Part shown: positions 1-64,000 of the stretch, one piece after another
Layout: every line of letters starts with the position of its first letter
Position numbering within the stretch: position 1 is the stretch's first letter
Assembly: GCA_018662225.1 (NCBI GenBank)
Contig: JABJGO010000088.1
Span: 42,830 to 106,829, forward strand
Source of the DNA: Rhodospirillales bacterium
GTDB taxonomy: Bacteria > Pseudomonadota > Alphaproteobacteria > Rhodospirillales > Casp-alpha2
Direction of reading: 5' to 3'
Length of the DNA stretch: 64,000 nt
The notes under the pieces: model-generated
Told to the model about the DNA's origin: nothing
The model's input: the letters and a program-made list of their open reading frames with translations, nothing else
Databases searched by the model: none
Translations under genes and position numbers: made by a program

Positions 1-2
1 GC

Positions 3-422
3 GTGCCCATCGAAGGGCCGCATATCGACGACACCTACTGGATTGATCGCCTGCCGCAGGATTGCGCCGATTCAGGCTTTCCGGAATCGCGCGCCTTTGT
101 ACCCGAACGTTGGTTGGTCAATGAAGATCAGGTCACGGTGGGTAATCTGACGCTGGACGTTTATCACTGCCCCGGTCACACGCCGGGTCATGTGGTGTTT
201 CATGAACCCGAGGCCGATGTGGCCTTTGTGGGCGATGTTTTGTTTCAAGGCTCCATCGGTCGCACGGATTTCCCGCGCGGCAATCATGAAGACCTGCTCA
301 ATGCCATCCGTACCCGTCTGTGGCCGTTGGGTAATGATGTGACGTTTGTTCCCGGTCACGGCCCCACGTCTACATTCGGCCATGAACGCGCCACCAACCC
401 GTATGTGGGCGATCAGATTTAG
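3..422 (+). CDS. MBL-fold metallohydrolase (hydroxyacylglutathione hydrolase-like), C-terminal part; 5' end lies outside the window
   Basis: ORF runs from the window edge. It contains HCPGHTPGH and a later GHG motif typical of glyoxalase II-type MBL hydrolases. Confidence 0.8.
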   Translation: MPIEGPHIDDTYWIDRLPQDCADSGFPESRAFVPERWLVNEDQVTVGNLTLDVYHCPGHTPGHVVFHEPEADVAFVGDVLFQGSIGRTDFPRGNHEDLLNAIRTRLWPLGNDVTFVPGHGPTSTFGHERATNPYVGDQI

Positions 423-487
423 TACTATTTGATCGCATGCATATATATATGCGATGTGGCGATCTTGTCGGAATTTGTAGACAAAAC

Positions 488-504
488 ATATCATCAGATG
501 ATAT
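488..504. promoter_or_regulatory. Perfect 8-1-8 palindrome (ATATCATC-A-GATGATAT) just upstream of the toxin-like ORF; candidate TA operator
   Basis: Read directly from the sequence. It lies 10 nt upstream of the ATG at 514 in an AT-rich stretch with -10-like TATATT. A second AT-alternating palindrome, GCATATATATATGC, is at 439-452. Confidence 0.4.
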
Positions 505-513
505 ATTAAATAT

Positions 514-822
514 ATGTATGATGACAAAAGCATCAGCACACTGCTTGATTTGGATGGTAGTATCATTGAGCAAGCTGGTGGCTTCTGGGTAAAAATAGTA
601 GCGCATCGTGTGGAGCCTGACGAAAACATTCCACATGGCAATGCACATGCCCCGCCGCCGCCTAGGAAGTTCAAGTATGCTGGTGTGAAATTTACATATG
701 ATCACAAACACCGGAGTTCGATAGATAAAGGCGTCACTTACAAGTTCCAGGACGCTTATCAATTAATGTCAGATTTTTTCGCTGACGTTGACAACGTAAT
801 TAAAGAGGCCGCTGGACAATGA
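514..822 (+). CDS. TumE-like (DUF6516-type) toxin of a type II TA pair
   Basis: 102 aa. It overlaps the downstream HTH gene by 4 nt. The C-terminal pattern (YDHKH...YKF...DFFADVD) resembles the TumE family as I recall it. The context is AT-rich. Confidence 0.55.
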   Translation: MYDDKSISTLLDLDGSIIEQAGGFWVKIVAHRVEPDENIPHGNAHAPPPPRKFKYAGVKFTYDHKHRSSIDKGVTYKFQDAYQLMSDFFADVDNVIKEAAGQ

Positions 823-1166
823 AACGAGTAAGTATCGGAATCATGTCGCAAGAAGGAATCCGTAAGCGAGTGCTGGCGATTGCCAAGGGTGATTTAAAGC
901 CAAAACCCGGCGATCCGAAAATTTGGTTCACGTCAATAAAGTCACTTTCTGAGGTCTTGAGTGAGGATAATCGAGCCTTGTTAAAAGAAATGGAACGGTC
1001 AAAACCAAACTCTATCGGTGAGCTCGCCCACTTGACCGGACGCAATCAAAGTAACTTGTCACGAACACTAAAAACCATGAGCAAATATGGCTTGGTGGAA
1101 TTGTCAAAACGGGGGCGCACCGTTCAACCTGTGGCAAAGGCCACCGATTTTAAAATCTATGCATGA
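819..1166 (+). CDS. TumA-like HTH (MarR/winged-helix type) antitoxin or transcriptional regulator
   Basis: 115 aa. The N-terminal part (IAKGDLKPKPGDPKIWFTS..SLSEVLS) and the HTH (IGELAHLTGRNQSNLSRTLKTMSKYGLV) match the partner family of TumE-like toxins. The gene is translationally coupled by an ATGA overlap. Confidence 0.65.
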   Translation: MKRVSIGIMSQEGIRKRVLAIAKGDLKPKPGDPKIWFTSIKSLSEVLSEDNRALLKEMERSKPNSIGELAHLTGRNQSNLSRTLKTMSKYGLVELSKRGRTVQPVAKATDFKIYA

Positions 1167-1232
1167 CCAAATTTAGGGCAGCAAGATCGATCCGACCGGT
1201 GGTCTATCTTTGGTGGAAATGAATACAGCAGG

Positions 1233-3686
1233 CTAGCTACGCATGCGTGAGCCGTCCGGGTCCACGCGCGGGATCATGGTCATCATAGCCGGGCGTTCAT
1301 CGCCCAGAATCTCCACCGTACAGGCTGATCCTTCGCTAAAGGCAGTTGGATCGATATAAGCCAGTGCAAGGCTCTCACCAACCGTGTGACCATAGCCGCC
1401 CGATGATACATAGCCGATAAATTTTCCATCCACGAAGACGGCTTCGCCGCCAACGCAATCATAATTATCGGCGTCCACCACCAGCGTCACACGCTGAACA
1501 GACGGCCCGGCTTCTTTTGCAGCAAGCGCCGCATCACGACCAATAAAGTCGCCTTTGTCCAGCTTCAACCAGCGTTCCATACCGCATTCAAACGGCGTGT
1601 AGTCCGGCGACAAATCCGTGCCCCATGTAGGGAATGATTTCTCCAGCCTGAGCGACATGAGCGCCCGACCACCGGCCAGCCTCAGCCCAAGGTCAGCACC
1701 AGCCGTCATCAGCGTCTCAAACAGCGTGCGCTGATATTCCATGGGACAGTATATCTCGTATCCCAACTCGCCCGTGAACGACACGCGGAAGGCAATGGAA
1801 TCGGGCACGTTACCAATCTTCATGGATTGGGCGCTGAGGAATGGAAATGCATTGCCGCTTACATCTTCTTCGGCAACCTTGGCGAGGATCGTGCGGGCAT
1901 TCGGTCCGGCCAACATTAACCCGGCCCAGTTCAAGGACAGGTTTTCCATCTCCACGTCTTTGCTGACGAAGTCACTTTCGTCCAGCATGGTCTCGAAATG
2001 GCGCATGTGATAGCGCTGCATGCCACCGGCGCCCAGTAACATAAAGCCGGTTTCGTCCAGTTTAGTGACGGTGAAGTCACCGATAATCCGGCCCGCGGGG
2101 CTGAGCATAGGCGACAGGCGCGAGCGTCCGATTTCTGTGGGGACTCTGTTTGCTAACAGATAGTTCAGCCAGTCTTCGGCATCCTCACCCATAACCAGAT
2201 ACTTGGCGAAGGTGGAAACCTCGAATAATCCGGCCCCATCACGCACGGCGCGACATTCTTCGCCCACCGCGTCATGCCAGTTACCGCGCTTATAGCCGTA
2301 AATATCGTGCTGTTCGTCCTGCTCGCGGGCGTACCACAATGGTGATTCCCAACCAAAGCTCTCACCGAATACACCGCCCGCCGCCAATTGTTTGTCATAG
2401 ACGGGGAAGGTTCGCACCGGGCGACCAGCCGGGAAATGCTGTTCCGGATAAATCCGTGATGAGCGATTCTCATAGAAATACCGGGTCCGTTCGCGAGCAT
2501 AAGCCGCCCCCACGTGATCGCCGAAGCGGGCCACATCCCAGCCAAAGATATCCAAACTGGGTTCACCATCAATGATCCAGTGTGCCAATTCGCGGCCAAT
2601 GCCGCCGCCCTGATTAAACCCGGTCATCACACCGTTGGCGCAGAAGTAATCTTTCATGCCGGGGTAGGGTCCGAGCAAGGGGCCCAGATCAGGTGAGAAA
2701 ATCATAGGGCCGTTGATCACGGTCTTAATACCCGATGTTTCCAGCACAGGGAAAATCTCACAGCCGCGCTCGAAGTTCCATTCCATACGGGAAAGATCGT
2801 CTTCCAGCAATTCGTGATCGAAATCCAGCGGGGTGCCGTCCACGGCCCAATGGACGCATTTACTTTCGTACGCGCCCAGCAACAGGCCCTGGCCTTCCTG
2901 CCTGAAATACAAACCCGATTCCGCATCCGATATATTGGGGAAGCGTTTATCCATGGCTTCGATTTCAGGAATGCTTTCCGTCACCAGATAATGGTGTTCC
3001 ACCGGCATCAGCGGCAGCTGTATACCCGCCATGGCAGCAACTTCACGGCCCCACAGACCAGCGGCGTTGACCAGAACCTCACACTCGATGGTGCCGTTCT
3101 GGGTGACCACTTCCCACCCGCCTTGTGGCAGTGGGTTGGTCTCCATGACTTCGGTATGACGGTAAACTTTGGCCCCCATATTGCGCGCGGCCTTGGCATA
3201 GGCCTGCGTGGCGCTGGCTGGATCAACCTGCCCCTTCATGGGCTCATACATCACCGCATGCAGGGGATCGGTGTTCAGCAAGGGTGCATGTTTTTTGGCT
3301 TCGTCGAATGAGATAAATTCGGCTTCGATGCCTAAACGCTTGCCTCGACTGCGGGCCATTTTCATGGACGTATACTGATCTTCGGTACGGGCCACGCTGA
3401 GGCCACCGGCGGCAATGAAGCCACAATCCTGACCGCTTTCTTCCGTCAGCTTGTCATATAGCTCAAAGGTGTACTTTTGCAGAACCGATACGTTGTTGGG
3501 CGCAGTCAGAACGAACAGGTTGCCCGCCGCATGCCAACTGGACCCGGACGTGAGTTCTCGGCGCTCTAACAGAACGCAGTCAGTCCATCCCATTGAGGCT
3601 AAGTGGTACAGGATACTGCACCCGGTTACACCGCCGCCGATAACGACGACCTGGGTATGTGTTTTCATGGGTTCTGTGTCAGCCAT
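1233..3686 (-). CDS. FAD-dependent oxidoreductase fused to a GcvT-type folate-binding aminomethyltransferase domain (dimethylglycine/sarcosine dehydrogenase family)
   Basis: N-terminal dinucleotide-binding motif VVVIGGGVTGCS and a C-terminal GcvT-like region. Start chosen at MADTEP (ATG 3686), which is preceded by AAGGAGAG. The ORF-track start at 3740 lacks an RBS. Confidence 0.85.
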   Translation of the reverse strand: MADTEPMKTHTQVVVIGGGVTGCSILYHLASMGWTDCVLLERRELTSGSSWHAAGNLFVLTAPNNVSVLQKYTFELYDKLTEESGQDCGFIAAGGLSVARTEDQYTSMKMARSRGKRLGIEAEFISFDEAKKHAPLLNTDPLHAVMYEPMKGQVDPASATQAYAKAARNMGAKVYRHTEVMETNPLPQGGWEVVTQNGTIECEVLVNAAGLWGREVAAMAGIQLPLMPVEHHYLVTESIPEIEAMDKRFPNISDAESGLYFRQEGQGLLLGAYESKCVHWAVDGTPLDFDHELLEDDLSRMEWNFERGCEIFPVLETSGIKTVINGPMIFSPDLGPLLGPYPGMKDYFCANGVMTGFNQGGGIGRELAHWIIDGEPSLDIFGWDVARFGDHVGAAYARERTRYFYENRSSRIYPEQHFPAGRPVRTFPVYDKQLAAGGVFGESFGWESPLWYAREQDEQHDIYGYKRGNWHDAVGEECRAVRDGAGLFEVSTFAKYLVMGEDAEDWLNYLLANRVPTEIGRSRLSPMLSPAGRIIGDFTVTKLDETGFMLLGAGGMQRYHMRHFETMLDESDFVSKDVEMENLSLNWAGLMLAGPNARTILAKVAEEDVSGNAFPFLSAQSMKIGNVPDSIAFRVSFTGELGYEIYCPMEYQRTLFETLMTAGADLGLRLAGGRALMSLRLEKSFPTWGTDLSPDYTPFECGMERWLKLDKGDFIGRDAALAAKEAGPSVQRVTLVVDADNYDCVGGEAVFVDGKFIGYVSSGGYGHTVGESLALAYIDPTAFSEGSACTVEILGDERPAMMTMIPRVDPDGSRMRS

Positions 3687-3806
3687 GGGGACTCTCCTTC
3701 GGTTTCGCCTAATCGAGCACACGACCGTACGAATGTGCAAACGAAACCTATAATCGTCTGCTCAAATAGCGTTTGCTGGTACAGTAGATAGTAGGTACTA
3801 GAAGGC

Positions 3807-5141
3807 ATGACAAAAAACACTGATCAACATATCGCCCCGCGCGTGGGCATTATCAGCCTTGGTTGCCCCAAGGCGCTGGTGGATTCTGAACGGATCATCA
3901 CCAAATTACGCTCGGAAGGTTATGACCTGGTCGGAACTTACGAAGAATCCGACGTGGTTGTGGTCAATACCTGTGGTTTTCTGGACTCGGCCAAGGCCGA
4001 AAGCCTTGAGGCCATTGGTGAAGCAATCAAAGAAAACGGCAAAGTCATCGTCACCGGCTGTATGGGCGGCGACGAAAGCGCCATCCTCGATGTACATCCA
4101 GCGGTGCTAGCCGTATCCGGCCCGCAACAATACGAAGCCGTGATTGAGGCCGTACATGACGTGGTGCCACCCCTGCATGATCCGTTTATGGATTTGGTCC
4201 CCGAAGAGGGCCTGCACCTGACCCCCCGGCATTATGCGTACCTCAAGATATCCGAAGGCTGTCACAACAAGTGTACGTTCTGCATCATCCCCGACATTCG
4301 GGGCGATCTGGTCAGCCGACAGTCTAATGATGTGCTGTATGAGGCCGAACGCCTTGTACGGGCGGGTGTTGAAGAACTCCTGATCATCTCACAGGATACC
4401 AGCGCCTATGGTCAGGATATCAAGTATGCGGAAAGCAAATGGCATGACCAAATGGTTGCCGCCCGCATGGTGGATATGGTCGATGCCATGAGCTCGCTTG
4501 GTGCCTGGATCCGGTTGCATTACGTGTATCCCTATCCCAGCGTGGACAAGGTGATCCCGTTGATGGCCGAAGGCAAGGTCCTGCCTTATCTGGATATCCC
4601 GTTTCAGCACGCCAGCCCTGACGTTTTGAAAGCGATGCGCAGACCAGCGCACGGTGAGAAAACACTGGACCGGCTAGCCGCATGGCGACGGGACTGTCCG
4701 GACCTGACTATCCGGTCAACCTTCATCGTAGGCTTCCCCGGTGAGACCGAAGAAGATTTCGAATTGCTGCTGGATTGGCTGGATGAAGCCCAGATCGACC
4801 GCGTGGGTTGCTTTAAATATGAAGCCGTTGATGGTGCGATCGCCAATGAATTACCAGGCGTGGTGGACGAAGACGAGAAATCCGATCGCTGGGAACAGGT
4901 CATGGAACTGCAACGGCAAATTAGCGAAAGCAGGCTGGCCACCAAAGTAGGTCAGACCATGGACGTGATTATTGATGAGCTGGATTCCGAAGGTGCCATC
5001 GGGCGCACCAAAGGTGATGCGCCCGACGTAGATGGGTCCGTCTTTTTGGACGGTGATTTCGATGTTGAGCCCGGCGATATCGTCAAGGCCACGATTATCG
5101 AGGCCGACGAGTTCGATCTGTGGGCCACACGTAAAGACTAG
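3807..5141 (+). CDS. rimO: Ribosomal protein S12 methylthiotransferase RimO (radical SAM)
   Basis: Has an MTTase N-domain ([15 protein letters not shown]), a radical SAM motif ([11 protein letters not shown]) and a C-terminal TRAM domain. Length is 444 aa. Confidence 0.9.
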
Positions 5142-5146
5142 TCAGC

Positions 5147-5806
5147 CTATAAGTGCTCAGCCAGGAATGCCAGTGTACGGTCCCATGACAGGGCCGCCGC
5201 ATCTGCGTTGTAGGCAGGCGACACTTCGTTAAAGAACGCATGTTCGCCTTCATAACTATAGACCTCTTGCACAACGCCTGAGGGCTTCAGCGCAACTTCC
5301 AACGCAGCGACGGCTTCCGGCGTACACCAATCATCCTGCGTGGCAAAATGCCCCTGAAACGGTACCTTCATGGCCGATGGGTCAGCGACCTCTAGCGGCG
5401 GAATGCCGTAATAACACACCGCCACATCGCATTCCGGTACATGCACACCGGCGATCACCGTCAACGCGCCACCCATGCAATAGCCCATGACACCGGCCTT
5501 ACCGCCATCCTGTTTGAGAAATTGCAGTGCGCCACGCACGTCTTCGTTGGCGGCACCAGCCCAATCCAGCCCCGTCATCATATGGTTGGCCTCGTCCGGG
5601 TCCTGGGTTACCCGGCCCGCATATAAATCGGGTGATAACGCTGTATAGCCAGCCGCCGCAACTCGATCAGCAACACCCTTGATTTGATCGTTCAGCCCCC
5701 ACCATTCCTGCAAAACCACCATGGACCCTTTTGGGTTTTCAGCTGTGGCCAGGTAACCGGTCGATGAGCCACCACCCGGTCTCGAAAACGAAATCATATT
5801 GCCCAT
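5147..5806 (-). CDS. Dienelactone hydrolase family protein
   Basis: 219 aa alpha/beta hydrolase with a GYCMGG nucleophile motif and overall DLH-like layout. Confidence 0.8.
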   Translation of the reverse strand: MGNMISFSRPGGGSSTGYLATAENPKGSMVVLQEWWGLNDQIKGVADRVAAAGYTALSPDLYAGRVTQDPDEANHMMTGLDWAGAANEDVRGALQFLKQDGGKAGVMGYCMGGALTVIAGVHVPECDVAVCYYGIPPLEVADPSAMKVPFQGHFATQDDWCTPEAVAALEVALKPSGVVQEVYSYEGEHAFFNEVSPAYNADAAALSWDRTLAFLAEHL

Positions 5807-5849
5807 AACAGCCTCTCCTACAGGTTAATCGAATGATGTGTGTGATGCC

Positions 5850-7895
5850 TTAATCCTGAGACGGAAACACAATCGTTACCGTTGTGCCAACACCAATCTC
5901 ACTTTCCAGCGCCAACGAACCGCCGTGCAACCGCATAAGTTTATGACTTAGCGGTAGTCCAAGTCCCGTACCCTCGTGCGTGGTTGAAATACTCTGTCGG
6001 GCCTGGCCAAACGGCTCGAGCACCTTTGCCATATCATCAAGCGCAATACCGACACCTGTGTCTGCGATCCGGATGGCCACACTATCATCGGCATTTTTAT
6101 TATAGCTGATCACAATTTTTCCATCAGCGGGCGTAAACTTGCTGGCGTTGGATAACAGGTTCAGAAGAACCTGCCTGAAAATTCGAATATCAGCATATAG
6201 ATTAATATCATTGTCCGAAGGTTCCACATGGATTCGGCCCATCTGGTTCATATCTTGTGCGCTGACCAGCGTGATGCATTCGGTGATTGTGCGACGTAGC
6301 GGAAATTCCGTTTGGGAAACATCGATCTCACCAGCCTCGACCTTGGACAGATCAAGAATATCGTTGATCAACGAGAGAAGATGCAAACCGGAGTCATAAA
6401 TATCACCCGCGTACTCCCGGTATTTTGGACCACCAAGCGGACCAAAGGTTTCATTCATCATCATCTGGACAAAACCTGTGATCGCATTTAGCGGCGTCCG
6501 TAACTCGTGGCTCATATGCGCGAGAAATTCTGATTTGGCACGATTGGCCGCTTCGGCTTCCTCTTTTGCCATTCGCAGCGCCTGCTTGGATGCATTCTTC
6601 TCGGTAATATCCTCCATGGAATAGATCAACCGCGACCAGTCATGCCTGTATGACGGCGGAATAATGCCGCGTGTACGGGCCAAGAATTTACTACCCGCCA
6701 CATTCTTATCCATCATCTCCAGATCGAACGTCCAGATTCCCTTGATTAAACCAAGCAGGACTTCAATGAAGGCATCTATTTCCTCAGGTAATATCGAATC
6801 ACCTTGGGTGATCTCCTTGTATTCAATGGTATTCGCAGCACCATAGAGCTTCAGGCTGGCCTTACTGGTCTGCAGTACTGTCGCAGCATTGTATGCATCC
6901 ACAGCCCAATCCCGATGCGCGGCGATGTATGCGGCAAAATCCGTTACGCCATCGTCAGCAAGTTGGTCAACCATCTGCTTAATTGGTGACCAGTCCTCTA
7001 CACACAGGGTGGCGGGTGCCTCGTCAAAAATTTCCTGATAGTGGGCTTCACTGACAGCCAACGCATCTTCGGCAATCCTGTATCTGGAGATATCCTGCAA
7101 GGTTCCACGGGTACAAATCACCACACCATTGTCATCAAATACCGGCTCGCCAAATCCCCGCACGTGGCAGATATCACCGTCACAGGTGACAATTCTGTAT
7201 TCAATATCGAAGCCCGGCTCGCCCATGACCGTGTTGGCATAGCGGTCTTGGTCTTCCGGGTGAACCCAACCTACGTCGAGCTTAAAGGAGTCTGTCGCTT
7301 CAATACAATCTTTGACCGTTATTCCAAAAATTCGGGCGTATTCCTCGGAGCATGAAATAAGTCGATCATCAACTTTGTCCCACAACCAATGCCCCACATT
7401 GCCCATGCGTTCCGCCTGCTGGAAGTTCTCCAGTTGCTCTTTCAATTCATCCACGGCTCGCTGGCGATCAGTAATATCTGTGTAGGTAGAGGCATGCCCC
7501 CCGCCCGCCAATGCGTTCCGCTGAACATGAATAAGTCGGCCACCGAGCATTCTAAAGTCATCTTCAGACTCCGGTCCGGCCTGGCGAACACGATCAAGCT
7601 CGGTTTGCGCCAACGTAGCCGCATCGCCATCACCAAGCCCGCCCTTTTTCGCGATGTGACGCAACAGATCAATCATCGGCATGCCGGGTTGAAGAATCGC
7701 CTCTGGCTTATACCAGAATTCCACACACTCGTGGCTCCAGCAAACCAGGTTCTGCTCATGATCCCAAACGGCAACCCCCTGAGATCCAGAAGAGTACAAG
7801 TCGTCAGGAAGATCGGCGTGGCCTATCCGTAGTGCCTTTTTTGTTTCAGCATCACCGGTCTGCTCAGGCGTAGATTTTTTTGACATAGGCACCAT
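5850..7895 (-). CDS. Cytoplasmic multi-PAS sensor histidine kinase
   Basis: H-box HMSHELRTPLNAI, N-box LLNLLSNASKF, G-boxes DTGVGI and GTGLGLPLS. PAS-like repeats lie upstream. No obvious TM segments and no adjacent response regulator. Confidence 0.85.
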   Translation of the reverse strand: MVPMSKKSTPEQTGDAETKKALRIGHADLPDDLYSSGSQGVAVWDHEQNLVCWSHECVEFWYKPEAILQPGMPMIDLLRHIAKKGGLGDGDAATLAQTELDRVRQAGPESEDDFRMLGGRLIHVQRNALAGGGHASTYTDITDRQRAVDELKEQLENFQQAERMGNVGHWLWDKVDDRLISCSEEYARIFGITVKDCIEATDSFKLDVGWVHPEDQDRYANTVMGEPGFDIEYRIVTCDGDICHVRGFGEPVFDDNGVVICTRGTLQDISRYRIAEDALAVSEAHYQEIFDEAPATLCVEDWSPIKQMVDQLADDGVTDFAAYIAAHRDWAVDAYNAATVLQTSKASLKLYGAANTIEYKEITQGDSILPEEIDAFIEVLLGLIKGIWTFDLEMMDKNVAGSKFLARTRGIIPPSYRHDWSRLIYSMEDITEKNASKQALRMAKEEAEAANRAKSEFLAHMSHELRTPLNAITGFVQMMMNETFGPLGGPKYREYAGDIYDSGLHLLSLINDILDLSKVEAGEIDVSQTEFPLRRTITECITLVSAQDMNQMGRIHVEPSDNDINLYADIRIFRQVLLNLLSNASKFTPADGKIVISYNKNADDSVAIRIADTGVGIALDDMAKVLEPFGQARQSISTTHEGTGLGLPLSHKLMRLHGGSLALESEIGVGTTVTIVFPSQD

Positions 7896-7973
7896 AGGAA
7901 TGAGGATTGCTGTGTGTCTGCGCCAGGGTCAGCGATCACTGGTCACTCTTACCTACAGTTGTATACACAATAA

Positions 7974-8849
7974 CTAGTGCGCCATCAACACGGGCATGCG
8001 GCCATCATTGATAATCTCATCCGTCACACCACCCAGCACGAACTCTCTCAGGCGAGAGTGGCTATACGCCCCCATGACCAATAGTTGCGCATCGGTTTTT
8101 GCGGCTTCATCCTGAAGCCGTTGAGTTAGATTGACGTCATTCAGGGCAAACATGCTCGGACGGGCGTTAATACCGTGCCATTTTAGAGAATCTGCAAACG
8201 CGGTCACATCTTCCGGCTTCACATCATCGCTAGTGGCCGCAATCACGGATACAATTTCTGCTGATTCCAGCAAAGGCATGGCCAGCGACACGGCGCGGGC
8301 GGACTCCCGTGACCCATTCCAGGCAATGGCGATGGATTTGATCGCCTCCGGCTTTGAATCGCCGGGCACCAGCACAACAGGCTTGCCAGTTTCCATCAAT
8401 GCGGCCTGAATCAGAGAAGCTTCGTCAGCCGTTGCATCGTCGCTAGCGCGGGCCAGACAGATCATATCCACCATGCGCCCCGCCTCGGCCAAGTTGGTGA
8501 ACAGATCGCCAATAACCTCGCTATAAGAGACCGTCGTATCTGCATCATGGTCGGATGCCGGATTATCCACCTCAACAACGCCTGAGTCAGCGCACCATGC
8601 ATCGTAGCTGGCACGGGCGGTAGTGCGGTCATGGTTAATTTGCTGTTTGGCCGATTCAACCAACGAATCAACAACACCCATACTCAGCTCATAGCCCACA
8701 TGCGGGACTAACACATCCTGCGGATTCCGGTGTAAAAACAAGACCTGAATATGCGCACGTGACATACGCGCAATGGCTAAAGCCGCGCCCAGCACAGATA
8801 TATCGCAATTGCTGCCCGTTACGGGGGCCAGAACTGTTTTGATAGACAT
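7974..8849 (-). CDS. Universal stress protein (tandem USP domains)
   Basis: Two USP-like halves ending in GAYSHSRLREFVLGGVT. Start set at MSIKT (ATG 8849), preceded by AAGGAG. Confidence 0.75.
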   Translation of the reverse strand: MSIKTVLAPVTGSNCDISVLGAALAIARMSRAHIQVLFLHRNPQDVLVPHVGYELSMGVVDSLVESAKQQINHDRTTARASYDAWCADSGVVEVDNPASDHDADTTVSYSEVIGDLFTNLAEAGRMVDMICLARASDDATADEASLIQAALMETGKPVVLVPGDSKPEAIKSIAIAWNGSRESARAVSLAMPLLESAEIVSVIAATSDDVKPEDVTAFADSLKWHGINARPSMFALNDVNLTQRLQDEAAKTDAQLLVMGAYSHSRLREFVLGGVTDEIINDGRMPVLMAH

Positions 8850-8986
8850 GATCATCTCCTTTTTGATCAAGTAACAATAGAGGTAGTCTAGCACCGGTCC
8901 CAAATCACGACCTTGAGGAAGATCAAGTACATCTATAAGTTCTGATTGTAGGTTGAGATAACGAGCCTACCGGAGAGCCGTGATCT

Positions 8987-10198
8987 ATGCCTGAGAAGCC
9001 TGAATTAAAGCGCAGCCTGTCGTTGCCCATGCTGGCGCTATACGGTCTGGGCACGACCATTGGTGCGGGCATATATTCCCTGATTGGTGAAGTGACGAAC
9101 ATAGCGGGCATGCAGGCACCCGCTGCGTTCCTGATGGCCGCAATCATGGCAAGCCTGACGGCCTTTAGCTTCGCCGAACTTGCCAGCCGATTCCCGCGCA
9201 GCGCGGGCGAGGCCTTTTACATACAAAAAGCATTTGAGCTCAAGTGGCTGTCTCTGGTCATTGGCCTGATGGTGGTGTTTGCAGGCGTGGTCTCGGCGGC
9301 CGCGATCGCAAATGCATTTGTGGGATACCTGCATGAATTTCTGGATGTGTCGCGGGTGACGGCGATTATTCTTATTATTGGCCTGTTGGGTATTGTCGCC
9401 GCATGGGGGATTAGCGAGTCCGTGATCGCCGCGGGTGTTGTTACCATCATCGAAATTGGCGGCCTGTGCATGGTGATCTGGGCCGGCGGCGATGAACTCA
9501 CGCGATTACCCGAGGTACTGCCCCAGATGGTGCCAAGTCTGGAATGGGGATCGCTCTCAGTCGTTATGGCGGGGGCCGTTCTGGCGTTTTTCGCCTTCAT
9601 CGGGTTTGAGGATCTGGTGAATGTGGCTGAAGAAACCAAAAACCCGGCGAAGGTTTTGCCAATGGCCATCGTCATCACACTGGTTGTGACCACCGTGATC
9701 TATGTTCTGATCAGTGTGATCGCGGTGCTTGCGGTGCCGCTCGATCAACTTACGTCTCACGAAGCCCCATTGGTCCTGATCTATGAAAGCAAGACCGGGC
9801 AATCGGCTTATATCCTCAGTATGATCGGTATAATCGCTGTGCTGAATGGCGCGCTGATTCAGATTATTATGGCTTCGCGCGTCCTGTATGGATTGGCATC
9901 GCAACGCATGTTACCCGGCATCCTGGCCACCGTGAATGCCCGCACACGGACGCCCGTGTATGCAACCGGCATGGTCGTCGGTGTGGTGTTGGTCCTGGCG
10001 CTGGGGTTCGGACTGGCTGGACTAGCCCAGACCACATCACTGATCACGCTGGCTATCTTCGCGTTGGTAAATGGTGCGCTGATCCGCATCCGGTTACGCG
10101 ACGGCAGGTCATTTAAGACCGTGAGTTATCCGCTGGCGGTACCCATACTGGGATTACTGGTCAGCCTTGGGTTTCTCGCCATCGGTATATTTGGCTAG
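8987..10198 (+). CDS. APC-family amino acid permease
   Basis: 403 aa, about 12 hydrophobic segments, N-terminal LYGLGTTIGAGIY signature. Confidence 0.8.
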   Translation: MPEKPELKRSLSLPMLALYGLGTTIGAGIYSLIGEVTNIAGMQAPAAFLMAAIMASLTAFSFAELASRFPRSAGEAFYIQKAFELKWLSLVIGLMVVFAGVVSAAAIANAFVGYLHEFLDVSRVTAIILIIGLLGIVAAWGISESVIAAGVVTIIEIGGLCMVIWAGGDELTRLPEVLPQMVPSLEWGSLSVVMAGAVLAFFAFIGFEDLVNVAEETKNPAKVLPMAIVITLVVTTVIYVLISVIAVLAVPLDQLTSHEAPLVLIYESKTGQSAYILSMIGIIAVLNGALIQIIMASRVLYGLASQRMLPGILATVNARTRTPVYATGMVVGVVLVLALGFGLAGLAQTTSLITLAIFALVNGALIRIRLRDGRSFKTVSYPLAVPILGLLVSLGFLAIGIFG

Positions 10199-10515
10199 GT
10201 CGCGCAGTCCATACAGTGTGCGGCAATAGGTAGCGCTTCCAGCCGCTTTTCATCAATAGCCGATTTGCACAGGGTACATTGCCCATAGGTGCCAACATCC
10301 ATGCGCGCCAACGCGGCTTTGATTTGCGCAATTTCTTCAAGGGCGGCGAGGCCGATATCTTCAAGGACTTCGTCGTCTTCGTTCTCCGTAGCGCGCTCTT
10401 CCGAATCGGCGCTATCGGGTTCGCGAAGTGAGCTATCGATTTCCTTCGCTTTTTGGCTAAGTTCCTCGAGCCGAGCCGTCAGGCCAGACCGGACGTCATC
10501 AATGTTAATCATCAC
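10195..10515 (-). CDS. DksA/TraR-family C4 zinc-finger protein
   Basis: 106 aa with an acidic coiled-coil N-terminus and a C-terminal CTLC...HCMDC four-Cys finger. It is convergent with the permease and overlaps it by 4 nt. Confidence 0.75.
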   Translation of the reverse strand: MMINIDDVRSGLTARLEELSQKAKEIDSSLREPDSADSEERATENEDDEVLEDIGLAALEEIAQIKAALARMDVGTYGQCTLCKSAIDEKRLEALPIAAHCMDCAT

Positions 10516-10617
10516 GAATCCCTAACGTATTGTTGGTATTCATGAAATCATACGATTGATGCGCCTGCCCGTCCTTGAGTTAAGTCAAGGCATTGTGGTT
10601 GAGCCCTGGGAACAGGC

Positions 10618-11394
10618 CTAGTTACCTAACAACCCTTCAAGCAATCCACCGGCTTCTTCTGCGGCGTCTTTGACCGTATCGCCAACTTCACCCGCCACAT
10701 CGGCCGCTTTGCCGGAGATATCCGCCAGACCAAGTGACGACAGGTCAATGCCACTGGCAGCTGAACTGGAATACTTGGTGATGGCCGAGATAATCTCATC
10801 AGCGACTTCAGCCGGGCTGGCACCACCAGATTCCTTACCGATATCCGTTAAATGAATGTCCGGCAAATCGGTGCTCAGCGATGATCCATCCATGAACGAT
10901 GCCGAAATGTTGATCTTGCCGCCTTTGATGTACAGATCGTTGATCACCACTTTGGGGCCATCTTCACCACTTGATGATGAATCGGATGAGCCTGATCCGC
11001 CGGCAACCTTCTCCACATTGCTTTGGATAGCATCGATGTTTGAGCCGTTCGATCCAATTTCATAAGTGATTTCAGGCGCGCTAATCATCACTTCTTCCAC
11101 AACAATGGTGTCCATGGTCCAATCATCGCTGATCTTCACGCTGACTTCACCCAGACTGATGGCTTGCGGCGTTTTGAAGCCGTCTGGATTGCCGACGACC
11201 AAACCGCGAATACCAGCCTTGAGATCAGTCAGGCTCAAATCCACATTTGATACGGATACGGATACCTGCGTAACAGCAGAGCCTTGATCTTCAATAACGG
11301 CCTTAATGATTTTCGGCGCATTCTGACTCAGGAAAAACATGCCGCCAGCAACCGCCACAACAACAACACAAAGCCCAATAACAATCTTCTTCAT
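10618..11394 (-). CDS. Hypothetical membrane-anchored protein (single N-terminal TM, Ser/Gly-rich linker)
   Basis: Long ORF with an N-terminal hydrophobic anchor (IVIGLCVVVVAVAGGMFFL). I recognise no catalytic motifs. Confidence 0.5.
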   Translation of the reverse strand: MKKIVIGLCVVVVAVAGGMFFLSQNAPKIIKAVIEDQGSAVTQVSVSVSNVDLSLTDLKAGIRGLVVGNPDGFKTPQAISLGEVSVKISDDWTMDTIVVEEVMISAPEITYEIGSNGSNIDAIQSNVEKVAGGSGSSDSSSSGEDGPKVVINDLYIKGGKINISASFMDGSSLSTDLPDIHLTDIGKESGGASPAEVADEIISAITKYSSSAASGIDLSSLGLADISGKAADVAGEVGDTVKDAAEEAGGLLEGLLGN

Positions 11395-11464
11395 AACGAT
11401 AACCTCCTGAAAAGAACGCGTAACTCAGCGCGTTTGTAAAACCCCCGTTCCATTATGGCATGGA

Positions 11465-13108
11465 TCAGGCCTCATTAAACTTAAACCGCGCGTGCTCCGG
11501 TTTCATTTGTGGCACACCGCGGATGAAATCAGCGGCACGCTCGCCAATCATTTGTGTGGGCGCATTCAGATTCCCGCTGACCACCTGTGGCATGACAGAT
11601 GCATCCACCACCCGAAGACCTTCGATGCCGCGCACCTTCATTTCACCATCGACAACGGCCATTTCGTCATTACCCATCCGGCAGGTGGCACACGGATGGA
11701 AATCCGTACTCACCGCCGAACGGATCCAGGCTTCGACGTCCTTGTCAGATGCGTTGTCCGGGCCGGGATTAATCTCACGGCCCCGATAATCATCAAAGGC
11801 AGGTTGGGCCACGAGGTCGCGAGCCGTGCGCACAGCTTCAATCATCTCACGCCGATCGTGTTCTTCGGTCATGTAATTGAAATGCATCGCTGGTTTGTCG
11901 TCGGGTGATGCAGATTTCAGCTCAATCCGGCCTGAGCTTTTGGGCCGCAGCTGATCGACATGGATCGAAAAGGCCTGATCCATGCGGATTTCATCCCCCA
12001 CGTATTCCACCCCAAAGGGTCCAAAGTGATATTGCAGATTGGCATAATCTACATCTGAGTTACCACGCACACAGCCACCGGCCTCCCAGATGTTGGATGC
12101 CGCGATACCGGTTTGGTTGAACAACCACTGTGCACCGGCCAGAGCTTTATTGATGGGGTTTGCCACCTTGTGGATGGTTACCGGCTTGGTACATTCGTAC
12201 TTCAGGGTGATGTTGGCGTGATCCTGCAAATTCTGCCCCACACCGGGCGAATCCAGCACCACATCAATACCGTGTTCACGCAAATGATCCGCCGGACCAA
12301 CGCCCGACAACATCAGTAACTGTGGTGAATTGATCGCACCGCCTGACAGGATGACCTCCTTTTGGGCGTGCACGGTGTATGTCTTGCCTTTTCGCGTGTA
12401 TTCCACGCCCACGGCACGGTTGTCTTCAAACAGGATACGCTGAACCATGGCATGAGTTTCAAGATACAAATTAGGCCGCGACAGCGCTGGCTTTAGGTGA
12501 GCCACCGCCGCACTGCACCGCCGGCCTTTGCGTTTGGTGCTATCCAGTCGGCTGACGCCTTCCGGGTTATAACCGTTGGGATCATCGGTGCGGCCCTGCC
12601 CGGCCTGTTCACCGGCTTCAAGGAACACATCATACAATGGGTTCTTCAGGCTGGCTTGCGAGACGCTCAGCGGCCCGTCGCCCCCGTGCCATTCGCTTTC
12701 ACCCCGTTCATTGGACTCGCAGCGCCGAAAATAAGGCAGGCACTGGTCATAGGTCCATTTTTCCAACCCGAATTCTGAGGCCCAGCGGTCATAATCCTTA
12801 GGGTGACCGCGCATATAAACCATGGAATTGATAGACGACGATCCACCCAGAACCTTGCCACGGGGCATCTCAACCTGACGCTCAAACAGATCGGGTTCAG
12901 CCTCGGTGTCATAATTCCAGTTGATGCGTTTGTCCTTGTAGACCTTGTACACACCGGCCGGAATATGGATCATCAGATCGCGGTCCGCAGGGCCAGCTTC
13001 GAGGATAGCGATCTTGTCCTGACCGCCCTCGCTTAAGCGGTTAGCCAGCACACAGCCCGCCGACCCGGCGCCCACAATGACATAATCTACAACTTCGTTT
13101 CTTTTCAT
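11465..13108 (-). CDS. GMC-family FAD oxidoreductase (choline dehydrogenase-like)
   Basis: N-terminal DYVIVGAGSAGCVLANRLSE, GMC signatures and a C-terminal HPCATCRMG active-site region. Length is 547 aa. Confidence 0.85.
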   Translation of the reverse strand: MKRNEVVDYVIVGAGSAGCVLANRLSEGGQDKIAILEAGPADRDLMIHIPAGVYKVYKDKRINWNYDTEAEPDLFERQVEMPRGKVLGGSSSINSMVYMRGHPKDYDRWASEFGLEKWTYDQCLPYFRRCESNERGESEWHGGDGPLSVSQASLKNPLYDVFLEAGEQAGQGRTDDPNGYNPEGVSRLDSTKRKGRRCSAAVAHLKPALSRPNLYLETHAMVQRILFEDNRAVGVEYTRKGKTYTVHAQKEVILSGGAINSPQLLMLSGVGPADHLREHGIDVVLDSPGVGQNLQDHANITLKYECTKPVTIHKVANPINKALAGAQWLFNQTGIAASNIWEAGGCVRGNSDVDYANLQYHFGPFGVEYVGDEIRMDQAFSIHVDQLRPKSSGRIELKSASPDDKPAMHFNYMTEEHDRREMIEAVRTARDLVAQPAFDDYRGREINPGPDNASDKDVEAWIRSAVSTDFHPCATCRMGNDEMAVVDGEMKVRGIEGLRVVDASVMPQVVSGNLNAPTQMIGERAADFIRGVPQMKPEHARFKFNEA

Positions 13109-13124
13109 GTGACCATCAACTAGT

Positions 13125-13970
13125 GTGTTTCAAATTCCCGACTTTCATGATGAGGCCAGATTGATGGATGAGGCAAGAGTAATCGAACACATTACGGGCT
13201 GGCTGTCCGACTATGCGCAAAAATCAGGCACTAAAGGCTTTGTTGTCGGTGTATCAGGAGGCATTGATTCGGCCATTACCTCCACACTGGGCGCCCGCAC
13301 CGGCCTGCCCATGTTGTGTGTAGAAATGCCCATTCATCAGCCCGAAAATCAGGTCAACCGTGCCCGTCAGCACATTGAATGGCTGGAACAGAGCCACGAC
13401 AACGTACAGTCTGTCGAGGTGTCATTGACCGGCGTTTATGACGATTTTGTTGCGGCCCTATCTAAAACATCAGTGGCCGAAACATCGCCAGAGAACCTTG
13501 CCGGTCACGATATGGCCCTGGTGAATTCACGCGCGCGACTGCGTATGACCACGCTCTATTATCATGCCGCGGCCCGCGGGCTTCTGGTGCTGGGCACCGG
13601 CAACAAAGTTGAAGATTTCGGCGTGGGCTTTTACACCAAATACGGTGACGGCGGCGTTGATATATCACCCATCGCCGATCTGACCAAGACTCAGGTCTAC
13701 GCCGTGGCCAAGGGGCTGGGTATCAGCGACGAAATTATGCAGGCCCCGCCCACAGATGGTTTATGGGGCGATGACAGAACCGACGAGGACCAACTGGGCG
13801 CCACGTATCCTGAACTGGAATGGGCCATGGAATTTTCAGGTGATGAGAAAAACCTTAGTGACAGAGAGGCTGAAGTGCTTGCCATTTACCGCCGCTTGAA
13901 CCGGGCCAATCAGCACAAAATGGAACCCATTCCGGTTTGTGAAATTCCAGATGAAATGATTAAGCCATAA
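13125..13970 (+). CDS. nadE: Ammonia-dependent NAD+ synthetase
   Basis: PP-loop motif VGVSGGIDSA and NadE-like length. The start is uncertain; an alternative ATG lies at 13164. Confidence 0.85.
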   Translation: MFQIPDFHDEARLMDEARVIEHITGWLSDYAQKSGTKGFVVGVSGGIDSAITSTLGARTGLPMLCVEMPIHQPENQVNRARQHIEWLEQSHDNVQSVEVSLTGVYDDFVAALSKTSVAETSPENLAGHDMALVNSRARLRMTTLYYHAAARGLLVLGTGNKVEDFGVGFYTKYGDGGVDISPIADLTKTQVYAVAKGLGISDEIMQAPPTDGLWGDDRTDEDQLGATYPELEWAMEFSGDEKNLSDREAEVLAIYRRLNRANQHKMEPIPVCEIPDEMIKP

Positions 13971-13974
13971 CTGG

Positions 13975-14835
13975 TTATATGGCTTCAAACAGCCAGGTGA
14001 CGAATGCCTGCGCCGCAGTCTCTGCGCCCCGGCCCGAACCGATCGCCACGTAGTAGTTTTCATCAGAAACAATGGCGCCCGGCACAGGCTGGGACAATTG
14101 CCCCGATTCCAGCTTGTCACGGCACAAGAATTCTCCACACAGCGCAATGCCCTGCTTGTTTTCAGCCAGTTCAAGCGCCAGTTCATCTGAATCAACCGAC
14201 AGGCTGGCAATTGCACCAACATCCACACCGGTTTCACTGGACCACCGCCCCCAGGTATTTGCCGTCCCCATAGTGTGGATCAGAGGGCCCTGAAACGCAC
14301 CAGAATACAAAGATTCCATATCCGGGTGGCAAACGGGAAGCATGGTGTCCTGCATAAGGCGCTCGGCACCATCGCCGACCAGATCCCTCGATCCGTATCT
14401 GATCTGTACATCGCTATCCACCTTGGTGTAGTCATCCGGCCAGTTTGCGCTGACGATCCGTACATCCCGCGTAGACTGGTTATTCATAAAATTACCAATA
14501 TGGCCGCAAAGCCACAGCCGGGCGAAGCTGCTGCTACAGGCGATGACCAGAATGTCATCGCCCTGATGGGGATCAAACATCTCTGTGGCCAATGACAGAT
14601 CGGCCATAGCACCGGAAACATAAGGCATCAACCGGCGCCCGGATTCCGTTAGAGCAATACCGCGGGCCTTGCGCACGAACATCTGGGTACCCAACCGATT
14701 CTCCAGCAGGCGTACCTGCTGGCTAACGGCGGATTGAGTAATGTTCATTTCCCGCGCAGCGCCTGTAAAACTAAGATGTCGAGCCGCACATTCAAATGCC
14801 CGAAACCATGTGAGTGGTGGAAGTGATTTTGCCAT
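13975..14835 (-). CDS. LysR-family transcriptional regulator
   Basis: HTH FECAARHLSFTGAAREMNITQSAVSQQV. Start set at MAKSLPPL (14835). It is divergent from the HD/Rieske genes. Confidence 0.85.
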   Translation of the reverse strand: MAKSLPPLTWFRAFECAARHLSFTGAAREMNITQSAVSQQVRLLENRLGTQMFVRKARGIALTESGRRLMPYVSGAMADLSLATEMFDPHQGDDILVIACSSSFARLWLCGHIGNFMNNQSTRDVRIVSANWPDDYTKVDSDVQIRYGSRDLVGDGAERLMQDTMLPVCHPDMESLYSGAFQGPLIHTMGTANTWGRWSSETGVDVGAIASLSVDSDELALELAENKQGIALCGEFLCRDKLESGQLSQPVPGAIVSDENYYVAIGSGRGAETAAQAFVTWLFEAI

Positions 14836-14974
14836 AAGCCTCAACCTAGTCATAAGCAATACTAATGGCTTTGACAGTGTTTTTATCGATTGTCCAGCCA
14901 CGCAAGCGGTGTCACCTTGGTAACAGGGCCATTTTGGAATCATTTTTGAGTCGTTAATTCGACAGGGAGTTCGT

Positions 14975-15601
14975 ATGGAACAGGTCAAATTTACAGAAAT
15001 GCAACAAGGCGACGTAGAGGATTATGCCTTTCTTGAGCCATTGGAAATCGAATACGCCAGTGGCACGGGCCAGCGCGTATTCGACTCACTGGATGCGCTG
15101 GATACCAGCTTTTCAGGATTCCAGATTTCGCGCCTTGGTCATTCTGTTCAATCCGCCACCCGCGCATGGCGGGACGGTGCCGACATCGACTGGGTCGTAA
15201 GCGCGTTACTGCACGATATTGGTGATGTGTACGCGCCTTATAATCACGATGAATATGCGGCCGTTGTTCTGGCTCCGTTTGTGCGTGAACAATGCACCTG
15301 GACCGTGAAGGTTCATGCGGATTTTCAAAAATACTATTACGCTGACAAAGTGGGTGGCAACAAGGACGTGCGCGACAAATATCGCGATCATGCGTGCTTT
15401 GATGATTGTGCTGATTTTTGCGCGCTGTGGGATCAGAACAGTTTTGATCCGGCCTATGATGACCTGCCGCTGGAATTCTTCCGGCCCATGGTTTTGGAAG
15501 TTTTCGCCCGCAAAGCGTTTGATCCTGATGTGTTGCGTAGCGGCGTTCGTGAGCCGTTGGTCAATGATACCGTCGCCGCGCAGCGGAAAAAAGCGGCGTG
15601 A
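14975..15601 (+). CDS. HD-domain protein with a PhnZ/TmpB/MIOX-like diiron-oxygenase ligand pattern
   Basis: 208 aa. Candidate ligands are H56, H80-D81 (LLHDIGD), H91, H114 and D153 (ALWDQ). The block RLGHSVQSA...ALLHDIGD parallels the PhnZ pattern QLEHSLQCA...ALLHDLGH as I recall it. Confidence 0.55.
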   Translation: MEQVKFTEMQQGDVEDYAFLEPLEIEYASGTGQRVFDSLDALDTSFSGFQISRLGHSVQSATRAWRDGADIDWVVSALLHDIGDVYAPYNHDEYAAVVLAPFVREQCTWTVKVHADFQKYYYADKVGGNKDVRDKYRDHACFDDCADFCALWDQNSFDPAYDDLPLEFFRPMVLEVFARKAFDPDVLRSGVREPLVNDTVAAQRKKAA

Positions 15602-15619
15602 TTTTGAAAGGTCTATGCC

Positions 15620-16759
15620 ATGTTTGAGCAGCTGCATACTGATTTAAACGGTGTTGCGGCGCCCATCGAAACATCGGCCAGCCTGCCGCCAGCATGCTAT
15701 GCGGATGCAGACGTTGCAGGCTTGGAACGCGATGCGGTGTTCCGTACATCGTGGGTCGGCATCGGGCGATGGGATCAATGGAAAAACGTGGGCGACTACA
15801 GCGCCCTGACCATTGCCGATATTCCGGTTATTGTGGTGCGCGATAAATCCCAGGTTCTAAAGGCCTATTCCAATTCCTGTCGCCACCGGGGATCGTTGAT
15901 GCTGGAAGGCAGCGGTAATGCCCAGACCATCAGTTGCCCATTCCATCGCTGGACTTATGGTCTGGATGGTGAATTACGTGGCGCGCCCGATATGCCTGAA
16001 TGCGCAACCTTCAATAAATGTGACCATGGCCTGGTCCAGTTCCGCGCTGCCGAGCGCGACGGTTTCGCCTTTATCTGTTTCGATGATGCCACCCCGGACT
16101 TAGATGAATGGCTGGGTGATTTTTCTGAACTGCACGCGCCTTGGAAGATGGGCGAATTGGTTACAACCCGTCGGTTGGAACTTGAGGTGGATTGTAACTG
16201 GAAGGGCTTTCTTGAAGTCTTTAACGAGTACTATCACCTGCCCTATGTTCACCCCGATACCGTTGCCAATGTATATGCGCGACCAGAAGCTGCCGATGCG
16301 GTTACTGGAAAGTATGCCAGCCAGTTCAGCGTCACCGAAGGGACCGGTGGATTGCTGGAGGCAACGCAAGCCTACGCGCTGCCCGCCATTCCATGGTTGG
16401 AAGGCCGCAACAAGAGCGGCACCCGCTATACCTGGCTATTCCCCAACATGACATTTGCGGCCAGCACGGAAGCCATCTGGATTTATGAAGCAACGCCACT
16501 GGAAACAGGGCGTTGTCGGGTGGTCATGACGGTGTGTTTCCCACCGGAAACCGTGGCGCTGGATCAGTTCGAGGAATGCTCTCAAGTGTACTACGACCGC
16601 ATGGATGCGGCGCTGGCCGAAGATATCCCGGCTCTTGCCCGGTATCACAAAGGACTTGCGTCACCGTTTGCCAAACAGGGCTGCTATTGTGCCGATCTGG
16701 AACCGAATGTAGCGAGCTTCGCCTTTTGGTATGCTGATCATATGCGACAAGCAATATAG
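15620..16759 (+). CDS. Rieske [2Fe-2S] non-heme iron oxygenase alpha subunit (GbcA/CntA/Stc2-like architecture)
   Basis: Rieske motif CRHRG...CPFHRW and mononuclear-iron motif NEYYHLPYVH. Length is 379 aa. No reductase gene is adjacent. Confidence 0.85.
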   Translation: MFEQLHTDLNGVAAPIETSASLPPACYADADVAGLERDAVFRTSWVGIGRWDQWKNVGDYSALTIADIPVIVVRDKSQVLKAYSNSCRHRGSLMLEGSGNAQTISCPFHRWTYGLDGELRGAPDMPECATFNKCDHGLVQFRAAERDGFAFICFDDATPDLDEWLGDFSELHAPWKMGELVTTRRLELEVDCNWKGFLEVFNEYYHLPYVHPDTVANVYARPEAADAVTGKYASQFSVTEGTGGLLEATQAYALPAIPWLEGRNKSGTRYTWLFPNMTFAASTEAIWIYEATPLETGRCRVVMTVCFPPETVALDQFEECSQVYYDRMDAALAEDIPALARYHKGLASPFAKQGCYCADLEPNVASFAFWYADHMRQAI

Positions 16760-16765
16760 GCAAAA

Positions 16766-16798
16766 AAGAAGGCCGGCAAAGCCGACCTTCTTTTCTTC
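16766..16798. terminator. Bidirectional rho-independent terminator between convergent genes
   Basis: A 12-bp stem (11 of 12 paired) AAGAAGGCCGGC-AAA-GCCGACCTTCTT, flanked by an A-run upstream and a T-rich tract downstream. Confidence 0.55.
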
Positions 16799-16813
16799 AA
16801 ATCAATCGTGGAC

Positions 16814-18475
16814 TTAAGCGAACCACCAGCGCTCACCGAAGTGCGCACCATCCAGTTCCCAGTTGTTGCCGATGTTATCCTGCATGCCGACTTTGTCACT
16901 AACAGCCATAAGATCAGCCGCAAACAGAGGCAAACATACGCCGCCTTCCATATTGACGATCTGCTGCATCTCAACATAGATATCACGGCGTTTGGTTTGA
17001 TCCAGTTCAGCACGCCCCATGATCAGAAGTTCGTTAAACCGATCATGTTTCCAATAGGTATCGTTCCAACTGGCGTCTGCGGCGTAAACCTGAGAGAACA
17101 TCCAGTTTTCAGTTGGACGGCCACTCCAGTAACAAGCACTGAAAGCTTTTTTCATCCAAACATTGGACCAGTAGCCATCGTTAGGCTCGCGGATAACTTC
17201 CACGTCGATGCCAGCTGCACGGGCTGATTCACGCATCAGCTGACCCGCATCAACGGCACCGCCAAATCCGGTTTCCGCTGCATGGAACTGAATTTTCAGA
17301 CCATCCATGCCAGCCTTTTTCAGGTGATGTTTTGCTTTTTCAGGATCGTATGCACGCTGAGGCAACTCATCTGTGGTGGCCCGATAGAAGTTAGCTGGAC
17401 CAATAGGGTTATCATTACCCAACTCACCATTACCACGCAGGATCAGCTTCAACCACTGTTCACGATCCACGATATGTTTCACGGCCATACGAACATCATT
17501 GTTATCGTATGGCGCCGTGTCGGTACGCATGGGCAACGTAATCTGTTTGTTACCTGTGACGGAGTGAACATTGATACCAGGCGCTTTATCAAGCAAGTGA
17601 ACGGTTTTGTGTGCCACGTTGTTCATGGCATCGAACTCACCGGACTGAAGACCACTGGTACGGGCGGTGGCATCGGCGACCTGGAAAACTTCCACTTCGT
17701 CGAAATACGCCGAATTTTCTTTCCAGTAATTCGGGTTGCGTGTGGAAAGCGTACGCACACCGGGGTCATGCTCAGTGATTGAATAACTGCCGGTACCGAT
17801 ACCGGACTGCCAATCAATGGTGCCGTCGTCATTCGCCGGACACATGAGAAGGTGATAGTCGCTCAAAATATACGGGAAATCGGCATCGCCGCCGGACAAC
17901 TTCACAACAACGTTGTTCTTGCCATCAGTTTTGACGGATTCAACGCCGTTCAAAATGCCCTTGGCAGCAGATGTGGAATCCTCACCCAGATGATGATTGA
18001 GTGATGCAGCAACATCGTTGGCATCAAGCGTTTTGCCGTTTGTGAATTCAATACCTTTGCGGATATTGAAATTCCACTCGCTGGCGTCAGCAGAAGCTTC
18101 CCAGCTTTCCGCCAGTTCACCAACCAGCTCGCCATTGGCGTCAACCTCGGTGAGGTTGTTTCTGGCCTGACCAAACTGTACGACCAACATATAGAGATCG
18201 AGGATTTGACCCGGGTCCAGCGTATCACTTGTTGCGCCACCGGTCAGCGCGGTCCGCATGCGGCCACCCTTTTTCGGTGTCGCAGCCTGGACTTCGCTCA
18301 CAAAACTCGTCGCCGCAACCAACCCTACGCCGAGTGCAGCGGCACCGGTCATAAACCCGCGACGATCAATCGACCCTGATTCAAAGCCGGACTGTAGAGA
18401 AGCAATTTTAAGAGCTGTTTCACGGTCAGCTACGCCGTCTGAAAGCATTGTTTTTATAAGGTCTTTTCTAATCAT
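16814..18475 (-). CDS. ABC transporter substrate-binding protein, family 5 (peptide/nickel/opine type), with a twin-arginine signal
   Basis: 553 aa. A Tat-like motif DRRGFMTGAAALG is followed by AxA. Overall similarity to family-5 SBPs. No permease or ATPase genes are nearby. Confidence 0.85.
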   Translation of the reverse strand: MIRKDLIKTMLSDGVADRETALKIASLQSGFESGSIDRRGFMTGAAALGVGLVAATSFVSEVQAATPKKGGRMRTALTGGATSDTLDPGQILDLYMLVVQFGQARNNLTEVDANGELVGELAESWEASADASEWNFNIRKGIEFTNGKTLDANDVAASLNHHLGEDSTSAAKGILNGVESVKTDGKNNVVVKLSGGDADFPYILSDYHLLMCPANDDGTIDWQSGIGTGSYSITEHDPGVRTLSTRNPNYWKENSAYFDEVEVFQVADATARTSGLQSGEFDAMNNVAHKTVHLLDKAPGINVHSVTGNKQITLPMRTDTAPYDNNDVRMAVKHIVDREQWLKLILRGNGELGNDNPIGPANFYRATTDELPQRAYDPEKAKHHLKKAGMDGLKIQFHAAETGFGGAVDAGQLMRESARAAGIDVEVIREPNDGYWSNVWMKKAFSACYWSGRPTENWMFSQVYAADASWNDTYWKHDRFNELLIMGRAELDQTKRRDIYVEMQQIVNMEGGVCLPLFAADLMAVSDKVGMQDNIGNNWELDGAHFGERWWFA

Positions 18476-18580
18476 TATTAACTCCCTGGACTATCTGTTT
18501 TTCCTCCCTGTGAAGAAGGATATGCAAAAACCTACCATATAGAAGGAAGATTCCGCAATTTATTCGATAAATTAGTGAAT

Positions 18581-19432
18581 CTAGGCCGACAATGCCACAC
18601 CTTCCAGTGTGATCCGATGCATGACCCGGCGCTGGCCCGCGTAATCGTTGGTCGCATAGTGCCAGGTCGCGCGATTATCCCACATGGCGACGGACCCTTT
18701 CTGCCATTGAAAACGGCAGGTAAATTCGGGCTGAACACCATGATCATAGAGATAATTCAACAAAGGTTGTGATTCTTTCTGGGTCCATCCATCAAACCGG
18801 ACCGTGAAACTATCGTTCACATATAACGCCTTGCGGCCTGTATCCGGGTGGGTGATAACAACCGGGTGCAAGGCATCCTGCGTGGCCAGTTCCGGATTTC
18901 CTATTCGACCATCCTTGCGGGACTCAAGATCAACGTTCACATAACCATAGTTATGGCGGCTGGAATGCCAGGCCTGCAGGCCTTCCAGCGTTTCCTGCAT
19001 GCCTGGTGACAGGGCTTCATAGGCTTTGTACATGCTGGCAAAATGCGTATCACCGCCCATGGCAGGGACTTCACAGGCATACAGAATAGAACCCAGCGAG
19101 GGTATCTGGTCATAGGAATGATCCGTGTGCCACCCGCCGCCAATATTGTCCTTCTGGTCTGGCTCCTTTATGACCTGGGCGATCATGGGATGGGTATCCA
19201 GCGGTTTAAAAAACCGATTGATATTAATATCGCTCCACCGCTCGGCAAAGGCCACGTGCTGATCCGGAGTTATTTCCTGATCGTGGAAGAAAATGACGGA
19301 ATAGCGACCGAACGCCTCTTTAATTTCCGCAAATGTCTCGTCGTCCATCTGGGCGAGGTTCACCCCGCTGATTTCCGCCCCAAGGGCGGCAGCAACCGGC
19401 GTGACTTGAATGCGCTCAAAATTATCAGGCAT
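18581..19432 (-). CDS. TauD/TfdA-family Fe(II)/2-oxoglutarate dioxygenase
   Basis: 283 aa with WHTDHSY (HxD) and a distal His. The N-terminal layout is typical of TauD. Confidence 0.85.
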   Translation of the reverse strand: MPDNFERIQVTPVAAALGAEISGVNLAQMDDETFAEIKEAFGRYSVIFFHDQEITPDQHVAFAERWSDININRFFKPLDTHPMIAQVIKEPDQKDNIGGGWHTDHSYDQIPSLGSILYACEVPAMGGDTHFASMYKAYEALSPGMQETLEGLQAWHSSRHNYGYVNVDLESRKDGRIGNPELATQDALHPVVITHPDTGRKALYVNDSFTVRFDGWTQKESQPLLNYLYDHGVQPEFTCRFQWQKGSVAMWDNRATWHYATNDYAGQRRVMHRITLEGVALSA

Positions 19433-19456
19433 ATGGGCTCTTCCTTTGATGTCAGG

Positions 19457-20542
19457 CTACTCAAATACAATAATATTTCGCAAAGCATCACCCCGACGCA
19501 CGGATTCAATCGCCTCGTTTACCTGGTCCAGCGTGTAACGTCCGGTTATCAGCTCATCCAGTTTGAGACGGCCTTGTTTATAAAGCGATGTGAGCTTCGG
19601 AATATCTGAGACCAGCTTGGTCGATCCCATCTTGCTGCCCAATATTCTTTGCGTGGCGTCGGCCAGGTTCAATGGCGCGAACGCCGCCGTAGCACCCACT
19701 GGTGGCATGCCAACAATAACCACCGCACCACTGGGCGAGATCATTGATATGGCCTGTTCAACAGCGACCGTGGCCCCCACGGTCACAAATGCGTAATCCG
19801 CACCACGGCCATCGGTCAGCGCCTTGACCTGATCCACCACATCATTGGCACCAGCGTTTAGACCATGCGTTGCACCGAAATCCAGGGCGGCTTCAGTCTT
19901 GGCATCATTCAGATCAAGCGCAATGATCGTCTTGGCACCAGACAGGGCGGCACCCTGTACACTGTTTAGGCCCACACCACCTACGCCAATCACAACCACG
20001 TTGCTGCCCGCCGGGACTTGGGCGGTATTGGTCACAGCGCCCAGGCCCGTAATCACACCGCATGATATCAGCGAAGCGCTTTCCATGGGGATATCATCCG
20101 GGATCGGTGCCACCTGCGATGCATGAACAACAACCTGTTCCGCAAAAGCGGATGTTCCAAGCCCCTGCACAATGTCACCACGCCCGTCAGAAAATGACAG
20201 GGGACTTTTTTCACCCAATGAGAATACGGCTTCACAGTTTGTATGCGCACCTTGCGCGCAATAATGACAGGTCCCGCAGGATCGGATCAGCGTGACCAGA
20301 ACGTGATCGCCCACCTTTGTGTTTGTGACCCCGTCACCGGTGCTTTCTACGACGCCTGCGGCCTCATGCCCGTAAATGGCCGGCAACGCGCCGCCCCATT
20401 TTCCTTCCATATAGGTGATGTCACTATGGCAAATAGCACAGGCCGAGAGTCGGACTTTCACCTCACCAGATTGTGGATCAGCAATGTCCACGTCTTCGAT
20501 AACCAAAGGCTTTCCAAATTCGTGGCAAACAGCCGCTTTCAT
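19457..20542 (-). CDS. Zn-dependent alcohol dehydrogenase (MDR family)
   Basis: Catalytic and structural Zn Cys/His pattern (CAICHSD; CGTCHYCAQG) and a Rossmann motif VIGVGGVG. Confidence 0.85.
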   Translation of the reverse strand: MKAAVCHEFGKPLVIEDVDIADPQSGEVKVRLSACAICHSDITYMEGKWGGALPAIYGHEAAGVVESTGDGVTNTKVGDHVLVTLIRSCGTCHYCAQGAHTNCEAVFSLGEKSPLSFSDGRGDIVQGLGTSAFAEQVVVHASQVAPIPDDIPMESASLISCGVITGLGAVTNTAQVPAGSNVVVIGVGGVGLNSVQGAALSGAKTIIALDLNDAKTEAALDFGATHGLNAGANDVVDQVKALTDGRGADYAFVTVGATVAVEQAISMISPSGAVVIVGMPPVGATAAFAPLNLADATQRILGSKMGSTKLVSDIPKLTSLYKQGRLKLDELITGRYTLDQVNEAIESVRRGDALRNIIVFE

Positions 20543-20630
20543 TTAACGATCTCCTGACCGGAAGGAAATTGAACGTTGCGTGAGAGTATCTTACGATGGC
20601 TGGAAACCAGTGCAACCGGAATCCTTGCCC

Positions 20631-21731
20631 ATGGCGAAGCCGAACGTATTCAGAACCTGTGATACAGCCCTTATTTGGCCGCGCATGCCCAGTGCGGGTG
20701 ATGCCAGTATTCTGGTCATGGATATTCAACTGAGCCAAAGCCAGAGTTATGACGCCGAGCGGCTCCAGGCTTTGCAACTGAATCAGCTTAGTGGCCTCAT
20801 CGATCATGCCTTTGCCACCGTGCCGTTTTACCGGGACCGGCTGACTAGTGTTTGCACGGCAAGCGAGGCCACTAATCTCACCACGGGCCTCACAATAGAC
20901 ATGTGGCGACAGATACCCATTCTGAAGCGGGACGAGGTGGTGAAGGCGGGTGCCAAATTACAGTCCACGGCTGTACCATCATCGTTCGATCCGATTACGG
21001 GCGCATCCACATCGGGCACCACTGGTGATCCGGTAACAATCAAGAAAAGCAGTGTGGATCAACTGTTCTTTCACGCCAACCGTTTGAGGGCCCACCGATG
21101 GACGGGAGTCGAATTCTCTAAACCCATGGCTAACATCACTGTTCTGAATGCCCACACGAAAAAACTGGCCGATCAGAACAAAGCCGTGCCATGGGCCGCA
21201 GGGCATGTATCCGGCCCCATGTATTATTGCGACACCAACCGACCCGTTGATGACAAGATAGACTGGTTGCTCAAAACAAAAGTGGCCTATCTCATGACAT
21301 CGCCATCCAGTCTCAGGGACTTGATCACGAGGTCCAAAGCCCGCAATATTTCCTTCGAAACCTTGTCGCATATAATCTGCACGGGTGAGCCATTGAGCGG
21401 CGATACGCGCGCCCTTTGCGATGAGGAATGGAGCCTGCCTGTGTGGGATATCTATTCAACCCAGGAAGCCGGTATTATCGCTGCACAATGCCCCGACCAT
21501 GAGCACCTGCACACCATGGCGGAATCCCTGATGGTTGAGGTTCTCGACAATAACGACACGCCCTGCCAACCGGGACAGACAGGGCGGGTAGTCGTTACCC
21601 CGCTACAGAATTTCGTTATGCCCTTGATCAGATACGAAATTGGTGATCAAACCGAGGTAGGCGAAGCCGTGTGTTCTTGCGGAAGAGGCTTGCCCGTTAT
21701 TAAGCACATTCAAAGGGTGACGCCGTCATGA
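20631..21731 (+). CDS. Phenylacetate-CoA ligase/CapK-like adenylate-forming enzyme, apparently lacking the C-terminal subdomain
   Basis: Has TSGTTGDP (P-loop-like AMP motif), YSTQEAG and IRYEIGD. The ORF stops right where family members continue with the roughly 100-aa C-terminal lid. The start is uncertain (20580, 20631 or 20718). Confidence 0.6.
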   Translation: MAKPNVFRTCDTALIWPRMPSAGDASILVMDIQLSQSQSYDAERLQALQLNQLSGLIDHAFATVPFYRDRLTSVCTASEATNLTTGLTIDMWRQIPILKRDEVVKAGAKLQSTAVPSSFDPITGASTSGTTGDPVTIKKSSVDQLFFHANRLRAHRWTGVEFSKPMANITVLNAHTKKLADQNKAVPWAAGHVSGPMYYCDTNRPVDDKIDWLLKTKVAYLMTSPSSLRDLITRSKARNISFETLSHIICTGEPLSGDTRALCDEEWSLPVWDIYSTQEAGIIAAQCPDHEHLHTMAESLMVEVLDNNDTPCQPGQTGRVVVTPLQNFVMPLIRYEIGDQTEVGEAVCSCGRGLPVIKHIQRVTPS

Positions 21732-21738
21732 AACAGCC

Positions 21739-22635
21739 ATGAAACAAGAAGACATCCTAAAACACGAACCAACGGTGATCAGCAAAGCACAACGCCAGGG
21801 TTATTTCGATGATGGCTATATATGCCTGCCCCAGTTAATCAGTGCGGACTGGATTGAAAAGATCAATGCAGCCCTCGCCAAACAGATCGAAAACAGCCGA
21901 ACGTTGACCGAGTCCGAAGGGCCTTATGATCTGGAAGACGGGCATTGCTATGATGACCCGCGCCTGCGCCGAATTTCTTTCGTGGATGACTTAGACGCCG
22001 TGTTCTGGGAATTTGCCACTCAATCCATTCTACCCGATCTTGCCGCCGACATCATGGGGCCCAACATTTCATTTCGGGAATTCATGGTGAATTTCAAATG
22101 GTCTGGCGGCGGACAGGAAGTAAAGTGGCACCAGGACATTCCTTTTTATCCACACACCAATTTGTCACCGGCTCAATTTTTGGTCTTTCTTGATGATGTG
22201 GGCCCTGAACAGGGACCCTTGCAAGTCGTTCCCGGAAGCCACAAAGGCCCCGTCTATGATCACTATGATGATCAGGAAAACTGGGTCGGCTATATTCCGG
22301 ATGAACAACACGACAAGCTGGGGTTGGACAAGGCCCTTACGTTAACCGGCACAGCAGGCACGGTCAGTGTGCACCACTGCGCCACAGTTCATGGATCACG
22401 CCAGAATAACAGCCCGCAATCGCGCCCTGCATTGGTTATCGGCTATACGGCCGCCGATGCGGTGCCGTTTACAGCGGCGCCCTATCCGAGCACTCACTAT
22501 GGTGAAATCGTGCGCGGCGTTCGTACGGGGCGTGTCCATCAGGAAGCAACTGAGATGCGTATGCCGCCTGACTGGACACATGGTTACACATCCATCTTCT
22601 CTCACCAGAAAACTGACGACGTTACGATGGGGTAA
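21739..22635 (+). CDS. Phytanoyl-CoA dioxygenase (PhyH)-family Fe(II)/2-OG oxygenase
   Basis: 298 aa. WHQD (HxD) and a distal His in VHHCATVHGS, typical of the PhyH family. Confidence 0.8.
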   Translation: MKQEDILKHEPTVISKAQRQGYFDDGYICLPQLISADWIEKINAALAKQIENSRTLTESEGPYDLEDGHCYDDPRLRRISFVDDLDAVFWEFATQSILPDLAADIMGPNISFREFMVNFKWSGGGQEVKWHQDIPFYPHTNLSPAQFLVFLDDVGPEQGPLQVVPGSHKGPVYDHYDDQENWVGYIPDEQHDKLGLDKALTLTGTAGTVSVHHCATVHGSRQNNSPQSRPALVIGYTAADAVPFTAAPYPSTHYGEIVRGVRTGRVHQEATEMRMPPDWTHGYTSIFSHQKTDDVTMG

Positions 22636-22640
22636 GTATC

Positions 22641-23039
22641 ATGTTCGATCAACAAGTGACATTCCTCTATACCCGCGACCTGGATGCCAGCGCATTATTT
22701 TATGAGCAGACACTGGAACTCCCGCTGATCCTGGATCAGGGCGCCTGCCGGATATTCCAGTCCAGTCCCCACAGCTTTATTGGCGTATGTACATGCAGCG
22801 AAGAACGTCCATCTAACCCGGATGGTATCATTGTGACACTGGTATCAAACGATGTGGATGGATGGTACGATACACTGCGGTCGAAAGGCGTTATGTTCGA
22901 TACACCACCATCCGAAAATCCGGCCTACAATATCTATCACTGTTTCCTGAAAGATCCGGATGGCTATCAGATCGAAATTCAATCTTTCCGTGACGTCAAT
23001 TGGCCTGATACTGCCTCTGCCCCCGTAAACAAAACGTGA
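22641..23039 (+). CDS. VOC (glyoxalase/bleomycin resistance/dioxygenase) family protein
   Basis: 132 aa, beta-alpha-beta-beta-beta type. DPDGYQIEI near the C-terminus is characteristic of the family. Confidence 0.75.
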   Translation: MFDQQVTFLYTRDLDASALFYEQTLELPLILDQGACRIFQSSPHSFIGVCTCSEERPSNPDGIIVTLVSNDVDGWYDTLRSKGVMFDTPPSENPAYNIYHCFLKDPDGYQIEIQSFRDVNWPDTASAPVNKT

Positions 23040-23289
23040 TCGCGGCGGCATTATGGTTTCAGCTTGATGTAATCATAATAGAGTATCAGTGGGCGTTCAG
23101 ACATTCCAAGAACGTGCTGTGCGCGTCATCACATTAAGGTCAACTATCCATCTGTATACTTTCTTACAGTCTCGATATGTTGAAATATGTTGAAGTTCAC
23201 GCAGCGATCACCATGTGTACCGTCAGCACACACATTGCCATACAGATAATTTATTAACGTTTCGTACTAACACTTGGACAACAAGTAAA

Positions 23290-25476
23290 ATGGCGGGGTT
23301 ATTCGCGGCAAAAATCACGCATGGGATTTGGTGGGTTGAATTCTATGATGCTGATCTGACCATTTTATGTGGTGCCCCGGCGGATTCCGTCAAACACCTC
23401 ATGCGCCAGGGCTATATTATGCCACGCGAAATTGATGGGATTCGCACAGAATCCGGTCCCAACGCAATTTTGCTGTCTGACCTGCCCGTTCAAAACGGTA
23501 ATTTTTGTAATCTGGCAGAGTTCCCGGTCTTGCAAATGTTGTACCGGCAGGGAATGGCCTTGCCCGGTCACCCCAACAACACGGGTATCAAACCGCTACT
23601 GATTGGTCATGAAGACCAGGTCAATGCTCAGATGAACTATATCTACCGGGGTAATTACGGCCTGATCTCTGAGGAAGAGATTATCGCCACTGGTATTTCA
23701 CCCGAAGTCGCCCGTGACATGATGCGTATCAAACTGCACTTTGCCTTTGGCAGCATCAAACCCACGGAAGATTTTCTCGACACGTGTGTTGTGGACAAGG
23801 ACCCCGTCGAGATCAGAAACGGGGTATACGTCAAACGACTGCGGCTCAACGTGTATGAATTCTCATATAACGGGGAAACAATTGAAATCGACCTCAACCT
23901 CAAAGAGGGAGAGAATGTACCGCCCCCATTCCCACTTGGTTTCCATACGATTGAACGCGATTACTTTTCTGTGGTTCATTCCGGGAATGGCGATGGATGG
24001 GATATCAACCGCCCGGCCATGTCTTCGATCCTGATCTATCAGGGTCGTATTTTCCTGATTGATGCAGGGCCCAACATTGAAGCCGGCCTCAAGTCGCTGG
24101 GCATCGGTGTCAATGAAATCGAAGGCGTCTTTCATACCCATGCCCATGACGATCATTTAGCCGGCATTACATCTATTATCCGGACGGGTCGCAAACTTGA
24201 TTATTATGCTACCCCACTTGTTCGTGCGTCCGTGTTCAAGAAGTTGTCTGCCCTGATGAGTCGGGATGAGTCAGATTTCGAAAACTTCTTCAATGTGCGC
24301 GATTTGACATTTGATGAGTGGAATCCGATTGGCGGACTTTCCGTTAAACCTATTTACTCACCACATCCGGTTGAAACCAGTATCATGGAATTTCGAGCCT
24401 TGGGACCGGATGGTTATCGCACCTATGCCCACCTGGCCGACATTACCTCGTTCGATGTTCTTGAGGGCATGGTTACCGAGAACGATAGCGCACCGGGCAT
24501 ATCAAGAGAACACTGTGAGAAAATAAAGAAACAATATCTCAACAAGGTCTGTGTTAAGAAAATTGATGCGGGCGGCGGCATGATTCATGGTGAGCCAGAA
24601 GATTTTGCCAATGACCCATCCGGCAAAATTATTCTTTCACACCGCGCCGCGCCGTTTTCCGAACACGAAAAGGAAATCGGCTCTGGTGCGCCATTCGGAA
24701 CAGCCGAGCGTCTGATCGAATCCCATCAGGATTTCTCACGCCGGAACGCTTTCCATTACCTGCGGGGCTATTTCCCGGAATCCGACCCGGAAGAAATTCG
24801 AGGGTTGCTGAATAACCGAACCCTGAATTTCAACCCGGAGGCAAATGTCCTTGAAAAGGGCGACAGCCCCTCAAGCGTGTACCTGCTGATTTCCGGTACG
24901 GTTGAATCCTTCAATGCTGAAGATGATTTCAAAGCACAGATTACCGCCGGGGCCCTGATCGGTGAAACATCGTGCCTAACCGACAGGCCTTCATTCCGTA
25001 CCTACCGAACGTCAAGTTTTGTAACGGTCCTTCAAATCTCGTCAGTACAATACAAGGAATTCGTTCGTATTAATGATCTCCAAAGTACACTCAGCGAGGC
25101 CCGTGGGCGAAAATCCGTACTGGGAAAATGCTCGCTTTTCCGCGAATTCATCTCGCCGGTTGTTTTCTCAGCACTGGCCCGCAACGCACGGCTAGTAATC
25201 GTCAAAGCGGGCACAGATGTGCCGTTGACCGATGAAGATCACATTTATGTTGTGGCCAAGGGTCGATTGAACAGAATGCTTGAAGGTGAAATATACGAGA
25301 CTCTGGAGCTTGGGGATTTTTATGGCGAGGAAGCAAGTTTCATTCAGGTCCCAACCTCTTTTCATATGCATGCTGAAGAAGATGTCGAGGTCTACGCCAT
25401 TTCGGTCGAGGGCCTGAAAGATATCCCCGTCGTGCGCTGGAAAATCATCGAAACCCACGAACGCCGCCGCCGTTAA
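23290..25476 (+). CDS. Multidomain protein: unknown N-terminal domain + MBL-fold hydrolase + two cyclic-nucleotide-binding (CAP-effector) domains
   Basis: MBL motif HTHAHDDH. Two cNMP-binding-like segments (GALIGETSCLTDRPSFRTY; GDFYGEEASF). Start set at MAGLF (23290). Confidence 0.75.
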   Translation: MAGLFAAKITHGIWWVEFYDADLTILCGAPADSVKHLMRQGYIMPREIDGIRTESGPNAILLSDLPVQNGNFCNLAEFPVLQMLYRQGMALPGHPNNTGIKPLLIGHEDQVNAQMNYIYRGNYGLISEEEIIATGISPEVARDMMRIKLHFAFGSIKPTEDFLDTCVVDKDPVEIRNGVYVKRLRLNVYEFSYNGETIEIDLNLKEGENVPPPFPLGFHTIERDYFSVVHSGNGDGWDINRPAMSSILIYQGRIFLIDAGPNIEAGLKSLGIGVNEIEGVFHTHAHDDHLAGITSIIRTGRKLDYYATPLVRASVFKKLSALMSRDESDFENFFNVRDLTFDEWNPIGGLSVKPIYSPHPVETSIMEFRALGPDGYRTYAHLADITSFDVLEGMVTENDSAPGISREHCEKIKKQYLNKVCVKKIDAGGGMIHGEPEDFANDPSGKIILSHRAAPFSEHEKEIGSGAPFGTAERLIESHQDFSRRNAFHYLRGYFPESDPEEIRGLLNNRTLNFNPEANVLEKGDSPSSVYLLISGTVESFNAEDDFKAQITAGALIGETSCLTDRPSFRTYRTSSFVTVLQISSVQYKEFVRINDLQSTLSEARGRKSVLGKCSLFREFISPVVFSALARNARLVIVKAGTDVPLTDEDHIYVVAKGRLNRMLEGEIYETLELGDFYGEEASFIQVPTSFHMHAEEDVEVYAISVEGLKDIPVVRWKIIETHERRRR

Positions 25477-25515
25477 ATCACGCGCAGAAGGCATAATCGA
25501 CTACTGACAAAACTT

Positions 25516-26232
25516 TCAGGTCTTTTTTGATGCCTCATATCGGGCTTTGGTTTCCTCGTCCATAGGATAGAGCCCCGGCAACGATGCGCCGTTCTGTACC
25601 TCTTCCATAATCCATTCTTCCACGCGTTCCTGTTCCGGCGCTTCGGCGAGGACGTGGTCCAGTAAAGCCTGCGGGATAATGACCGCACCGTCCGCATCCG
25701 CCACAACAATATCGTCCGGGAAAACAGCAACGCCGCCGCACCCAATGGGTTCCTGCCAGCTAACGAACGTTAGGCCCGCCACGGAGGGCGGCGCAGCGGC
25801 ACCCTGGCACCAAACGGAAAGGCCTGTGCCGAGCACACCATCCACATCGCGCAATACCCCATCCGTAACCAGGCCGGATACCGCACGCTTTGCCATGCGC
25901 GCGCATAGTATATCGCCGAAAATACCCGCGTCCGTCACCCCCATGGCGTCTGTCACGACAACACAACCGCTGGGCATCGCTTCGATAGCTGCCCGGGTTG
26001 AGATAGGTGATGACCAGGATGCCGGCGTGGACAGGTCTTCGCGGGCAGGAACGAATCGTAGGGTAAAAGCGGGGCCAACCACGCGAGGTTGATCTGCTGA
26101 CAAGGGCGCCGTGCCACGCATCCACACATTGCGCAGCCCTTTTTTAAGCAACACCGTTGTAATGGTGGCCGTCGTCACATGTTGCAGAATGTTGATTGCG
26201 CCGGGGGTAATTGAGTTGGGGGTGGTTGCCAT
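25516..26232 (-). CDS. RraA-family protein (RraA / 4-hydroxy-4-methyl-2-oxoglutarate aldolase-like)
   Basis: Conserved GDILCARMAKRAVSGLVTDGVLRD core. Start set at MATTPN. Confidence 0.8.
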   Translation of the reverse strand: MATTPNSITPGAINILQHVTTATITTVLLKKGLRNVWMRGTAPLSADQPRVVGPAFTLRFVPAREDLSTPASWSSPISTRAAIEAMPSGCVVVTDAMGVTDAGIFGDILCARMAKRAVSGLVTDGVLRDVDGVLGTGLSVWCQGAAAPPSVAGLTFVSWQEPIGCGGVAVFPDDIVVADADGAVIIPQALLDHVLAEAPEQERVEEWIMEEVQNGASLPGLYPMDEETKARYEASKKT

Positions 26233-26333
26233 GTGGAGCCCTTCAAATGCTGTCACGATCTGAAAGGAAGTATGAGGCAACAGATACTTTGATCAAGCGC
26301 TTCCATAAGAGGGGCGACTAAAAAGGGGGGCGA

Positions 26334-26540
26334 TTAATAATCGCAAACATCCACAACCTTTTGCGCCCGTTTTTTGGCAATGGCTTTGACTCTTTCTTTG
26401 ATCATCCCCAGCAACCAGTTGTTATGTCCGGTATCGGCCCCGCCGTACTGGCAACTGGAACGGCGATACTCAAACCTGACCGCCAAAAAGATGGCGATAA
26501 ATACACATATCGTGCCAAGTATAATTGTCGTATTGTCCAT
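26334..26540 (-). CDS. Hypothetical small membrane protein
   Basis: 68 aa with one N-terminal TM (IILGTICVFIAIFLAV). Supported only by ORF length and position. Confidence 0.35.
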   Translation of the reverse strand: MDNTTIILGTICVFIAIFLAVRFEYRRSSCQYGGADTGHNNWLLGMIKERVKAIAKKRAQKVVDVCDY

Positions 26541-26672
26541 TGCCAGGGTGCTCCTTTAGTATTCGTCGTGTCATATGAGGGTATTCTACACGTCTATCAA
26601 GGATTAACAGTGATGAAAGTCACTTCGTTACGCATAAATCTAATCGTTCCACATTCGCAATAAGGATATGTA

Positions 26673-27632
26673 ATGAAAGACAATGATAAGTTCCAGCCGG
26701 TTGATCCTGCTGAATCCCCCAGATTTGCTGGTGTTGCCACATTTTTACGCACGGTTACCCATGAAATCACCGAAAATGTAGATATTGGTTTCGTAGGCGT
26801 TCCTTTCGATTTGGGGCTGAACTATCGCACCGGTGCCCGCCAGGGCCCCGCCGGCGTGCGTGAGGCGTCCCGCATCATCCGACGGGTTCACCCCACAAGC
26901 GGCATCAGACCCTTCGATGTGTGTAACGTGGCTGATCTGGGCGACACCCCCATCAACCCCATGAGCAAAGACAAATCTATCGATGGTATCCAGGCATTCT
27001 TTGAACGCCTTAAGGCCGCGGGTATTACCCCTATTGCCATCGGTGGGGATCACACCATCCCCCTCCCCATTATCCGGGCGCTGGCGGCGGACGAAAAAGT
27101 GGGCATCCTGCATTTCGACGCCCACGCAGACACCCTGGACGAGTTGTGTGGTGACAAGATCAACCACGCCACGTTCATGCGCCGGGGCGTGGAAGAAGGC
27201 CTGATTGATCCAAATCGGGTGATCCAGCTGGGCCTGCGCGGCAGCCGCTTCACCGGCGCCGAAGATATCCAGTATGGCTACGATGCCGGATTCGAAATCA
27301 TTACCATGGACGATTACGAAGACATGGGCCGCGCCGCGGCAATTGAGAAAATCGGCGAAGTCCTGGGTGATGGACCGGTGTATATATCGCTGGATATTGA
27401 CGGCCTTGATCCGGCCTTCCTGCCGGGGACGGGCGTGCCGGAGATTGGTGGCCTGATACCCCGTGATGTACAGGTTATCCTGCGCTCCTTGCGCGGCAAA
27501 AAGATCGTCGGCGCCGACATCAGCGAAGTATCACCATGCTTCGATCCCACCGGTATCACGTGCATTACCGTGGCAAACCTGATGTTCGAGATGCTGTGCG
27601 TCACCGCCGATTATATCGACGGAAACCGCTGA
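26673..27632 (+). CDS. Ureohydrolase (agmatinase/guanidino-acid hydrolase family)
   Basis: Mn-binding motifs GGDHTI, FDAHADT and SLDIDGLDP. Confidence 0.85.
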   Translation: MKDNDKFQPVDPAESPRFAGVATFLRTVTHEITENVDIGFVGVPFDLGLNYRTGARQGPAGVREASRIIRRVHPTSGIRPFDVCNVADLGDTPINPMSKDKSIDGIQAFFERLKAAGITPIAIGGDHTIPLPIIRALAADEKVGILHFDAHADTLDELCGDKINHATFMRRGVEEGLIDPNRVIQLGLRGSRFTGAEDIQYGYDAGFEIITMDDYEDMGRAAAIEKIGEVLGDGPVYISLDIDGLDPAFLPGTGVPEIGGLIPRDVQVILRSLRGKKIVGADISEVSPCFDPTGITCITVANLMFEMLCVTADYIDGNR

Positions 27633-27674
27633 CGATCAGATCATGCTCAATGAAATAATGGCCGGAGATACAGG

Positions 27675-28061
27675 ATGCCCATCACACCCGTAAAAGATTT
27701 GGTCGCGGCGGCCAAGTCAGAGATTGCCACACTACCAGCTTCGGACGCCGAAGCGGCCCATGCTGACCCGAATACACTATTCGTTGATATCCGGGACGTT
27801 CGTGAACTGGCCCGTGACGGCCGCATTCCCGGTGCCATGCACGCGCCGCGCGGCATGCTGGAATTCTGGGTCGATCCGGCAAGCCCCTATCACAAAACGG
27901 AATTCGCCTCCGGCAAACGCCTGGTGCTTTTCTGTGCGTCCAGCTGGCGCTCAGCCCTCGCCACCAAGACGCTTCAAGACATGGGTCTGGAAAACGTTTT
28001 TGAGCTGGACGGCGGCTTCAACGCCTGGCGCGACGCGGGATTGCCGGTCGAGACGGGGTGA
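27675..28061 (+). CDS. Rhodanese-domain sulfurtransferase
   Basis: 128 aa with active-site loop CASSWRS. Confidence 0.8.
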   Translation: MPITPVKDLVAAAKSEIATLPASDAEAAHADPNTLFVDIRDVRELARDGRIPGAMHAPRGMLEFWVDPASPYHKTEFASGKRLVLFCASSWRSALATKTLQDMGLENVFELDGGFNAWRDAGLPVETG

Positions 28062-28233
28062 TTGGTTGTAATGTTTTGGGGTAAGTGGCGGAGGGAGCGT
28101 CTGCCGTGTCACGCAATAACTTACTGATAATGTTTATTAAATTAGTCAGTTCATTTCTAGCCCCACATGCAGCCCCACATCGTGAGCGCCCTTTGGCCGT
28201 ATTGTTCTCGCACTGCGCGCCCGCTGCGCCCCA

Positions 28234-28437
28234 GCCTGTAAGAGCCACCCTCTCGCCACCCGTCAGTTCGATTCCCAGTTCAGTCGTCGCTGAGTGGCTT
28301 GTGGCTTCGTGTTACAAACTTAACAGTGATGTATGGAAAGGGCGACGGGGGGGGCACATGGACTGGAAATTATGACCGGGGGGCCTTATTAGATATGCCT
28401 CTTGAACCACAGGGTGTTTCTAGGTCGTGTAAAGTTT
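28234..28437. repeat. Copy A of a diverged ~200-bp direct repeat (noncoding, conserved blocks)
   Basis: Aligns by eye with 28857-29057 in shared blocks: GCCTGTAAGAG, CAGTTCGAWTCCCAGTTC, CTTARCAGTGATG, TGGACTGRAAATTATGACCGGGGGGCCT and CAGGGTGTTTYTAGGTCGTGTAAAGTTT. Confidence 0.7.
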
Positions 28438-28438
28438 T

Positions 28439-28642
28439 TCATCTTTCCCTTATTTTCAAAATCAGAAAACCAAGAAACATCCAACCTATGTAGATAGGCC
28501 AAACTATCGCGATCATCCAACAAATCAAGATTTTAGAACAAAATTCAACTAAGCCATTTATAGGTCCTTTGTTAGTGACCCATGCGTGGATGAACGCGGG
28601 GATAAGCCCCAGAACCCATATGATCCCCACAATGACTCCCAT
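28439..28642 (-). CDS. Hypothetical small (67 aa) hydrophobic membrane protein
   Basis: ATG at 28642 is preceded by GGAGG with a 5-nt spacer. Two or three hydrophobic segments. The gene is visibly AT-rich and sits between the two repeat copies. Confidence 0.45.
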   Translation of the reverse strand: MGVIVGIIWVLGLIPAFIHAWVTNKGPINGLVEFCSKILICWMIAIVWPIYIGWMFLGFLILKIRER

Positions 28643-28744
28643 AATATCCTCCCTCACTAAGACCCTGACGAACTTTGTAAGTTCTTTCTTTCCTCGCCAC
28701 CCTAGTAGCGGATTGATGTTGGAAACATCATTCATTCGAGTATA

Positions 28745-28764
28745 GAGCTATCGCGAGATAGCTC
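28745..28764. other. Perfect 8-bp stem with a 4-nt loop: GAGCTATC-GCGA-GATAGCTC
   Basis: Read directly from the sequence. It lies about 100 nt upstream of the small membrane-protein gene. Confidence 0.4.
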
Positions 28765-28856
28765 AACGACTCAAGAATGTTGGGCCGGGTTGGTATATTT
28801 ACAGAATAGACGCGTAGATATAAACTGCTGGTCTCTCCCTTATCTGATGTGCCTCT

Positions 28857-29057
28857 GCCTGTAAGAGACGCCCCCTAACCAGTTGCCAGTTCGAATCCCA
28901 GTTCTGTCGTGGCTGTGCCACTTGTGTCTTGATGCGCTGCACTTAGCAGTGATGCTGAGAAGCTGGACGTGCCCCCCTTGGACTGAGAATTATGACCGGG
29001 GGGCCTATATAGGATTTCATCTCTCTCCGCAGGGTGTTTTTAGGTCGTGTAAAGTTT
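28857..29057. repeat. Copy B of the diverged ~200-bp direct repeat
   Basis: Same conserved blocks as 28234-28437. Contains three CCAGTT iterations and a C6/G6 hairpin. Confidence 0.7.
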
Positions 29058-29420
29058 GGTGGTGGTCCAGTCTTCGGCCCATACAGCGCCGTCGGTTGAT
29101 TAGGTGGGTCTGGTGCCTGTCGGTGTGTGATGCGACTCAGTGACTCTTAAAACGACTCACAGCGTTATTGTATGGGTGGTGGTTCGCTAGAGAAACGTCT
29201 GTGCGCAGTGGCAATAGCAGACATTGAATGTCCGCTTAGCTCTCGATAACAGGCATATTTTGTGACCATTAAACATTTCCGAGAATAGCCAGAAGCGGAG
29301 GTTTGGGAAACGGCAAAATTGCCACAGATTACGCCTGCTTTCGCCCCAAGGCAGACATACGTATACGCCATTAACACAGTATTTTTTGGTTCAAACATCT
29401 TATGCAATCATGGTCACATT

Positions 29421-29645
29421 CTAAACAGCTTTAGTTGGCCTGTCGGTCATCTTCGACGCAACGCGCTCAAACCCCAGATCGCTCAGATCATGCTCGTTAA
29501 CAAATATATTGACCACACGGACAGGGTTGTCTTCGCAGATACTGTCATCAAGTCGCTCAAGGAATAAGGCGCGCTGGCTACGGTCTTCACCTTCAATAAG
29601 ACGCTTTATGAAATCTTCTCCAGAACGGTGGAAAAACAATATCAC
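29421..29645 (-). pseudogene. IS1182/IS5-type transposase N-terminal remnant (truncated after about 70 aa)
   Basis: The translation KRLIEGEDRSQRALFLERLDDSICEDNPVRVVNIFVNEHDLSDLGFERV matches the conserved N-terminus of IS1182-family transposases. No catalytic DDE region follows. Confidence 0.6.
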
Positions 29646-29685
29646 GCATCACGTTGTTGCACGGCCTCGCCCCGAAATCGGCCCA

Positions 29686-30300
29686 TCACAGAGCCTTCGG
29701 ACGCACCAGCAGAAGTTTGATGATGTCTTTATAGAGATATTTCTTTTTCACCAAATTCAATCCTGCGGCTTCCAGATACTGCTCTGTATGGCGGTCGAAT
29801 GCGGCGCCGTAGGCTAGACGCACCCATGGTGCCCAAAGGTTCATGATAAACCGTCGCAAGGGATTCTCTGAAATGGCATATTCCAGAATGTAGATGGTGC
29901 CATCGGGACGGCAAACCCGGCGAAGCTCTTCGAGGGCGGGTCGTTGAAGTTCAGGTTCGAGCACGCAAAACAGGAATGTTGAGACAATGGAATCAAAACT
30001 GTCATCGGCCACATCCATCGCCGTCACATTCATTTCCCTAAGCTCGACCACCGTGCCGAGTTTGTCTTTTCGACGGCGGGCACGATCAAGCATGGCCGGG
30101 CTGATGTCTATACCGGTGACCGTGCAGTCATCAGGGTAGAATGGGAAATTGCGCCCGGTGCCGACCCCGGCATCGAGCAATGCACCACTCAGTCCACTAA
30201 ATAGTGTCCGACGTAAATGTCTGTAACGACAGACCTCGAACGGCAGGTCCAGAATATCGTAAAACCAGGCGATGCGTTTATAGGTCTTTTGGCTGTTTAT
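29686..30300 (-). CDS. Class I SAM-dependent methyltransferase (UbiE/PmtA-like)
   Basis: Motif I LDAGVGTGRN. The family-typical N-terminus (YKRIAWFYDILDLPFE) is in frame upstream of the ORF-track TTG. There is no ATG, GTG or TTG between the upstream stop and that region. The 5' end is set at an ATA codon (30300-30298), 5 nt after GGAGG. Confidence 0.7.
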   Translation of the reverse strand: MNSQKTYKRIAWFYDILDLPFEVCRYRHLRRTLFSGLSGALLDAGVGTGRNFPFYPDDCTVTGIDISPAMLDRARRRKDKLGTVVELREMNVTAMDVADDSFDSIVSTFLFCVLEPELQRPALEELRRVCRPDGTIYILEYAISENPLRRFIMNLWAPWVRLAYGAAFDRHTEQYLEAAGLNLVKKKYLYKDIIKLLLVRPKAL

Positions 30301-30309
30301 AAGAACCTC

Positions 30310-31761
30310 CTACGTCGATACTGGTGATGCTTTTCGCTCAAGTAAGGCCTTGTAACACCCCAAAATCGCCGCGCTTGAGCGGTCGATATCGCGTGCCGTT
30401 GTCCGCCAGTTGCTTAGGGCGATGCGCATGGCATATTGGCCGTGCCACTCCACGCCAGCGACATAACAGGTTCTATCGTGCTGTACTGCCTCAATGACGG
30501 CCCGGGTCATGGCGTCGGTTTGTTCGTCGTCATCGACGATCTGCCCATCAATCAGCCGGTGGAAGCGATAGACCGCCTGATTTAGGACAACATGGTTGAG
30601 TAACTCAACACCGGGCATGCTAATGAGCTGGTCACGCATACGCTGTGACAGGTCACAGCAGCGCTCGATCAATTCCTGAACGCCGTTACGCCCGAGAGTA
30701 CGCAGGGCGGCATAAACACTGACGCCGCGGGCACGGCGCGACAACTCGGGCACAAAGTGCATGGGGTCTTGCCGTTCAGGGCCGTTGTCGGACAGATAAC
30801 TGGCGATGGAACAGGTCGCGGCGCGGTGTGCCGCAGGATCACGAACGATGACCATTGCGCTGTCATAGGGCACGTTGAGCCATTTGTGCGCGTCCACCGC
30901 CCAGGAATCGGCCAGTTCCACCCCGTCACTTAAATGGCACAGATTGGCACTGGCCTGCGCCCACAACCCAAAGGCACCATCAACATGCAACCACGCACCG
31001 TGTTCGCGGCACAGTGCGCTGATTTCTACGAAAGGATCGAATGCACCGGTATTGATCTGTCCGGCCTGGGCGCAAACAATGGTCGGCCCGTCAATTTCGG
31101 CAAGCGTTGCAGCCAGAGCACCGGGAATCATGCGGCCTTGCTCGTCAGCCTCGATCTTTCGCACAGCGTTTTGCCCCAAGCCCAGATAACGCACAGCGGA
31201 GAAAATCGCCAGATGACCTTCTTCACCGGCGATGACGGTCACTTTTGGAGCACCCTGCAAACCGTCTTCTTCTACATCCCAGCCATGTTTTTCCAAAACC
31301 GCATGCCGAGCAGCAGCCAGGCCAACAAGATTAGCCACCGTCGCACCAGTCACCATGCCGACGCTGCATGTGGAGGGCAATTTGAGCAAATCAAGCGCCC
31401 ACTTGGCAGCAACTTCCTCCATGGCGGCGCATGCCGGTGTGGTCTGATAAAAGGCCGTGTTCTGATCCCACGCACTGGTCAACCAGTCCGCCGCGATGGA
31501 AACCGGCAGTGTACCACCCTGAACCCAGGCGAACACGCGCGGCCCAGGCATGGCCATTAGGCCCGGGTCGGCTTTGTGTGCCAGGTCACGGATCACGTTC
31601 AACGGATCTTCGCCACGTTCACTCAGCGGTTGGGAGAATGCCGCGTACATGGAATCTGCGGTAGCGCTGGGCGCAACCGGACGCTCGTCGAGGCCATCAA
31701 GGTATTCCAGAGCCACTCGCGTGGCTTCATGGAGCACGACATTATCGTGGGCGATGGTCAT
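30310..31761 (-). CDS. PLP-dependent (group II) amino acid decarboxylase
   Basis: 483 aa, fold-type I. PLP-lysine context AVDAHKWLNVPYD. Confidence 0.85.
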   Translation of the reverse strand: MTIAHDNVVLHEATRVALEYLDGLDERPVAPSATADSMYAAFSQPLSERGEDPLNVIRDLAHKADPGLMAMPGPRVFAWVQGGTLPVSIAADWLTSAWDQNTAFYQTTPACAAMEEVAAKWALDLLKLPSTCSVGMVTGATVANLVGLAAARHAVLEKHGWDVEEDGLQGAPKVTVIAGEEGHLAIFSAVRYLGLGQNAVRKIEADEQGRMIPGALAATLAEIDGPTIVCAQAGQINTGAFDPFVEISALCREHGAWLHVDGAFGLWAQASANLCHLSDGVELADSWAVDAHKWLNVPYDSAMVIVRDPAAHRAATCSIASYLSDNGPERQDPMHFVPELSRRARGVSVYAALRTLGRNGVQELIERCCDLSQRMRDQLISMPGVELLNHVVLNQAVYRFHRLIDGQIVDDDEQTDAMTRAVIEAVQHDRTCYVAGVEWHGQYAMRIALSNWRTTARDIDRSSAAILGCYKALLERKASPVST

Positions 31762-31846
31762 TGGCGGGACACCTGCAATATTGTGCTATTGGCATTGCCG
31801 TCAGGCTACACTCGAAATCACAGGCCGTAATTGACCATAGACATCT

Positions 31847-32710
31847 TCACATCAGATACCGCCCCATCAGTTCTTGCAGTTCATCGCGATGATTATGGGG
31901 ATCATGGGCGCTGAGTTGCGCCGGGCTTGAATCGTTCTCCAGCCAGTCGGCACCAAAACAGGGGCGATCTTCGTGGTAAATCATGCCAGTTGGTATTTTG
32001 CCTTCTTCATTTAACGCGAGGGTTTTGACGAACGCAGCACCACGGTCTTCCGCCGTGTATTCCCGATCAGCATCCAGGTCATAAAACCGGGCATTCCAGT
32101 CGGGATAGGTGTCGTGATAGGTCACACATGGCGACAATACTTCCAGGAAGGCAAATCCCTTCTTGGCGCGTACATGCTCAAGCGCCTGGACCATCAGGCT
32201 GTTAAGCTGATCTGCCTGGCGGATAAACCCGCGTGCCAGGAACGTGGTGCCGGGAATGGACAACCCCATAGCGATACCATCAATCGGGGCATCGGCAATC
32301 GCCTGACCGAAACTGCCCGATGTGGGTGAGTCCTGGCCCTTGGTCAAACCATAGACTGCGTTGTTCATAAGGATGTAAAGCACGTTGGCATTGCGTTTGA
32401 AGGCATGAACAAGGTGCCCGGCACCGATGGCGTAACCATCGCCATCACCACCCGCCGCAATAACTGTCAGATCAGGATTTGCAATGGATGCCCCCGTCGC
32501 CGTGGGTAATACACGACCGTGCATGGAATGATAGCCATAAGCATTGACGTTGTTCTGTATGGAACCTGAGCACCCGATGCCCGTTAGCAACATGGTCTCG
32601 CATGGTTGAATGCCAAGCACGTCAAACGCCCGTTCCAGAGCACCCTTGACGCCGTAGTGTCCGCAGCCGGAACACCAGACCGGATTGGTAGGGGTATAGG
32701 TTATTGTCAT
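31847..32710 (-). CDS. 2-oxoacid:acceptor oxidoreductase beta subunit (TPP and Fe-S binding)
   Basis: WCSGCGHYG Cys motif, TPP-binding GGDGDG...NNAVYGLTKGQ. It overlaps the alpha subunit by 4 nt. Confidence 0.85.
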   Translation of the reverse strand: MTITYTPTNPVWCSGCGHYGVKGALERAFDVLGIQPCETMLLTGIGCSGSIQNNVNAYGYHSMHGRVLPTATGASIANPDLTVIAAGGDGDGYAIGAGHLVHAFKRNANVLYILMNNAVYGLTKGQDSPTSGSFGQAIADAPIDGIAMGLSIPGTTFLARGFIRQADQLNSLMVQALEHVRAKKGFAFLEVLSPCVTYHDTYPDWNARFYDLDADREYTAEDRGAAFVKTLALNEEGKIPTGMIYHEDRPCFGADWLENDSSPAQLSAHDPHNHRDELQELMGRYLM

Positions 32711-34500
32711 TGTGCACCCTCCGCATCCTTGATCAGTTCGGCCAGTTCGTCAGTCCAGAACGGCGTTCCATCATATTTACGGATACCGTGAAGTTTGTCT
32801 GGATTAGCGCCCGCCCCGCTCAAGACACGTTCAAGCTGACCGCTCTCTGAATGCTCGACCACATAGACGCGATCACATCCGGCGATAAAATCCAAGGTCT
32901 CATCAAGCATGGGGAACAGAACGCGCGGGCGATGAACCTTCAAGCGCACGCCGTCATTCTCCAACAATCGGTAGGTTTCACTAATGATACCAGCTGCGAC
33001 GCCCACACCGATAATGCCAATCTTTGACGATGTGTCACCATAGGATACAGCCCTTGGCAGTAGCGGCTTTATGGTTCCCAGTTTGCGCGCGCGTTTATCC
33101 ATCATGGTCACGCGGTTGCCCGGCTCAGCGGAAACCTGACCCCACTCATTGCGCTCGTTACCTGTCACAAGGCTCATACCGCCGGGCGTGCCGGGCACAG
33201 CCCAGGGTGAAATACCGTCTTCGGTTACGCTGTAGCGCTTGTACTCATCCAACTCGGCAACCTCAGTCGCGCTCAGCATTTTGCCTGTATTCATCTCAAC
33301 ACTGTCGAGATCGAATACCGGCACCGTCATGCTGTCCTGTGACAGGGCGCGATCAAGGGCGATAAACACCGGGCACTGGGCAATTTGCGCAAGATTTGTT
33401 GCAAGGGCACCTATTTCGAAGCATTCGCTGGCATCACCCGGCGACAAAACGATGCGTGGAAAGTCGCCATTGCCGCCACTGATCATCATGCCGAGATCGC
33501 CCTGCTCAATCTTCGTCGGCATGCCGGTTGACGGCCCGGCACGCTGAGAGTTGACAATCACCATCGGAATTTCGGCTGAACCACAATGGCTGATACTTTC
33601 GCCCATCAAGGCAATGCCGGGACTGGAAGACCCGGTCATGGCGCGCGCACCGGTCAGGGCGGCACCGATGGCCATATTTATGGCCGATAACTCATCCTCG
33701 GCCTGAACCATGACGCCATCGAACTGAGGCAGGTTCGCCCCCAGCCAGTCCATAACCTCGGTCGCGGGTGTGATGGGGTACCCCGCATAAAACCGGCCGC
33801 CGGCAGCCAGAAATCCAAATGCCGCAGCTTCGTTCCCGGTGATAAAAAGGCGTTTCTGTTTTTCTCCAGCGGGCAGTTGCAGCATGCTCTTCCCGGGCGT
33901 TAAGCCCAGTTCATCAGCAACACCAAAGCCCAGTTTCAGGGCCTGGCGGTTACCGTCCAGGGCGCGGGCCGAAAGTTTCTTGAACCGATTTCGCAGATAG
34001 TCGTCTGCGTCGTCGTCGTTCAGTCCAATGACACGGGACAACAATCCAAAACCGAAACTGTTCTTGAACAAATCCCGGCGTAATTCCCGTACAGAAAAAC
34101 GGCTGAATGGCACGGGAAGAACGGTAGCTGTATGAGGGACAATCCCCTCCGGCATGGGCCCGCGTGAGGTGTCATAAATAACAATGGCATCACTGGTCAG
34201 ATACTGACCCCGCATGCGAATGGCTTCTTCATCAAAGGCAACCAGAATATTGATGGCACTGCCCAAACCGCCGAACTGCTCATGCGATCCGCGGACCAGT
34301 GCCGAGGCATGTCCACCTTTGATCCGCGACGCGATATTGCTGGTCCGGTAAAGATGCAGACCATGATGGGCCAGCACATCGGCCAGCAGCGTAATGATGG
34401 TCAGCGAGCCGTCACCGCCCTGACCGGCGACACATACTGTCAGGTCGTCGCACAAGCGGGGCTCAGCCTGAAATTTTCCGGGGTTTGTCATGACATTCAT
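32707..34500 (-). CDS. 2-oxoacid:acceptor oxidoreductase fused gamma-alpha subunit
   Basis: N-terminal gamma-like domain (VAGQGGDGSLT), then an alpha domain (GNEAAAFGFLAAGGRFYAGYPITPATE). Length is 597 aa. Confidence 0.85.
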   Translation of the reverse strand: MNVMTNPGKFQAEPRLCDDLTVCVAGQGGDGSLTIITLLADVLAHHGLHLYRTSNIASRIKGGHASALVRGSHEQFGGLGSAINILVAFDEEAIRMRGQYLTSDAIVIYDTSRGPMPEGIVPHTATVLPVPFSRFSVRELRRDLFKNSFGFGLLSRVIGLNDDDADDYLRNRFKKLSARALDGNRQALKLGFGVADELGLTPGKSMLQLPAGEKQKRLFITGNEAAAFGFLAAGGRFYAGYPITPATEVMDWLGANLPQFDGVMVQAEDELSAINMAIGAALTGARAMTGSSSPGIALMGESISHCGSAEIPMVIVNSQRAGPSTGMPTKIEQGDLGMMISGGNGDFPRIVLSPGDASECFEIGALATNLAQIAQCPVFIALDRALSQDSMTVPVFDLDSVEMNTGKMLSATEVAELDEYKRYSVTEDGISPWAVPGTPGGMSLVTGNERNEWGQVSAEPGNRVTMMDKRARKLGTIKPLLPRAVSYGDTSSKIGIIGVGVAAGIISETYRLLENDGVRLKVHRPRVLFPMLDETLDFIAGCDRVYVVEHSESGQLERVLSGAGANPDKLHGIRKYDGTPFWTDELAELIKDAEGAQ

Positions 34501-35828
34501 GTTTTGGCCTCACCTTCATCTGGCTTTTCATCTATTTGGGGTGCACCCGGCCCGGTCAGATAGAACGTCTTCGGGCACAAACAATCCAGCGCCACACGCT
34601 CTGCCAGATTTGGCATTTGAGCGGGCAGCGGGCGGTTCTTTTTCTTATCCGCCGATAGCTTGTCCATGAGAAACTCACCACGCGGCTCGTCGCTCAAAGG
34701 TCGGGTTTCCAGCAATCCGGCATCAAACGCAGCTTGAAAAGCTTCGTGGCCCCGTTCGGTTCTGATCAAGGTGTAGGTCCAGCCATCAAGGCCAATGCCG
34801 CCGCACCCGATATCGGCATTCTCGGCACCGTAATCGAGGCAATAGAGGCAGGCCGGGCGAGCGAATTCACGATACTTCTTCAGTGATACAGACCTGATCT
34901 CTTCCTCGCCATCAACCCGCACCACAACTTTGCCCTTGATGTTGATGTTATCGATCCGCTTGGGATCGATTTCCAGGATTTCACCCAATTTTTCGATGCT
35001 CTCATGGGTGAAACTTTCCGAACAAAACAGGCCGAACACCAGGGATATGTTATCGCGATACCAGTTGCTCATATCCATGCGAATAGAGGAATTCTGTTGC
35101 AACCGAACACCGTCCACCTGACAGGGCACGCCAACCACCGCGAGGGGGCCAATGTTCGCGCGCATGGCTTGCTGCAAGGCGAGCGTGTTGGGGGCGTAGG
35201 TATAGCGCGACGCGGCACAACCCAGTACATCGTCTCTGGTTCTTGCCAGCTTGTGACGACCGATCTGCCGGTTGTCCGGATAAACGTCACCCGTGACAGC
35301 ACCTTTCAGTGTTCCCGTATCAAGGCCATGGATAATCATGGTCGAGACCACACCGCCATCCTGGCATTTGGCGAGAACATCAGGATCGGTAGAACGGGCA
35401 TAGAGGCCGTATGAGTACTCGCCGTAGCTTGACGGCTCATGCGTTTCGCCCGCCGGTGGTTCTTTGAAATTCAGTATTTCCGGCAGGTCATTATCCGTGG
35501 GACGCAAGACCGGGCAGACTTCGGCGCAAAGGATGCAGTAGACGCACGCATCGGCTCTGGTATCGATGGGTGTTTCGTTCACATAGTCAAATACATCGAC
35601 CGGGCAAATACTAACACACGACGCACAGCCGATACACTTGCCTGGCTCAACCACCTGTTTCATCATGAAATCATTGGCCTTGAAGCCGCCGCGATTGATT
35701 TCTGTGCGCCAGGCAAAGGCCCATTCGTTAGGATCTGCGCCTTCATTAATCAACATGCGATAACGCGTATCCACATCAGCGGTACTTTTATCAAGGACAC
35801 GTTCTGTCATTTGTGTACGATCTTTCAA
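34497..35828 (-). CDS. FrhB/FdhB/FpoF-family (F420 hydrogenase/dehydrogenase beta-like) flavo-Fe-S protein with an N-terminal 2x[4Fe-4S] ferredoxin domain
   Basis: CIGCASCVSICP and CVYCILCAEVCP, followed by FrhB-like blocks (CQDGGVVST; AVVGVPCQVDG; GLFCSESF; CLYCLDYGAENADIGCGGIG; LIRTERG). It overlaps the OFOR alpha gene by 4 nt. Confidence 0.8.
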   Translation of the reverse strand: MKDRTQMTERVLDKSTADVDTRYRMLINEGADPNEWAFAWRTEINRGGFKANDFMMKQVVEPGKCIGCASCVSICPVDVFDYVNETPIDTRADACVYCILCAEVCPVLRPTDNDLPEILNFKEPPAGETHEPSSYGEYSYGLYARSTDPDVLAKCQDGGVVSTMIIHGLDTGTLKGAVTGDVYPDNRQIGRHKLARTRDDVLGCAASRYTYAPNTLALQQAMRANIGPLAVVGVPCQVDGVRLQQNSSIRMDMSNWYRDNISLVFGLFCSESFTHESIEKLGEILEIDPKRIDNINIKGKVVVRVDGEEEIRSVSLKKYREFARPACLYCLDYGAENADIGCGGIGLDGWTYTLIRTERGHEAFQAAFDAGLLETRPLSDEPRGEFLMDKLSADKKKNRPLPAQMPNLAERVALDCLCPKTFYLTGPGAPQIDEKPDEGEAKT

Positions 35829-35883
35829 ATTAACTTGTACATGCTGCCAAATTTGCCCATTAGTCGGTCTAACCAGCCTTTCT

Positions 35884-35915
35884 GTAAACTTGAAAAAGGG
35901 TTGTTTTCGCGTAAC
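35884..35915 (+). promoter_or_regulatory. Copy 1 of the conserved 32-nt motif GTAAAC-N21-GTAAC
   Basis: GTAAACTTGAAAAAGGGTTGTTTTCGCGTAAC, located in the 127-bp divergent region between the FrhB-like/OFOR operon and cofE. Confidence 0.65.
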
Positions 35916-35955
35916 CTAATCTTCACGCCATAACTTACATGTGTGACTGGAACCT

Positions 35956-36726
35956 ATGACCACCGCTATCGAAGCTTTTGCTGTTCCCGGTATTCCCCTG
36001 CTGAAAGCGGGCGATGATCTGGCGGCTATTATCTATGAAAGCCTGAAGGCGGGCGATCGTTTGCTCGTGGACGGTGATATTGTCGTGATTGCCCAAAAGG
36101 CCGTTTCCAAGGTCGAGGGGCGTACGGTTGATCTCGGGACCATCACGCCGTCTGCCAGGGCTGAGGAAGTGGCCGCGAAATGTGAAAAAGATCCCCGCGA
36201 AGTGGAGGTCATACTGTCTGAATCCACACAAATCTTGCGGACCGGCGAAAATCTACTGATCGTCGAGCACCGTAACGGCGCAATCCTTGCCAATGCCGGG
36301 GTGGACCGCTCCAATGTTTCTTCTGATTCCGGTCAGGAGAACGTGTTGCTGTTGCCCGTGGATGCCGATGCCAGCGCCCGCGCATTATGCAAGCAATTCC
36401 GAGAGATCAGCGGTAAAGATGTGGCCGTGATTATCAATGACAGCCTGGGTCGACCGTGGCGGCTGGGCACAACGGGTGTGGCAATCGGCGTTGCGGGTAT
36501 GCCTGCTCTCGTCGATTTGCGCGGTGACACAGACCTGTTCGGGCGGGAACTGAAAGTCAGTGTCCAGGCCATTGCTGATGAACTTGCCGCAACCGGAGGC
36601 CTGCTTCAGGGGCAGGGTGCCGAGGGTCAGCCGGTTGCCGTCATACGCGGCGACTTTGGCTGGGATGAGGACGAAAGTCCGGCCACGGCCTTGATCAGAC
36701 CAGAAGACATGGACCTGTTTCGATGA
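35956..36726 (+). CDS. cofE: Coenzyme F420-0:L-glutamate ligase (stand-alone CofE type, no nitroreductase domain)
   Basis: 256 aa with CofE-like blocks (GDIVVIAQKAVSKVEGR; NAGVDRSN). It overlaps cofD by 4 nt. Confidence 0.85.
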   Translation: MTTAIEAFAVPGIPLLKAGDDLAAIIYESLKAGDRLLVDGDIVVIAQKAVSKVEGRTVDLGTITPSARAEEVAAKCEKDPREVEVILSESTQILRTGENLLIVEHRNGAILANAGVDRSNVSSDSGQENVLLLPVDADASARALCKQFREISGKDVAVIINDSLGRPWRLGTTGVAIGVAGMPALVDLRGDTDLFGRELKVSVQAIADELAATGGLLQGQGAEGQPVAVIRGDFGWDEDESPATALIRPEDMDLFR

Positions 36727-37667
36727 CGATATCTGTTGTTGCCCTATCTGGTGGTGTAGGCGGGGCCAAGCTGGCTTCGGGCCTGTCGCGTGTTGTGGCA
36801 CCGGGAAATTTGCTGGTTGCAGCAAATACCGGCGATGACTTTACTCATATGGGGTTGCACATTTCACCGGATATCGATTCCATCTTCTATGCGGTGACTG
36901 ATTTGAACAACACCGAGACCGGTTGGGGACGTGTGGGTGAAACCTGGAATTTTATGGCCGCTCTGAAGGAATTTGGCGGTGAGGACTGGTTCAATCTTGG
37001 TGACAGTGATCTGGCCATGCATGTACTGCGCAGCCACTGGCTGCGCCAGGGGAAATCATTAAGTGAGGTTACTGACCGTTTCTGTCAGGCAATGAAGGTC
37101 TCATTCAAACTGGCGCCCATGAGTGATGACCCGGTTGCGACGATGATCGAGTCGGATCGTGGCACCTTACCCATGCAGGATTATTTCGTGCGCGAACACT
37201 GTGAACCTGTTGCGAAGGCCTTTTCTTATGAAGGAGCTACCGAAGCGCGCGCCAATCCTGAACTGATGCAGGCCCTCAAAGACGGTTCTCTGCAAGCCAT
37301 CATCATCTGCCCCTCCAATCCATACCTGAGCATTGATCCCATTTTCAGCTTATCAGAAATCAGGGATCAACTCAGAGCCGCAAACGTGCCCGTTATCGCT
37401 GTTTCCCCCATAGTCGGTGGTGCAGCCCTCAAAGGACCGCTTGGCAAGATCATGGCTGAGTTGAAAATCGAGCCAAGTTCTCTCTCCATCGCTAAACACT
37501 ATGGTGATCTGATTGATGCGTTGGTGATTGATGAAAGCGATGCCCATGAGTGTGAAAGCATCGAAGCACTCGGCATCCGCGCCCATACCGCACCGACCAT
37601 TATGAAGACCGTGGACGATCAAAAGGTGCTGGCGAAGAAGGTGCTGGAACTCGTTGGCGTTGAATAA
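36723..37667 (+). CDS. cofD: 2-phospho-L-lactate (or analogue) transferase, CofD/FbiA
   Basis: N-terminal ALSGGVGGAKLASGL and overall CofD layout. Length is 314 aa. Confidence 0.85.
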   Translation: MTISVVALSGGVGGAKLASGLSRVVAPGNLLVAANTGDDFTHMGLHISPDIDSIFYAVTDLNNTETGWGRVGETWNFMAALKEFGGEDWFNLGDSDLAMHVLRSHWLRQGKSLSEVTDRFCQAMKVSFKLAPMSDDPVATMIESDRGTLPMQDYFVREHCEPVAKAFSYEGATEARANPELMQALKDGSLQAIIICPSNPYLSIDPIFSLSEIRDQLRAANVPVIAVSPIVGGAALKGPLGKIMAELKIEPSSLSIAKHYGDLIDALVIDESDAHECESIEALGIRAHTAPTIMKTVDDQKVLAKKVLELVGVE

Positions 37668-37670
37668 GGT

Positions 37671-38462
37671 TTAGTCACGTTGCCAACTGGGTTTGCTGCG
37701 GTCGAAGAAACAGGCCAGGCCTTCTTCGGTCTCGGATTCTTCCCAGCGGTCGGCCAGTCGTTCGGCTGATGCGCTCTGGTAGTTGTGACCCGGATTTCGG
37801 GCCAGTTCGATCATCCACGCTTTGGTATTGGTAACCGCGCCCGGTGCGCATTCTAAGAACAGATTGATCTGTTTATCCGTGGCTTCGTCCAGTTCACTGG
37901 CCGGAACGGCTTTGCTGACCAGACCAAGGCCCTGTGCCTCGTGTCCGTCAAAGGAGCTGGCATTGAGCGCGACCTGACGCACAGCCCGCTCTCCCATGCG
38001 GGCCGCGATAAACGGGCCAATAGTAGCGGGGATCAGGCCCAGCTTGGTCTCGGTCAGGGCAAAGCGGGCATCTTGCACAGCAATCACGATGTCGCAAACT
38101 GCCATTATACCGATGCCGCCGCCGTAGGCCTGCCCATTAACCCGCGCAATTACCGGTTTCGTCAGTTCGTCCAGTTCCTTGAGCATCGTCGCCAGTTCGG
38201 TTGCCTGGGCAATACGCCCGGCCCGATCGCTTTCAACCTGCTCCTTCATCCAGCCCAAATCGCCACCGGCGCAAAAGCTCTTGCCTTCACCGCTCAACAC
38301 CACGACGCGGACTTTATCATCACCATCAATTTGCATTAGGGCGGCGCGCAAATCGGCAATCATCTGGGCATTCAGGCTGTTATGTTTATCCGGACGATTG
38401 AGCGTCAGACGGGCCACACCACGTCCATCAACGTCCAGCCGGATAGTTTCAAACGCACTCAT
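37671..38462 (-). CDS. Enoyl-CoA hydratase/isomerase family protein (methylglutaconyl-CoA hydratase-like)
   Basis: Crotonase fold (FCAGGDL; GQAYGGG). Start set at MSAFETIRL (38462). The longer ORF-track version would overlap the upstream lyase gene by 148 nt. Confidence 0.8.
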   Translation of the reverse strand: MSAFETIRLDVDGRGVARLTLNRPDKHNSLNAQMIADLRAALMQIDGDDKVRVVVLSGEGKSFCAGGDLGWMKEQVESDRAGRIAQATELATMLKELDELTKPVIARVNGQAYGGGIGIMAVCDIVIAVQDARFALTETKLGLIPATIGPFIAARMGERAVRQVALNASSFDGHEAQGLGLVSKAVPASELDEATDKQINLFLECAPGAVTNTKAWMIELARNPGHNYQSASAERLADRWEESETEEGLACFFDRSKPSWQRD

Positions 38463-38467
38463 GACGA

Positions 38468-39328
38468 TTACCCTTCCTGCTTTATGGCCATGACGAGGTG
38501 TTCGGCTTCGGCGAGTTTCAAGGTGTCCACGCCCGTATCGAACCCAAGTTCCGCCAATCTTTGTGCCACAGCGCGTGTATCCACATTGCCTTTGGCACCA
38601 TGCGCGTAAGGACAACCACCGAGGCCACCGACCGCTGTATCGAAAGTGCGCAAATCAAAACGCAGGCTTTCCTCGATATTCCCAAGGGCATTATCGCCTG
38701 TGTCATGGAAATGCCCGGCGAGTTTATCTGGTGGCACGACGCTGACGACGGCTTCCAGCATGGCCGCAACCGTCTCCGGGTTGCCCGAACCGATGGTATC
38801 ACCGAGGGATATCTCATAGCAGCCCATATTGAGCAGGCTCTCGGCCACGCGGGCGACCTGTGATGGTGCGACCGGTCCATCGTAAGGACACGCCACCACA
38901 CAGGACACATAGCCACGAACCGGAATACCATCTTTATTGGCCGCCGCCATCACGGGTTCAAACCGTTCCAAGCTTTCGGCAATGGAGCAATTGATGTTTT
39001 TCTGGCTAAAACCTTCCGAGGCGGCAGCGAACACAGCCACTTCGTCGGCGTCGGCCTTATGGGCACGCTCATAACCCTTCAGGTTTGGCGTCAAAGCCGC
39101 ATAGCGGATACCGGGTTTGCGATTGATCCCGGCCAACACTTCGGCCGCATCGGCAAGTTGTGGTACCCACTTGGGAGAGACAAAGGCTGTCGCTTCAATG
39201 CGCGTGAGGCCGCATTGGGAAAGCAGATTAATCAACGCCACCTTCCGATCTGTGGCGATCTTGGCTGACTGGTTTTGTAAACCGTCGCGAGGACCAACTT
39301 CAAACAGGCAAATGGAGTCAGAGGCCAT
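38468..39328 (-). CDS. Hydroxymethylglutaryl-CoA lyase (HMGL-like family)
   Basis: EVGPRDGLQN N-terminus and HFHDTGDNALGN metal-site region. Length is 286 aa. Confidence 0.85.
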   Translation of the reverse strand: MASDSICLFEVGPRDGLQNQSAKIATDRKVALINLLSQCGLTRIEATAFVSPKWVPQLADAAEVLAGINRKPGIRYAALTPNLKGYERAHKADADEVAVFAAASEGFSQKNINCSIAESLERFEPVMAAANKDGIPVRGYVSCVVACPYDGPVAPSQVARVAESLLNMGCYEISLGDTIGSGNPETVAAMLEAVVSVVPPDKLAGHFHDTGDNALGNIEESLRFDLRTFDTAVGGLGGCPYAHGAKGNVDTRAVAQRLAELGFDTGVDTLKLAEAEHLVMAIKQEG

Positions 39329-39346
39329 GGTCTGAGAATTCCCGGT

Positions 39347-41734
39347 TTACGCAGACTTGGTGTAAATGAGCGGATTGTTGATGATGGGGCTCAATGGTGC
39401 CGCATTAAATGAGGTTTCCCGAATGGTTTTCGGCACAGGTTGGTAAAGCGTTGTTCGTTGCTCAGGGGTTCGGTCCATCCCCGCAATCAACGCTTCCATG
39501 TCTTCTGGTGGCATTTCCTGGCCGTGAGAACTTCCGGCTGCACGACTGATACTCTCGTTCATTAAAGTGCCACCCAGATCATTGCACCCGGCTTTGAGGG
39601 CTGCAATTGCTCCTTCCGGGCCCATTTTGGTCCACGACGTTTGAATATTGGTAATATGTGGGTGCAGGACCAATCGGGCCACCGCATGCATTAATACCGC
39701 TTCGCGGAATGTGGGGCCTCGGCGGACAGCGCTTTTCAAGAAGAATGGTGCCTCCATATGGACAAACGGCAGCGGAACGAACTCCGAAATACCACCCGTG
39801 GTTTTCTGAATATCGCGCAGTAATAATAAGTGTCTGGCCCAGTGAACAGGGCGTTCGATATGGCCAAACATGATGGTCGATGTGGTTCCGATCCCCGCTT
39901 CATGAGCGGCCATAATTACCTCGCCCCATTGGGCTGTATTGATCTTATCTTTGCAGAGCACATCGCGAATTTCATCATCAAGAATTTCCGCCGCCGTCCC
40001 GGGCAGCGATCCCAGGCCCGCCTCACGCAGCATGACCAGATAATCAGCGAGACTCATGGCCAGTGTCTCAGCCCCGTGCCACACCTCCAGCGGCGAAAAG
40101 GCATGCATATGAATGTCAGGAAAGGCATTCTTCACCGAGCGGCAGATATCAACGTAGGTCTCACCCGTGTAGGAAGGATGAATACCACCCTGCATACAGA
40201 CTTCCGTTGCGCCCCGCGTCTGGGCCTCGTTCACCCGGCGAAGAATCTCGTCCATGGTCAGATCATAGGGTGCCCCGCGCAGGGCTTCGGCTTTCTTGCC
40301 CTTGGAAAAGGCGCAGAACCCACATTTGAAATAACACACGTTGGTATAGTTGATGTTGCGGTTGACCACATAGGTCACCGTATCGCCATTGACCTCGCGG
40401 CGCAGGCTGTCAGCGGCATCACAGACTGTTGTGAAATCTTCGCCCCGTGCCGAAAATAATGTCTCGACTTCACCCTGTTTCAGGTCGTGCCCGTCTGCCG
40501 CCTTCGACAGCAGGCGGGCCAATCCGACGCTGACGTGAGGCGCGGTTGCACGGCTCCGAATTTCAGGTGGTGGAGTTTTGCATCCGGTCATCCAGCCATC
40601 ACCACGGGCGAACCCATGCGAGTCAATGTTTTCAAATACGGCTGAGCGTAGCTTGGGTTCAATCCATGCCTCGTTATTGAAAATGTATGCCGGGTAAACC
40701 GCCAGACGTTCCAACAGGGTTTTACCAGTCTTGGCTGTTTCCACTGCCAGTGCATCGATTTCGGGCCACGGTGCTTCCGGGTTAACGAAGTCCGGCGTTA
40801 CCGGCGAGATGCCACCCCAATCATTGATACCAGCACCAATCATCGCTTGCCCCAGACCGGGGCTAAGGTTTGGCGGTGCCTGAATGCTCATATCCGGGCC
40901 AAATATGTGGCGTGCTGTGGCGATGGCCCACAACAGGTATTTTGTATCTGGCTCCGGCGAAGCAGACATTTTCGTGCCAGATTTGGCACGGAAATTCTGC
41001 ACAATAATTTCCTGAATATGGCCGTAGCGATCGTGCAGGTCTCGCAACGCAATCAGAGACTGGATACATTCTTCGCGGGTTTCGCCGATCCCGATCAGAA
41101 TGCCTGATGTCATGGGTACACAAAGTTCACCCGCAAGGCGCAAGGTTTCGAGCCTCAGCGACGGAACCTTGTCCGGTGATCCGTAGTGGGGCCCACCCTT
41201 TTCACACAACCGCTCAGACGTGCTTTCCAGCATCAGCCCCATGGAAACAGAAACGCCTTTGAGCATCCGTATTTCATGGGCGTTCATCAAGCCGGGATTG
41301 ATGTGTGGCAGCAATCCGGTTTCCTTGAAAACGAGGTCGGCCATGGCGGCCACGTATTCCAGCGTGGACTCAAATCCCATCTGCTGCAATTCTTCCCGGG
41401 CCAGCCGGAACCGTAATTCCGGTTTGTCGCCCAGGGTAAACAGCGCTTCCTTGCATCCGGTGGCTTGGCCCTGTCCGGCGATCGCCAGCACCTCGTCAGC
41501 GCTCATATAGACGCGTTGCCCGGCCTTCGGTGGTTGGGTAAATGTGCAGTAATGACAAACGTTGCGGCATAACTGGGTAAGGGGGATAAAAACTTTCCGT
41601 GAATACGTTACGACGTTGCCGTGCCCCTGATCACGCAATCGGGCCGCCGTTCTCATCAGATCGTTCAGATCGGATGAAACCAGCGCGTCCAGTTCTGGCG
41701 TTACAGACCCGGCATAGGGGCGGATAACATTCAT
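39347..41734 (-). CDS. fbiC: FO synthase, fused CofG/CofH (FbiC), two radical-SAM domains
   Basis: 795 aa with two CxxxCxxC motifs (CRNVCHYCTF; CYFKCGFCAF). Confidence 0.9.
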   Translation of the reverse strand: MNVIRPYAGSVTPELDALVSSDLNDLMRTAARLRDQGHGNVVTYSRKVFIPLTQLCRNVCHYCTFTQPPKAGQRVYMSADEVLAIAGQGQATGCKEALFTLGDKPELRFRLAREELQQMGFESTLEYVAAMADLVFKETGLLPHINPGLMNAHEIRMLKGVSVSMGLMLESTSERLCEKGGPHYGSPDKVPSLRLETLRLAGELCVPMTSGILIGIGETREECIQSLIALRDLHDRYGHIQEIIVQNFRAKSGTKMSASPEPDTKYLLWAIATARHIFGPDMSIQAPPNLSPGLGQAMIGAGINDWGGISPVTPDFVNPEAPWPEIDALAVETAKTGKTLLERLAVYPAYIFNNEAWIEPKLRSAVFENIDSHGFARGDGWMTGCKTPPPEIRSRATAPHVSVGLARLLSKAADGHDLKQGEVETLFSARGEDFTTVCDAADSLRREVNGDTVTYVVNRNINYTNVCYFKCGFCAFSKGKKAEALRGAPYDLTMDEILRRVNEAQTRGATEVCMQGGIHPSYTGETYVDICRSVKNAFPDIHMHAFSPLEVWHGAETLAMSLADYLVMLREAGLGSLPGTAAEILDDEIRDVLCKDKINTAQWGEVIMAAHEAGIGTTSTIMFGHIERPVHWARHLLLLRDIQKTTGGISEFVPLPFVHMEAPFFLKSAVRRGPTFREAVLMHAVARLVLHPHITNIQTSWTKMGPEGAIAALKAGCNDLGGTLMNESISRAAGSSHGQEMPPEDMEALIAGMDRTPEQRTTLYQPVPKTIRETSFNAAPLSPIINNPLIYTKSA

Positions 41735-42438
41735 CCTGACCTCAGTTCACTCATATGAGCATATTCATCAAACCGCTCGAGAACACCGATGTTTGCCAGA
41801 TATCGCGCCGTGCGCGTGTCAGAATTCCACTCCATAAATGCGGGCAGGTCATCTGGTGTATCAAGATCAAGCGCCAATCCCAAAGAAGGAACCACCGTTG
41901 GCGCCAGGCCCATGTGAATCGCCGCACTCTTGTGCGCTGAAAAGCTGTTCTCGCCAAATTGGGGGGTGATCACATCCGCTGGTGTGCACAACAGGGCATT
42001 GGTCCCGCCGCCATCCCATGCCGGAATCACTGTTACAGCCGGGGCGGCGCCATGATTGAAGATAATTCGATCGATTTCTTCCGCACAAACCAGTGGTACG
42101 TCGCCCGGAATGCTGATCATACCCGCGCAACCCCGGGCATCAAGATATCGCCCGGCTGTGGCCACGGCCTCACACAAACCGCAGCTTGTTGTCTCGCTCA
42201 GCACTTCCGCGTCAAATGTCTTCGCCAACTCCATGGCATCACGCTCACAGGTAACGACCAGCGTGCCGGCAATATTTGAAGCCTTCGACAAAGCGTCAAG
42301 CACATCACCGAGCATGGCATACGATAATTGCTGGCGTTCACGGGTATTCAACACGGGAGACAGGCGCTGCTTTGCCAGATCAAATCGTTTGACCGGAACA
42401 ACGGCCCAAATACCAAATAGGGGTTCGTTTTGGTTCAT
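41731..42438 (-). CDS. cofC: CofC/FbiD-type guanylyltransferase for F420 side-chain activation
   Basis: VVPVKRFDLAKQRL N-terminus, GGTNAL, DLDTPDDL. It overlaps fbiC by 4 nt. Confidence 0.8.
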   Translation of the reverse strand: MNQNEPLFGIWAVVPVKRFDLAKQRLSPVLNTRERQQLSYAMLGDVLDALSKASNIAGTLVVTCERDAMELAKTFDAEVLSETTSCGLCEAVATAGRYLDARGCAGMISIPGDVPLVCAEEIDRIIFNHGAAPAVTVIPAWDGGGTNALLCTPADVITPQFGENSFSAHKSAAIHMGLAPTVVPSLGLALDLDTPDDLPAFMEWNSDTRTARYLANIGVLERFDEYAHMSELRSG

Positions 42439-42445
42439 GATCGAC

Positions 42446-43201
42446 CTACCTCACCACCCGTGCCCGGGCTTTGGCAACGGCTTCCTGACGTTCCGGTGAA
42501 GACAGTAATTTTTTGCGCTCATTTTCCCAAAATTCAGGATCATAGCTGTCGCTGTCCATGGCGTTCAAAAGCCGCTTGGTTGCGTCCACCGCGCCTCGAA
42601 CATTGTCGCCAGCCCATTTGGCAATTGCCAGCGCGGCCTCAAGGCAGCTATCACTTTTGACAACGGATGAGACAATACCGGCATCAAGTGCCGCATCAGC
42701 ATCATACCGTTCGCCCAGGACCAGCAAGCTCATAATCGCATCGCGGCCCAACAATTTGCGCAAGCGTATCACTGATTTGGGACTGTACAGTAATCCTAGG
42801 CGCGTGGCGGGGACCTGAAATATGGCGTTCGACGCCGCAATCCGTACATCGCAGGTAACGGCTACGTCGAATGCGCCACCCATGCAGGGGCCATCAATGG
42901 CGGCGATGACCGGAACTGGGGCCTCGCGAATGGCTGTGGTAACAGCCTCAATAGCATCATCAACGGCCAGGTCCTCAATGGTGCCGTTTAACTCCGTCAA
43001 ATCACCGCCGGCGCTGAAGCATCCACCCGACCCGTGCAGGATGACTGCGCTTGTGTCATCTCTGACTTCACTGGTCAGGGCTTGATGGAGTTCACCGAGC
43101 AGAGCCCTTGACAACGCATTCTTGCGCTCGGGCCTGTTCAGGGTCAGGACAAGTGTGCCATCTTGATGATTAACGTTGATCAGTTCATTCATGCAAGACA
43201 C
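42446..43201 (-). CDS. Enoyl-CoA hydratase/isomerase family protein
   Basis: Crotonase signatures (FSAGGDL; DGPCMGGAF). Length is 251 aa. Confidence 0.8.
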   Translation of the reverse strand: MSCMNELINVNHQDGTLVLTLNRPERKNALSRALLGELHQALTSEVRDDTSAVILHGSGGCFSAGGDLTELNGTIEDLAVDDAIEAVTTAIREAPVPVIAAIDGPCMGGAFDVAVTCDVRIAASNAIFQVPATRLGLLYSPKSVIRLRKLLGRDAIMSLLVLGERYDADAALDAGIVSSVVKSDSCLEAALAIAKWAGDNVRGAVDATKRLLNAMDSDSYDPEFWENERKKLLSSPERQEAVAKARARVVR

Positions 43202-45429
43202 TCCTTGAATTGTGCTGCCTTCGATGATTCGTGATCATTCAGCGTGCGCCAAACCTGTTCCGGTGTCATGGGTAAATTATACTGACGCACACCGATAGCG
43301 TCATAAATGGCATTAGCGACGCAACCCGCGACGGGGATTACCGGCGGTTCCCCAATTGTTTTGGCGCCTGCGGGGCCATTGTCTTCAAACACTGGTGAAA
43401 AATATACATTTACCTGGGGCACATCAGGGAAGGTGGGTACTCGGTCATCCAGATAGCTGGGATTTAGCAACTGGCCGTTCTTTGAAACGGACGTGGTTTC
43501 AGATAGTGCCATACCAAGCCCTTGTACAACGCCGCCAATGACCTGGCCGATGGCCCCAAGGGGGTTAATGATCGTACCCGCATCGTGGGCTGCCCAGTAT
43601 TCTTCAACGGTAGACTTGCCGGTGAGGGTATCAACCTTCACACAACAACCGTGTACAGCGAATGTGTAGGCCGAGGCGATATTGCCGAAACCATGTATGT
43701 CAGCCGCGATCACACCCTTGGGTTTGTACTGTCCGGCTGCATGGAGTTCGTTTGCTCGACTTTTTGCAAGGGCGAGTTTGGCAATCTCGGCAATGGATGC
43801 ATTGGTTGAAATGCCGAGTTCCTTTACCAGGCTCATGCAGTTTTCCATGAATTTCTGGCACGCAATAATAGCGGCATGGGCGACAAAATATGAAGTTCGG
43901 CTGGCATAACTTCCGCGCCCGAAAGGCCCCGTTGCCGTATGCCCAAGCACAATTCTGAGCGAGTCCCGCGTAACACCCAGCTCCCGTTCAACGGTATGCC
44001 GGAGAACTTCTGCCGTACCACAACCCAGTTCCACCTCGCCCGAGGCGACGCAAATCATGCCATCAGCATTGACATCGATAGTGACATTGGAAATATCCGA
44101 GGTCTCATCATAGCCAGAGTTGCTGACACAATGGATGGCAGTGGAGAGGCCATAACCGTATTTAAAACGATCACCGGAACCAGACCGCTCCTGATTGCGA
44201 TGAGCCTGCATTTGTTCCTCGACTGTATCGAGGCAATCACCGTATCCACAGCTACTGATTTCCCATCCATGGATGCTGGTATCACCAGCGCCAACTGTAT
44301 TTCGGCGGCGCATATGCGCAGGATCGAGCCCAATCTTGCGGGCAAGTTCATCGACCAGTTGTTCCTGGGCAAATGTTGACTGCGGAATGCCGAAACCGCG
44401 GAAGCATTCGGTTGGCATATTGTTAGTATAAATCAATTGCCCCCGAGCCCTGACGGCGGCGTACTTGTAGAGATTGTCACCGCGCACCGCCGATGCCAGC
44501 ATGACTGGTGGCCCATGCAAGGTATAGGCACCATTGTCGGCCCAAACTTCAGTTTCCTTGGCCACAAGCTCGCCGTCTGATGTAGCACCGATGCGCATCT
44601 TTAAACGTGTAGCAAGACGGGTTCGGCCCGCCATCATGTCATCGCGATGTGATAGTACCAAGGCAACGTCACGCTGCAGTTTATGAGCAAACGCGAGGCA
44701 AACCAGATGCGTGGGATGTTCCCACTTGGCACCAAACGATCCACCCATGTCAGGTGTTACCACATCAACCGTGGCACCCCAGTGCTTTGCGATTTCGCTA
44801 TAACGACTGGCCAGCACGGAGGGGGCATGGGAGGCACTGACCAGTTCCAGATGGTCGCCACTTACACGAACGAAACACGCGCGAGGTTCCAGGTAGGCAT
44901 GAGGAACAGCCGCTGTTTCAAAGATGCCTTCCACCCAATGGGTGGCGCGTGCGGCGGCGTCATGCCAATCACCGGGGTTGGCAGAAAACCGGTCAGCAAC
45001 ATTATCTGGACAGGCTTCGTGCAGCGGTACTTCAAGCGCAAGGGCATCATCCACTCTGATGGCGTGAGGCAGAATTTCATAATCAATTTCAAGTGCGGCA
45101 ATTCCGGCGATCAAGGCTGCGTCATTGATGGCTGCCACAGCAGCCACGCCTTCACCCACATAACGAACGTGCGACGCTAAAACCGGTTCATCTGCAATGT
45201 GATGGCCCAGGGTAATATCCGCAAAATCTTCGGACGTCAGGACGCCCAGCACACCAGGAATGTTCATTGCTTTTTCTGTATTGATGCGAACAACACGGGC
45301 ATGGGCGTGAGGGCTACGGGCCAACCCGGTTACAGCTGTTTCCGGCGGGATCAAATCAGCCGTATAATGCGCCCGCCCGCAGCAACGATCCGAGATAGTC
45401 GCAATCTTCGGCGGGGGCATATATGACAT
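43189..45429 (-). CDS. Molybdopterin-binding large subunit of a xanthine dehydrogenase/CO dehydrogenase-family hydroxylase
   Basis: About 746 aa with a/b-hammerhead and MoCo-binding domain similarity. Start set at MSYMPP (45429), where TAATG overlaps the small-subunit stop. Confidence 0.85.
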   Translation of the reverse strand: MSYMPPPKIATISDRCCGRAHYTADLIPPETAVTGLARSPHAHARVVRINTEKAMNIPGVLGVLTSEDFADITLGHHIADEPVLASHVRYVGEGVAAVAAINDAALIAGIAALEIDYEILPHAIRVDDALALEVPLHEACPDNVADRFSANPGDWHDAAARATHWVEGIFETAAVPHAYLEPRACFVRVSGDHLELVSASHAPSVLASRYSEIAKHWGATVDVVTPDMGGSFGAKWEHPTHLVCLAFAHKLQRDVALVLSHRDDMMAGRTRLATRLKMRIGATSDGELVAKETEVWADNGAYTLHGPPVMLASAVRGDNLYKYAAVRARGQLIYTNNMPTECFRGFGIPQSTFAQEQLVDELARKIGLDPAHMRRRNTVGAGDTSIHGWEISSCGYGDCLDTVEEQMQAHRNQERSGSGDRFKYGYGLSTAIHCVSNSGYDETSDISNVTIDVNADGMICVASGEVELGCGTAEVLRHTVERELGVTRDSLRIVLGHTATGPFGRGSYASRTSYFVAHAAIIACQKFMENCMSLVKELGISTNASIAEIAKLALAKSRANELHAAGQYKPKGVIAADIHGFGNIASAYTFAVHGCCVKVDTLTGKSTVEEYWAAHDAGTIINPLGAIGQVIGGVVQGLGMALSETTSVSKNGQLLNPSYLDDRVPTFPDVPQVNVYFSPVFEDNGPAGAKTIGEPPVIPVAGCVANAIYDAIGVRQYNLPMTPEQVWRTLNDHESSKAAQFKECLA

Positions 45430-45884
45430 TATCCGACTTCCACAATAGCTTTGGTCAGCTGCTGATATCCACCGCAGCGGCAGATATTTCCCGCCACCAG
45501 TTTCGATACCGGCTCGACCCCCGTTTCGGTTCCGCCATCCTTGATCCAGGAACTCATTACGGCCATGCCGCCTGTGCAAAACCCACACTGTACGCCGCCG
45601 TGCTTCTCACAGGCGCAGGAAAATCTTTCGAGATGATCCTTTTGTAATCCTTCAACAGTCGTGATTTCGCGCCCCTCAACCACGCCACTGAGCAGCAGGC
45701 ACGAACACATGGGTTGTCCATCCACCAGTACCGTACAGGCACCGCAGTCACCTTCGCTGCAACCGTCTTTTACCCCGGTCAGGCCAAGTTTGGTGCGCAG
45801 AAAATCGATCAATCGCCGTGCGTACCAGACGTCGGGGATATCGTGGTTATGACCATTTACACGTACTGACTTATTGGCCATCAT
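45429..45884 (-). CDS. [2Fe-2S]-binding small subunit of the molybdenum hydroxylase
   Basis: CSEGDCGACTV and CGFCTGG...CRCGGY motifs. Length is 151 aa. Confidence 0.9.
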   Translation of the reverse strand: MMANKSVRVNGHNHDIPDVWYARRLIDFLRTKLGLTGVKDGCSEGDCGACTVLVDGQPMCSCLLLSGVVEGREITTVEGLQKDHLERFSCACEKHGGVQCGFCTGGMAVMSSWIKDGGTETGVEPVSKLVAGNICRCGGYQQLTKAIVEVG

Positions 45885-46813
45885 GACCTCTCTCCATATC
45901 GCGCAGCAGCCTGTTTGATCACATCGACAACCAGCGCTCTGATCAATTGGTGTCGATACCCGGCACTGGCGCGCTGATCGGAAATCGGTTCACACATTTG
46001 GCTGGCCGCATCGGCACACTGACTCAATCTGTCTTCTGAAAGCGGGTATCCAATCAGACCATCCGCTGCCGAGCTGGCATCAATAGCCGTTTCCCCAACA
46101 GCGCCAAGAACCAGCATGACAGATTTTAGGGCTACGCCGTCTTGATCGAAATCAAGTTTGACCGCCACACTGGCAAAGGCCAGATCCAGGGCAGCACGCT
46201 GGGTAAACCGCTGATAGGCACTGGTTTGATTTTTACCCAACCTGGTCAGGGTCAGGCCTGTAACCAGTTCTCCATCACGCAGCGCCGTTTTGCCGGGGCC
46301 TATCATGAAGTTCTTCAGGTCAATACGTCGGGTGTTGTTTTTTCTGTCAGCGGTTTCAACGACGCAGTCGTGGACGAGTAGACCGGGTACGGTATCGGCG
46401 GCCGGTGAAGCCGTGCAGACGTTACCAACAATGGTGGCCTGATTGCGCAACTGTACGGAGCCGACCAATTGCGCCCCGTCGGCCACGGCGGGTGCCTTAT
46501 GGCGGAAAGATTGAGAGCGAATTAGTTGGGCCAGAGGCGTTGCCGCGCCGATGCGAATTGTCTCGCCCGATTCTTCAAACTCCTTAAGGGCCTCAATCCC
46601 ACCGGTCCAGACCAGATGGTGCGGCGCACCACGTTGGGCCGCCACTAACAGGATATCCGTGCCGCCGGCGATCAGGCTGGCTCCCTGATGCATGTGTTCG
46701 AACACCTCGGCCAGATCAGTCGGGCATTGCAGTGCAATTTCCGGTAAGTGACTGGGGCGCAGAGAAGAAGCGGGTTCAATGATAAAGTCAGGTAACATAA
46801 GCGGTTTACACAA
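45881..46813 (-). CDS. FAD-binding medium subunit of the molybdenum hydroxylase (CoxM/XdhB-like)
   Basis: LIAGGTDILL FAD-binding motif. The start is ambiguous: TTG at 46813 or ATG at 46798. Confidence 0.8.
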   Translation of the reverse strand: MCKPLMLPDFIIEPASSLRPSHLPEIALQCPTDLAEVFEHMHQGASLIAGGTDILLVAAQRGAPHHLVWTGGIEALKEFEESGETIRIGAATPLAQLIRSQSFRHKAPAVADGAQLVGSVQLRNQATIVGNVCTASPAADTVPGLLVHDCVVETADRKNNTRRIDLKNFMIGPGKTALRDGELVTGLTLTRLGKNQTSAYQRFTQRAALDLAFASVAVKLDFDQDGVALKSVMLVLGAVGETAIDASSAADGLIGYPLSEDRLSQCADAASQMCEPISDQRASAGYRHQLIRALVVDVIKQAAARYGERS

Positions 46814-46857
46814 CGTTTCGTTAATGTCGTGTCAGTTAATGCAGATGGCCTCAAATC

Positions 46858-46889
46858 GTAAACTTGAAAAAGGGTTCGCATTACGTAAC
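46858..46889 (+). promoter_or_regulatory. Copy 2 of the conserved 32-nt motif GTAAAC-N21-GTAAC
   Basis: GTAAACTTGAAAAAGGGTTCGCATTACGTAAC. It ends 9 nt before the LysR ATG (46899), in the region divergent from the Mo-hydroxylase/cofC/fbiC operon. Confidence 0.65.
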
Positions 46890-46898
46890 AATATTTTC

Positions 46899-47804
46899 AT
46901 GCAAAACCTCAGAAAATATCTACCTCCCGTTAATAGTCTGGTTGCCTTCGAGGCTTCGGCCCGACATTTGAGTTTCACCCGCGCCGGACAAGAGCTGTTG
47001 ATTAGCCGTGAAGCGGTTTCCCGGCAAATCCGGATTCTTGAAGATTATCTGAGGATAAAGCTGTTTGTGCGGTTGTATCGGGCACTGGAACTGACGCCGG
47101 CGGGCGAAGAAATGCAGGTTGTCGTTTCAGAAAGCCTCGACAGGATCGCGCGAACCGCTACGTCTCTTCAACACGACAACCAACCTACCAAAATTTCTGT
47201 TACGGCGACCATTGCCATTACGACATTCTGGCTAACCCCCAGATTGTCGCACTTCAGCGACACCCATCCCCAGGTGGATATCAGTATCAGTTCGTCGGAT
47301 ACGCCTCTCGACATGATGGACGCTGGCAGCGACGTGGGTATTCTTTACGGCAAGGGGAAATGGCCGGGTTACAAGTCTACGCATCTTTTTGATGTGGAGA
47401 ATTTTCCGATATGTTCGCCGCGTTATCTGGAAGAAACTGATCCGATCTCCTCTTTGGAGGATTTGAAGAACCATACCTTGCTCTATCTGAACGGGAGCAT
47501 GCATGCGATCGAAAACTGGGATTGGTGGATGGAAAGCCTCGGTATGGAAATGCCTGCCAATGTTCGCAAGCTGGGATTCGATAGTTACGATAATGTGATT
47601 CAGGCTGCCATGGACAGCCAGGGAATCGCATTGGGGTTTACCAACCTGTTGGGTGACCAGTTATCCAAAGGCCGCCTGGTCCGTCCTTTGGAACAGGCAT
47701 TCAGCAAGGGTAACGGCATCTATCTGGTGGTGCCGCGCGGCAAACCAATGAGTGCCAATGCGCAGAAGTTCTTCGACTGGGTTAAGAGTGAAGTTGAAGC
47801 GTAA
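46899..47804 (+). CDS. LysR-family transcriptional regulator
   Basis: HTH FEASARHLSFTRAGQELLISREAVSRQI. Start set at MQNLRKY. No Shine-Dalgarno sequence is visible upstream. Confidence 0.85.
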   Translation: MQNLRKYLPPVNSLVAFEASARHLSFTRAGQELLISREAVSRQIRILEDYLRIKLFVRLYRALELTPAGEEMQVVVSESLDRIARTATSLQHDNQPTKISVTATIAITTFWLTPRLSHFSDTHPQVDISISSSDTPLDMMDAGSDVGILYGKGKWPGYKSTHLFDVENFPICSPRYLEETDPISSLEDLKNHTLLYLNGSMHAIENWDWWMESLGMEMPANVRKLGFDSYDNVIQAAMDSQGIALGFTNLLGDQLSKGRLVRPLEQAFSKGNGIYLVVPRGKPMSANAQKFFDWVKSEVEA

Positions 47805-47834
47805 AACGCCCCGGCGATCTTACATGAAGAAAAC

Positions 47835-47866
47835 GTTACGTTAGCCCAATCCTTTTTCAAGTTTAC
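47835..47866 (-). promoter_or_regulatory. Copy 3 (inverted orientation) of the conserved 32-nt motif
   Basis: The reverse complement reads GTAAACTTGAAAAAGGATTGGGCTAACGTAAC. It lies between the LysR stop and the LLM operon. Confidence 0.65.
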
Positions 47867-47960
47867 GCTCAATTCAATCCTGCCTATTCCTCCAAAAGAT
47901 AAATTTCGGGGTGCAAATCCACTTTGTTTGCCCCACAGACCATTTGAGGAGGATACCAAC

Positions 47961-48962
47961 GTGCATATTGGAACGTCTTTGGGGATTAGCCCCCGCGAGC
48001 CGATCACACATACAGTAGACGTCGTTAAAAGCGCAGAAAATCTTGGTTTTGACAGCGCCTGGATTGCCGACGTGCAGCTTTCCATGAAGGATTGCTATAC
48101 GGCCATGCCGTTATGCGCCGTGGCCACCTCAAAAATTCAAATCGGCACGGGCGTTACTAACCCGATTACCCGCGATCCAACGACCCTTGCGTGTTCCTTT
48201 ACGGCGCTCAACGAAATCAGTGACGGGCGGGCGATTTGTGGCATTGGTACCGGCTGGACCGGCGTTTTCTCTATTGGCAAGAAACCGTCGACCATCGATA
48301 ACCTGGAGCGATCCATCAACGACATCCATACGCTGACGGAAGGTGGGGACATCACCGGCCCGCACGGGATGGATTACCGATTGACCACCCATAATGGTCG
48401 TGTATCCGTCTATGTGGCTGCTAACCAGCCGCGTATCCTGCGTATGTGTGGCCGGGTTGCCGATGGCGTTATCATGATGGGTGGTGCCAACGAAGAGTTT
48501 ACAAAATGGCAAATTGATCTGGTTAAAGAGGGCGCTGAAGAAGTCGGGCGCGATTTCAACGAGATTACCCTGCATCTGTGGGCGGCGATCGGAATGGATG
48601 AAGACAAGGCACAGGGCCGCGAAGATGTCAGTCACTGGGCCGCATCCCAGGCCGAGACCTTCAGCCAGTGGAAACACACACCAGATTTTCTGGAAAAATG
48701 GCGCGACGACTTTACCGCTGCCAGTAACGCCTATGATCGTCTTGAGCACATGTCTTCTCATGCCAGCCACAAGAGCGTTCTGTCACCGGAATTCATTGAC
48801 TGGGTCGCCTTCACCGGCGGGCCACAGGAATGCCGAGACCAGATCAGCAAGTTGAAGGCACTCGGTCTTCATGGTGTCACGCTGGCCTTCCGTGCCGGAG
48901 CCGGCGGTCGTCAGGCTCGTATGGAAGAACTGTCCCGAGAAATCATTGAACACTTCAAGTAA
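47961..48962 (+). CDS. LLM-class (luciferase-like, Mer-like) oxidoreductase, probably F420-dependent
   Basis: LLM family blocks (GFDSAWIADVQ; GTGVTNPITRDP; ISDGRAICGIGTG). GTG start at 47961, 7 nt after GGAGGA. Confidence 0.75.
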   Translation: MHIGTSLGISPREPITHTVDVVKSAENLGFDSAWIADVQLSMKDCYTAMPLCAVATSKIQIGTGVTNPITRDPTTLACSFTALNEISDGRAICGIGTGWTGVFSIGKKPSTIDNLERSINDIHTLTEGGDITGPHGMDYRLTTHNGRVSVYVAANQPRILRMCGRVADGVIMMGGANEEFTKWQIDLVKEGAEEVGRDFNEITLHLWAAIGMDEDKAQGREDVSHWAASQAETFSQWKHTPDFLEKWRDDFTAASNAYDRLEHMSSHASHKSVLSPEFIDWVAFTGGPQECRDQISKLKALGLHGVTLAFRAGAGGRQARMEELSREIIEHFK

Positions 48963-48968
48963 GAGAAC

Positions 48969-49748
48969 ATGATGAGTAGCGACAAAACCATTGTCCTGAT
49001 TCATGGACTGTCCGAAGAACGCAGCGCCTGGAAACGGCAGATTGCGTTCCTTAGCGATCACATGAACGTGGTCGCCTATGATGTGCGGGGGTTCGGTTCC
49101 AGCCCGGTTGGGGCCGGTAACGGTACCGTGCATCAGATGGCCGACGATCTGGCCCAGATTGTCAGCGCCCAAGATGGCAGCAATGGGGGGACAGGGTCGG
49201 TTTATCTGTGTGGTTTTTCCATGGGTGGCGTCATTTCCCAGCGCTTTGCGCTGGATTTTCCTGATCTGTGCAGCGGGCTAATTCTTATCGCCAGTTCCTG
49301 TGTGGTTGGGCACCCGGGTGCTGAGTTCTTCACCCAACGCTTGAGTGACGTAGAGGCTGGTGGCCTGGATACACTGAATGCCACCAATACCAGTGACGCC
49401 CGGGGCTGTTTTGCGCCTGATAAGGAAAGCAACGAACCACTGATCGCTGAGTACCAGAAACTGCGGACTGAAGCCGTGCGTGATGTTAATGGTTATCTGA
49501 ATGCCGGGCGTGCCATGCTGCGGCTTAATACCGAGCCGATGATCCAGGACCTGGGTGCGATTCAACACCCCACACTGGTCATTGCCGGCGAGCTTGATCC
49601 CTTTTGCCCGCCAAGAGCATCGGAAATGATTACGGATGGTATCCCCAGTGCAGAAATGTGCGTGATCCCCGCTGTGGGGCATTGCCTGCATTGGGAAGAG
49701 CCGGACGTCACCAATAATCTGATCAAGGAATTTGTCGACACACATTAG
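48969..49748 (+). CDS. Alpha/beta hydrolase
   Basis: Nucleophile elbow GFSMGG and a C-terminal His (VGHCLHWE). Confidence 0.8.
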   Translation: MMSSDKTIVLIHGLSEERSAWKRQIAFLSDHMNVVAYDVRGFGSSPVGAGNGTVHQMADDLAQIVSAQDGSNGGTGSVYLCGFSMGGVISQRFALDFPDLCSGLILIASSCVVGHPGAEFFTQRLSDVEAGGLDTLNATNTSDARGCFAPDKESNEPLIAEYQKLRTEAVRDVNGYLNAGRAMLRLNTEPMIQDLGAIQHPTLVIAGELDPFCPPRASEMITDGIPSAEMCVIPAVGHCLHWEEPDVTNNLIKEFVDTH

Positions 49749-49765
49749 GTGAGGCTGGAACGATC

Positions 49766-50554
49766 ATGAGCGATGAAGAAAAAACAGAAGAAGGCCCTCC
49801 CCTGATTTGGGAAAAGCGCGGCCACGTTGCGATTCTGACCCTGAACAGGCCCAAGGCCATGAATTCATGGGATCCGGAAATGATGGACGAACATCGCCGG
49901 TTGCTAACTGAATTTGAAGATGATGATGACTTGCGGGTTCTGATCTACACGGGTGAAGGCCGAGCGTTTTCCACCGGCATCAATATTCGCAAAGCACCTG
50001 ACTATCTGTATCTTAACCCTAAAGAACGCACCACCAAATGGATCACCCCGAATTCCATCAAGCTGAGCAAGCCAACCATCGCAGCCATTAACGGCTTTGC
50101 CATTGGCGGCGGTCTGGAACTGGCTCTCGGGTGTGACATGCGGATCATGGCCGAAAGCGCCAAGGTGGGTCTGTCAGAAGTCAAACTCGGCGCACTGCCG
50201 GGCGGTGGCGGAACCCAGTGGTTGCCACGCCTCATCGGACTTGGCGATGCCTTGATGATGATGCTAACGGGTGAGCCCATTGATGCGGCAGAAGCATTCC
50301 GTTTGCGTCTGGTGCAGAAAGTTGTTCCCGATGACCAACTTTTGGACGAGGCCATGAAAATTGCCGAAGCCATCGCGGCCAATGGCAAAACCGCTGTGCG
50401 CCTGACCAAGGAAGTTGCCTTGCTGGGCCTCAATGCTTCGCTGGCCGACGCATTGTGGCTCGAAGAAATTTACTTTGCTCGCAACCGTGTTGATGCCGCT
50501 GATGAAATCAAGGAGCGTCTGGACGCTTTCCAGAACGCGGCAAAGAAAAAATAG
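49766..50554 (+). CDS. Enoyl-CoA hydratase/isomerase family protein
   Basis: Crotonase fold with NGFAIGGGLELALGCD. Confidence 0.85.
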   Translation: MSDEEKTEEGPPLIWEKRGHVAILTLNRPKAMNSWDPEMMDEHRRLLTEFEDDDDLRVLIYTGEGRAFSTGINIRKAPDYLYLNPKERTTKWITPNSIKLSKPTIAAINGFAIGGGLELALGCDMRIMAESAKVGLSEVKLGALPGGGGTQWLPRLIGLGDALMMMLTGEPIDAAEAFRLRLVQKVVPDDQLLDEAMKIAEAIAANGKTAVRLTKEVALLGLNASLADALWLEEIYFARNRVDAADEIKERLDAFQNAAKKK

Positions 50555-50565
50555 GAACACCGATT

Positions 50566-51372
50566 ATGGATTTAGGATTAAAGGGTAAGACTGCCATTGT
50601 AACCGGCGCCGCTTCCAACATTGGCAAGGCCATTGCTGTCGGTTTGTTCGGTGAAGGGGCCAATGTTGTCATCATTGATCTTGATGTGGCGCAGGCCGAA
50701 AAAGTTGTCGCCGACCTCAATGGCAATTCAGACGGCAATGAAGCCATGTTTGTAAAGGCCGATGTGGGCAACCGTGAAGAAGTTGGCGCTATGGCCGAAG
50801 CTGTCATGACCAAGTTCGGCTCCGTTGAAATTCTGGTCAATAATGCAGGCTGGACAGCCAACAACCTGTTTCTGAACAAGCCATACTCTGACTTTGAAAA
50901 AGAAGTCTCCATTAACCTGTGGGGTCCCATCAACTGCATTCATGCCATCGCGCCATCCATGATCGAAAGCAAATACGGCAAGATCGTCAATATTGGATCG
51001 GATGCCGGGCGGGTGGGTGAATATAACGAGGCTGTTTATGGCGCTTGCAAGGCTGGCCTGATTTCATTGACCAAGACTTTGGCTATCGAGTTTGGCAAGC
51101 ATGGCCTCAATTTGAATTGTGTTTGTCCTGGCTTGACCCTGCCCGACAATCCCGCAGCCGATGCTGGTATCGATAGCCTGTGGCATCCGGACAGCCCGCA
51201 AAGCAAGATTTTCCGTGATGAGGAAACCATGAAGAAGGTGGTGAAGCACTATCCCCTTCGTCGCCATGGCGTGCCGGAAGATCTGGTTCCCATGGTGATG
51301 ATGATGGCTTCGGATAAGACGTCCTATGTCACCGGCCAAACCATAAGCGTCAGCGGCGGTTACGCCATGTAA
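50566..51372 (+). CDS. SDR-family oxidoreductase
   Basis: TGAASNIGKA cofactor motif, NNAG, YGACK catalytic motif. Confidence 0.85.
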   Translation: MDLGLKGKTAIVTGAASNIGKAIAVGLFGEGANVVIIDLDVAQAEKVVADLNGNSDGNEAMFVKADVGNREEVGAMAEAVMTKFGSVEILVNNAGWTANNLFLNKPYSDFEKEVSINLWGPINCIHAIAPSMIESKYGKIVNIGSDAGRVGEYNEAVYGACKAGLISLTKTLAIEFGKHGLNLNCVCPGLTLPDNPAADAGIDSLWHPDSPQSKIFRDEETMKKVVKHYPLRRHGVPEDLVPMVMMMASDKTSYVTGQTISVSGGYAM

Positions 51373-51397
51373 GGCGAGAGACTGGAAGGGAGACAAC

Positions 51398-53044
51398 GTG
51401 AGCGATCTGGCGGAAACATACCGCGCCGAGGGTTACTGGACGGACAAGCTTCTGACGGATTTTTTTGAAGCTGCCGTGAAAGCGACTCCTGACAAGGTCT
51501 TTGTGAAAGATGATCGTCACGGTGCCTTTAGCTATGCGGACACGTCGCCAATCGTGCTAAAACTGGCGGCGGCCTTGCAGGAAAAAGGTATCGGACGGGA
51601 TGACAAATTCGTTGTAGCCCTGCCAAACTGGTATCACGTGCCGGTATTTGCTTTGGCTCTTAACTATCTGGGTGCGGTCTGCGTTCACATGCCGGCGACT
51701 GGCGGTGCGCATGAGTTCTCCGGTGTCTTATCCGTTTCCGAAGCCAAAGGCATTGTTGTACCGCGCTCCTTTGGCAGCAGCGATCATGTGCAGATGATCA
51801 ATAGCATTGCCAGTGATCTGGAAAATCTGGAGCTGTGCATTGCCGTTGATGGTGATCCTGAGGATTCTAAATGGTTGGGTTTTGATGAGCTGATGGCGGG
51901 TGCCCAGGAAAGCGGTCCGGACCACAGCCACAGACCGGACGCATCGGACGTGACAGCCCTGATCTTCACGTCTGGATCATCGGGCGCGCCCAAAGGTGTG
52001 GTGCATAGTTCCAACTCCCTGACGGCATTGAATACAACCCTTTACCCAATCTTTGATTTTGGATCTGATGAAATCATTTTCATGGGTGCACCGCTGGGGT
52101 TTTCGGCGGGCCTCGCCCATGGTTTACGCCTAGCCGTGGTGCTTGGCTGCACGCTGATCCTGCAGGAAGTCTGGAATTCAGAGCGGGCGCTTGAAACCAT
52201 GGCCCGGGAGAAGGCTACGTTCACCCTGACCACGCCCACACTGTTACATGATATTTTCCGCAGCCCGGCGTTCGATGAGTTCAGTGAGCAGATTTGCCTG
52301 AAACTCATGCTGTGCGGTGGTATGTATGTTCCCACACCCTTGCTGCGGGAAGCCAGGGAGCGTTGGCCCAATACACTCACATCTGTGATCTGGGGCATGA
52401 CCGAAGGGATTGGTACGTGCAGCCGTTATGACACGCCCGTGGACAAGCTCGTGGAAACCGACGGTCGACCGTTTCTTGGTACGGAACTGAAAATCGTCCG
52501 CCAGAACGATGAAGCCGCGGCACCGGGCGAAATTGGAGATCTGGTCATGCGTGGGCCACAGCTATTCCTGGGTTACTACAAGCGACCCGAGTTGGATGCA
52601 GACGTCTTCCTTGCGGGCGATCCAACCGGTCGCTGGTTCCGGACAGGCGATGTCGCCTCCATTGATGAAGATGGTTATCTGAAACTGCGTGGTCGCAAGA
52701 AGGAGTTGATCATTCGCGGTGGGGCCAACCTGTCTCCATCCGAAATTGAGGAACAACTGGCCAGTGATGCGCGAATTCACGCTGTGCTGGTGGTTGGTAT
52801 CCCGGACGAACGATTGGGCGAAAAAGTCTGCGCATGCATCATCCCGACCCCGGGTTGTGAAAATTTCTGTCTGGATGACCTCATCGAAATCGCAGGTCTA
52901 TCGGGGCTTTCCAAGGCCAAGTGGCCGGAACGATTGGAAATAGTCGAAGCATTTCCTACGACATCAGCAGGCAAGATCCAGCGCCACGTGTTACAAGAAC
53001 AAGTGTGCAAGAAAATTGAAGCTGAACAAGCGGGAGAGGCATAG
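51398..53044 (+). CDS. AMP-binding acyl-CoA synthetase/ligase
   Basis: FTSGSSGAPKG, WGMTEG, FRTGD and a C-terminal GKIQR. GTG start. Confidence 0.85.
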   Translation: MSDLAETYRAEGYWTDKLLTDFFEAAVKATPDKVFVKDDRHGAFSYADTSPIVLKLAAALQEKGIGRDDKFVVALPNWYHVPVFALALNYLGAVCVHMPATGGAHEFSGVLSVSEAKGIVVPRSFGSSDHVQMINSIASDLENLELCIAVDGDPEDSKWLGFDELMAGAQESGPDHSHRPDASDVTALIFTSGSSGAPKGVVHSSNSLTALNTTLYPIFDFGSDEIIFMGAPLGFSAGLAHGLRLAVVLGCTLILQEVWNSERALETMAREKATFTLTTPTLLHDIFRSPAFDEFSEQICLKLMLCGGMYVPTPLLREARERWPNTLTSVIWGMTEGIGTCSRYDTPVDKLVETDGRPFLGTELKIVRQNDEAAAPGEIGDLVMRGPQLFLGYYKRPELDADVFLAGDPTGRWFRTGDVASIDEDGYLKLRGRKKELIIRGGANLSPSEIEEQLASDARIHAVLVVGIPDERLGEKVCACIIPTPGCENFCLDDLIEIAGLSGLSKAKWPERLEIVEAFPTTSAGKIQRHVLQEQVCKKIEAEQAGEA

Positions 53045-54210
53045 TGGATTTTTCCCTCACATCTGATCAGCAGGCGATTTGTGAAACGGTCCAGAAAATC
53101 TGTGACGATTTCGACGATGATTACTGGCTGGAACACGATAAATCCGGCGAATTTCCCGACGACTTCCATATGGCCATGGCAAATGGCGGCTGGCTTGGCA
53201 TTGCCATGCCTGAAGAATTCGGTGGTGCTGGACTGGGTGTTACCGAGGCGGCCCTGATGATGCATAAAGTCGCAAGTTCATCCGGGGCCATGGCGGCTGC
53301 ATCGGCTATCCACATCAACGTGTTCGGCCCACACGCCATTGTGGTTTTTGGTAGCGAAGAACAAAAAAAGAAATGGTTGCCTGATCTGATCGAAGGGCGT
53401 GTGAAGACCTGTTTCGGGATCACCGAGCCCGACGCTGGACTTAACACCACATCCATCAAGACGCGCGCTGAGCGTGACGGCGACAGCTACAAGGTTTTCG
53501 GCAAGAAGGTGTGGACGTCAACGGGTCTGCAGGCCGACAAGATTATGCTGCTGACCCGCACCACACCCAAGGAAGAGTGCGAACGCCCCACCGATGGCAT
53601 GACGCTGTTTTACACGGATCTGGACCGTAAATACTGTGACGTGCGGGCAATCCCCAAGATGGGTCGCGCGGCGGTACCCTCATGTGAAACCTTTATTGAC
53701 GGCTTGCCCGTGCCGGCTGAGGACCGCATCGGTGAGGAAGGCAAGGGGTTCAAGTATATCCTGCACAGTCTTAATCCAGAACGGGTGCTGGTTGCCATGG
53801 AAGGCATTGGCATTGGACAGAATGCGTTGGCGCGGGCCGCCCAGTACGCCAAAGACCGCGTTGTGTTCGACCGCCCTATTGGCATGAACCAATCCATTCA
53901 GCACCCGCTGGCTGAGAACTGGATTGAGTTGGAGGCCGCTTTCCTCATGGCCATGAAAGCGGCATATCTCTATGACACGGACCAGCCGTGTGGCCTCGAA
54001 GCCAATGCGGCCAAGTATCTTGGCGGCGAGGCTGGCTTCAAGGCCTGTACACAAGCCATTATGACCCACGGCGGCATGGGTTACGCCAAGGAATTTCATG
54101 TGGAGCGACTGTTGCGCGAAGTCTTGATTACCCGCCTGGCCCCCATTAGCCCGCAACTAATTCTATGCAACATCGCCGAAAAGGCGCTGGGGTTACCCAA
54201 GTCATACTGA
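53044..54210 (+). CDS. Acyl-CoA dehydrogenase
   Basis: 388 aa ACAD fold (GITEPDAGLN; C-terminal catalytic region). GTG start overlaps the upstream stop (TAGTG). Confidence 0.85.
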   Translation: MDFSLTSDQQAICETVQKICDDFDDDYWLEHDKSGEFPDDFHMAMANGGWLGIAMPEEFGGAGLGVTEAALMMHKVASSSGAMAAASAIHINVFGPHAIVVFGSEEQKKKWLPDLIEGRVKTCFGITEPDAGLNTTSIKTRAERDGDSYKVFGKKVWTSTGLQADKIMLLTRTTPKEECERPTDGMTLFYTDLDRKYCDVRAIPKMGRAAVPSCETFIDGLPVPAEDRIGEEGKGFKYILHSLNPERVLVAMEGIGIGQNALARAAQYAKDRVVFDRPIGMNQSIQHPLAENWIELEAAFLMAMKAAYLYDTDQPCGLEANAAKYLGGEAGFKACTQAIMTHGGMGYAKEFHVERLLREVLITRLAPISPQLILCNIAEKALGLPKSY

Positions 54211-55449
54211 CGTCAGCGTTTTCCATTGTGTCCGTAACCCATGCCTGAATTCCGGGGCGGCCAACTCTATCAGTGCCTCGGCGCGGGCTTGTACAGGCAG
54301 ATGCTTGATGCGCTGCGCGCCGAACTCTGTCACCACATAATCTATGTCACTGCGGAGTGCCGTGGCTGGTGTGTTCGAAGTCAGTGCAGGCACAATGCGT
54401 GAAACTGTGCCACCGGAGGCTGTGGCGTTGAGCGCGATGATGGAGCGTCCACCATTCGAGAGTGCTGCACCGCGCATCATATCCACCGAGCCGCCGGTAC
54501 CACTGACTTGGCTTCCACCCAGCACGTCGGCGTTGATCTGTCCGAACAGATCGATCTCCAGAGCCGAGTTAATGGAAACGAAATTGTCAATCTGGCGCAA
54601 GGTACCCGGATCATGGGTATGGTTGACCGGGCGGAAGCTTAGCCGCTCGGATTTGCCAACCCAGTCAATTAACTTTTGTGAGCCCAATGTGGCACCGGTC
54701 GTCAGCGTGCCCTTGATGTTACCGGCATTGGCCAGTGCCATCACACCGTCGGTAATCATACCCGAATGAAACTTCAGATCGTTCTTGTCTGTGAGCGCGG
54801 CCAACGTGGCGTCTGGAATGGCCCCAATCCCGATCTGGAGACAGTCGCCATCGTTGATCAACTGAGCCACCGACGCGCCAATGGCACGCGTCGCATCACC
54901 CGCTTTCGCGACGGGAAACGTAAGGATCGCACGATCCGTTTTTACGGCATGGGTTAGTCGGTCCGCTGGCATTCGGAGACTGTCAACAGGTAATGGTTGT
55001 CGGGCATTTATCTCACCGATCACCAGCTTGGCCTTGCCCAGAACGGCGGGTAGAAAATCCGCACTGATACCGTGGCTGATCATGCCGTCCTCGTCTGCTG
55101 GTGGCAGTTGCACGATAACCGCATCGATATCCAGTTCGCATTCCAGATAGTCATAGATGGCACGATATTGCAGGGGCAGATAATCGACCCGACCCGCCGC
55201 CATGCTGTCGCGATTCTGCGGTGTTGCGAAAAAGGCGGTTGAACGCGCGTCAGGATGAAAGCTTGAAAAGTCCACGCCATTCATGCCAGGCACCGAAATC
55301 GAGATGAAATGAACCCCGGCACAGGCATCGCCTGAATTTCCCAAAGCATCGAGAATATCACTGGGTTCCGCCGTGGCGCCCGCTACAAAAACCGTCATGC
55401 CGGGTTTTAGCAGTTCAGCGACCTGATCGGCTTCAACCCAGTTGGTCAT
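54202..55449 (-). CDS. Acetyl-CoA hydrolase/transferase-family CoA-transferase
   Basis: 415 aa with family-typical GGSVDM and overall layout. Confidence 0.8.
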   Translation of the reverse strand: MTNWVEADQVAELLKPGMTVFVAGATAEPSDILDALGNSGDACAGVHFISISVPGMNGVDFSSFHPDARSTAFFATPQNRDSMAAGRVDYLPLQYRAIYDYLECELDIDAVIVQLPPADEDGMISHGISADFLPAVLGKAKLVIGEINARQPLPVDSLRMPADRLTHAVKTDRAILTFPVAKAGDATRAIGASVAQLINDGDCLQIGIGAIPDATLAALTDKNDLKFHSGMITDGVMALANAGNIKGTLTTGATLGSQKLIDWVGKSERLSFRPVNHTHDPGTLRQIDNFVSINSALEIDLFGQINADVLGGSQVSGTGGSVDMMRGAALSNGGRSIIALNATASGGTVSRIVPALTSNTPATALRSDIDYVVTEFGAQRIKHLPVQARAEALIELAAPEFRHGLRTQWKTLTSV

Positions 55450-55464
55450 ACAGAAACCATCCCT

Positions 55465-56898
55465 TTAAGCACTTACCGGTGGGCGACGATCCGCCCATGG
55501 TTTTGCCTGCTCAAGCTGGGCAGCCAATGACAGCAGCGTGGCCTCGTCCCCATAGCGCCCGGTAAAGTGTGTACCAATGGGCAGGTTGGCATCATTCCAG
55601 TGCAGCGGCAATGAAATACCCGGCTGTCCCGTGGCATTGGCGATCAGGGTGAAGCCGGTAAAATCGCCCAGTCGTTTAAAGTGCTCGTCCCGGGTTTCCG
55701 GTGTGTATTCGAAGTAGCCCAGCGGCACCGGTGGTTGGGCCAGAGTGGGCGTCAGCCACACGTCATAATCTTCGAAGAAAAGGCCGAAGTCGCGATTGAT
55801 TTTTTGCAACTGTTGCATCGCGAGCAGGTACTTGCCGCCGCTCATGCCAAGGCCGTGCTGGTACATTTTCCAGGTTACCGGCTCGAAGTGCTCTTCGGCT
55901 GGCTCGCGCCCGGTGATCTGCTGCCATCCCTGAATAGCCCAGACCAGATAGTTGGTGAATGCGATGCCAAAGGATTTCAGCATCGCCCGGCTGTCCACCT
56001 GGGGTGAGGCGATTTCCACATCGTGGCCCAGATCTTCACACAGTTTCGCGGTAGCGTGTGCTGCGGCAATACAATCGGCATGGGTTTCGGCACCGGTAAG
56101 AGGTTCCGTACCCAGAGCAATGCGCAGGCGCTTCGGGGTTTGTTTGATCTGTTCCAGATAGGGATACGCGGGTGGTGTAGGAGCATAAGGCTCACCCGGT
56201 ACAGAGCCGTTGGTGGCGTCGAGGATCGCCGCACTATCACGGACAGAGCGAGTTACCACGTGTTCGCAGATAATACCGCCCAGAATATCACCATAGTTTG
56301 GCGCCAGCGAGTTACGGCCACGCGTCGGTTTAAGACCCACCAGTCCACATGCCGAAGCGGGAATACGGATGGAGCCGCCGCCATCGTTGGCATGCGCCGC
56401 CGCCACCATGCCCGACGCCACGGCAGCGGATGAGCCGCCACTGGAGCCGCCGGTGCCCCGGCTTAAATCCCACGGGTTGCAGGTCGGGCCATAGTGGCCG
56501 GGCTCGGTGGTTGGTAGTAGTCCGTATTCTGAGGAATTGGTTTTGCCCATGATGATCAGGCCTGCCTGCTTGTAACGGCGGACAAGTTCGCAATCTTCTT
56601 TTGAGACGTATTGTCCGGCAAGATAGGCCGAGCCATCCGTGCGTGGCATGCCCTCACATTCTGACACCAGATCTTTTAACAAGAATGGAACACCGCAGAA
56701 GGGAGCATCTGAATGATCCAATGCCCTGGTCGCTGCATCGCGTGCCATATCGAAGAAAGGCATGATCACGGCGTTCAGGTCCGGATTTAATTTCTCAATG
56801 CGATCAATCGCAGCATTGACCATTTCAAGCGGTGTAACGTCCTTTGAACGGACCAGTTCCGCCTGCGCCGTAGCGTCTAAAAATGCAATATTTTCCAT
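55465..56898 (-). CDS. Amidase (amidase-signature family)
   Basis: [14 protein letters not shown] signature and a Ser-cisSer-Lys context. Confidence 0.85.
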
Positions 56899-56991
56899 AA
56901 CTTAAGTCGACTCCGGTATGTGTAGCCGTTTGTAAAACATTCGAAGCGTTCACACGCTGAGGCGTGTATCCAACATCGTGATACGCCTGTC

Positions 56992-57023
56992 GTAAACCTG
57001 AAAAAATCACCTTTCCGGGTAAC
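56992..57023 (+). promoter_or_regulatory. Copy 4 of the conserved 32-nt motif (more diverged spacer)
   Basis: GTAAACCTGAAAAAATCACCTTTCCGGGTAAC, between the divergent amidase and LLM genes. An extra GTAAC lies at 57076-57080. Confidence 0.55.
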
Positions 57024-57122
57024 ATATTCATCATGTTATTTTTTGTGTTGCGCCCGTCAAATTTCTGTATTTAACGTAACCTTGGGGCCTTGGACAATTT
57101 GCGAATATTGGGGATTGACCTA

Positions 57123-58091
57123 ATGGTAAAAATTTCAGATGTCAGCGTTATGATGTTCCCCTGGGGTGTGGAAACACCCAAGGTGAGCGAAATCGTTGAA
57201 GCCGCTCAACTGGCTGAAGAGTTGGGGTTCTATTCCGTAACACTGCCCATGCACATGACCATGCCGCCGGGCTGGCTGTTTACCACGTTTCCTAATCAGG
57301 ACGTGCTCGATGCTATGGTTGTTTTACCAGCCATAGCGGCGGGAACCAAAACGCTCAGGCTCGGCACTAACTCGGCACTCCTGCCCCTGCTGCCGCCCTA
57401 CGAATGGGCCAAGTATTTTTCCACGCTCGACGTCATGTCGGAGGGCCGTGTGATAATCGGTGCCGCCATGGGGTGGTGGCATGAAGATTTCGGATCCGTC
57501 GGCGTCAACAGCAAGAAACGCGGCAAGCTGTTTGACGAGCAGCTTGAAATTCTTACCCGTCTATGGACCGAAGACCGGATTACGTTCGAAGGCGAGCACT
57601 ATCAGATTGATGATATTCCCATGCAACCTCGACCCGTTCAGGCCAAGCCGCCTATCTGGATTGGCGGCGGTGTAAAATCTATCGATAGGGCGGCCAAATA
57701 CGGCGAATGCATTGTGCCCTTCTGGCCATCACCCGATGACGTCAGAGACCTGTGGAAGCCCAAGTTGATGGAAGCGGCCGCCCGGTTTGGCACAACACCC
57801 AAACTGTCATCCTTTACGTTCGCCTATATCGCCGACAGTGATGAGGACCTCGAGAAATACATGCCAGTTCTGCGTAATTGTGTGGCATTTGAAGACCCAA
57901 GTATTGAGCCTTCCAATGTGACGATCAGTGGATCACCCGAACAATGTGCTGAGAAAATCATGGCGCTTTCCGATGCGGGGATTGATCACTTTGTGGTTGA
58001 GTTCCAGTTCCACGGATTGGAATCCGTTGCCTTCGGCATGAACCAGTTGGAAAAATTTGCGACGAAGGTCGCGCCATTGCTAACAGATTAA
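57123..58091 (+). CDS. LLM-class oxidoreductase resembling the probable-F420-dependent Rv2161c-type subfamily
   Basis: Blocks LRLGTNSALLPL, LDVMSEGRVIIGAAMGWWHEDF, RGKLFDEQLEILTRLW and PPIWIGGG. Start set at MVKISD. Confidence 0.75.
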   Translation: MVKISDVSVMMFPWGVETPKVSEIVEAAQLAEELGFYSVTLPMHMTMPPGWLFTTFPNQDVLDAMVVLPAIAAGTKTLRLGTNSALLPLLPPYEWAKYFSTLDVMSEGRVIIGAAMGWWHEDFGSVGVNSKKRGKLFDEQLEILTRLWTEDRITFEGEHYQIDDIPMQPRPVQAKPPIWIGGGVKSIDRAAKYGECIVPFWPSPDDVRDLWKPKLMEAAARFGTTPKLSSFTFAYIADSDEDLEKYMPVLRNCVAFEDPSIEPSNVTISGSPEQCAEKIMALSDAGIDHFVVEFQFHGLESVAFGMNQLEKFATKVAPLLTD

Positions 58092-58888
58092 CGGGGTTTA
58101 CGGGCGCGCAGGTTGCAGTGGACCAGCGCGCCCCCCTGCAAGGCTTCCAGCCGGTTTATGGCGCGGATAACGATGTCTTCATATCCCTCGTCGCCGAGCG
58201 ACTGTGTTAGTTCGCTTCGTAACGGACCACGAGATTTTTCCAGATATTGGGCGCTCAAATTGGTAATCCAGTCACTGTTGTTTTTCAGCTCTACGTTTTC
58301 AAACCCGGCGTTTTCAATTTCCCTGGTTGTCTGTTCTTCGGAGGCGAAGAAGAAATTCAAACCCGCAGCACATAAGTGATCGCACCATTTTGTGTAGGCC
58401 GCTCTGCCCGGACCATCGCAGTCATACAACCAGTCGCTGCCTATGAGATATCCACCGGGTCGTATAACCCGACAAATTTCCGCGTAGAACGGAGGCTTGT
58501 CTTCGATATGACAGAGCATTTCCTTGCATACCACCACATCGTAACTGGCATCGGGAATGGGGAATGGGCCAGGTTCAACCTGCTCCAATTCAATTCGATC
58601 TTCCAGACCCGTTGCCCGAACCCGTTCGCGGGCGCGCGACAATACTGAGGCTTCCAGATCTATCCCGTGCACCCGCCGGGCACCGTGGTTGCGCGCCAAC
58701 GCCACAACCCCGCCGCCAAGACCACAGCCAATTTCCAGAACATCACGGCCTTCTAGATCGAGACCTTCGGTTATTCGGTGAACTGATTCCTCGCCCCCTG
58801 GCGACAGGAATCCTTCACCATACACCAGTTCAATACCGGCAATTACGGCGTCGCTATATTGGCCTTGGGGATTGTTGTTACCCGGCAT
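58088..58888 (-). CDS. Class I SAM-dependent methyltransferase resembling phosphoethanolamine N-methyltransferase catalytic domains
   Basis: YGEGFLSPGG, VLEIGCGLGGG, GIDLE, LCHIEDKP and IRPGGYLIGSDW, collinear with PEAMT/PMT-type domains. Confidence 0.7.
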   Translation of the reverse strand: MPGNNNPQGQYSDAVIAGIELVYGEGFLSPGGEESVHRITEGLDLEGRDVLEIGCGLGGGVVALARNHGARRVHGIDLEASVLSRARERVRATGLEDRIELEQVEPGPFPIPDASYDVVVCKEMLCHIEDKPPFYAEICRVIRPGGYLIGSDWLYDCDGPGRAAYTKWCDHLCAAGLNFFFASEEQTTREIENAGFENVELKNNSDWITNLSAQYLEKSRGPLRSELTQSLGDEGYEDIVIRAINRLEALQGGALVHCNLRARKPR

Positions 58889-59126
58889 GCAGTTTCACCA
58901 ACATTTATAACCATACAAAAATTATGATTATTAATGTTGGGGTATTTGAGGGGGAAGATCAATAGTCACGACTGCATAGCCAAACGCTATCCAACACAAA
59001 GTAAATTGGAAATTTAATTATTCAAGATGTCGTGCCAAGTTCTGATTTGGAATAACCACAACATTGACAAGAGTAATCGAAACGAACCCAAAAAAGTAGA
59101 CCAATCTGTGAAAGCGAGGTGCTGAC

Positions 59127-60584
59127 GTGGAGGGATTTAACGGAAAACTAGTGGGCTCTGTCTATCCCATTACCCCTGACGAATGCAAAATGGTGCATGA
59201 TGCCGCCATTCGCGTTCTTCAAGAGGGCGGTGTCAGGTGCGATGACGAGCGGGCGGCCAAGATGTTTGAGGCTGTCGGGTGTACGCTCGAGAATGATCGC
59301 CAGCTGGTCAAAATCTCCGAAAAAGTTGTTATGGCAGCTTTGGAAACCTGCCCCAGCAATTTTACACTGCACGGTCGCAATGACCCCAGCAAGGACTGTT
59401 CGATTGGCACGGGTGAGGTGCACTTCTGCACGGTGACGGGCCGCTATATTGATGATGTTCGTACCGGCGAGCGACGCAAAGTCACCCGCCAGGATGCCAT
59501 TGATGGCACGTTAATGGCAGACGCACTGGAAAATGTGCATGGTCTGTATAAGCCCGTCATGTGGATTTATGACGAAGAAATGATCTGTAACTCACAGATC
59601 CTGACCACAGAATGGATGAAGCACACCAATAAGCCGGGCACCTGGGTCTATAACACAGGCGCCGAGCATGAAGTATCCGATCTGATCAAAATGTGGCAGA
59701 TCGCGGCTGGTGGTGAAGAGGAAATGCGCGCCAAACCCCATATGCTGGGTCACGTTGTGGTCAACCCACCGCGCGTTATTGATGTTCACTATACAGACTG
59801 GCTCATGGGCTTCTGTGATTCGGGCACGCCCCTTTCTATTGAGAGCGCACTCATGGGCGGTGCCACGGGTCCGGCGACCCGCGCGGGTATGCTGGTTCAG
59901 TGCATGGTCGAAATCTATGCGCTTGTGGTTCAGGCGCAAAGCTATAAACCCGGCCATCCGCTGGCATTTTGCTCATTCAACCCAGCCATGGATATGCGCA
60001 CAGGTCTATGGGCCACCGGAACACCGGAATATGGCATTAATGGCGGTGGTATTGCGGCCATGGCCAAATATCACAACGTCCCGGTGGTCGGTTTCGGTAT
60101 GAGTGACAGTTGTGATTTTGATCAGCAATCGGCTTATGAAAAGGCACTAAAAAGCTACAATTATGCGCTTGCGGGATTGAGCTGGATCATAGATCTGGGC
60201 GGCACAGCAGGGTTTAATCTGGTGTCCTGGCCCGAAATGGTTCTGGAAAACGAAATGGCTGCCTATATCGGCGAGTATCTTAAAGGGATCGTGATTGATG
60301 AAGAACGTCTCGCCGTAGATACCATCCTGAAAGTCGGCCCGCTTCCCGGCAGTTACATGAAAGAGAAGCACACCCGGCAGTGGTTTCGAAAGGAATTTTA
60401 CATTCCAGAACTGAGCAACAAGGAATTCTTTGAATCGTGGGAGCGCGAGCACGTTGAGTTGCAGGATAAGGCAAAAGCCAAAGCGCTCGATATTCTCGAT
60501 AATCACGAGTCCCCGGTCGATCCGGCAATCCAGCAGGAACTGGATGATTATCTCGCACACTGCATGAAGCGTGATCTCGGTTAA
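59127..60584 (+). CDS. MttB-superfamily methyltransferase, non-pyrrolysine type (quaternary amine:corrinoid methyltransferase, MtgB-like)
   Basis: 485 aa uninterrupted ORF with no in-frame TAG. Size and sequence are typical of the family. GTG start follows GAGGTG. Confidence 0.85.
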   Translation: MEGFNGKLVGSVYPITPDECKMVHDAAIRVLQEGGVRCDDERAAKMFEAVGCTLENDRQLVKISEKVVMAALETCPSNFTLHGRNDPSKDCSIGTGEVHFCTVTGRYIDDVRTGERRKVTRQDAIDGTLMADALENVHGLYKPVMWIYDEEMICNSQILTTEWMKHTNKPGTWVYNTGAEHEVSDLIKMWQIAAGGEEEMRAKPHMLGHVVVNPPRVIDVHYTDWLMGFCDSGTPLSIESALMGGATGPATRAGMLVQCMVEIYALVVQAQSYKPGHPLAFCSFNPAMDMRTGLWATGTPEYGINGGGIAAMAKYHNVPVVGFGMSDSCDFDQQSAYEKALKSYNYALAGLSWIIDLGGTAGFNLVSWPEMVLENEMAAYIGEYLKGIVIDEERLAVDTILKVGPLPGSYMKEKHTRQWFRKEFYIPELSNKEFFESWEREHVELQDKAKAKALDILDNHESPVDPAIQQELDDYLAHCMKRDLG

Positions 60585-60612
60585 GAACATACAGATACAG
60601 GAGACTTCACTC

Positions 60613-61296
60613 ATGGGTATCGTAATTGATGATGAATACTTCGAGAAATTGGCACAAACCGTTATCGACGGTGAAGATGAAGAATGTGTCAGGCTGGTAA
60701 ATGAAGGCCTGGAAGCTGGTGTGGACCCTCTCGAAGCCGTTGAGAGAGGGCTGGCAAAGGGCATCAATCAGGTCGGTGTTGATTTCGGAGCTGGCGTTAT
60801 CTTCCTGCCGGAACTCGCTATGGCAGCCGATGTCATGAAAGAAGGGGCTGCCATTCTTGATGCCAAAATCAAGGAAGCGGGCGAAAAGCGGATGTCTCAC
60901 GGCAAAATTGTGATTGGCACCATCAAGGGTGACATACACGATATCGGAAAATCCGTGGTCGCTGCCGTTTTACAGGCGAATGGCTATGATGTTGTCGACA
61001 TCGGTATTGATGTGGATATCGATGCATTCATTCAGGCGGTTAAAGACAACGATGCCGATGCACTCGGTATGTCCACACTGCTAACACTTCCGCTCATGGA
61101 AATGGAGAAAGTCATTATACGCCTGAAAGAAATCGGCATGCGCGACAGCATTAAAGTTATTGTCGGGGGTTGCCCTGTCACGCAGGAATTTGCTGACGAG
61201 ATTGGGGCTGACGCCGTCGGCTTCGATGCCCAGGATGCCGTGTTCAAGCTCGATGGACTCATGGGGGTTAACCGACCAATTGCCAGTGCCGGGTAA
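60613..61296 (+). CDS. Corrinoid (B12)-binding protein (MtgC/MtbC-like)
   Basis: N-terminal helical cap domain and the B12-binding DxHxxG motif (GDIHDIGK). Start follows AGGAGA. Confidence 0.85.
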   Translation: MGIVIDDEYFEKLAQTVIDGEDEECVRLVNEGLEAGVDPLEAVERGLAKGINQVGVDFGAGVIFLPELAMAADVMKEGAAILDAKIKEAGEKRMSHGKIVIGTIKGDIHDIGKSVVAAVLQANGYDVVDIGIDVDIDAFIQAVKDNDADALGMSTLLTLPLMEMEKVIIRLKEIGMRDSIKVIVGGCPVTQEFADEIGADAVGFDAQDAVFKLDGLMGVNRPIASAG

Positions 61297-61301
61297 ACCA
61301 C

Positions 61302-62114
61302 ATGATTATTGTCGGAGAACGGATCAACAGCACGAGAAAACCGATCACGGCGGCCCTGGAGGCTCATGACGAAGCTCACATCGTGAATGAAGCCCGGCGG
61401 CAATGGGATACCGGTGCGGCATACCTGGATGTGAACACGGCCATGATGCGCGCTGGTGAGCCTGAGGCCATGACGTGGGTCATCGAGCTCATTCAGAACG
61501 AAATTCCGGAAGCCCAGATTGCCATTGATAGCGCCAACCCGGAAGCCGTTGAAGCCGGGTTCAAGGCACATCAGGGTCGCGCGTTACTAAATTCCATCAA
61601 TATGGAAAAAGAGCGCATGGAGTCTATCATTCCGCTCATTCGAGAGCACAAACCAAGGGTGATCGGCCTGACCATCGATGATAACGGCGTCACTCAGGAC
61701 GCCGACAAGCGGTTTGATCTCGGCGTCCAATTGATAGAACTGTTGACTAAGAATGATATTGATCTGGATGATATTTTTATTGATCCACTGATCTTTCCTG
61801 TCAGCGCCGAATTACAGGCTGGCAATGTTTCACTCAACATCATGGGCCGACTGAAAGAACAATACCCCGGCGTACACATGGTGTGCGGCCTATCAAATAT
61901 TTCGTTTGGACTGCCCGAACGAAAATTGATCAACCAGGTCTATATGATGATGGCCATGGGCCGGGGGCTGGATGCGGCGATCATTGATCCGCTTGATAAG
62001 CGTATGATGGCCAGCATTATCACAGCCCGAACATTACTGGGCCAGGACAAAGCCTGTAAAGGATATCTCAAGGCATATCGCAGCGACGGGTTAAATCTGG
62101 AACTTGTCCCATAG
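61302..62114 (+). CDS. Pterin-binding methylcorrinoid:tetrahydrofolate methyltransferase (MtgA/MtrH-like)
   Basis: 270 aa TIM-barrel pterin-binding family with N-terminal IIVGERINSTRK. Confidence 0.75.
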   Translation: MIIVGERINSTRKPITAALEAHDEAHIVNEARRQWDTGAAYLDVNTAMMRAGEPEAMTWVIELIQNEIPEAQIAIDSANPEAVEAGFKAHQGRALLNSINMEKERMESIIPLIREHKPRVIGLTIDDNGVTQDADKRFDLGVQLIELLTKNDIDLDDIFIDPLIFPVSAELQAGNVSLNIMGRLKEQYPGVHMVCGLSNISFGLPERKLINQVYMMMAMGRGLDAAIIDPLDKRMMASIITARTLLGQDKACKGYLKAYRSDGLNLELVP

Positions 62115-62121
62115 GGTCGTG

Positions 62122-63990
62122 ATGGGCACACACCACACCACTGTCAGGTTTTCTGAAGCTTCCGAGGCATTGGACTGTCCGACAGGTGACAGCCTGTTAC
62201 AACTCGCGCAGCAAAACGGTGTAGATATTACGGCCACATGCGGTGGCCGTGGCCGGTGCCGAAGTTGCCGCATCAAACTGGTTGAAGGTAACCTGCCCGA
62301 ACCCACAGTCGCCGACCGCGCGCAGTTGAGCGGAGAGGAAATTCGCGAAAGATACCGTCTGTCGTGCCAGTGCCTGTTGACTAGCGATGCGACTGTATCC
62401 ATCGCACCACCCATAAATGAGACTTCCTTCCAGATTCTTAGCGAAACGGGTGAGCGCGATGAGGGGCATGTGTGGAAACTCGATAGTGGCATCACAAAAA
62501 CCTACCTTCATCCTGAGCGGCCTTCTACCGAGTCGCAAAAGACGTCAGAGAGCGAAGTGCTGCTTGGTGCATCAGAATCCGGTAACGGACTGGATATCGG
62601 CCTGGATACGGTTCGGCGAATACCCGAGATGCTTGATGATATAAGCGGCGGTGTCACGGTGACCCGGTTTAGGGGGCAAATACTGTCTATTGAGGCCGGT
62701 GACACATCGCCTCAATCATTTGGTTTGGCTTTTGATATCGGCACCACGACGGTTGTTGCATACCTTATCAACCTGATCACGGGGGAAACTGTTTCATCTG
62801 TATCCGGGTTAAATCCGCAGACAGTTTTTGGCGGCGATCTGATCTCGCGTATAACATTTGCCGCTGAACAACCTTCGAACGTTCAAAAACTCCATTCACG
62901 CATCATTGCGTATCTGAATGATCTGAGTAAGCAGGCTTGCCAACTTGCGGGCGTCGAGTGTGATCATGTGTACAAAGCTGTCATCGTCGGCAATACCTGC
63001 ATGCATCATTTGTTACTGGGGATTGATCCCACCTCTGTGGGGAAGGCGCCGTACCTTCCGATCATCCGTCATTCATATGCCTGTTCGGCGCGCGAGGCAG
63101 GGTTGCGGCTAAATCGTGGAGCCCGACTATTCATGCTGCCCCTGGTGGCGGGGTTTGTTGGTGCCGATACAGTGGGCATGATCCTCTCCACCGGGATCGA
63201 CGATAAACCGGGCATTTGCATTGCTGCCGATATTGGCACAAATGCCGAGGTCGTGCTAAGTGGCCCTGACGGCATTATCGCTTGTTCATCGCCCGCCGGG
63301 CCGGCACTCGAAGGGGGGCAAATCCACGACGGTATGCGCGCGGCTCTCGGGGCCATCGACAAGGTATCAATTGATGAGGATATCCGTATTCATACGATTG
63401 GCGATGTTCCGGCCTTGGGAATTTGTGGGTCAGGGTTGATTGATGCCGTTGCCGCATTACTGGACGTAGGCATTATTGCGCCATCGGGCCGGATGGTGCT
63501 CGAGCCGGAAAAACAGCTCCCCGAACCTTTGGTCGGCCGCCTGCGGCTTGGAGCGGATGACAGACCTGAATTCGTATTGGTCTGGGCCGATTCCAGCGCC
63601 AACCGCACCGATATTGTACTCAGCCAAGGCGATATTCGAGAGCTTCAACTGGCCAAGGCCGCAATCATAAGCGGCGTCGAGGCCCTAGTCGTACAAGCCG
63701 GCGTGGCGACTGATGATATTGCTGAGTTCATGCTTGCTGGCGGGTTTGGAAACTATCTGAACATTCACAGCGCGCGACGGATCGGTCTGATCCCTGATAT
63801 TCCAGCCGACCGCATCCGATATGTCGCCAACGCCGCTGGATCGGGCGCGCAAATGGCCCTGTTGTCGGAGACCGAGCGGGACAGGGCAGACGCGTTGGCA
63901 GAGTCAGTGACGCACATCTCACTGGCGGGGTACCCTGAGTTTCAAAAAATGTACCTGGGTGCCATGGGTTTCCCAAAGATGATAAGATGA
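62122..63990 (+). CDS. Reductive activator of corrinoid proteins (RACo/AcsV-like: [2Fe-2S] ferredoxin + ASKHA ATPase)
   Basis: N-terminal plant-type ferredoxin Cys pattern (CGGRGRCRSCRIKL...C) and an ASKHA-type body (DIGTTTV; ADIGTNAE). Confidence 0.8.
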   Translation: MGTHHTTVRFSEASEALDCPTGDSLLQLAQQNGVDITATCGGRGRCRSCRIKLVEGNLPEPTVADRAQLSGEEIRERYRLSCQCLLTSDATVSIAPPINETSFQILSETGERDEGHVWKLDSGITKTYLHPERPSTESQKTSESEVLLGASESGNGLDIGLDTVRRIPEMLDDISGGVTVTRFRGQILSIEAGDTSPQSFGLAFDIGTTTVVAYLINLITGETVSSVSGLNPQTVFGGDLISRITFAAEQPSNVQKLHSRIIAYLNDLSKQACQLAGVECDHVYKAVIVGNTCMHHLLLGIDPTSVGKAPYLPIIRHSYACSAREAGLRLNRGARLFMLPLVAGFVGADTVGMILSTGIDDKPGICIAADIGTNAEVVLSGPDGIIACSSPAGPALEGGQIHDGMRAALGAIDKVSIDEDIRIHTIGDVPALGICGSGLIDAVAALLDVGIIAPSGRMVLEPEKQLPEPLVGRLRLGADDRPEFVLVWADSSANRTDIVLSQGDIRELQLAKAAIISGVEALVVQAGVATDDIAEFMLAGGFGNYLNIHSARRIGLIPDIPADRIRYVANAAGSGAQMALLSETERDRADALAESVTHISLAGYPEFQKMYLGAMGFPKMIR

Positions 63991-64000
63991 GAACATGAAC

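Follow-up and report, generated by a model that had tools for sequence, protein, structure and literature searches.

The 64,000-nucleotide stretch of DNA analysed here (hereafter the window) comes from a marine-type alphaproteobacterial genome that carries a full F420 gene set. The assembly is a MAG of 103 contigs with a completeness of 95.7%; an absent FbiE, Fno or MCCase might sit in the unassembled 4%. The genes and features of the locus are collected in Table 1.

Table 1. Genes and features of the F420 locus, in window coordinates.
Feature	Position	Strand	Description
frhB-like, oforA, oforB	31847-35828	-	divergent from cofE; candidate F420-reducing 2-oxoacid oxidoreductase
frhB/cofE intergenic region	35811-35955		~145 nt, AT-rich, divergent; presumed cofE-cofD promoter region
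cofE	35956-36726	+	stand-alone F420-0:gamma-glutamyl ligase, 256 aa
cofD	36723-37667	+	LPPG/EPPG:FO transferase; 4-nt overlap with cofE
ech1	37671-38462	-	crotonase, methylglutaconyl-CoA-hydratase-like PRK07468 type; last gene of minus-strand block
hmgl	38468-39328	-	HMG-CoA-lyase-family; 18-nt gap downstream of fbiC
fbiC	39347-41734	-	fused CofG-CofH FO synthase, 795 aa; 4-nt overlap with cofC
cofC	41731-42438	-	guanylyltransferase, 2-PL/PEP type
ech2	42446-43192	-	crotonase-family; stop 7 nt before cofC; PF00378 at 2.1e-41
moL	43189-45420	-	Mo-hydroxylase subunit; start refined to ATG 45420
moS	45429-45884	-	Mo-hydroxylase subunit
moM	45881-46813	-	Mo-hydroxylase subunit; block begins with moM-moS-moL
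LysR regulator, then Mer-like LLM oxidoreductase	46779-48962	+	divergent from Mo-hydroxylase genes; family matches

The gene positions, the 4-nt overlaps of cofE/cofD and cofC/fbiC and all other junctions given in a preliminary description of this DNA were borne out by the ORF coordinates. The true start of ech1 is ATG 38462, 5 nt past the hmgl stop, and on reading of the sequence the start of ech2 was refined to ATG 43192, where it overlaps the moL stop as ATGA and has an AAGGAG ribosome-binding site. By the same means ATG 35810 was identified as the probable start of the frhB-like gene. The stops of cofD and of the convergent ech1 lie 3 nt apart. A 164-aa ORF at 35439-35933 was considered as an extra pathway gene and rejected, as it has no family match and runs antisense to the Fer4-encoding 5' part of frhB. 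Rfam and tRNA scans of the window returned no matches.

Family calls for the cof/fbi products were made with curated NCBIfam equivalog cut-offs, which all four surpass: CofE scores 280.5 bits with TIGR01916 (cut-off 180.65; 253 bits with PF01996), CofD 294.6 bits with TIGR01819 (cut-off 257.45), CofC 144.7 bits with TIGR03552 (cut-off 105) and FbiC 1126.5 bits with NF006687 (cut-off 1018), the CofG and CofH domain models both being above their cut-offs as well. The four genes do, as had been proposed, form a complete FO-to-F420-n set. FbiC contains two radical-SAM CxxxCxxC motifs, at residues 56 and 467, and is 60-64% identical to its alphaproteobacterial homologues. CofD matches the structures of Methanosarcina mazei CofD (3C3D, 1.3e-59) and Mycobacterium smegmatis FbiA (6UVX, 2.7e-48), and the best solved structure for CofE is that of Archaeoglobus fulgidus (2PHN, 1.5e-48). 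The FbiB model PRK13294 has 449 positions, of which CofE covers no more than 11-243; the protein is single-domain and has no nitroreductase domain, since it ends at residue 256 and cofD begins 4 nt before the cofE stop. Its shortness is thus real, but it is not the outstanding feature it was taken for, since a stand-alone CofE has already been described for Proteobacteria (PMC8498797, PMC8764529). The biosynthetic enzymes themselves are ordinary and of proteobacterial type.

Proteobacterial F420 operons are known from Paracoccus denitrificans and Oligotropha carboxidovorans (Ney et al. 2017, reviewed in PMC8498797), and Alphaproteobacteria tested to date contain F420 in trace amounts only (PMC8498797). 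The window set shares with these operons the fused FbiC, the stand-alone CofE, CofC and CofD, the lack of FbiB and CofC residues of the 2-PL/PEP type. The arrangement differs. The usual alphaproteobacterial order is a single operon, either llm-cofE-cofD-cofC-fbiC or fbiC-(fno)-cofE-cofD-cofC, whereas in the window two convergent units share the set between them. Crotonase, HMG-CoA-lyase and Mo-hydroxylase genes surround cofC-fbiC, and instead of Fno and Fgd a FrhB-OFOR unit adjoins.

The whole genome was searched for further F420 enzymes. Since cofE is the sole PF01996 match, there is a single F420 ligase. An FbiB-type gene elsewhere in the genome, a find that the preliminary description had named as speaking against its reading, was searched for and none was detected in the 95.7%-complete assembly, whether as FbiB C-terminal domain or as FbiE. 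The best match to TIGR03553 reaches 43 bits against a cut-off of 249.55, and this protein was rejected as a reductase of that type since it is BluB (TIGR02476, 262 bits). Besides BluB the genome has one other PF00881 nitroreductase-fold gene, encoding 216 aa and without family assignment. The four PNPOx-fold genes are PdxH or FMN-type PPOX, with no F420-type PPOX in the genome, and Fno was likewise not found in the 95.7%-complete MAG. Homologues of the FbiB C-terminal domain or FbiE above cut-off occur in none of eight F420-positive relatives. Genes inserted in other alphaproteobacterial F420 operons were considered as the missing enzyme and rejected, as they encode Fno or Fgd-like LLM proteins. 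The window set thus has the fused FbiC and the homologous CofC/FbiD and CofD/FbiA chemistry of the mycobacterial FbiA/FbiB/FbiC/FbiD pathway, but not the nitroreductase domain, on CofE or elsewhere in the genome, with which the FbiB C-terminus reduces the dehydro-F420-0 made from PEP. Similarly, it has the stand-alone CofE in common with Thermomicrobium roseum, but FbiE, the nitroreductase that stands alone in that organism (Braga et al. 2020, as cited in PMC8498797), has no homologue in the window genome.

The residues of CofC bear on the side-chain precursor. Membership was judged by the TIGR03552 cut-off together with the Mg-binding aspartates and substrate Lys/Ser of Mtb-FbiD: K17, D113, S165, D191 and D193 are conserved and align with K17, D116, S166, D188 and D190 of that enzyme. 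The closest solved structure is Mycetohabitans rhizoxinica CofC (7P97, E 1.1e-29); the sequence was also aligned to 6BWG. The 3PG-F420 pathway of M. rhizoxinica (PMC8764529) is alike in its stand-alone CofE, with no reductase needed, but M91, C95, H145 and S162 of the 3-PG enzyme are L88, V92, G144 and G162 in the window CofC. Ser/Thr at the S162 position is diagnostic of 3-PG use (Hasan et al., PMC8764529); neither is found there in the window CofC or in two relatives, which conserve G162 and L88. Since the diagnostic residues are lacking, 3-PG activation would not be expected and 3PG-F420 is unlikely, the residues making 3-phosphoglycerate at best a very improbable substrate. The choice among three precursors that had been left open would thus be narrowed to 2-PL or PEP. 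We mildly favour 2-phospho-L-lactate as the CofC substrate; PEP, leading to dehydro-F420 that is either unreduced or reduced by some other enzyme, is possible but less to be expected.

In a fuller version of the PEP route, PEP would be the substrate of CofC and CofD, as it is in mycobacteria, and a non-nitroreductase encoded on the island (e.g. the LLM or an acyl-CoA-dehydrogenase-type flavoprotein) would reduce the enol; or else the enol would stay unreduced, with dehydro-F420 as the working cofactor. This would fit the lack of an FbiB C-terminal/FbiE gene in the window genome and the eight relatives and the fact that no bacterial source of 2-phospholactate is known (PMC8498797). In addition, all tested CofCs turn over PEP (3.5-30%), and in Entotheonella the cognate CofC/D pair moved the preference toward PEP (PMC8764529). 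However, both alphaproteobacterial CofCs tested in vitro prefer 2-PL (Hasan et al., PMC8764529), and no candidate reductase is conserved beside the cof genes across alphaproteobacterial loci, where the insertions are Fno or Fgd-like. The greater similarity of CofD to the archaeal LPPG transferase (205 bits) than to the mycobacterial PEP transferase (168 bits) argues weakly in the same direction. We therefore regard this route as rather unlikely, bearing in mind that 2-PL and PEP use in vivo are not separable by CofC assays (PMC8764529).

The neighbouring genes are catabolic in appearance. Pfam domains identify moM-moS-moL as a three-subunit molybdenum hydroxylase of the XDH/CODH family, with no NCBIfam equivalog cut-off reached by the subunits. 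The product of hmgl, the sole copy in the genome by tblastn, scores 431.7 bits with NF004283 (cut-off 246), and that of ech1 about 365.9 bits with NF005675 (cut-off 350). A canonical role in leucine catabolism was considered for hmgl-ech1 and rejected because methylcrotonyl-CoA carboxylase (MCCase), by which, together with methylglutaconyl-CoA hydratase and HMG-CoA lyase, a leucine/isovalerate (Liu) pathway was to be recognised, was not found in the 95.7%-complete MAG. Besides AccA/AccD the genome encodes one acyl-CoA carboxyltransferase, which is PccB/MmdA-like (TIGR01117, 795 bits). On the opposite strand, the LLM protein has only F420-dependent enzymes (Mer, Fgd, fHMAD and Adf) among its ten top PDB matches, and this Mer-like LLM, encoded at 47928-48962 by the first gene of a plus-strand catabolic operon, is a predicted F420 user. 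The frhB-like product has Fer4, FrhB_N and FrhB_C domains, and oforA and oforB encode OFOR alpha and beta subunits.

That cofC-fbiC is embedded among such genes, with hmgl and a hydratase gene downstream and another hydratase and the Mo-hydroxylase genes upstream over some 9 kb (46813-37671), had been proposed and is confirmed. The order moMSL-ech2-cofC-fbiC-hmgl-ech1 forms a block of 8 genes and 9.1 kb on one strand, with junctions from moM to ech1 of -4, +8, -4, +7, -4, +18 and +5 nt. Four related sequence sets have this order too, with no gap above 56 nt: L002, G014 and contigs L178 and L179 of P0001, FbiC being 75-79% and moL 68-78% identical. G014 is otherwise collinear but lacks hmgl, fbiC being directly followed there by ech1. 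From spacing and synteny we infer that cofC-fbiC is co-transcribed with the block.

Alternatively, the genes could be adjacent without being co-regulated: cofC-fbiC, and perhaps hmgl-ech1, would be read from weak constitutive promoters of their own in the 3' ends of upstream genes, and the common strand and close packing would merely reflect how a compact genome was rearranged. Sigma-70-like hexamers are indeed present on the minus strand, both within ech2 (42568-42539), roughly 100 nt upstream of cofC, and within moL (43304-43276, 10 of 12 matches), roughly 85 nt upstream of ech2. However, the 14 promoter-like sites observed equal the shuffled expectation of 13.6, with a terminator scan likewise at chance level, so that the scans by themselves speak neither for nor against internal promoters, and in alignments with L178, L002 and G014 the two sites are not conserved and decay at synonymous positions. 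Independent promoters would also agree with the dispensability of hmgl in G014 and with the position of the cof genes, which differs between two island types, A and B, so that gene order is evolutionarily fluid. Against this, start and stop codons overlap by 4 nt at three junctions, the widest gap is 18 nt, and the cof genes of both island types are placed 3'-terminally in an operon whose products are F420-related enzymes. Separate promoters are thus unlikely.

The locus belongs to an accessory island of about 25 kb that is absent from both same-genus genomes. FbiC occurs in 9 of 61 related genomes; among these, moL and LLM orthologues co-occur with it only in G014, where window positions 32,088-56,898 have a collinear counterpart. 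In Type B islands, whose moL is 59-60% identical, the catabolic genes are the same but cofD-cofC-fbiC comes after frhB-oforAB, and in these as well as in G023 the cof genes directly follow oforB. Wherever Type A or Type B islands were examined, ech2 follows moL. The Mo-hydroxylase, LLM, hydrolase and amidase persist in more distant orthologous modules, one of which comes from an Actinomycetia MAG; within 10 kb of the actinobacterial and distant versions there are no cof genes. The Mo-hydroxylase/LLM/amidase catabolic module is also found in F420-proficient Actinobacteria. A metagenome scan returned no FbiC relative above 62% identity and no other fbiC-hmgl/ech adjacency.

That the crotonase and HMG-CoA-lyase genes flanking cofC-fbiC are not catabolic but make a new side-chain precursor is extremely improbable: ech2 does lie directly before cofC in all Type A islands, ech1 still follows fbiC where hmgl is missing and hmgl-ech1 does not fit the canonical leucine pathway, but in Type B islands ech2 stays with moMSL and cofC-fbiC lies elsewhere, unaccompanied by hmgl/ech1, such genes are missing from every other proteobacterial F420 operon, CofC has substrate-pocket residues of the ordinary 2-PL/PEP type, and no known chemistry leads from CoA esters to a phosphorylated C3 acid.

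We consider it probable that the window carries a functional proteobacterial-type F420 set within an accessory catabolic island, in which synthesis of the cofactor is induced along with its user and recharging enzymes. As a fused CofG/CofH radical-SAM enzyme, FbiC would make the FO chromophore, CofC would activate a C3 acid with GTP, CofD would transfer the activated acid to FO, and the single-domain CofE would add the gamma-glutamyl tail. The cof/fbi genes form part of the ~25-kb island rather than of a housekeeping operon, alongside the LysR regulator, Mo-hydroxylase, Mer-like F420-type LLM, hydrolase, amidase, CoA-ester enzymes and the FrhB-OFOR candidate F420 reductase. The pair cofC-fbiC would be read in the 8-gene moMSL-ech2-cofC-fbiC-hmgl-ech1 transcript from a divergent promoter on the LysR side, and cofE-cofD from the promoter region shared with frhB-oforAB; such transcription with the island operons would couple cofactor synthesis to the enzymes using and recharging F420.

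The locus may be read as a mobile catabolic island that depends on F420 and carries the genes to make it. In the Rhodococcus npd picrate cluster, a catabolic cluster with its own F420-recycling gene npdG/Fno, F420-dependent catabolic enzymes are similarly grouped with genes that keep the cofactor usable; here, unlike there, F420 biosynthesis genes and not a recycling enzyme alone lie inside catabolic operons, in a host lineage otherwise without F420. A more far-reaching version, which we hold only tentatively, sees the F420 genes as a cofactor cartridge within a redox island that is mobile and self-sufficient. The module would work in F420-naive Proteobacteria only because fbiC-cofCDE and a dedicated FrhB-OFOR recharger travel along; with the cof genes wired into the 3' ends of user operons, F420 would be made only on demand; and since FbiE and a known 2-PL source are both absent, the island or its host would hold an undescribed side-chain solution. 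In itself, the placing of cofC-fbiC inside a catabolic operon is a neat twist on known biology, though a modest one.

The reason why Proteobacteria produce F420 is acknowledged to be an open question (PMC8498797). The island ties F420 biosynthesis genes to defined candidate users and a candidate reductase, and so offers a concrete, testable answer for one clade whose host lineage is otherwise without F420. Moreover, its compact, naturally co-adapted CofC/CofD/CofE/FbiC set, which has no FbiB, could help to settle 2-PL versus PEP use for Gram-negative producers and could serve heterologous F420 production.

The preliminary description had read a complete F420 biosynthesis set from this stretch, and every gene and junction of it was confirmed by an ORF map and family scans (see the table). 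We consider the pathway call sound: CofE, CofD, CofC and FbiC all four pass the NCBIfam equivalog cut-offs, both radical-SAM cysteine motifs are present in FbiC, and CofC retains the Mg-binding aspartates as well as the substrate lysine and serine of solved FbiD and CofC structures. From moM to ech1 the successive junctions of the eight-gene block are -4, +8, -4, +7, -4, +18 and +5 nt, and such tight same-strand spacing is a classical operon signature. Only 3 nt separate the stops of cofD and ech1, which converge (window 37665-37673); a terminator has no space there, hence the transcripts must overlap or end inside the opposite gene. A 164-aa ORF just 5' of cofE (35439-35933, +) is probably no gene; it lacks a family match and overlaps, on the opposite strand, the ferredoxin-domain part of an frhB-like gene.

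Genes of the F420 set and of the Mo-hydroxylase/crotonase block (window positions)
Gene	Position	Strand	Remarks
cofE	35956-36726	+	ORF map, family scan
cofD	36723-37667	+	4-nt overlap with cofE
moM	45881-46813	-	in eight-gene block
moS	45429-45884	-	in eight-gene block
moL	43189-45420	-	start refined to ATG 45420, 8 nt past moS stop
ech2	42446-43192	-	start refined: ATG overlapping moL stop as ATGA, AAGGAG in front
cofC	41731-42438	-	in eight-gene block
fbiC	39347-41734	-	in eight-gene block
hmgl	38468-39328	-	in eight-gene block
ech1	37671-38462	-	in eight-gene block

The embedding of cofC-fbiC among catabolic genes, already proposed from the sequence, is real, given the tight junctions and the recurrence of the order moMSL-ech2-cofC-fbiC-hmgl-ech1 in three further sequence sets. 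These are a Rhodospirillales MAG with the same gene order (L002), the related genome G014 (locus L086), where hmgl is absent and ech1 directly follows fbiC, and L178/L179, which come from a set of 12 contigs with a moL 78% identical to that of the window. Gaps in L002 and G014 are at most 56 nt at the measured junctions, and the called gene coordinates of L178/L179 give comparably tight spacing. Elsewhere no hmgl or crotonase gene adjoins fbiC, neither in the other 79 genome loci nor in any of 80 metagenome loci; Alphaproteobacteria usually arrange these genes as llm-cofE-cofD-cofC-fbiC or as fbiC-fno-cofE-cofD-cofC. Scans for consensus promoters and terminators were at chance level. The two promoter-like sites that scored best lie within ech2 and within moL, and both are eroded by synonymous changes in the relatives; nothing thus points to a conserved promoter inside the block.

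The assembly comprises 3.5 Mb in 103 contigs and is 95.7% complete. Among named records, FbiC has its nearest match in a Rhodospirillales MAG (79% identity), followed by other Alphaproteobacteria at 60-64%. Only 9 of the 61 related genomes carry FbiC, and the two from the same genus both lack it. DNA comparison places the end of similarity to one congener, G001, at approximately 27,630, and the window from 44 to 64 kb has no DNA match in either congener. G014, which belongs to the same family but to another genus, matches window 32,088-56,898 collinearly at 67-74% nucleotide identity. Hence the F420 genes sit on an accessory island about 25 kb long. The similarity to G001 ends just before a repeat-containing, gene-poor stretch (28,234-29,057). 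This break (window about 27,630-29,700) may mark where the accessory region begins on the left.

CofE was singled out as a short enzyme lacking the reductase domain of FbiB. It is indeed single-domain: the FbiB model matches the 256 aa protein over its N-terminal half only, and the nearest structures are single-domain archaeal CofEs. This is however not exceptional, since free-standing CofE in Proteobacteria was reported by a 2021 review and a 2022 CofC study, according to which a dehydro-F420 reductase of the nitroreductase type occurs only in Actinobacteria (fused, FbiB) and Thermomicrobia (free, FbiE) (PMC8498797, PMC8764529); stand-alone CofE is a state already known for the phylum. An FbiB-type gene elsewhere in the genome was not found: there is a single F420-ligase gene, and the gene scoring highest on the FbiB C-terminal model (43 bits, cut-off 250) is BluB, with 262 bits on the BluB model. 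Only one further gene has the nitroreductase fold, and it could be assigned to no family. None of eight F420-positive relatives has a match above cut-off either (best 67 bits), so the missing reductase is a clade-wide property and a known question rather than a peculiarity of this locus.

Regarding the side-chain precursor, Hasan et al. (PMC8764529) showed that a Ser or Thr where Mycetohabitans CofC has S162 marks an enzyme as activating 3-phosphoglycerate, with contributions of M91, C95 and H145; in enzymes using 2-phospholactate or PEP, Gly takes the place of S162 and Leu that of M91. The structure closest to the window CofC is Mycetohabitans 7P97. Since the window CofC and its two close relatives share G162, L88, V92 and G144, 3PG-F420 is unlikely in this organism. 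Sequence cannot separate 2-phospholactate from PEP; we lean towards 2-phospholactate because both tested alphaproteobacterial CofCs prefer it (PMC8764529), no known reductase is present and CofD is somewhat closer to archaeal LPPG transferase than to mycobacterial PEP transferase.

The gene hmgl encodes the sole HMG-CoA lyase of the genome and ech1 scores above the PRK07468 cut-off. A canonical leucine pathway for this pair is not evident; besides AccA/AccD the only acyl-CoA carboxyltransferase is PccB-like (C19:26981-28426). Since no methylcrotonyl-CoA carboxylase is recognisable in the genome, the lyase and hydratase are probably not for leucine catabolism, and most likely they serve the island's substrate. 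That G014 does without hmgl shows that F420 synthesis does not depend on this gene.

When moL orthologues and their gene surroundings were searched, the arrangement in the window proved to be one form taken by a larger island that is conserved. Type B islands, in a Rhodospirillaceae MAG and a JGI contig (moL 59-60% identical), keep the LysR-LLM-hydrolase-crotonase-SDR-ligase-ACAD operon, LLM being a Mer-like oxidoreductase, and the moMSL-ech2 operon. There, cofE stands alone on the other strand and frhB-oforA-oforB-cofD-cofC-fbiC run in one direction (L180 10001-22158; L181 10001-22228), a layout resembled by that of the related genome G023 and one that independently supports a functional link between FrhB-OFOR and F420. 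Where exactly the cof genes lie varies between islands, yet they are always at the tail of one island operon. More distant orthologous modules, among them one in an Actinomycetia MAG, retain Mo-hydroxylase, LLM, alpha/beta-hydrolase, amidase, CoA-ligase and SDR genes, but no cof gene lies within 10 kb of them. In a distant relative (L184), two DDE transposase genes (3628-4932, 13805-15355) interrupt and flank the Mo-hydroxylase/LLM/amidase module, consistent with a mobile module. A second, recurrent association of Mo-hydroxylase and F420 genes occurs in Xanthobacteraceae-like loci (L038 5471-12334; L111 5073-12325), where a CoxL-like large subunit, 25-29% identical to moL, an M20-type peptidase, Fno and FbiC follow in order on one strand; the CoxL-like/FbiC arrangement is present in 12 of 80 metagenome and about 9 of 80 genome loci.

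Among solved structures, the ten that match the island LLM best are without exception F420-dependent enzymes, and a second LLM (57090-58091, +), just outside the island part common to G014, passes the TIGR03619 F420-dependent cut-off (175 versus 166.9 bits). Neither Fno nor an F420-type PPOX was found in the genome. A coherent reading is that, in Proteobacteria, a predicted F420-dependent catabolic module moves together with the genes for its cofactor's synthesis and with a candidate F420-reducing enzyme. The placement of cof genes in a predicted catabolic operon is real and lineage-specific, yet a gene-order variant of known components, and it is informative on why this bacterium makes F420.

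Follow-up and report, generated by a model that had tools for sequence, protein, structure and literature searches.

A candidate F420-dependent catabolic island in a Rhodospirillales bacterium and its conserved relatives

Which degradation route is encoded around the F420 genes of this Rhodospirillales bacterium, and does it depend on the cofactor? The locus was analysed within a stretch of 64,000 nucleotides (the window). A first-pass annotation had placed an F420-associated catabolic island at 42446-58091, and all the gene families that it named were found at those positions with Pfam and NCBIfam profiles. The island is larger than had been proposed, including F420 biosynthesis and F420-reducing genes from 31847 onwards. 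In our best model, to which a probability of about 0.5 is given as a whole, a self-contained and horizontally mobile "F420 island" extends from about 31847 to 58091, with 42446-58091 as its catabolic half. An N-heteroaromatic carboxylate would be activated with CoA, hydroxylated by the Mo enzyme and reduced in its ring with F420H2 before hydration, oxidation and amide hydrolysis.

The island opens with a putative F420-reducing module on the minus strand, consisting of the beta and alpha subunits of a 2-oxoacid oxidoreductase and an FrhB-type subunit (31847..35828). The F420 biosynthesis genes cofE-cofD follow on the plus strand (35956..37667), with tblastn orthologues in loci L005, L010, L025 and L033. 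The fused FO synthase gene cofGH and cofC (39347..42438, minus) both scored above cut-off (NF006687, 1126 bits; TIGR03552, 145 bits). Also on the minus strand are ECH0, of the crotonase fold (42446..43201; PF00378), and a three-subunit XDH-family hydroxylase: the Mo (molybdopterin) subunit (43189..45429; Pfam domains), the 2x[2Fe-2S] subunit (45429..45884; PF01799, PF00111 and the cysteine pattern) and the FAD subunit (45881..46813, starting at 46798 or 46813; PF00941, PF03450). The Mo subunit starts at ATG 45429 (TAATG overlap) and comprises 746 aa; a mechanical ORF of 799 aa was rejected, as it overlaps the Fe-S gene. This Mo-hydroxylase operon runs on unbroken through cofC, 7 nt from ECH0, and cofGH, which overlaps cofC by 4 nt. 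Its tail, an HMG-CoA lyase and a methylglutaconyl-CoA-hydratase-like crotonase (37671..39328, minus; crotonase start ATG 38462), ends at 37671. Apart from L011 and L012, the nearest relatives, no locus retains these tail genes (NF004283, 432 bits against a cut-off of 246; NF005675, 365 against 350); in the wider set they occur in 0 of 17.

A GcvA-type LysR regulator gene (46899..47804, plus; PF00126, PF03466) separates this operon from a plus-strand operon of six genes with intergenic gaps of -1 to 25 nt. The latter encodes LLM1, a Mer-like luciferase-like hydride transferase and predicted F420 user (47961..48962), a PcaD-like or esterase-like serine alpha/beta hydrolase (48969..49748; PF00561), the enoyl-CoA hydratase ECH1 (49766..50554; PF00378), an SDR (50566..51372), an AMP-forming acyl-CoA ligase of the aryl or alicyclic acid type (51398..53044) and an acyl-CoA dehydrogenase, ACAD, with all three ACAD domains (53044..54210). 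On the minus strand, a 4-hydroxybutyrate-type CoA-transferase (54202..55449) and an amidase-signature enzyme (55465..56898) are followed by LLM2 on the plus strand, an F420 LLM of the TIGR03619 type (57090..58091; 175 bits against a cut-off of 166.9). An MttB cassette was seen 1 kb beyond LLM2.

The neighbourhood is not accidental. LLM1 orthologues (at least 59% identity) were found in 35 loci, each from a species-level genome, mostly of marine Proteobacteria. These 35 genomes, from many proteobacterial orders, share the LLM1-hydrolase-crotonase-SDR block and most of the other parts. The order LLM1-ABH-ECH1-SDR was observed in 13 of 17 well-covered loci, among which orthologues of ECH0 occurred in 14, of ACAD and of the amidase in 11 each, of the CoA-transferase in 9, of the ligase in 8 and of the Mo-hydroxylase in 7 (raw locus counts, kinship among genomes being ignored). 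Sequence conservation within the set is highest for ACAD, whose type-A orthologues mostly share 75-89% identity, a few loci having lower values. Ligase and Mo-hydroxylase were both present in 7 of the 17 loci and both missing from 9, the ligase standing alone in one and the hydroxylase in none. The aryl-acid-type ligase and the Mo-hydroxylase thus form an upper module that is gained and lost together, and since about half of the complete loci lack the Mo-hydroxylase, it is not essential to the core.

Gene order connects these parts further. In L029, L032 and L063, LLM1 immediately follows the coxMSL genes in the same orientation, and the order cofGH-cofC-ECH0-coxLSM is identical in the gammaproteobacterial L008, L015 and L018 and in L011 and L012. 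A search seeded with the Mo subunit retrieved the set of LLM, Mo-hydroxylase, ligase, hydrolase, amidase and SDR from an Actinomycetia MAG (L088) and one untyped assembly. In L088, coxMSL is divergent from ACS-ACS-ABH-LLM-SDR-amidase-ECH, and L090 carries ACS-ABH-amidase-LLM-CoxS-CoxL-CoxM-SDR on one strand; the LLMs of both are 37-40% identical to LLM1. LLM2 was found neither in any of the 17 well-covered loci nor in genome G014 and is a lineage-specific neighbour outside the conserved set.

A shared regulatory motif had also been claimed, and the 3.5-Mb genome indeed contains just three exact copies of the 16-mer GTAAACTTGAAAAAGG, all inside the island (by a rough estimate, fewer than 0.01 copies are expected by chance). 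It belongs to a 33-bp site whose top three genome-wide position-weight-matrix matches all lie in the island. Site a (GTAAAC-N21-GTAAC; 35884..35916, plus; 47.9 bits) is situated between frhB and cofE, 55 nt upstream of the start of the F420-reducing module, site b (46858..46890, plus; 49.0 bits) in the coxM/lysR divergent region, and site c (47834..47866, minus; 48.3 bits) in inverted orientation 94 nt upstream of LLM1. Site a was also found upstream of cofE in G014 (L005), L007 and L049; site b is kept directly before the lysR ATG in L007, L011, L012, L013, L025 and L049, and site c in the same place and orientation in L007, L011, L012, L025 and L049. With the site ahead of the island's operons and kept in six other genomes, the proposed co-regulation stands as a prediction from sequence. 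A weak fourth copy (56992..57024, plus; 15.0 bits, rank 6 genome-wide) lies between the amidase gene and LLM2 and is all that ties LLM2 to the island; around the amidase genes of L004, L007 and L025 no counterpart reached 14 bits.

The LysR protein scored 271 bits against NF008352, just under the cut-off of 288, and is nearest to GcvA and choline-sulfate regulators. Its orthologues occur only in alphaproteobacterial loci; a GbdR-like AraC regulator (318 bits) is found in gammaproteobacterial loci and a TetR in type-B loci. The GcvA-type regulator is predicted to respond to the substrate and to switch on, via the 33-bp site, four units: F420 biosynthesis, the 2-oxoacid oxidoreductase with FrhB, the Mo-hydroxylase operon and the six-gene LLM1 operon. 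The amidase/CoA-transferase pair might join them through the weak site only. The making and recharging of F420 would then be controlled jointly with a pathway, conserved widely, that probably degrades a nitrogen-containing ring acid; this offers a testable explanation of why marine bacteria of this kind produce F420 at all.

The first-pass reading of a dedicated F420-dependent degradation route is supported. Gene content, synteny, the conserved cis-element and the co-occurrence with FO synthase and F420-reducing modules provide a strong but circumstantial link of the island to F420. An FO synthase match was found in 31 of 32 LLM1-bearing genomes, compared with 9 of 61 relatives of this genome, and 9 of the 17 loci have cof genes no more than 10 kb away. 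Both the alpha- and the gammaproteobacterial versions of the cox operon contain cofC-cofGH, the latter version ending in a TIGR03618 F420-dependent PPOX-class enzyme. LLM1 itself scored under the cut-offs of all F420 LLM families (best TIGR03842, 161 against 295 bits). Its ten best PDB sequence matches and its 19 best Foldseek matches were nonetheless all F420 enzymes, with Mer on top (TM 0.84). These data make it improbable that LLM1 is an FMN-dependent Baeyer-Villiger-type monooxygenase of an alicyclic-ketone route with the F420 genes as accidental neighbours. In such a route, as proposed for the LLM-rich SAR202 bacteria, a lactone formed by oxygenation would be cleaved by the alpha/beta hydrolase, and the product ligated to CoA and beta-oxidised. 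Camphor-type pathways do show a similar assembly of LLM, hydrolase, ligase and beta-oxidation enzymes, and the best or near-best family matches of ligase, SDR and ACAD are the cyclohexanecarboxylate enzymes AliA, BadH and AliB. However, FMN-dependent LLMs first appeared at rank 20 of the fold search, no flavin reductase was seen in any cluster, the cof genes share operon and regulatory site, and the amidase and Mo-hydroxylase would be left unexplained.

In Mer, a Gly-Val cis-peptide acts as a backstop under F420 (PMC11094777), and it aligns with the invariant G64-V65 of LLM1. Although Mer is also the top sequence match, and an MttB cassette adjoins LLM1 in L035 and lies near it in the window, it is most improbable that LLM1 is a true methylene-tetrahydropterin reductase (Mer/MTHFR-like) serving neighbouring MttB/corrinoid demethylation, with the CoA enzymes unrelated. 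The equivalog scores are far under cut-off (135 against 349 and 157 against 276), the catalytic Glu6 of Mer aligns with Gly8 or Ser6 of LLM1 and Asp96 with Trp99 (PMC11094777), and LLM1 keeps its place beside hydrolase, crotonase and SDR in over 30 loci, against two loci with MttB as its neighbour.

The direction of hydride transfer was considered next to the modules that recharge F420. Orthologues of the F420-reducing module adjoin the cluster in L007, L049 and L029. An FrhB orthologue was present in 15 of the 32 LLM1-bearing genomes, usually less than 8 kb from cofGH, and Fno in 8, though not in this genome; one or the other was found in 22, usually beside cofGH, and both at full score only in G072. 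Fno is reversible, so LLM1 could be a dehydrogenase instead. Its reaction would then resemble that of Fgd on glucose-6-phosphate: a lactone or lactam would arise by oxidation of a ring-alcohol, lactol or carbinolamine intermediate, F420H2 would be passed on as a product, and the adjoining serine hydrolase or the amidase would open the ring. Fgd, Adf and fHMAD are the next-best relatives of LLM1 after Mer, and the hydrolase directly follows LLM1 in every type-A locus. Mer, a reductase, is nevertheless nearer by seven orders of magnitude in E-value, an FrhB-type orthologue adjoins the cof genes in 15 of 32 genomes, the window's FrhB, coupled to a 2-oxoacid oxidoreductase, should only make F420H2, and no other conserved F420H2 consumer was seen. 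A dehydrogenase is thus unlikely, and LLM1 is better read as a probable F420H2-dependent reductase.

The substrate is a guess, since all the enzymes scored under the curated cut-offs of substrate-specific families. The closest solved relatives of the ligase are salicylate-AMP ligase (226 bits), DhbE, EntE and PchD; it scored 353 bits against the cyclohexanecarboxylate-CoA ligase model, whose cut-off is 792. The Mo subunit forms a separate clade (at least 44% identity), contains GGSFG and GEPPV and has no CODH loop. Its best solved relative is the alpha subunit of 4-hydroxybenzoyl-CoA reductase, 4-HBCR (278 bits; next 215), a likeness that is no proof of a CoA-ester substrate. The FAD subunit is collinear with the 287-aa CutM, and no [4Fe-4S] insertion was found in it. 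BadH (2-hydroxycyclohexanecarboxyl-CoA dehydrogenase) is the best family match of the SDR; membership of that family was rejected (TIGR03206, 206 bits against 431). No thiolase was seen in or beside any conserved cluster. Ligase, Mo subunit, SDR and the missing thiolase together point to a ring acid handled as its CoA thioester. Nitrogen in the ring is suggested by the presence of an amidase in loci of types A and B as well as in the distant clusters L006, L010, L088 and L090; that of the window is nearest to the cyclic-amide hydrolase NylA (3a2p, 303 bits; next 167). The N-heterocycle or amide that had been guessed as substrate is a plausible candidate.

In the proposed route, conjectural in each of its steps and in their order, the ligase would activate a ring carboxylate, aromatic or heteroaromatic and most likely an N-heterocyclic acid of the pyridine type, and the 4-HBCR-like Mo-hydroxylase would hydroxylate the aroyl-CoA next to the ring nitrogen to give a lactam (pyridone). 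The ring, by now poor in electrons, would receive a hydride from F420H2 through LLM1. ECH1, with both catalytic Glu present (GGGLELAL, SEVKLG), may hydrate the remaining enoyl-CoA, and the SDR may oxidise it. The NylA-like amidase and the serine hydrolase (TIGR02427, 127 bits, under cut-off; GFSMGG nucleophile elbow) would open the cyclic amide or imide. ECH0 has Asp and Ala (GGAFDVAV, VPATRLG) where hydratases have two Glu, and its step is probably that of an isomerase, decarboxylase or hydrolase, not of a hydratase. ACAD and the CoA-transferase (best solved relative 3eh7, 264 bits) would finish the open-chain product. The Glu of the PER motif in ACAD is in what we take to be the IVD-type catalytic base position, and none occurs at the MCAD position. 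Gammaproteobacterial loci have, in place of the CoA-transferase, an ADP-forming ligase that resembles 4-hydroxybutyrate-CoA ligase. Organisms without the upper module might begin with an acid that is hydroxylated already, by way of the CoA-transferase.

Some of the context points away from a pyridine acid and towards betaine or carnitine: a BCCT transporter, the GbdR-like regulator and the MttB cassette. BKACE and carnitine-dehydrogenase-like genes near the cluster in L034, L035 and L008 are a similar hint. The substrate might accordingly be a zwitterionic quaternary ammonium acid or osmolyte of the carnitine, butyrobetaine, homoserine-betaine or pyridinium-betaine type, degraded by a CoA-dependent, beta-oxidation-like route in which the Mo enzyme is an aldehyde or pyridinium oxidoreductase and LLM1 reduces an iminium or pyridinium. 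In L035, LLM1 immediately follows MttB-corrinoid protein-RACo-DUF1638 in the same orientation, with a dimethylglycine-dehydrogenase-like gene ahead of these; L034 combines BKACE-BCCT-amidase-CoA-transferase with its carnitine-dehydrogenase-like gene. The affinities of both regulators, GbdR-like and choline-sulfate-like, and the MttB cassette past LLM2 agree with this. Yet betaine-type neighbours occur in a minority of loci only and the closest relatives of the ligase are aryl-acid adenylases rather than CaiC-type enzymes, so that this reading is about as doubtful as that of LLM1 as a dehydrogenase, and the N-heteroaromatic carboxylate is preferred. The known homarine route, homABCDER, consists of enzymes unrelated to those of the cluster (PMC13236597), a comparison which shows only that the cluster is not the homABCDER pathway. 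A pyridinium betaine such as trigonelline would merge the betaine alternative with the preferred N-heteroaromatic acid.

The gene families that the first-pass annotation had assigned to the island were all recovered at the same positions by Pfam and NCBIfam scans. A three-subunit Mo-hydroxylase is encoded on the minus strand by coxM (FAD subunit, 45881-46798/46813), coxS (2x[2Fe-2S] subunit, 45429-45884) and coxL (Mo subunit, 43189-45429), followed by the crotonase gene ECH0 (42446-43201). The start of coxL was placed at an in-frame ATG at 45429, in a TAATG overlap, which yields 746 aa (orthologues, 705-757 aa); in the mechanical ORF list the gene product has 799 aa and the gene overlaps coxS. 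The coxMSL-ECH0 operon extends unbroken to 37671 through cofC, cofGH and genes for an HMG-CoA lyase and a methylglutaconyl-CoA-hydratase-like protein, with a gap of 7 nt between ECH0 and cofC and an overlap of 4 nt between cofC and cofGH. The last two genes (37671-39328), which close this operon, were found there only in the closest relatives (loci L011 and L012). Divergent from coxM lies a GcvA-type LysR gene (46899-47804). The plus-strand operon starts at 47961 with the luciferase-like protein LLM1 and continues with a serine hydrolase, the crotonase ECH1, an SDR, an AMP-forming ligase and an acyl-CoA dehydrogenase, with gaps of -1 to 25 nt. The amidase/CoA-transferase pair is convergent with this operon, as had been described, and a second luciferase-like gene, LLM2 (57090-58091), lies beyond that pair. 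Consensus promoter and terminator scans gave background levels (15 vs 14 and 21 vs 21), and the operon limits were therefore drawn from spacing only.

The shared regulatory motif claimed earlier was confirmed. The 3.5-Mb genome contains exactly three copies of the 16-mer GTAAACTTGAAAAAGG, all of them in the island; the 16-mer is the 5'-terminal part of a 33-bp site, GTAAAC-N21-GTAAC. When a weight matrix derived from 16 sites was scanned genome-wide, the three island sites scored 48-49 bits and the next matches 26.6, 16.1 and 15.0 bits. The fourth-best match of 26.6 bits (contig C92:497-529) has tyrosine- and serine-recombinase genes ~650 nt downstream, and the 15.0-bit match is a fourth island copy between the amidase gene and LLM2. 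The GTAAAC ends point at operon starts 44-94 nt away, namely those of frhB-OFOR (31847-35828, minus strand; a putative F420-reducing module), coxM onward, LLM1 onward and amidase-CoA-transferase; the opposite ends point at cofE-cofD, lysR, nothing and LLM2, respectively. By phylogenetic footprinting, the first three places are retained in up to six other genomes with at most two changes in the 16-mer, and the LLM1 of these genomes is only 63-91% identical to that of the window. The site upstream of LLM1 (47834-47866, minus strand) is directed into the 3' end of lysR, and TTCATG follows both the LLM1-side and the lysR site copies at an equal distance. The placement of lysR between inverted site copies was also seen in five other genomes. 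The 47834-47866 site may promote antisense transcription of lysR; a simpler possibility is that it serves the LLM1 promoter as its operator.

Among relatives of the source genome LLM1 is scarce (3 of 61, with both congeners lacking it), and many homologues with 59-94% identity were found in marine metagenomes. Comparative genomics had been proposed in the first-pass annotation as the way to define a conserved core. An LLM1 scan with one genome per species returned 77 loci, onto which the window proteins were mapped by tblastn; 35 of them carry an LLM1 orthologue at an identity of at least 59%. These 35 belong to Rhodospirillales, Thalassospiraceae, Halieaceae, Woeseia, Steroidobacteraceae, Arenicellales, Acidiferrobacteraceae and Lysobacterales, together with a few bins labelled Planctomycetota or Verrucomicrobiales. 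Coverage was good (at least 8 kb upstream and at least 6.5 kb downstream of LLM1) in 17 of the 35, and 13 of these 17 show the order LLM1-hydrolase-ECH1-SDR, here called type A. Orthologues of ECH0 were present in 14/17 well-covered loci, of the acyl-CoA dehydrogenase and the amidase in 11/17 each, of the CoA-transferase in 9/17, of the ligase in 8/17 and of the Mo-hydroxylase in 7/17, with a second, 30%-identical Mo-hydroxylase in three more. Ligase and Mo-hydroxylase orthologues occurred together in seven loci, the ligase only in one, the Mo-hydroxylase only in none and neither in nine (Fisher p = 4e-4, not corrected for phylogeny). LLM1 is directly preceded by coxMSL on the same strand in Arenicellales and Acidiferrobacteraceae.

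A different arrangement, type B, was found in four loci and in a family-level relative (G035, LLM 40% identical). It has a divergent LLM opposite ligase-hydrolase-SDR-amidase-crotonase-MaoC, accompanied by a TetR regulator, a PanF-like symporter and a TonB receptor, and lacks the Mo enzyme. Seongchinamella sediminis is a type-B carrier. An independent search seeded with the Mo subunit delimited a sharply bounded clade (at least 44% identity, then at most 35%). This search returned locus L090, in which ligase-hydrolase-amidase-LLM-coxS-coxL-coxM-SDR lie on one strand, and locus L088 of an Actinomycetia MAG, in which a crotonase, amidase, SDR, LLM, hydrolase and two ligases are divergent from coxMSL. 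The LLMs of both loci are 37-40% identical to LLM1 over the full length. A weaker case, left out of the evidence, is that of mycobacterial LLM homologues (~34% identical), with a Mo subunit 4 kb away. A chance neighbourhood is ruled out by the synteny obtained from both the LLM1-seeded and the Mo-subunit-seeded searches. We estimate the probability that the island represents a coherent pathway and regulon at roughly 0.9.

The gammaproteobacterial version at locus L008 (6624-16691) has a GbdR-like AraC regulator instead of LysR and an ADP-forming ligase similar to 4-hydroxybutyrate-CoA ligase instead of the CoA-transferase, as well as a TIGR03618 F420 PPOX-class enzyme after the acyl-CoA dehydrogenase; an amidase was not present within 10 kb. 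In a 74%-identical metagenomic version, an IS240/IS66-type transposase gene was located at the island edge (L007, 19156-19851). This fits the patchy distribution of the cluster, which suggests horizontal transfer.

Two parts of the neighbourhood fell outside the conserved set. The assignment of the second LLM to the F420 type held (TIGR03619, 175 bits vs a cut-off of 166.9); its place in the island's pathway is unsupported, as none of the 17 well-covered loci carries LLM2, nor does the closest relative (G014), and the sole tie of LLM2 is the 15-bit site copy. The HMG-CoA lyase and the methylglutaconyl-CoA hydratase were likewise rejected as pathway members (0/17 loci; retained in the two closest relatives only).

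LLM1 (47961-48962, plus strand) matched PF00296 with 153 bits, as expected for a luciferase-like (beta-alpha)8 barrel. Its AF2 model (pLDDT 93.2) gave Mer as the top fold match (TM 0.84, E 4e-26), the TM to Mer ranging over 0.82-0.84. The first 10 of 11 PDB sequence matches were F420 enzymes, headed by Mer with 111 bits and followed by Fgd, hydroxymycolate dehydrogenase and Adf. LLM1 could also, less likely, be an FMN Baeyer-Villiger enzyme: in Foldseek, ranks 1-19 were all F420 enzymes and FMN enzymes appeared from rank 20. By sequence alignment, residues G64-V65 of LLM1, invariant in 17 family members, appear to correspond to Gly61-Val62 of jMer after beta-3, a non-prolyl cis-peptide that serves as backstop behind F420 (PMC11094777). 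FMN luciferases have this backstop too. LLM1 scored under the cut-offs of all curated F420 LLM families, the best being TIGR03842 (161 bits vs 295). A true Mer was excluded by the equivalogs TIGR03555 (135 vs 349) and NF002619 (157 vs 276), and also by the replacement of the catalytic Glu6 with Gly8 (Ser6 without a gap) and of the pterin-binding Asp96 with Trp99 (PMC11094777). Three further LLMs are encoded in the source genome, on contigs C65, C42 and C21. It is predicted, with high confidence, that LLM1 uses F420.

The window contains the F420 biosynthesis genes cofC, cofD, cofE and cofGH. The placement of cofC-cofGH inside the cox operon is common to this genome, its close relatives and the gammaproteobacterial version, and in 9/17 well-covered loci LLM1 has cof genes no more than 10 kb away, with at least three arrangements represented. 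FO synthase was matched in 31 of the 32 LLM1-bearing genomes (29 full-length fused, one split cofG/cofH and one ambiguous) and gave no match in the remaining one; the background among relatives of the source genome was 9/61. The TIGR03618 enzyme at the end of the gammaproteobacterial operon represents a second F420 enzyme. In the source genome Fno was not found. Within the 32 LLM1-bearing genomes (G061-G092), an orthologue of the island-type FrhB was present in 15 and Fno above the cut-off in eight; both reached full score only in G072, and G073 was near the cut-off. The FrhB or Fno gene mostly lies a few kb from cofGH, and Fno was found in 4/4 of the type-B genomes searched. On a rival reading, LLM1 would be a dehydrogenase that reduces F420 and works with a lactonase; that two interchangeable modules for F420 reduction travel with the cof genes argues that the conserved LLM consumes F420H2. 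A second FrhB-type gene of the source genome is located outside the island (contig C97:11553-12056).

The Mo-hydroxylase showed the domains of the XDH/CODH family (Mo subunit, PF01315, PF02738 and PF20256; Fe-S subunit, PF01799 and PF00111; FAD subunit, PF00941 and PF03450). The C-terminal GEPP glutamate of coxL is present in the motif KTIGEPPVIP; in bovine XDH the catalytic Glu of this motif is E1261. A CO dehydrogenase was discarded, since neither the AYxCSFR (form I) nor the AYRGAGR (form II) loop was found and TIGR02416 gave 197 vs 991. The best solved relative of coxL was the alpha subunit of 4-hydroxybenzoyl-CoA reductase (4-HBCR; PDB 1RM6) with 278 bits, the next scoring 215. A true 4-HBCR was also discarded on the basis of the equivalogs for alpha (392 vs 995), gamma (118 vs 258) and beta (88 vs 405). 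The FAD subunit of 4-HBCR carries a [4Fe-4S]-binding insertion. No such insertion was found in coxM, which aligned end to end with the 287-aa CutM, and this indicates that the enzyme is not a reductive dehydroxylase. Taken together, the 4-HBCR-like Mo subunit, the GEPP glutamate and the lack of both the CODH loop and the Fe-S insertion make the enzyme look like a hydroxylase, and it may bind an aroyl-CoA.

For the ligase, the closest relatives are aryl-acid adenylases (salicylate-AMP ligase, DhbE, EntE and PchD), with cyclohexanecarboxylate-CoA ligase also close; the best family of the SDR is BadH. Both hydratase glutamates are present in ECH1. In ECH0 they are replaced by Asp and Ala, and among the families and structures that ECH0 matches best are oxepin-CoA hydrolase, PaaG-type isomerases and methylmalonyl-CoA decarboxylase. 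The predicted amidase matched PF01425 with 324 bits, and its nearest solved relative was the cyclic-amide hydrolase NylA (3a2p; 303 bits, next 167). The CoA-transferase is of the 4-hydroxybutyrate type, and the ADP-forming ligase that takes its place in gammaproteobacterial loci resembles 4-hydroxybutyrate-CoA ligase. No thiolase was found in or beside any conserved cluster. Membership in the cyclohexanecarboxylate pathway was rejected (AliA, 353 vs 792; AliB, 155 vs 575; BadH, 206 vs 431).

The matches of ligase, Mo subunit, SDR, crotonase, amidase and CoA-transferase, together with the lack of a thiolase, point to a ring carboxylate that would be processed as CoA thioester and whose ring would be opened by amide hydrolysis. 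In the proposed route, the ring acid would be ligated to CoA and hydroxylated beside the ring nitrogen to give a lactam, after which LLM1 would transfer a hydride from F420H2 to the electron-poor ring. Hydration and then oxidation would follow, and hydrolysis of an amide or imide would lead into short-chain CoA chemistry. Hydroxylation of a ring acid as its CoA ester by the Mo enzyme is somewhat favoured, the odds that the ring contains nitrogen are about even, and a pyridine carboxylate specifically is an unlikely substrate.

The substrate could also be a betaine-type osmolyte. An MttB cassette stands immediately upstream of LLM1 in locus L035, a BKACE, a BCCT and a carnitine-dehydrogenase-like gene occur in L034, and the gammaproteobacterial loci have a GbdR-like regulator. 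The betaine reading and the ring-carboxylate route would be compatible if the substrate were a pyridinium betaine, such as trigonelline. In L035 (2760-14953, uncultured alphaproteobacterium), a dimethylglycine-dehydrogenase-like gene, MttB, a corrinoid protein, RACo, DUF1638 and LLM1-hydrolase-ECH1-SDR-ligase follow each other on one strand, a hint that the pathway may be fed by an N-methylated precursor. A BKACE (3-keto-5-aminohexanoate-cleavage-type) or a carnitine-dehydrogenase-like gene adjoins the cluster in five loci overall, three each (L034, at 1818-6996 and 15886-16857; L023; L030; L036; L020), and the BCCT transporter of L034 is directly upstream of the amidase/CoA-transferase pair. 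The homarine operon homABCDER was set aside, as by its published description it employs other enzyme families than the window (HomA, an FAD protein; HomB; HomC, a peptidase; HomD, an aldehyde-dehydrogenase-like protein; PMC13236597).

In a literature search no paper on this cluster was found, nor anything relevant on recent F420H2-dependent degradation clusters in Proteobacteria, on proteobacterial F420 genes alongside XDH and crotonase, on furoyl-CoA dehydrogenase in relation to 4-HBCR or on the hmf cluster with F420. According to a 2021 review, bacterial F420-dependent enzymes had been studied only in Actinobacteria (PMC8498797). All the enzyme families of the island are already known; what is new is how they are combined and wired to F420 supply, and how widely the set is distributed in the sea. 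F420 biosynthesis genes are common in aerobic soil and marine bacteria, and the island offers a concrete, testable reason why a large set of marine Proteobacteria make F420, since the synthesis of the cofactor, its reduction and one conserved catabolic pathway are physically joined, share a common cis-element and are co-inherited. A further proposal, tentative and rather doubtful, is that LLM1 is a dearomatising or ene-reductase that uses F420H2 on a hydroxylated heteroaroyl-CoA thioester, the first of its kind, and that the island is the main physiological reason why many marine Proteobacteria acquired F420 biosynthesis and a dedicated F420-reducing module (2-oxoacid:F420 oxidoreductase or Fno). 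If true, this would be an oxygen-tolerant, ATP-independent reduction of a pyridone-type ring. Should the proposed chemistry hold, the island would add a new way to reduce heteroaromatic rings. It would also represent a new sink for a dissolved organic nitrogen compound in mesopelagic and oxygen-minimum waters, from which many cluster-bearing genomes were sampled.

Several known systems resemble the island in part; two of them, picrate degradation with its Mer-like F420 hydride transferases and isonicotinate degradation via citrazyl-CoA, are precedents for the proposed route. The lower pathway of cyclohexanecarboxylate and benzoyl-CoA (AliA/AliB/BadK/BadH/BadI) likewise combines a ligase, an acyl-CoA dehydrogenase, a hydratase, an SDR and a crotonase-fold ring opener on a ring-CoA, without thiolase, and the family models that the SDR and the ligase match best and second-best, respectively, are of its proteins; it has no LLM, Mo-hydroxylase or amidase. 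Three-subunit XDH-family Mo enzymes are common to the island and to 4-HBCR, which acts on an aroyl-CoA supplied by a dedicated ligase. The hmfABCDE cluster of Cupriavidus basilensis reportedly encodes a three-subunit XDH-family furoyl-CoA dehydrogenase with a dedicated ligase and an adjacent crotonase-family gene; that route is not known to need a reductase or an amidase.

The reductive nicotinate routes of Eubacterium barkeri and Azorhizobium caulinodans are said to hydroxylate a pyridine carboxylate with a Mo enzyme, to reduce the pyridone by two electrons and to open the ring hydrolytically. The isonicotinate route of Mycobacterium sp. INA1, for which we know of no genes, reportedly proceeds on the CoA thioester via citrazyl-CoA. 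The end products of reductive nicotinate and isonicotinate degradation are of the glutarate or tricarboxylate type. The proposed route would follow the same logic of hydroxylation, reduction and opening of an amide or imide; the reductase of those routes is ferredoxin- or NADPH-dependent, whereas an F420 LLM would act here. Enamidase belongs to the amidohydrolase superfamily rather than to the amidase-signature enzymes, and the E. barkeri Mo subunit was a far weaker match to coxL (133 bits).

Mer (PDB 1Z69, 8QPL), which adds a hydride from F420H2 to an iminium, is the nearest to LLM1 by both sequence and fold and shares the (beta-alpha)8 fold and the Gly-Val backstop. LLM1 differs in lacking Glu6 and Asp96, in its partnership with a Mo-hydroxylase and an amidase and in its proteobacterial host. 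In the degradation of picrate by Rhodococcus, the Mer-like hydride transferases NpdC and NpdI reportedly add the hydride of F420H2 to an electron-poor aromatic ring, an addition that is said to be followed by hydrolytic ring opening, with CoA-type genes in the same cluster.
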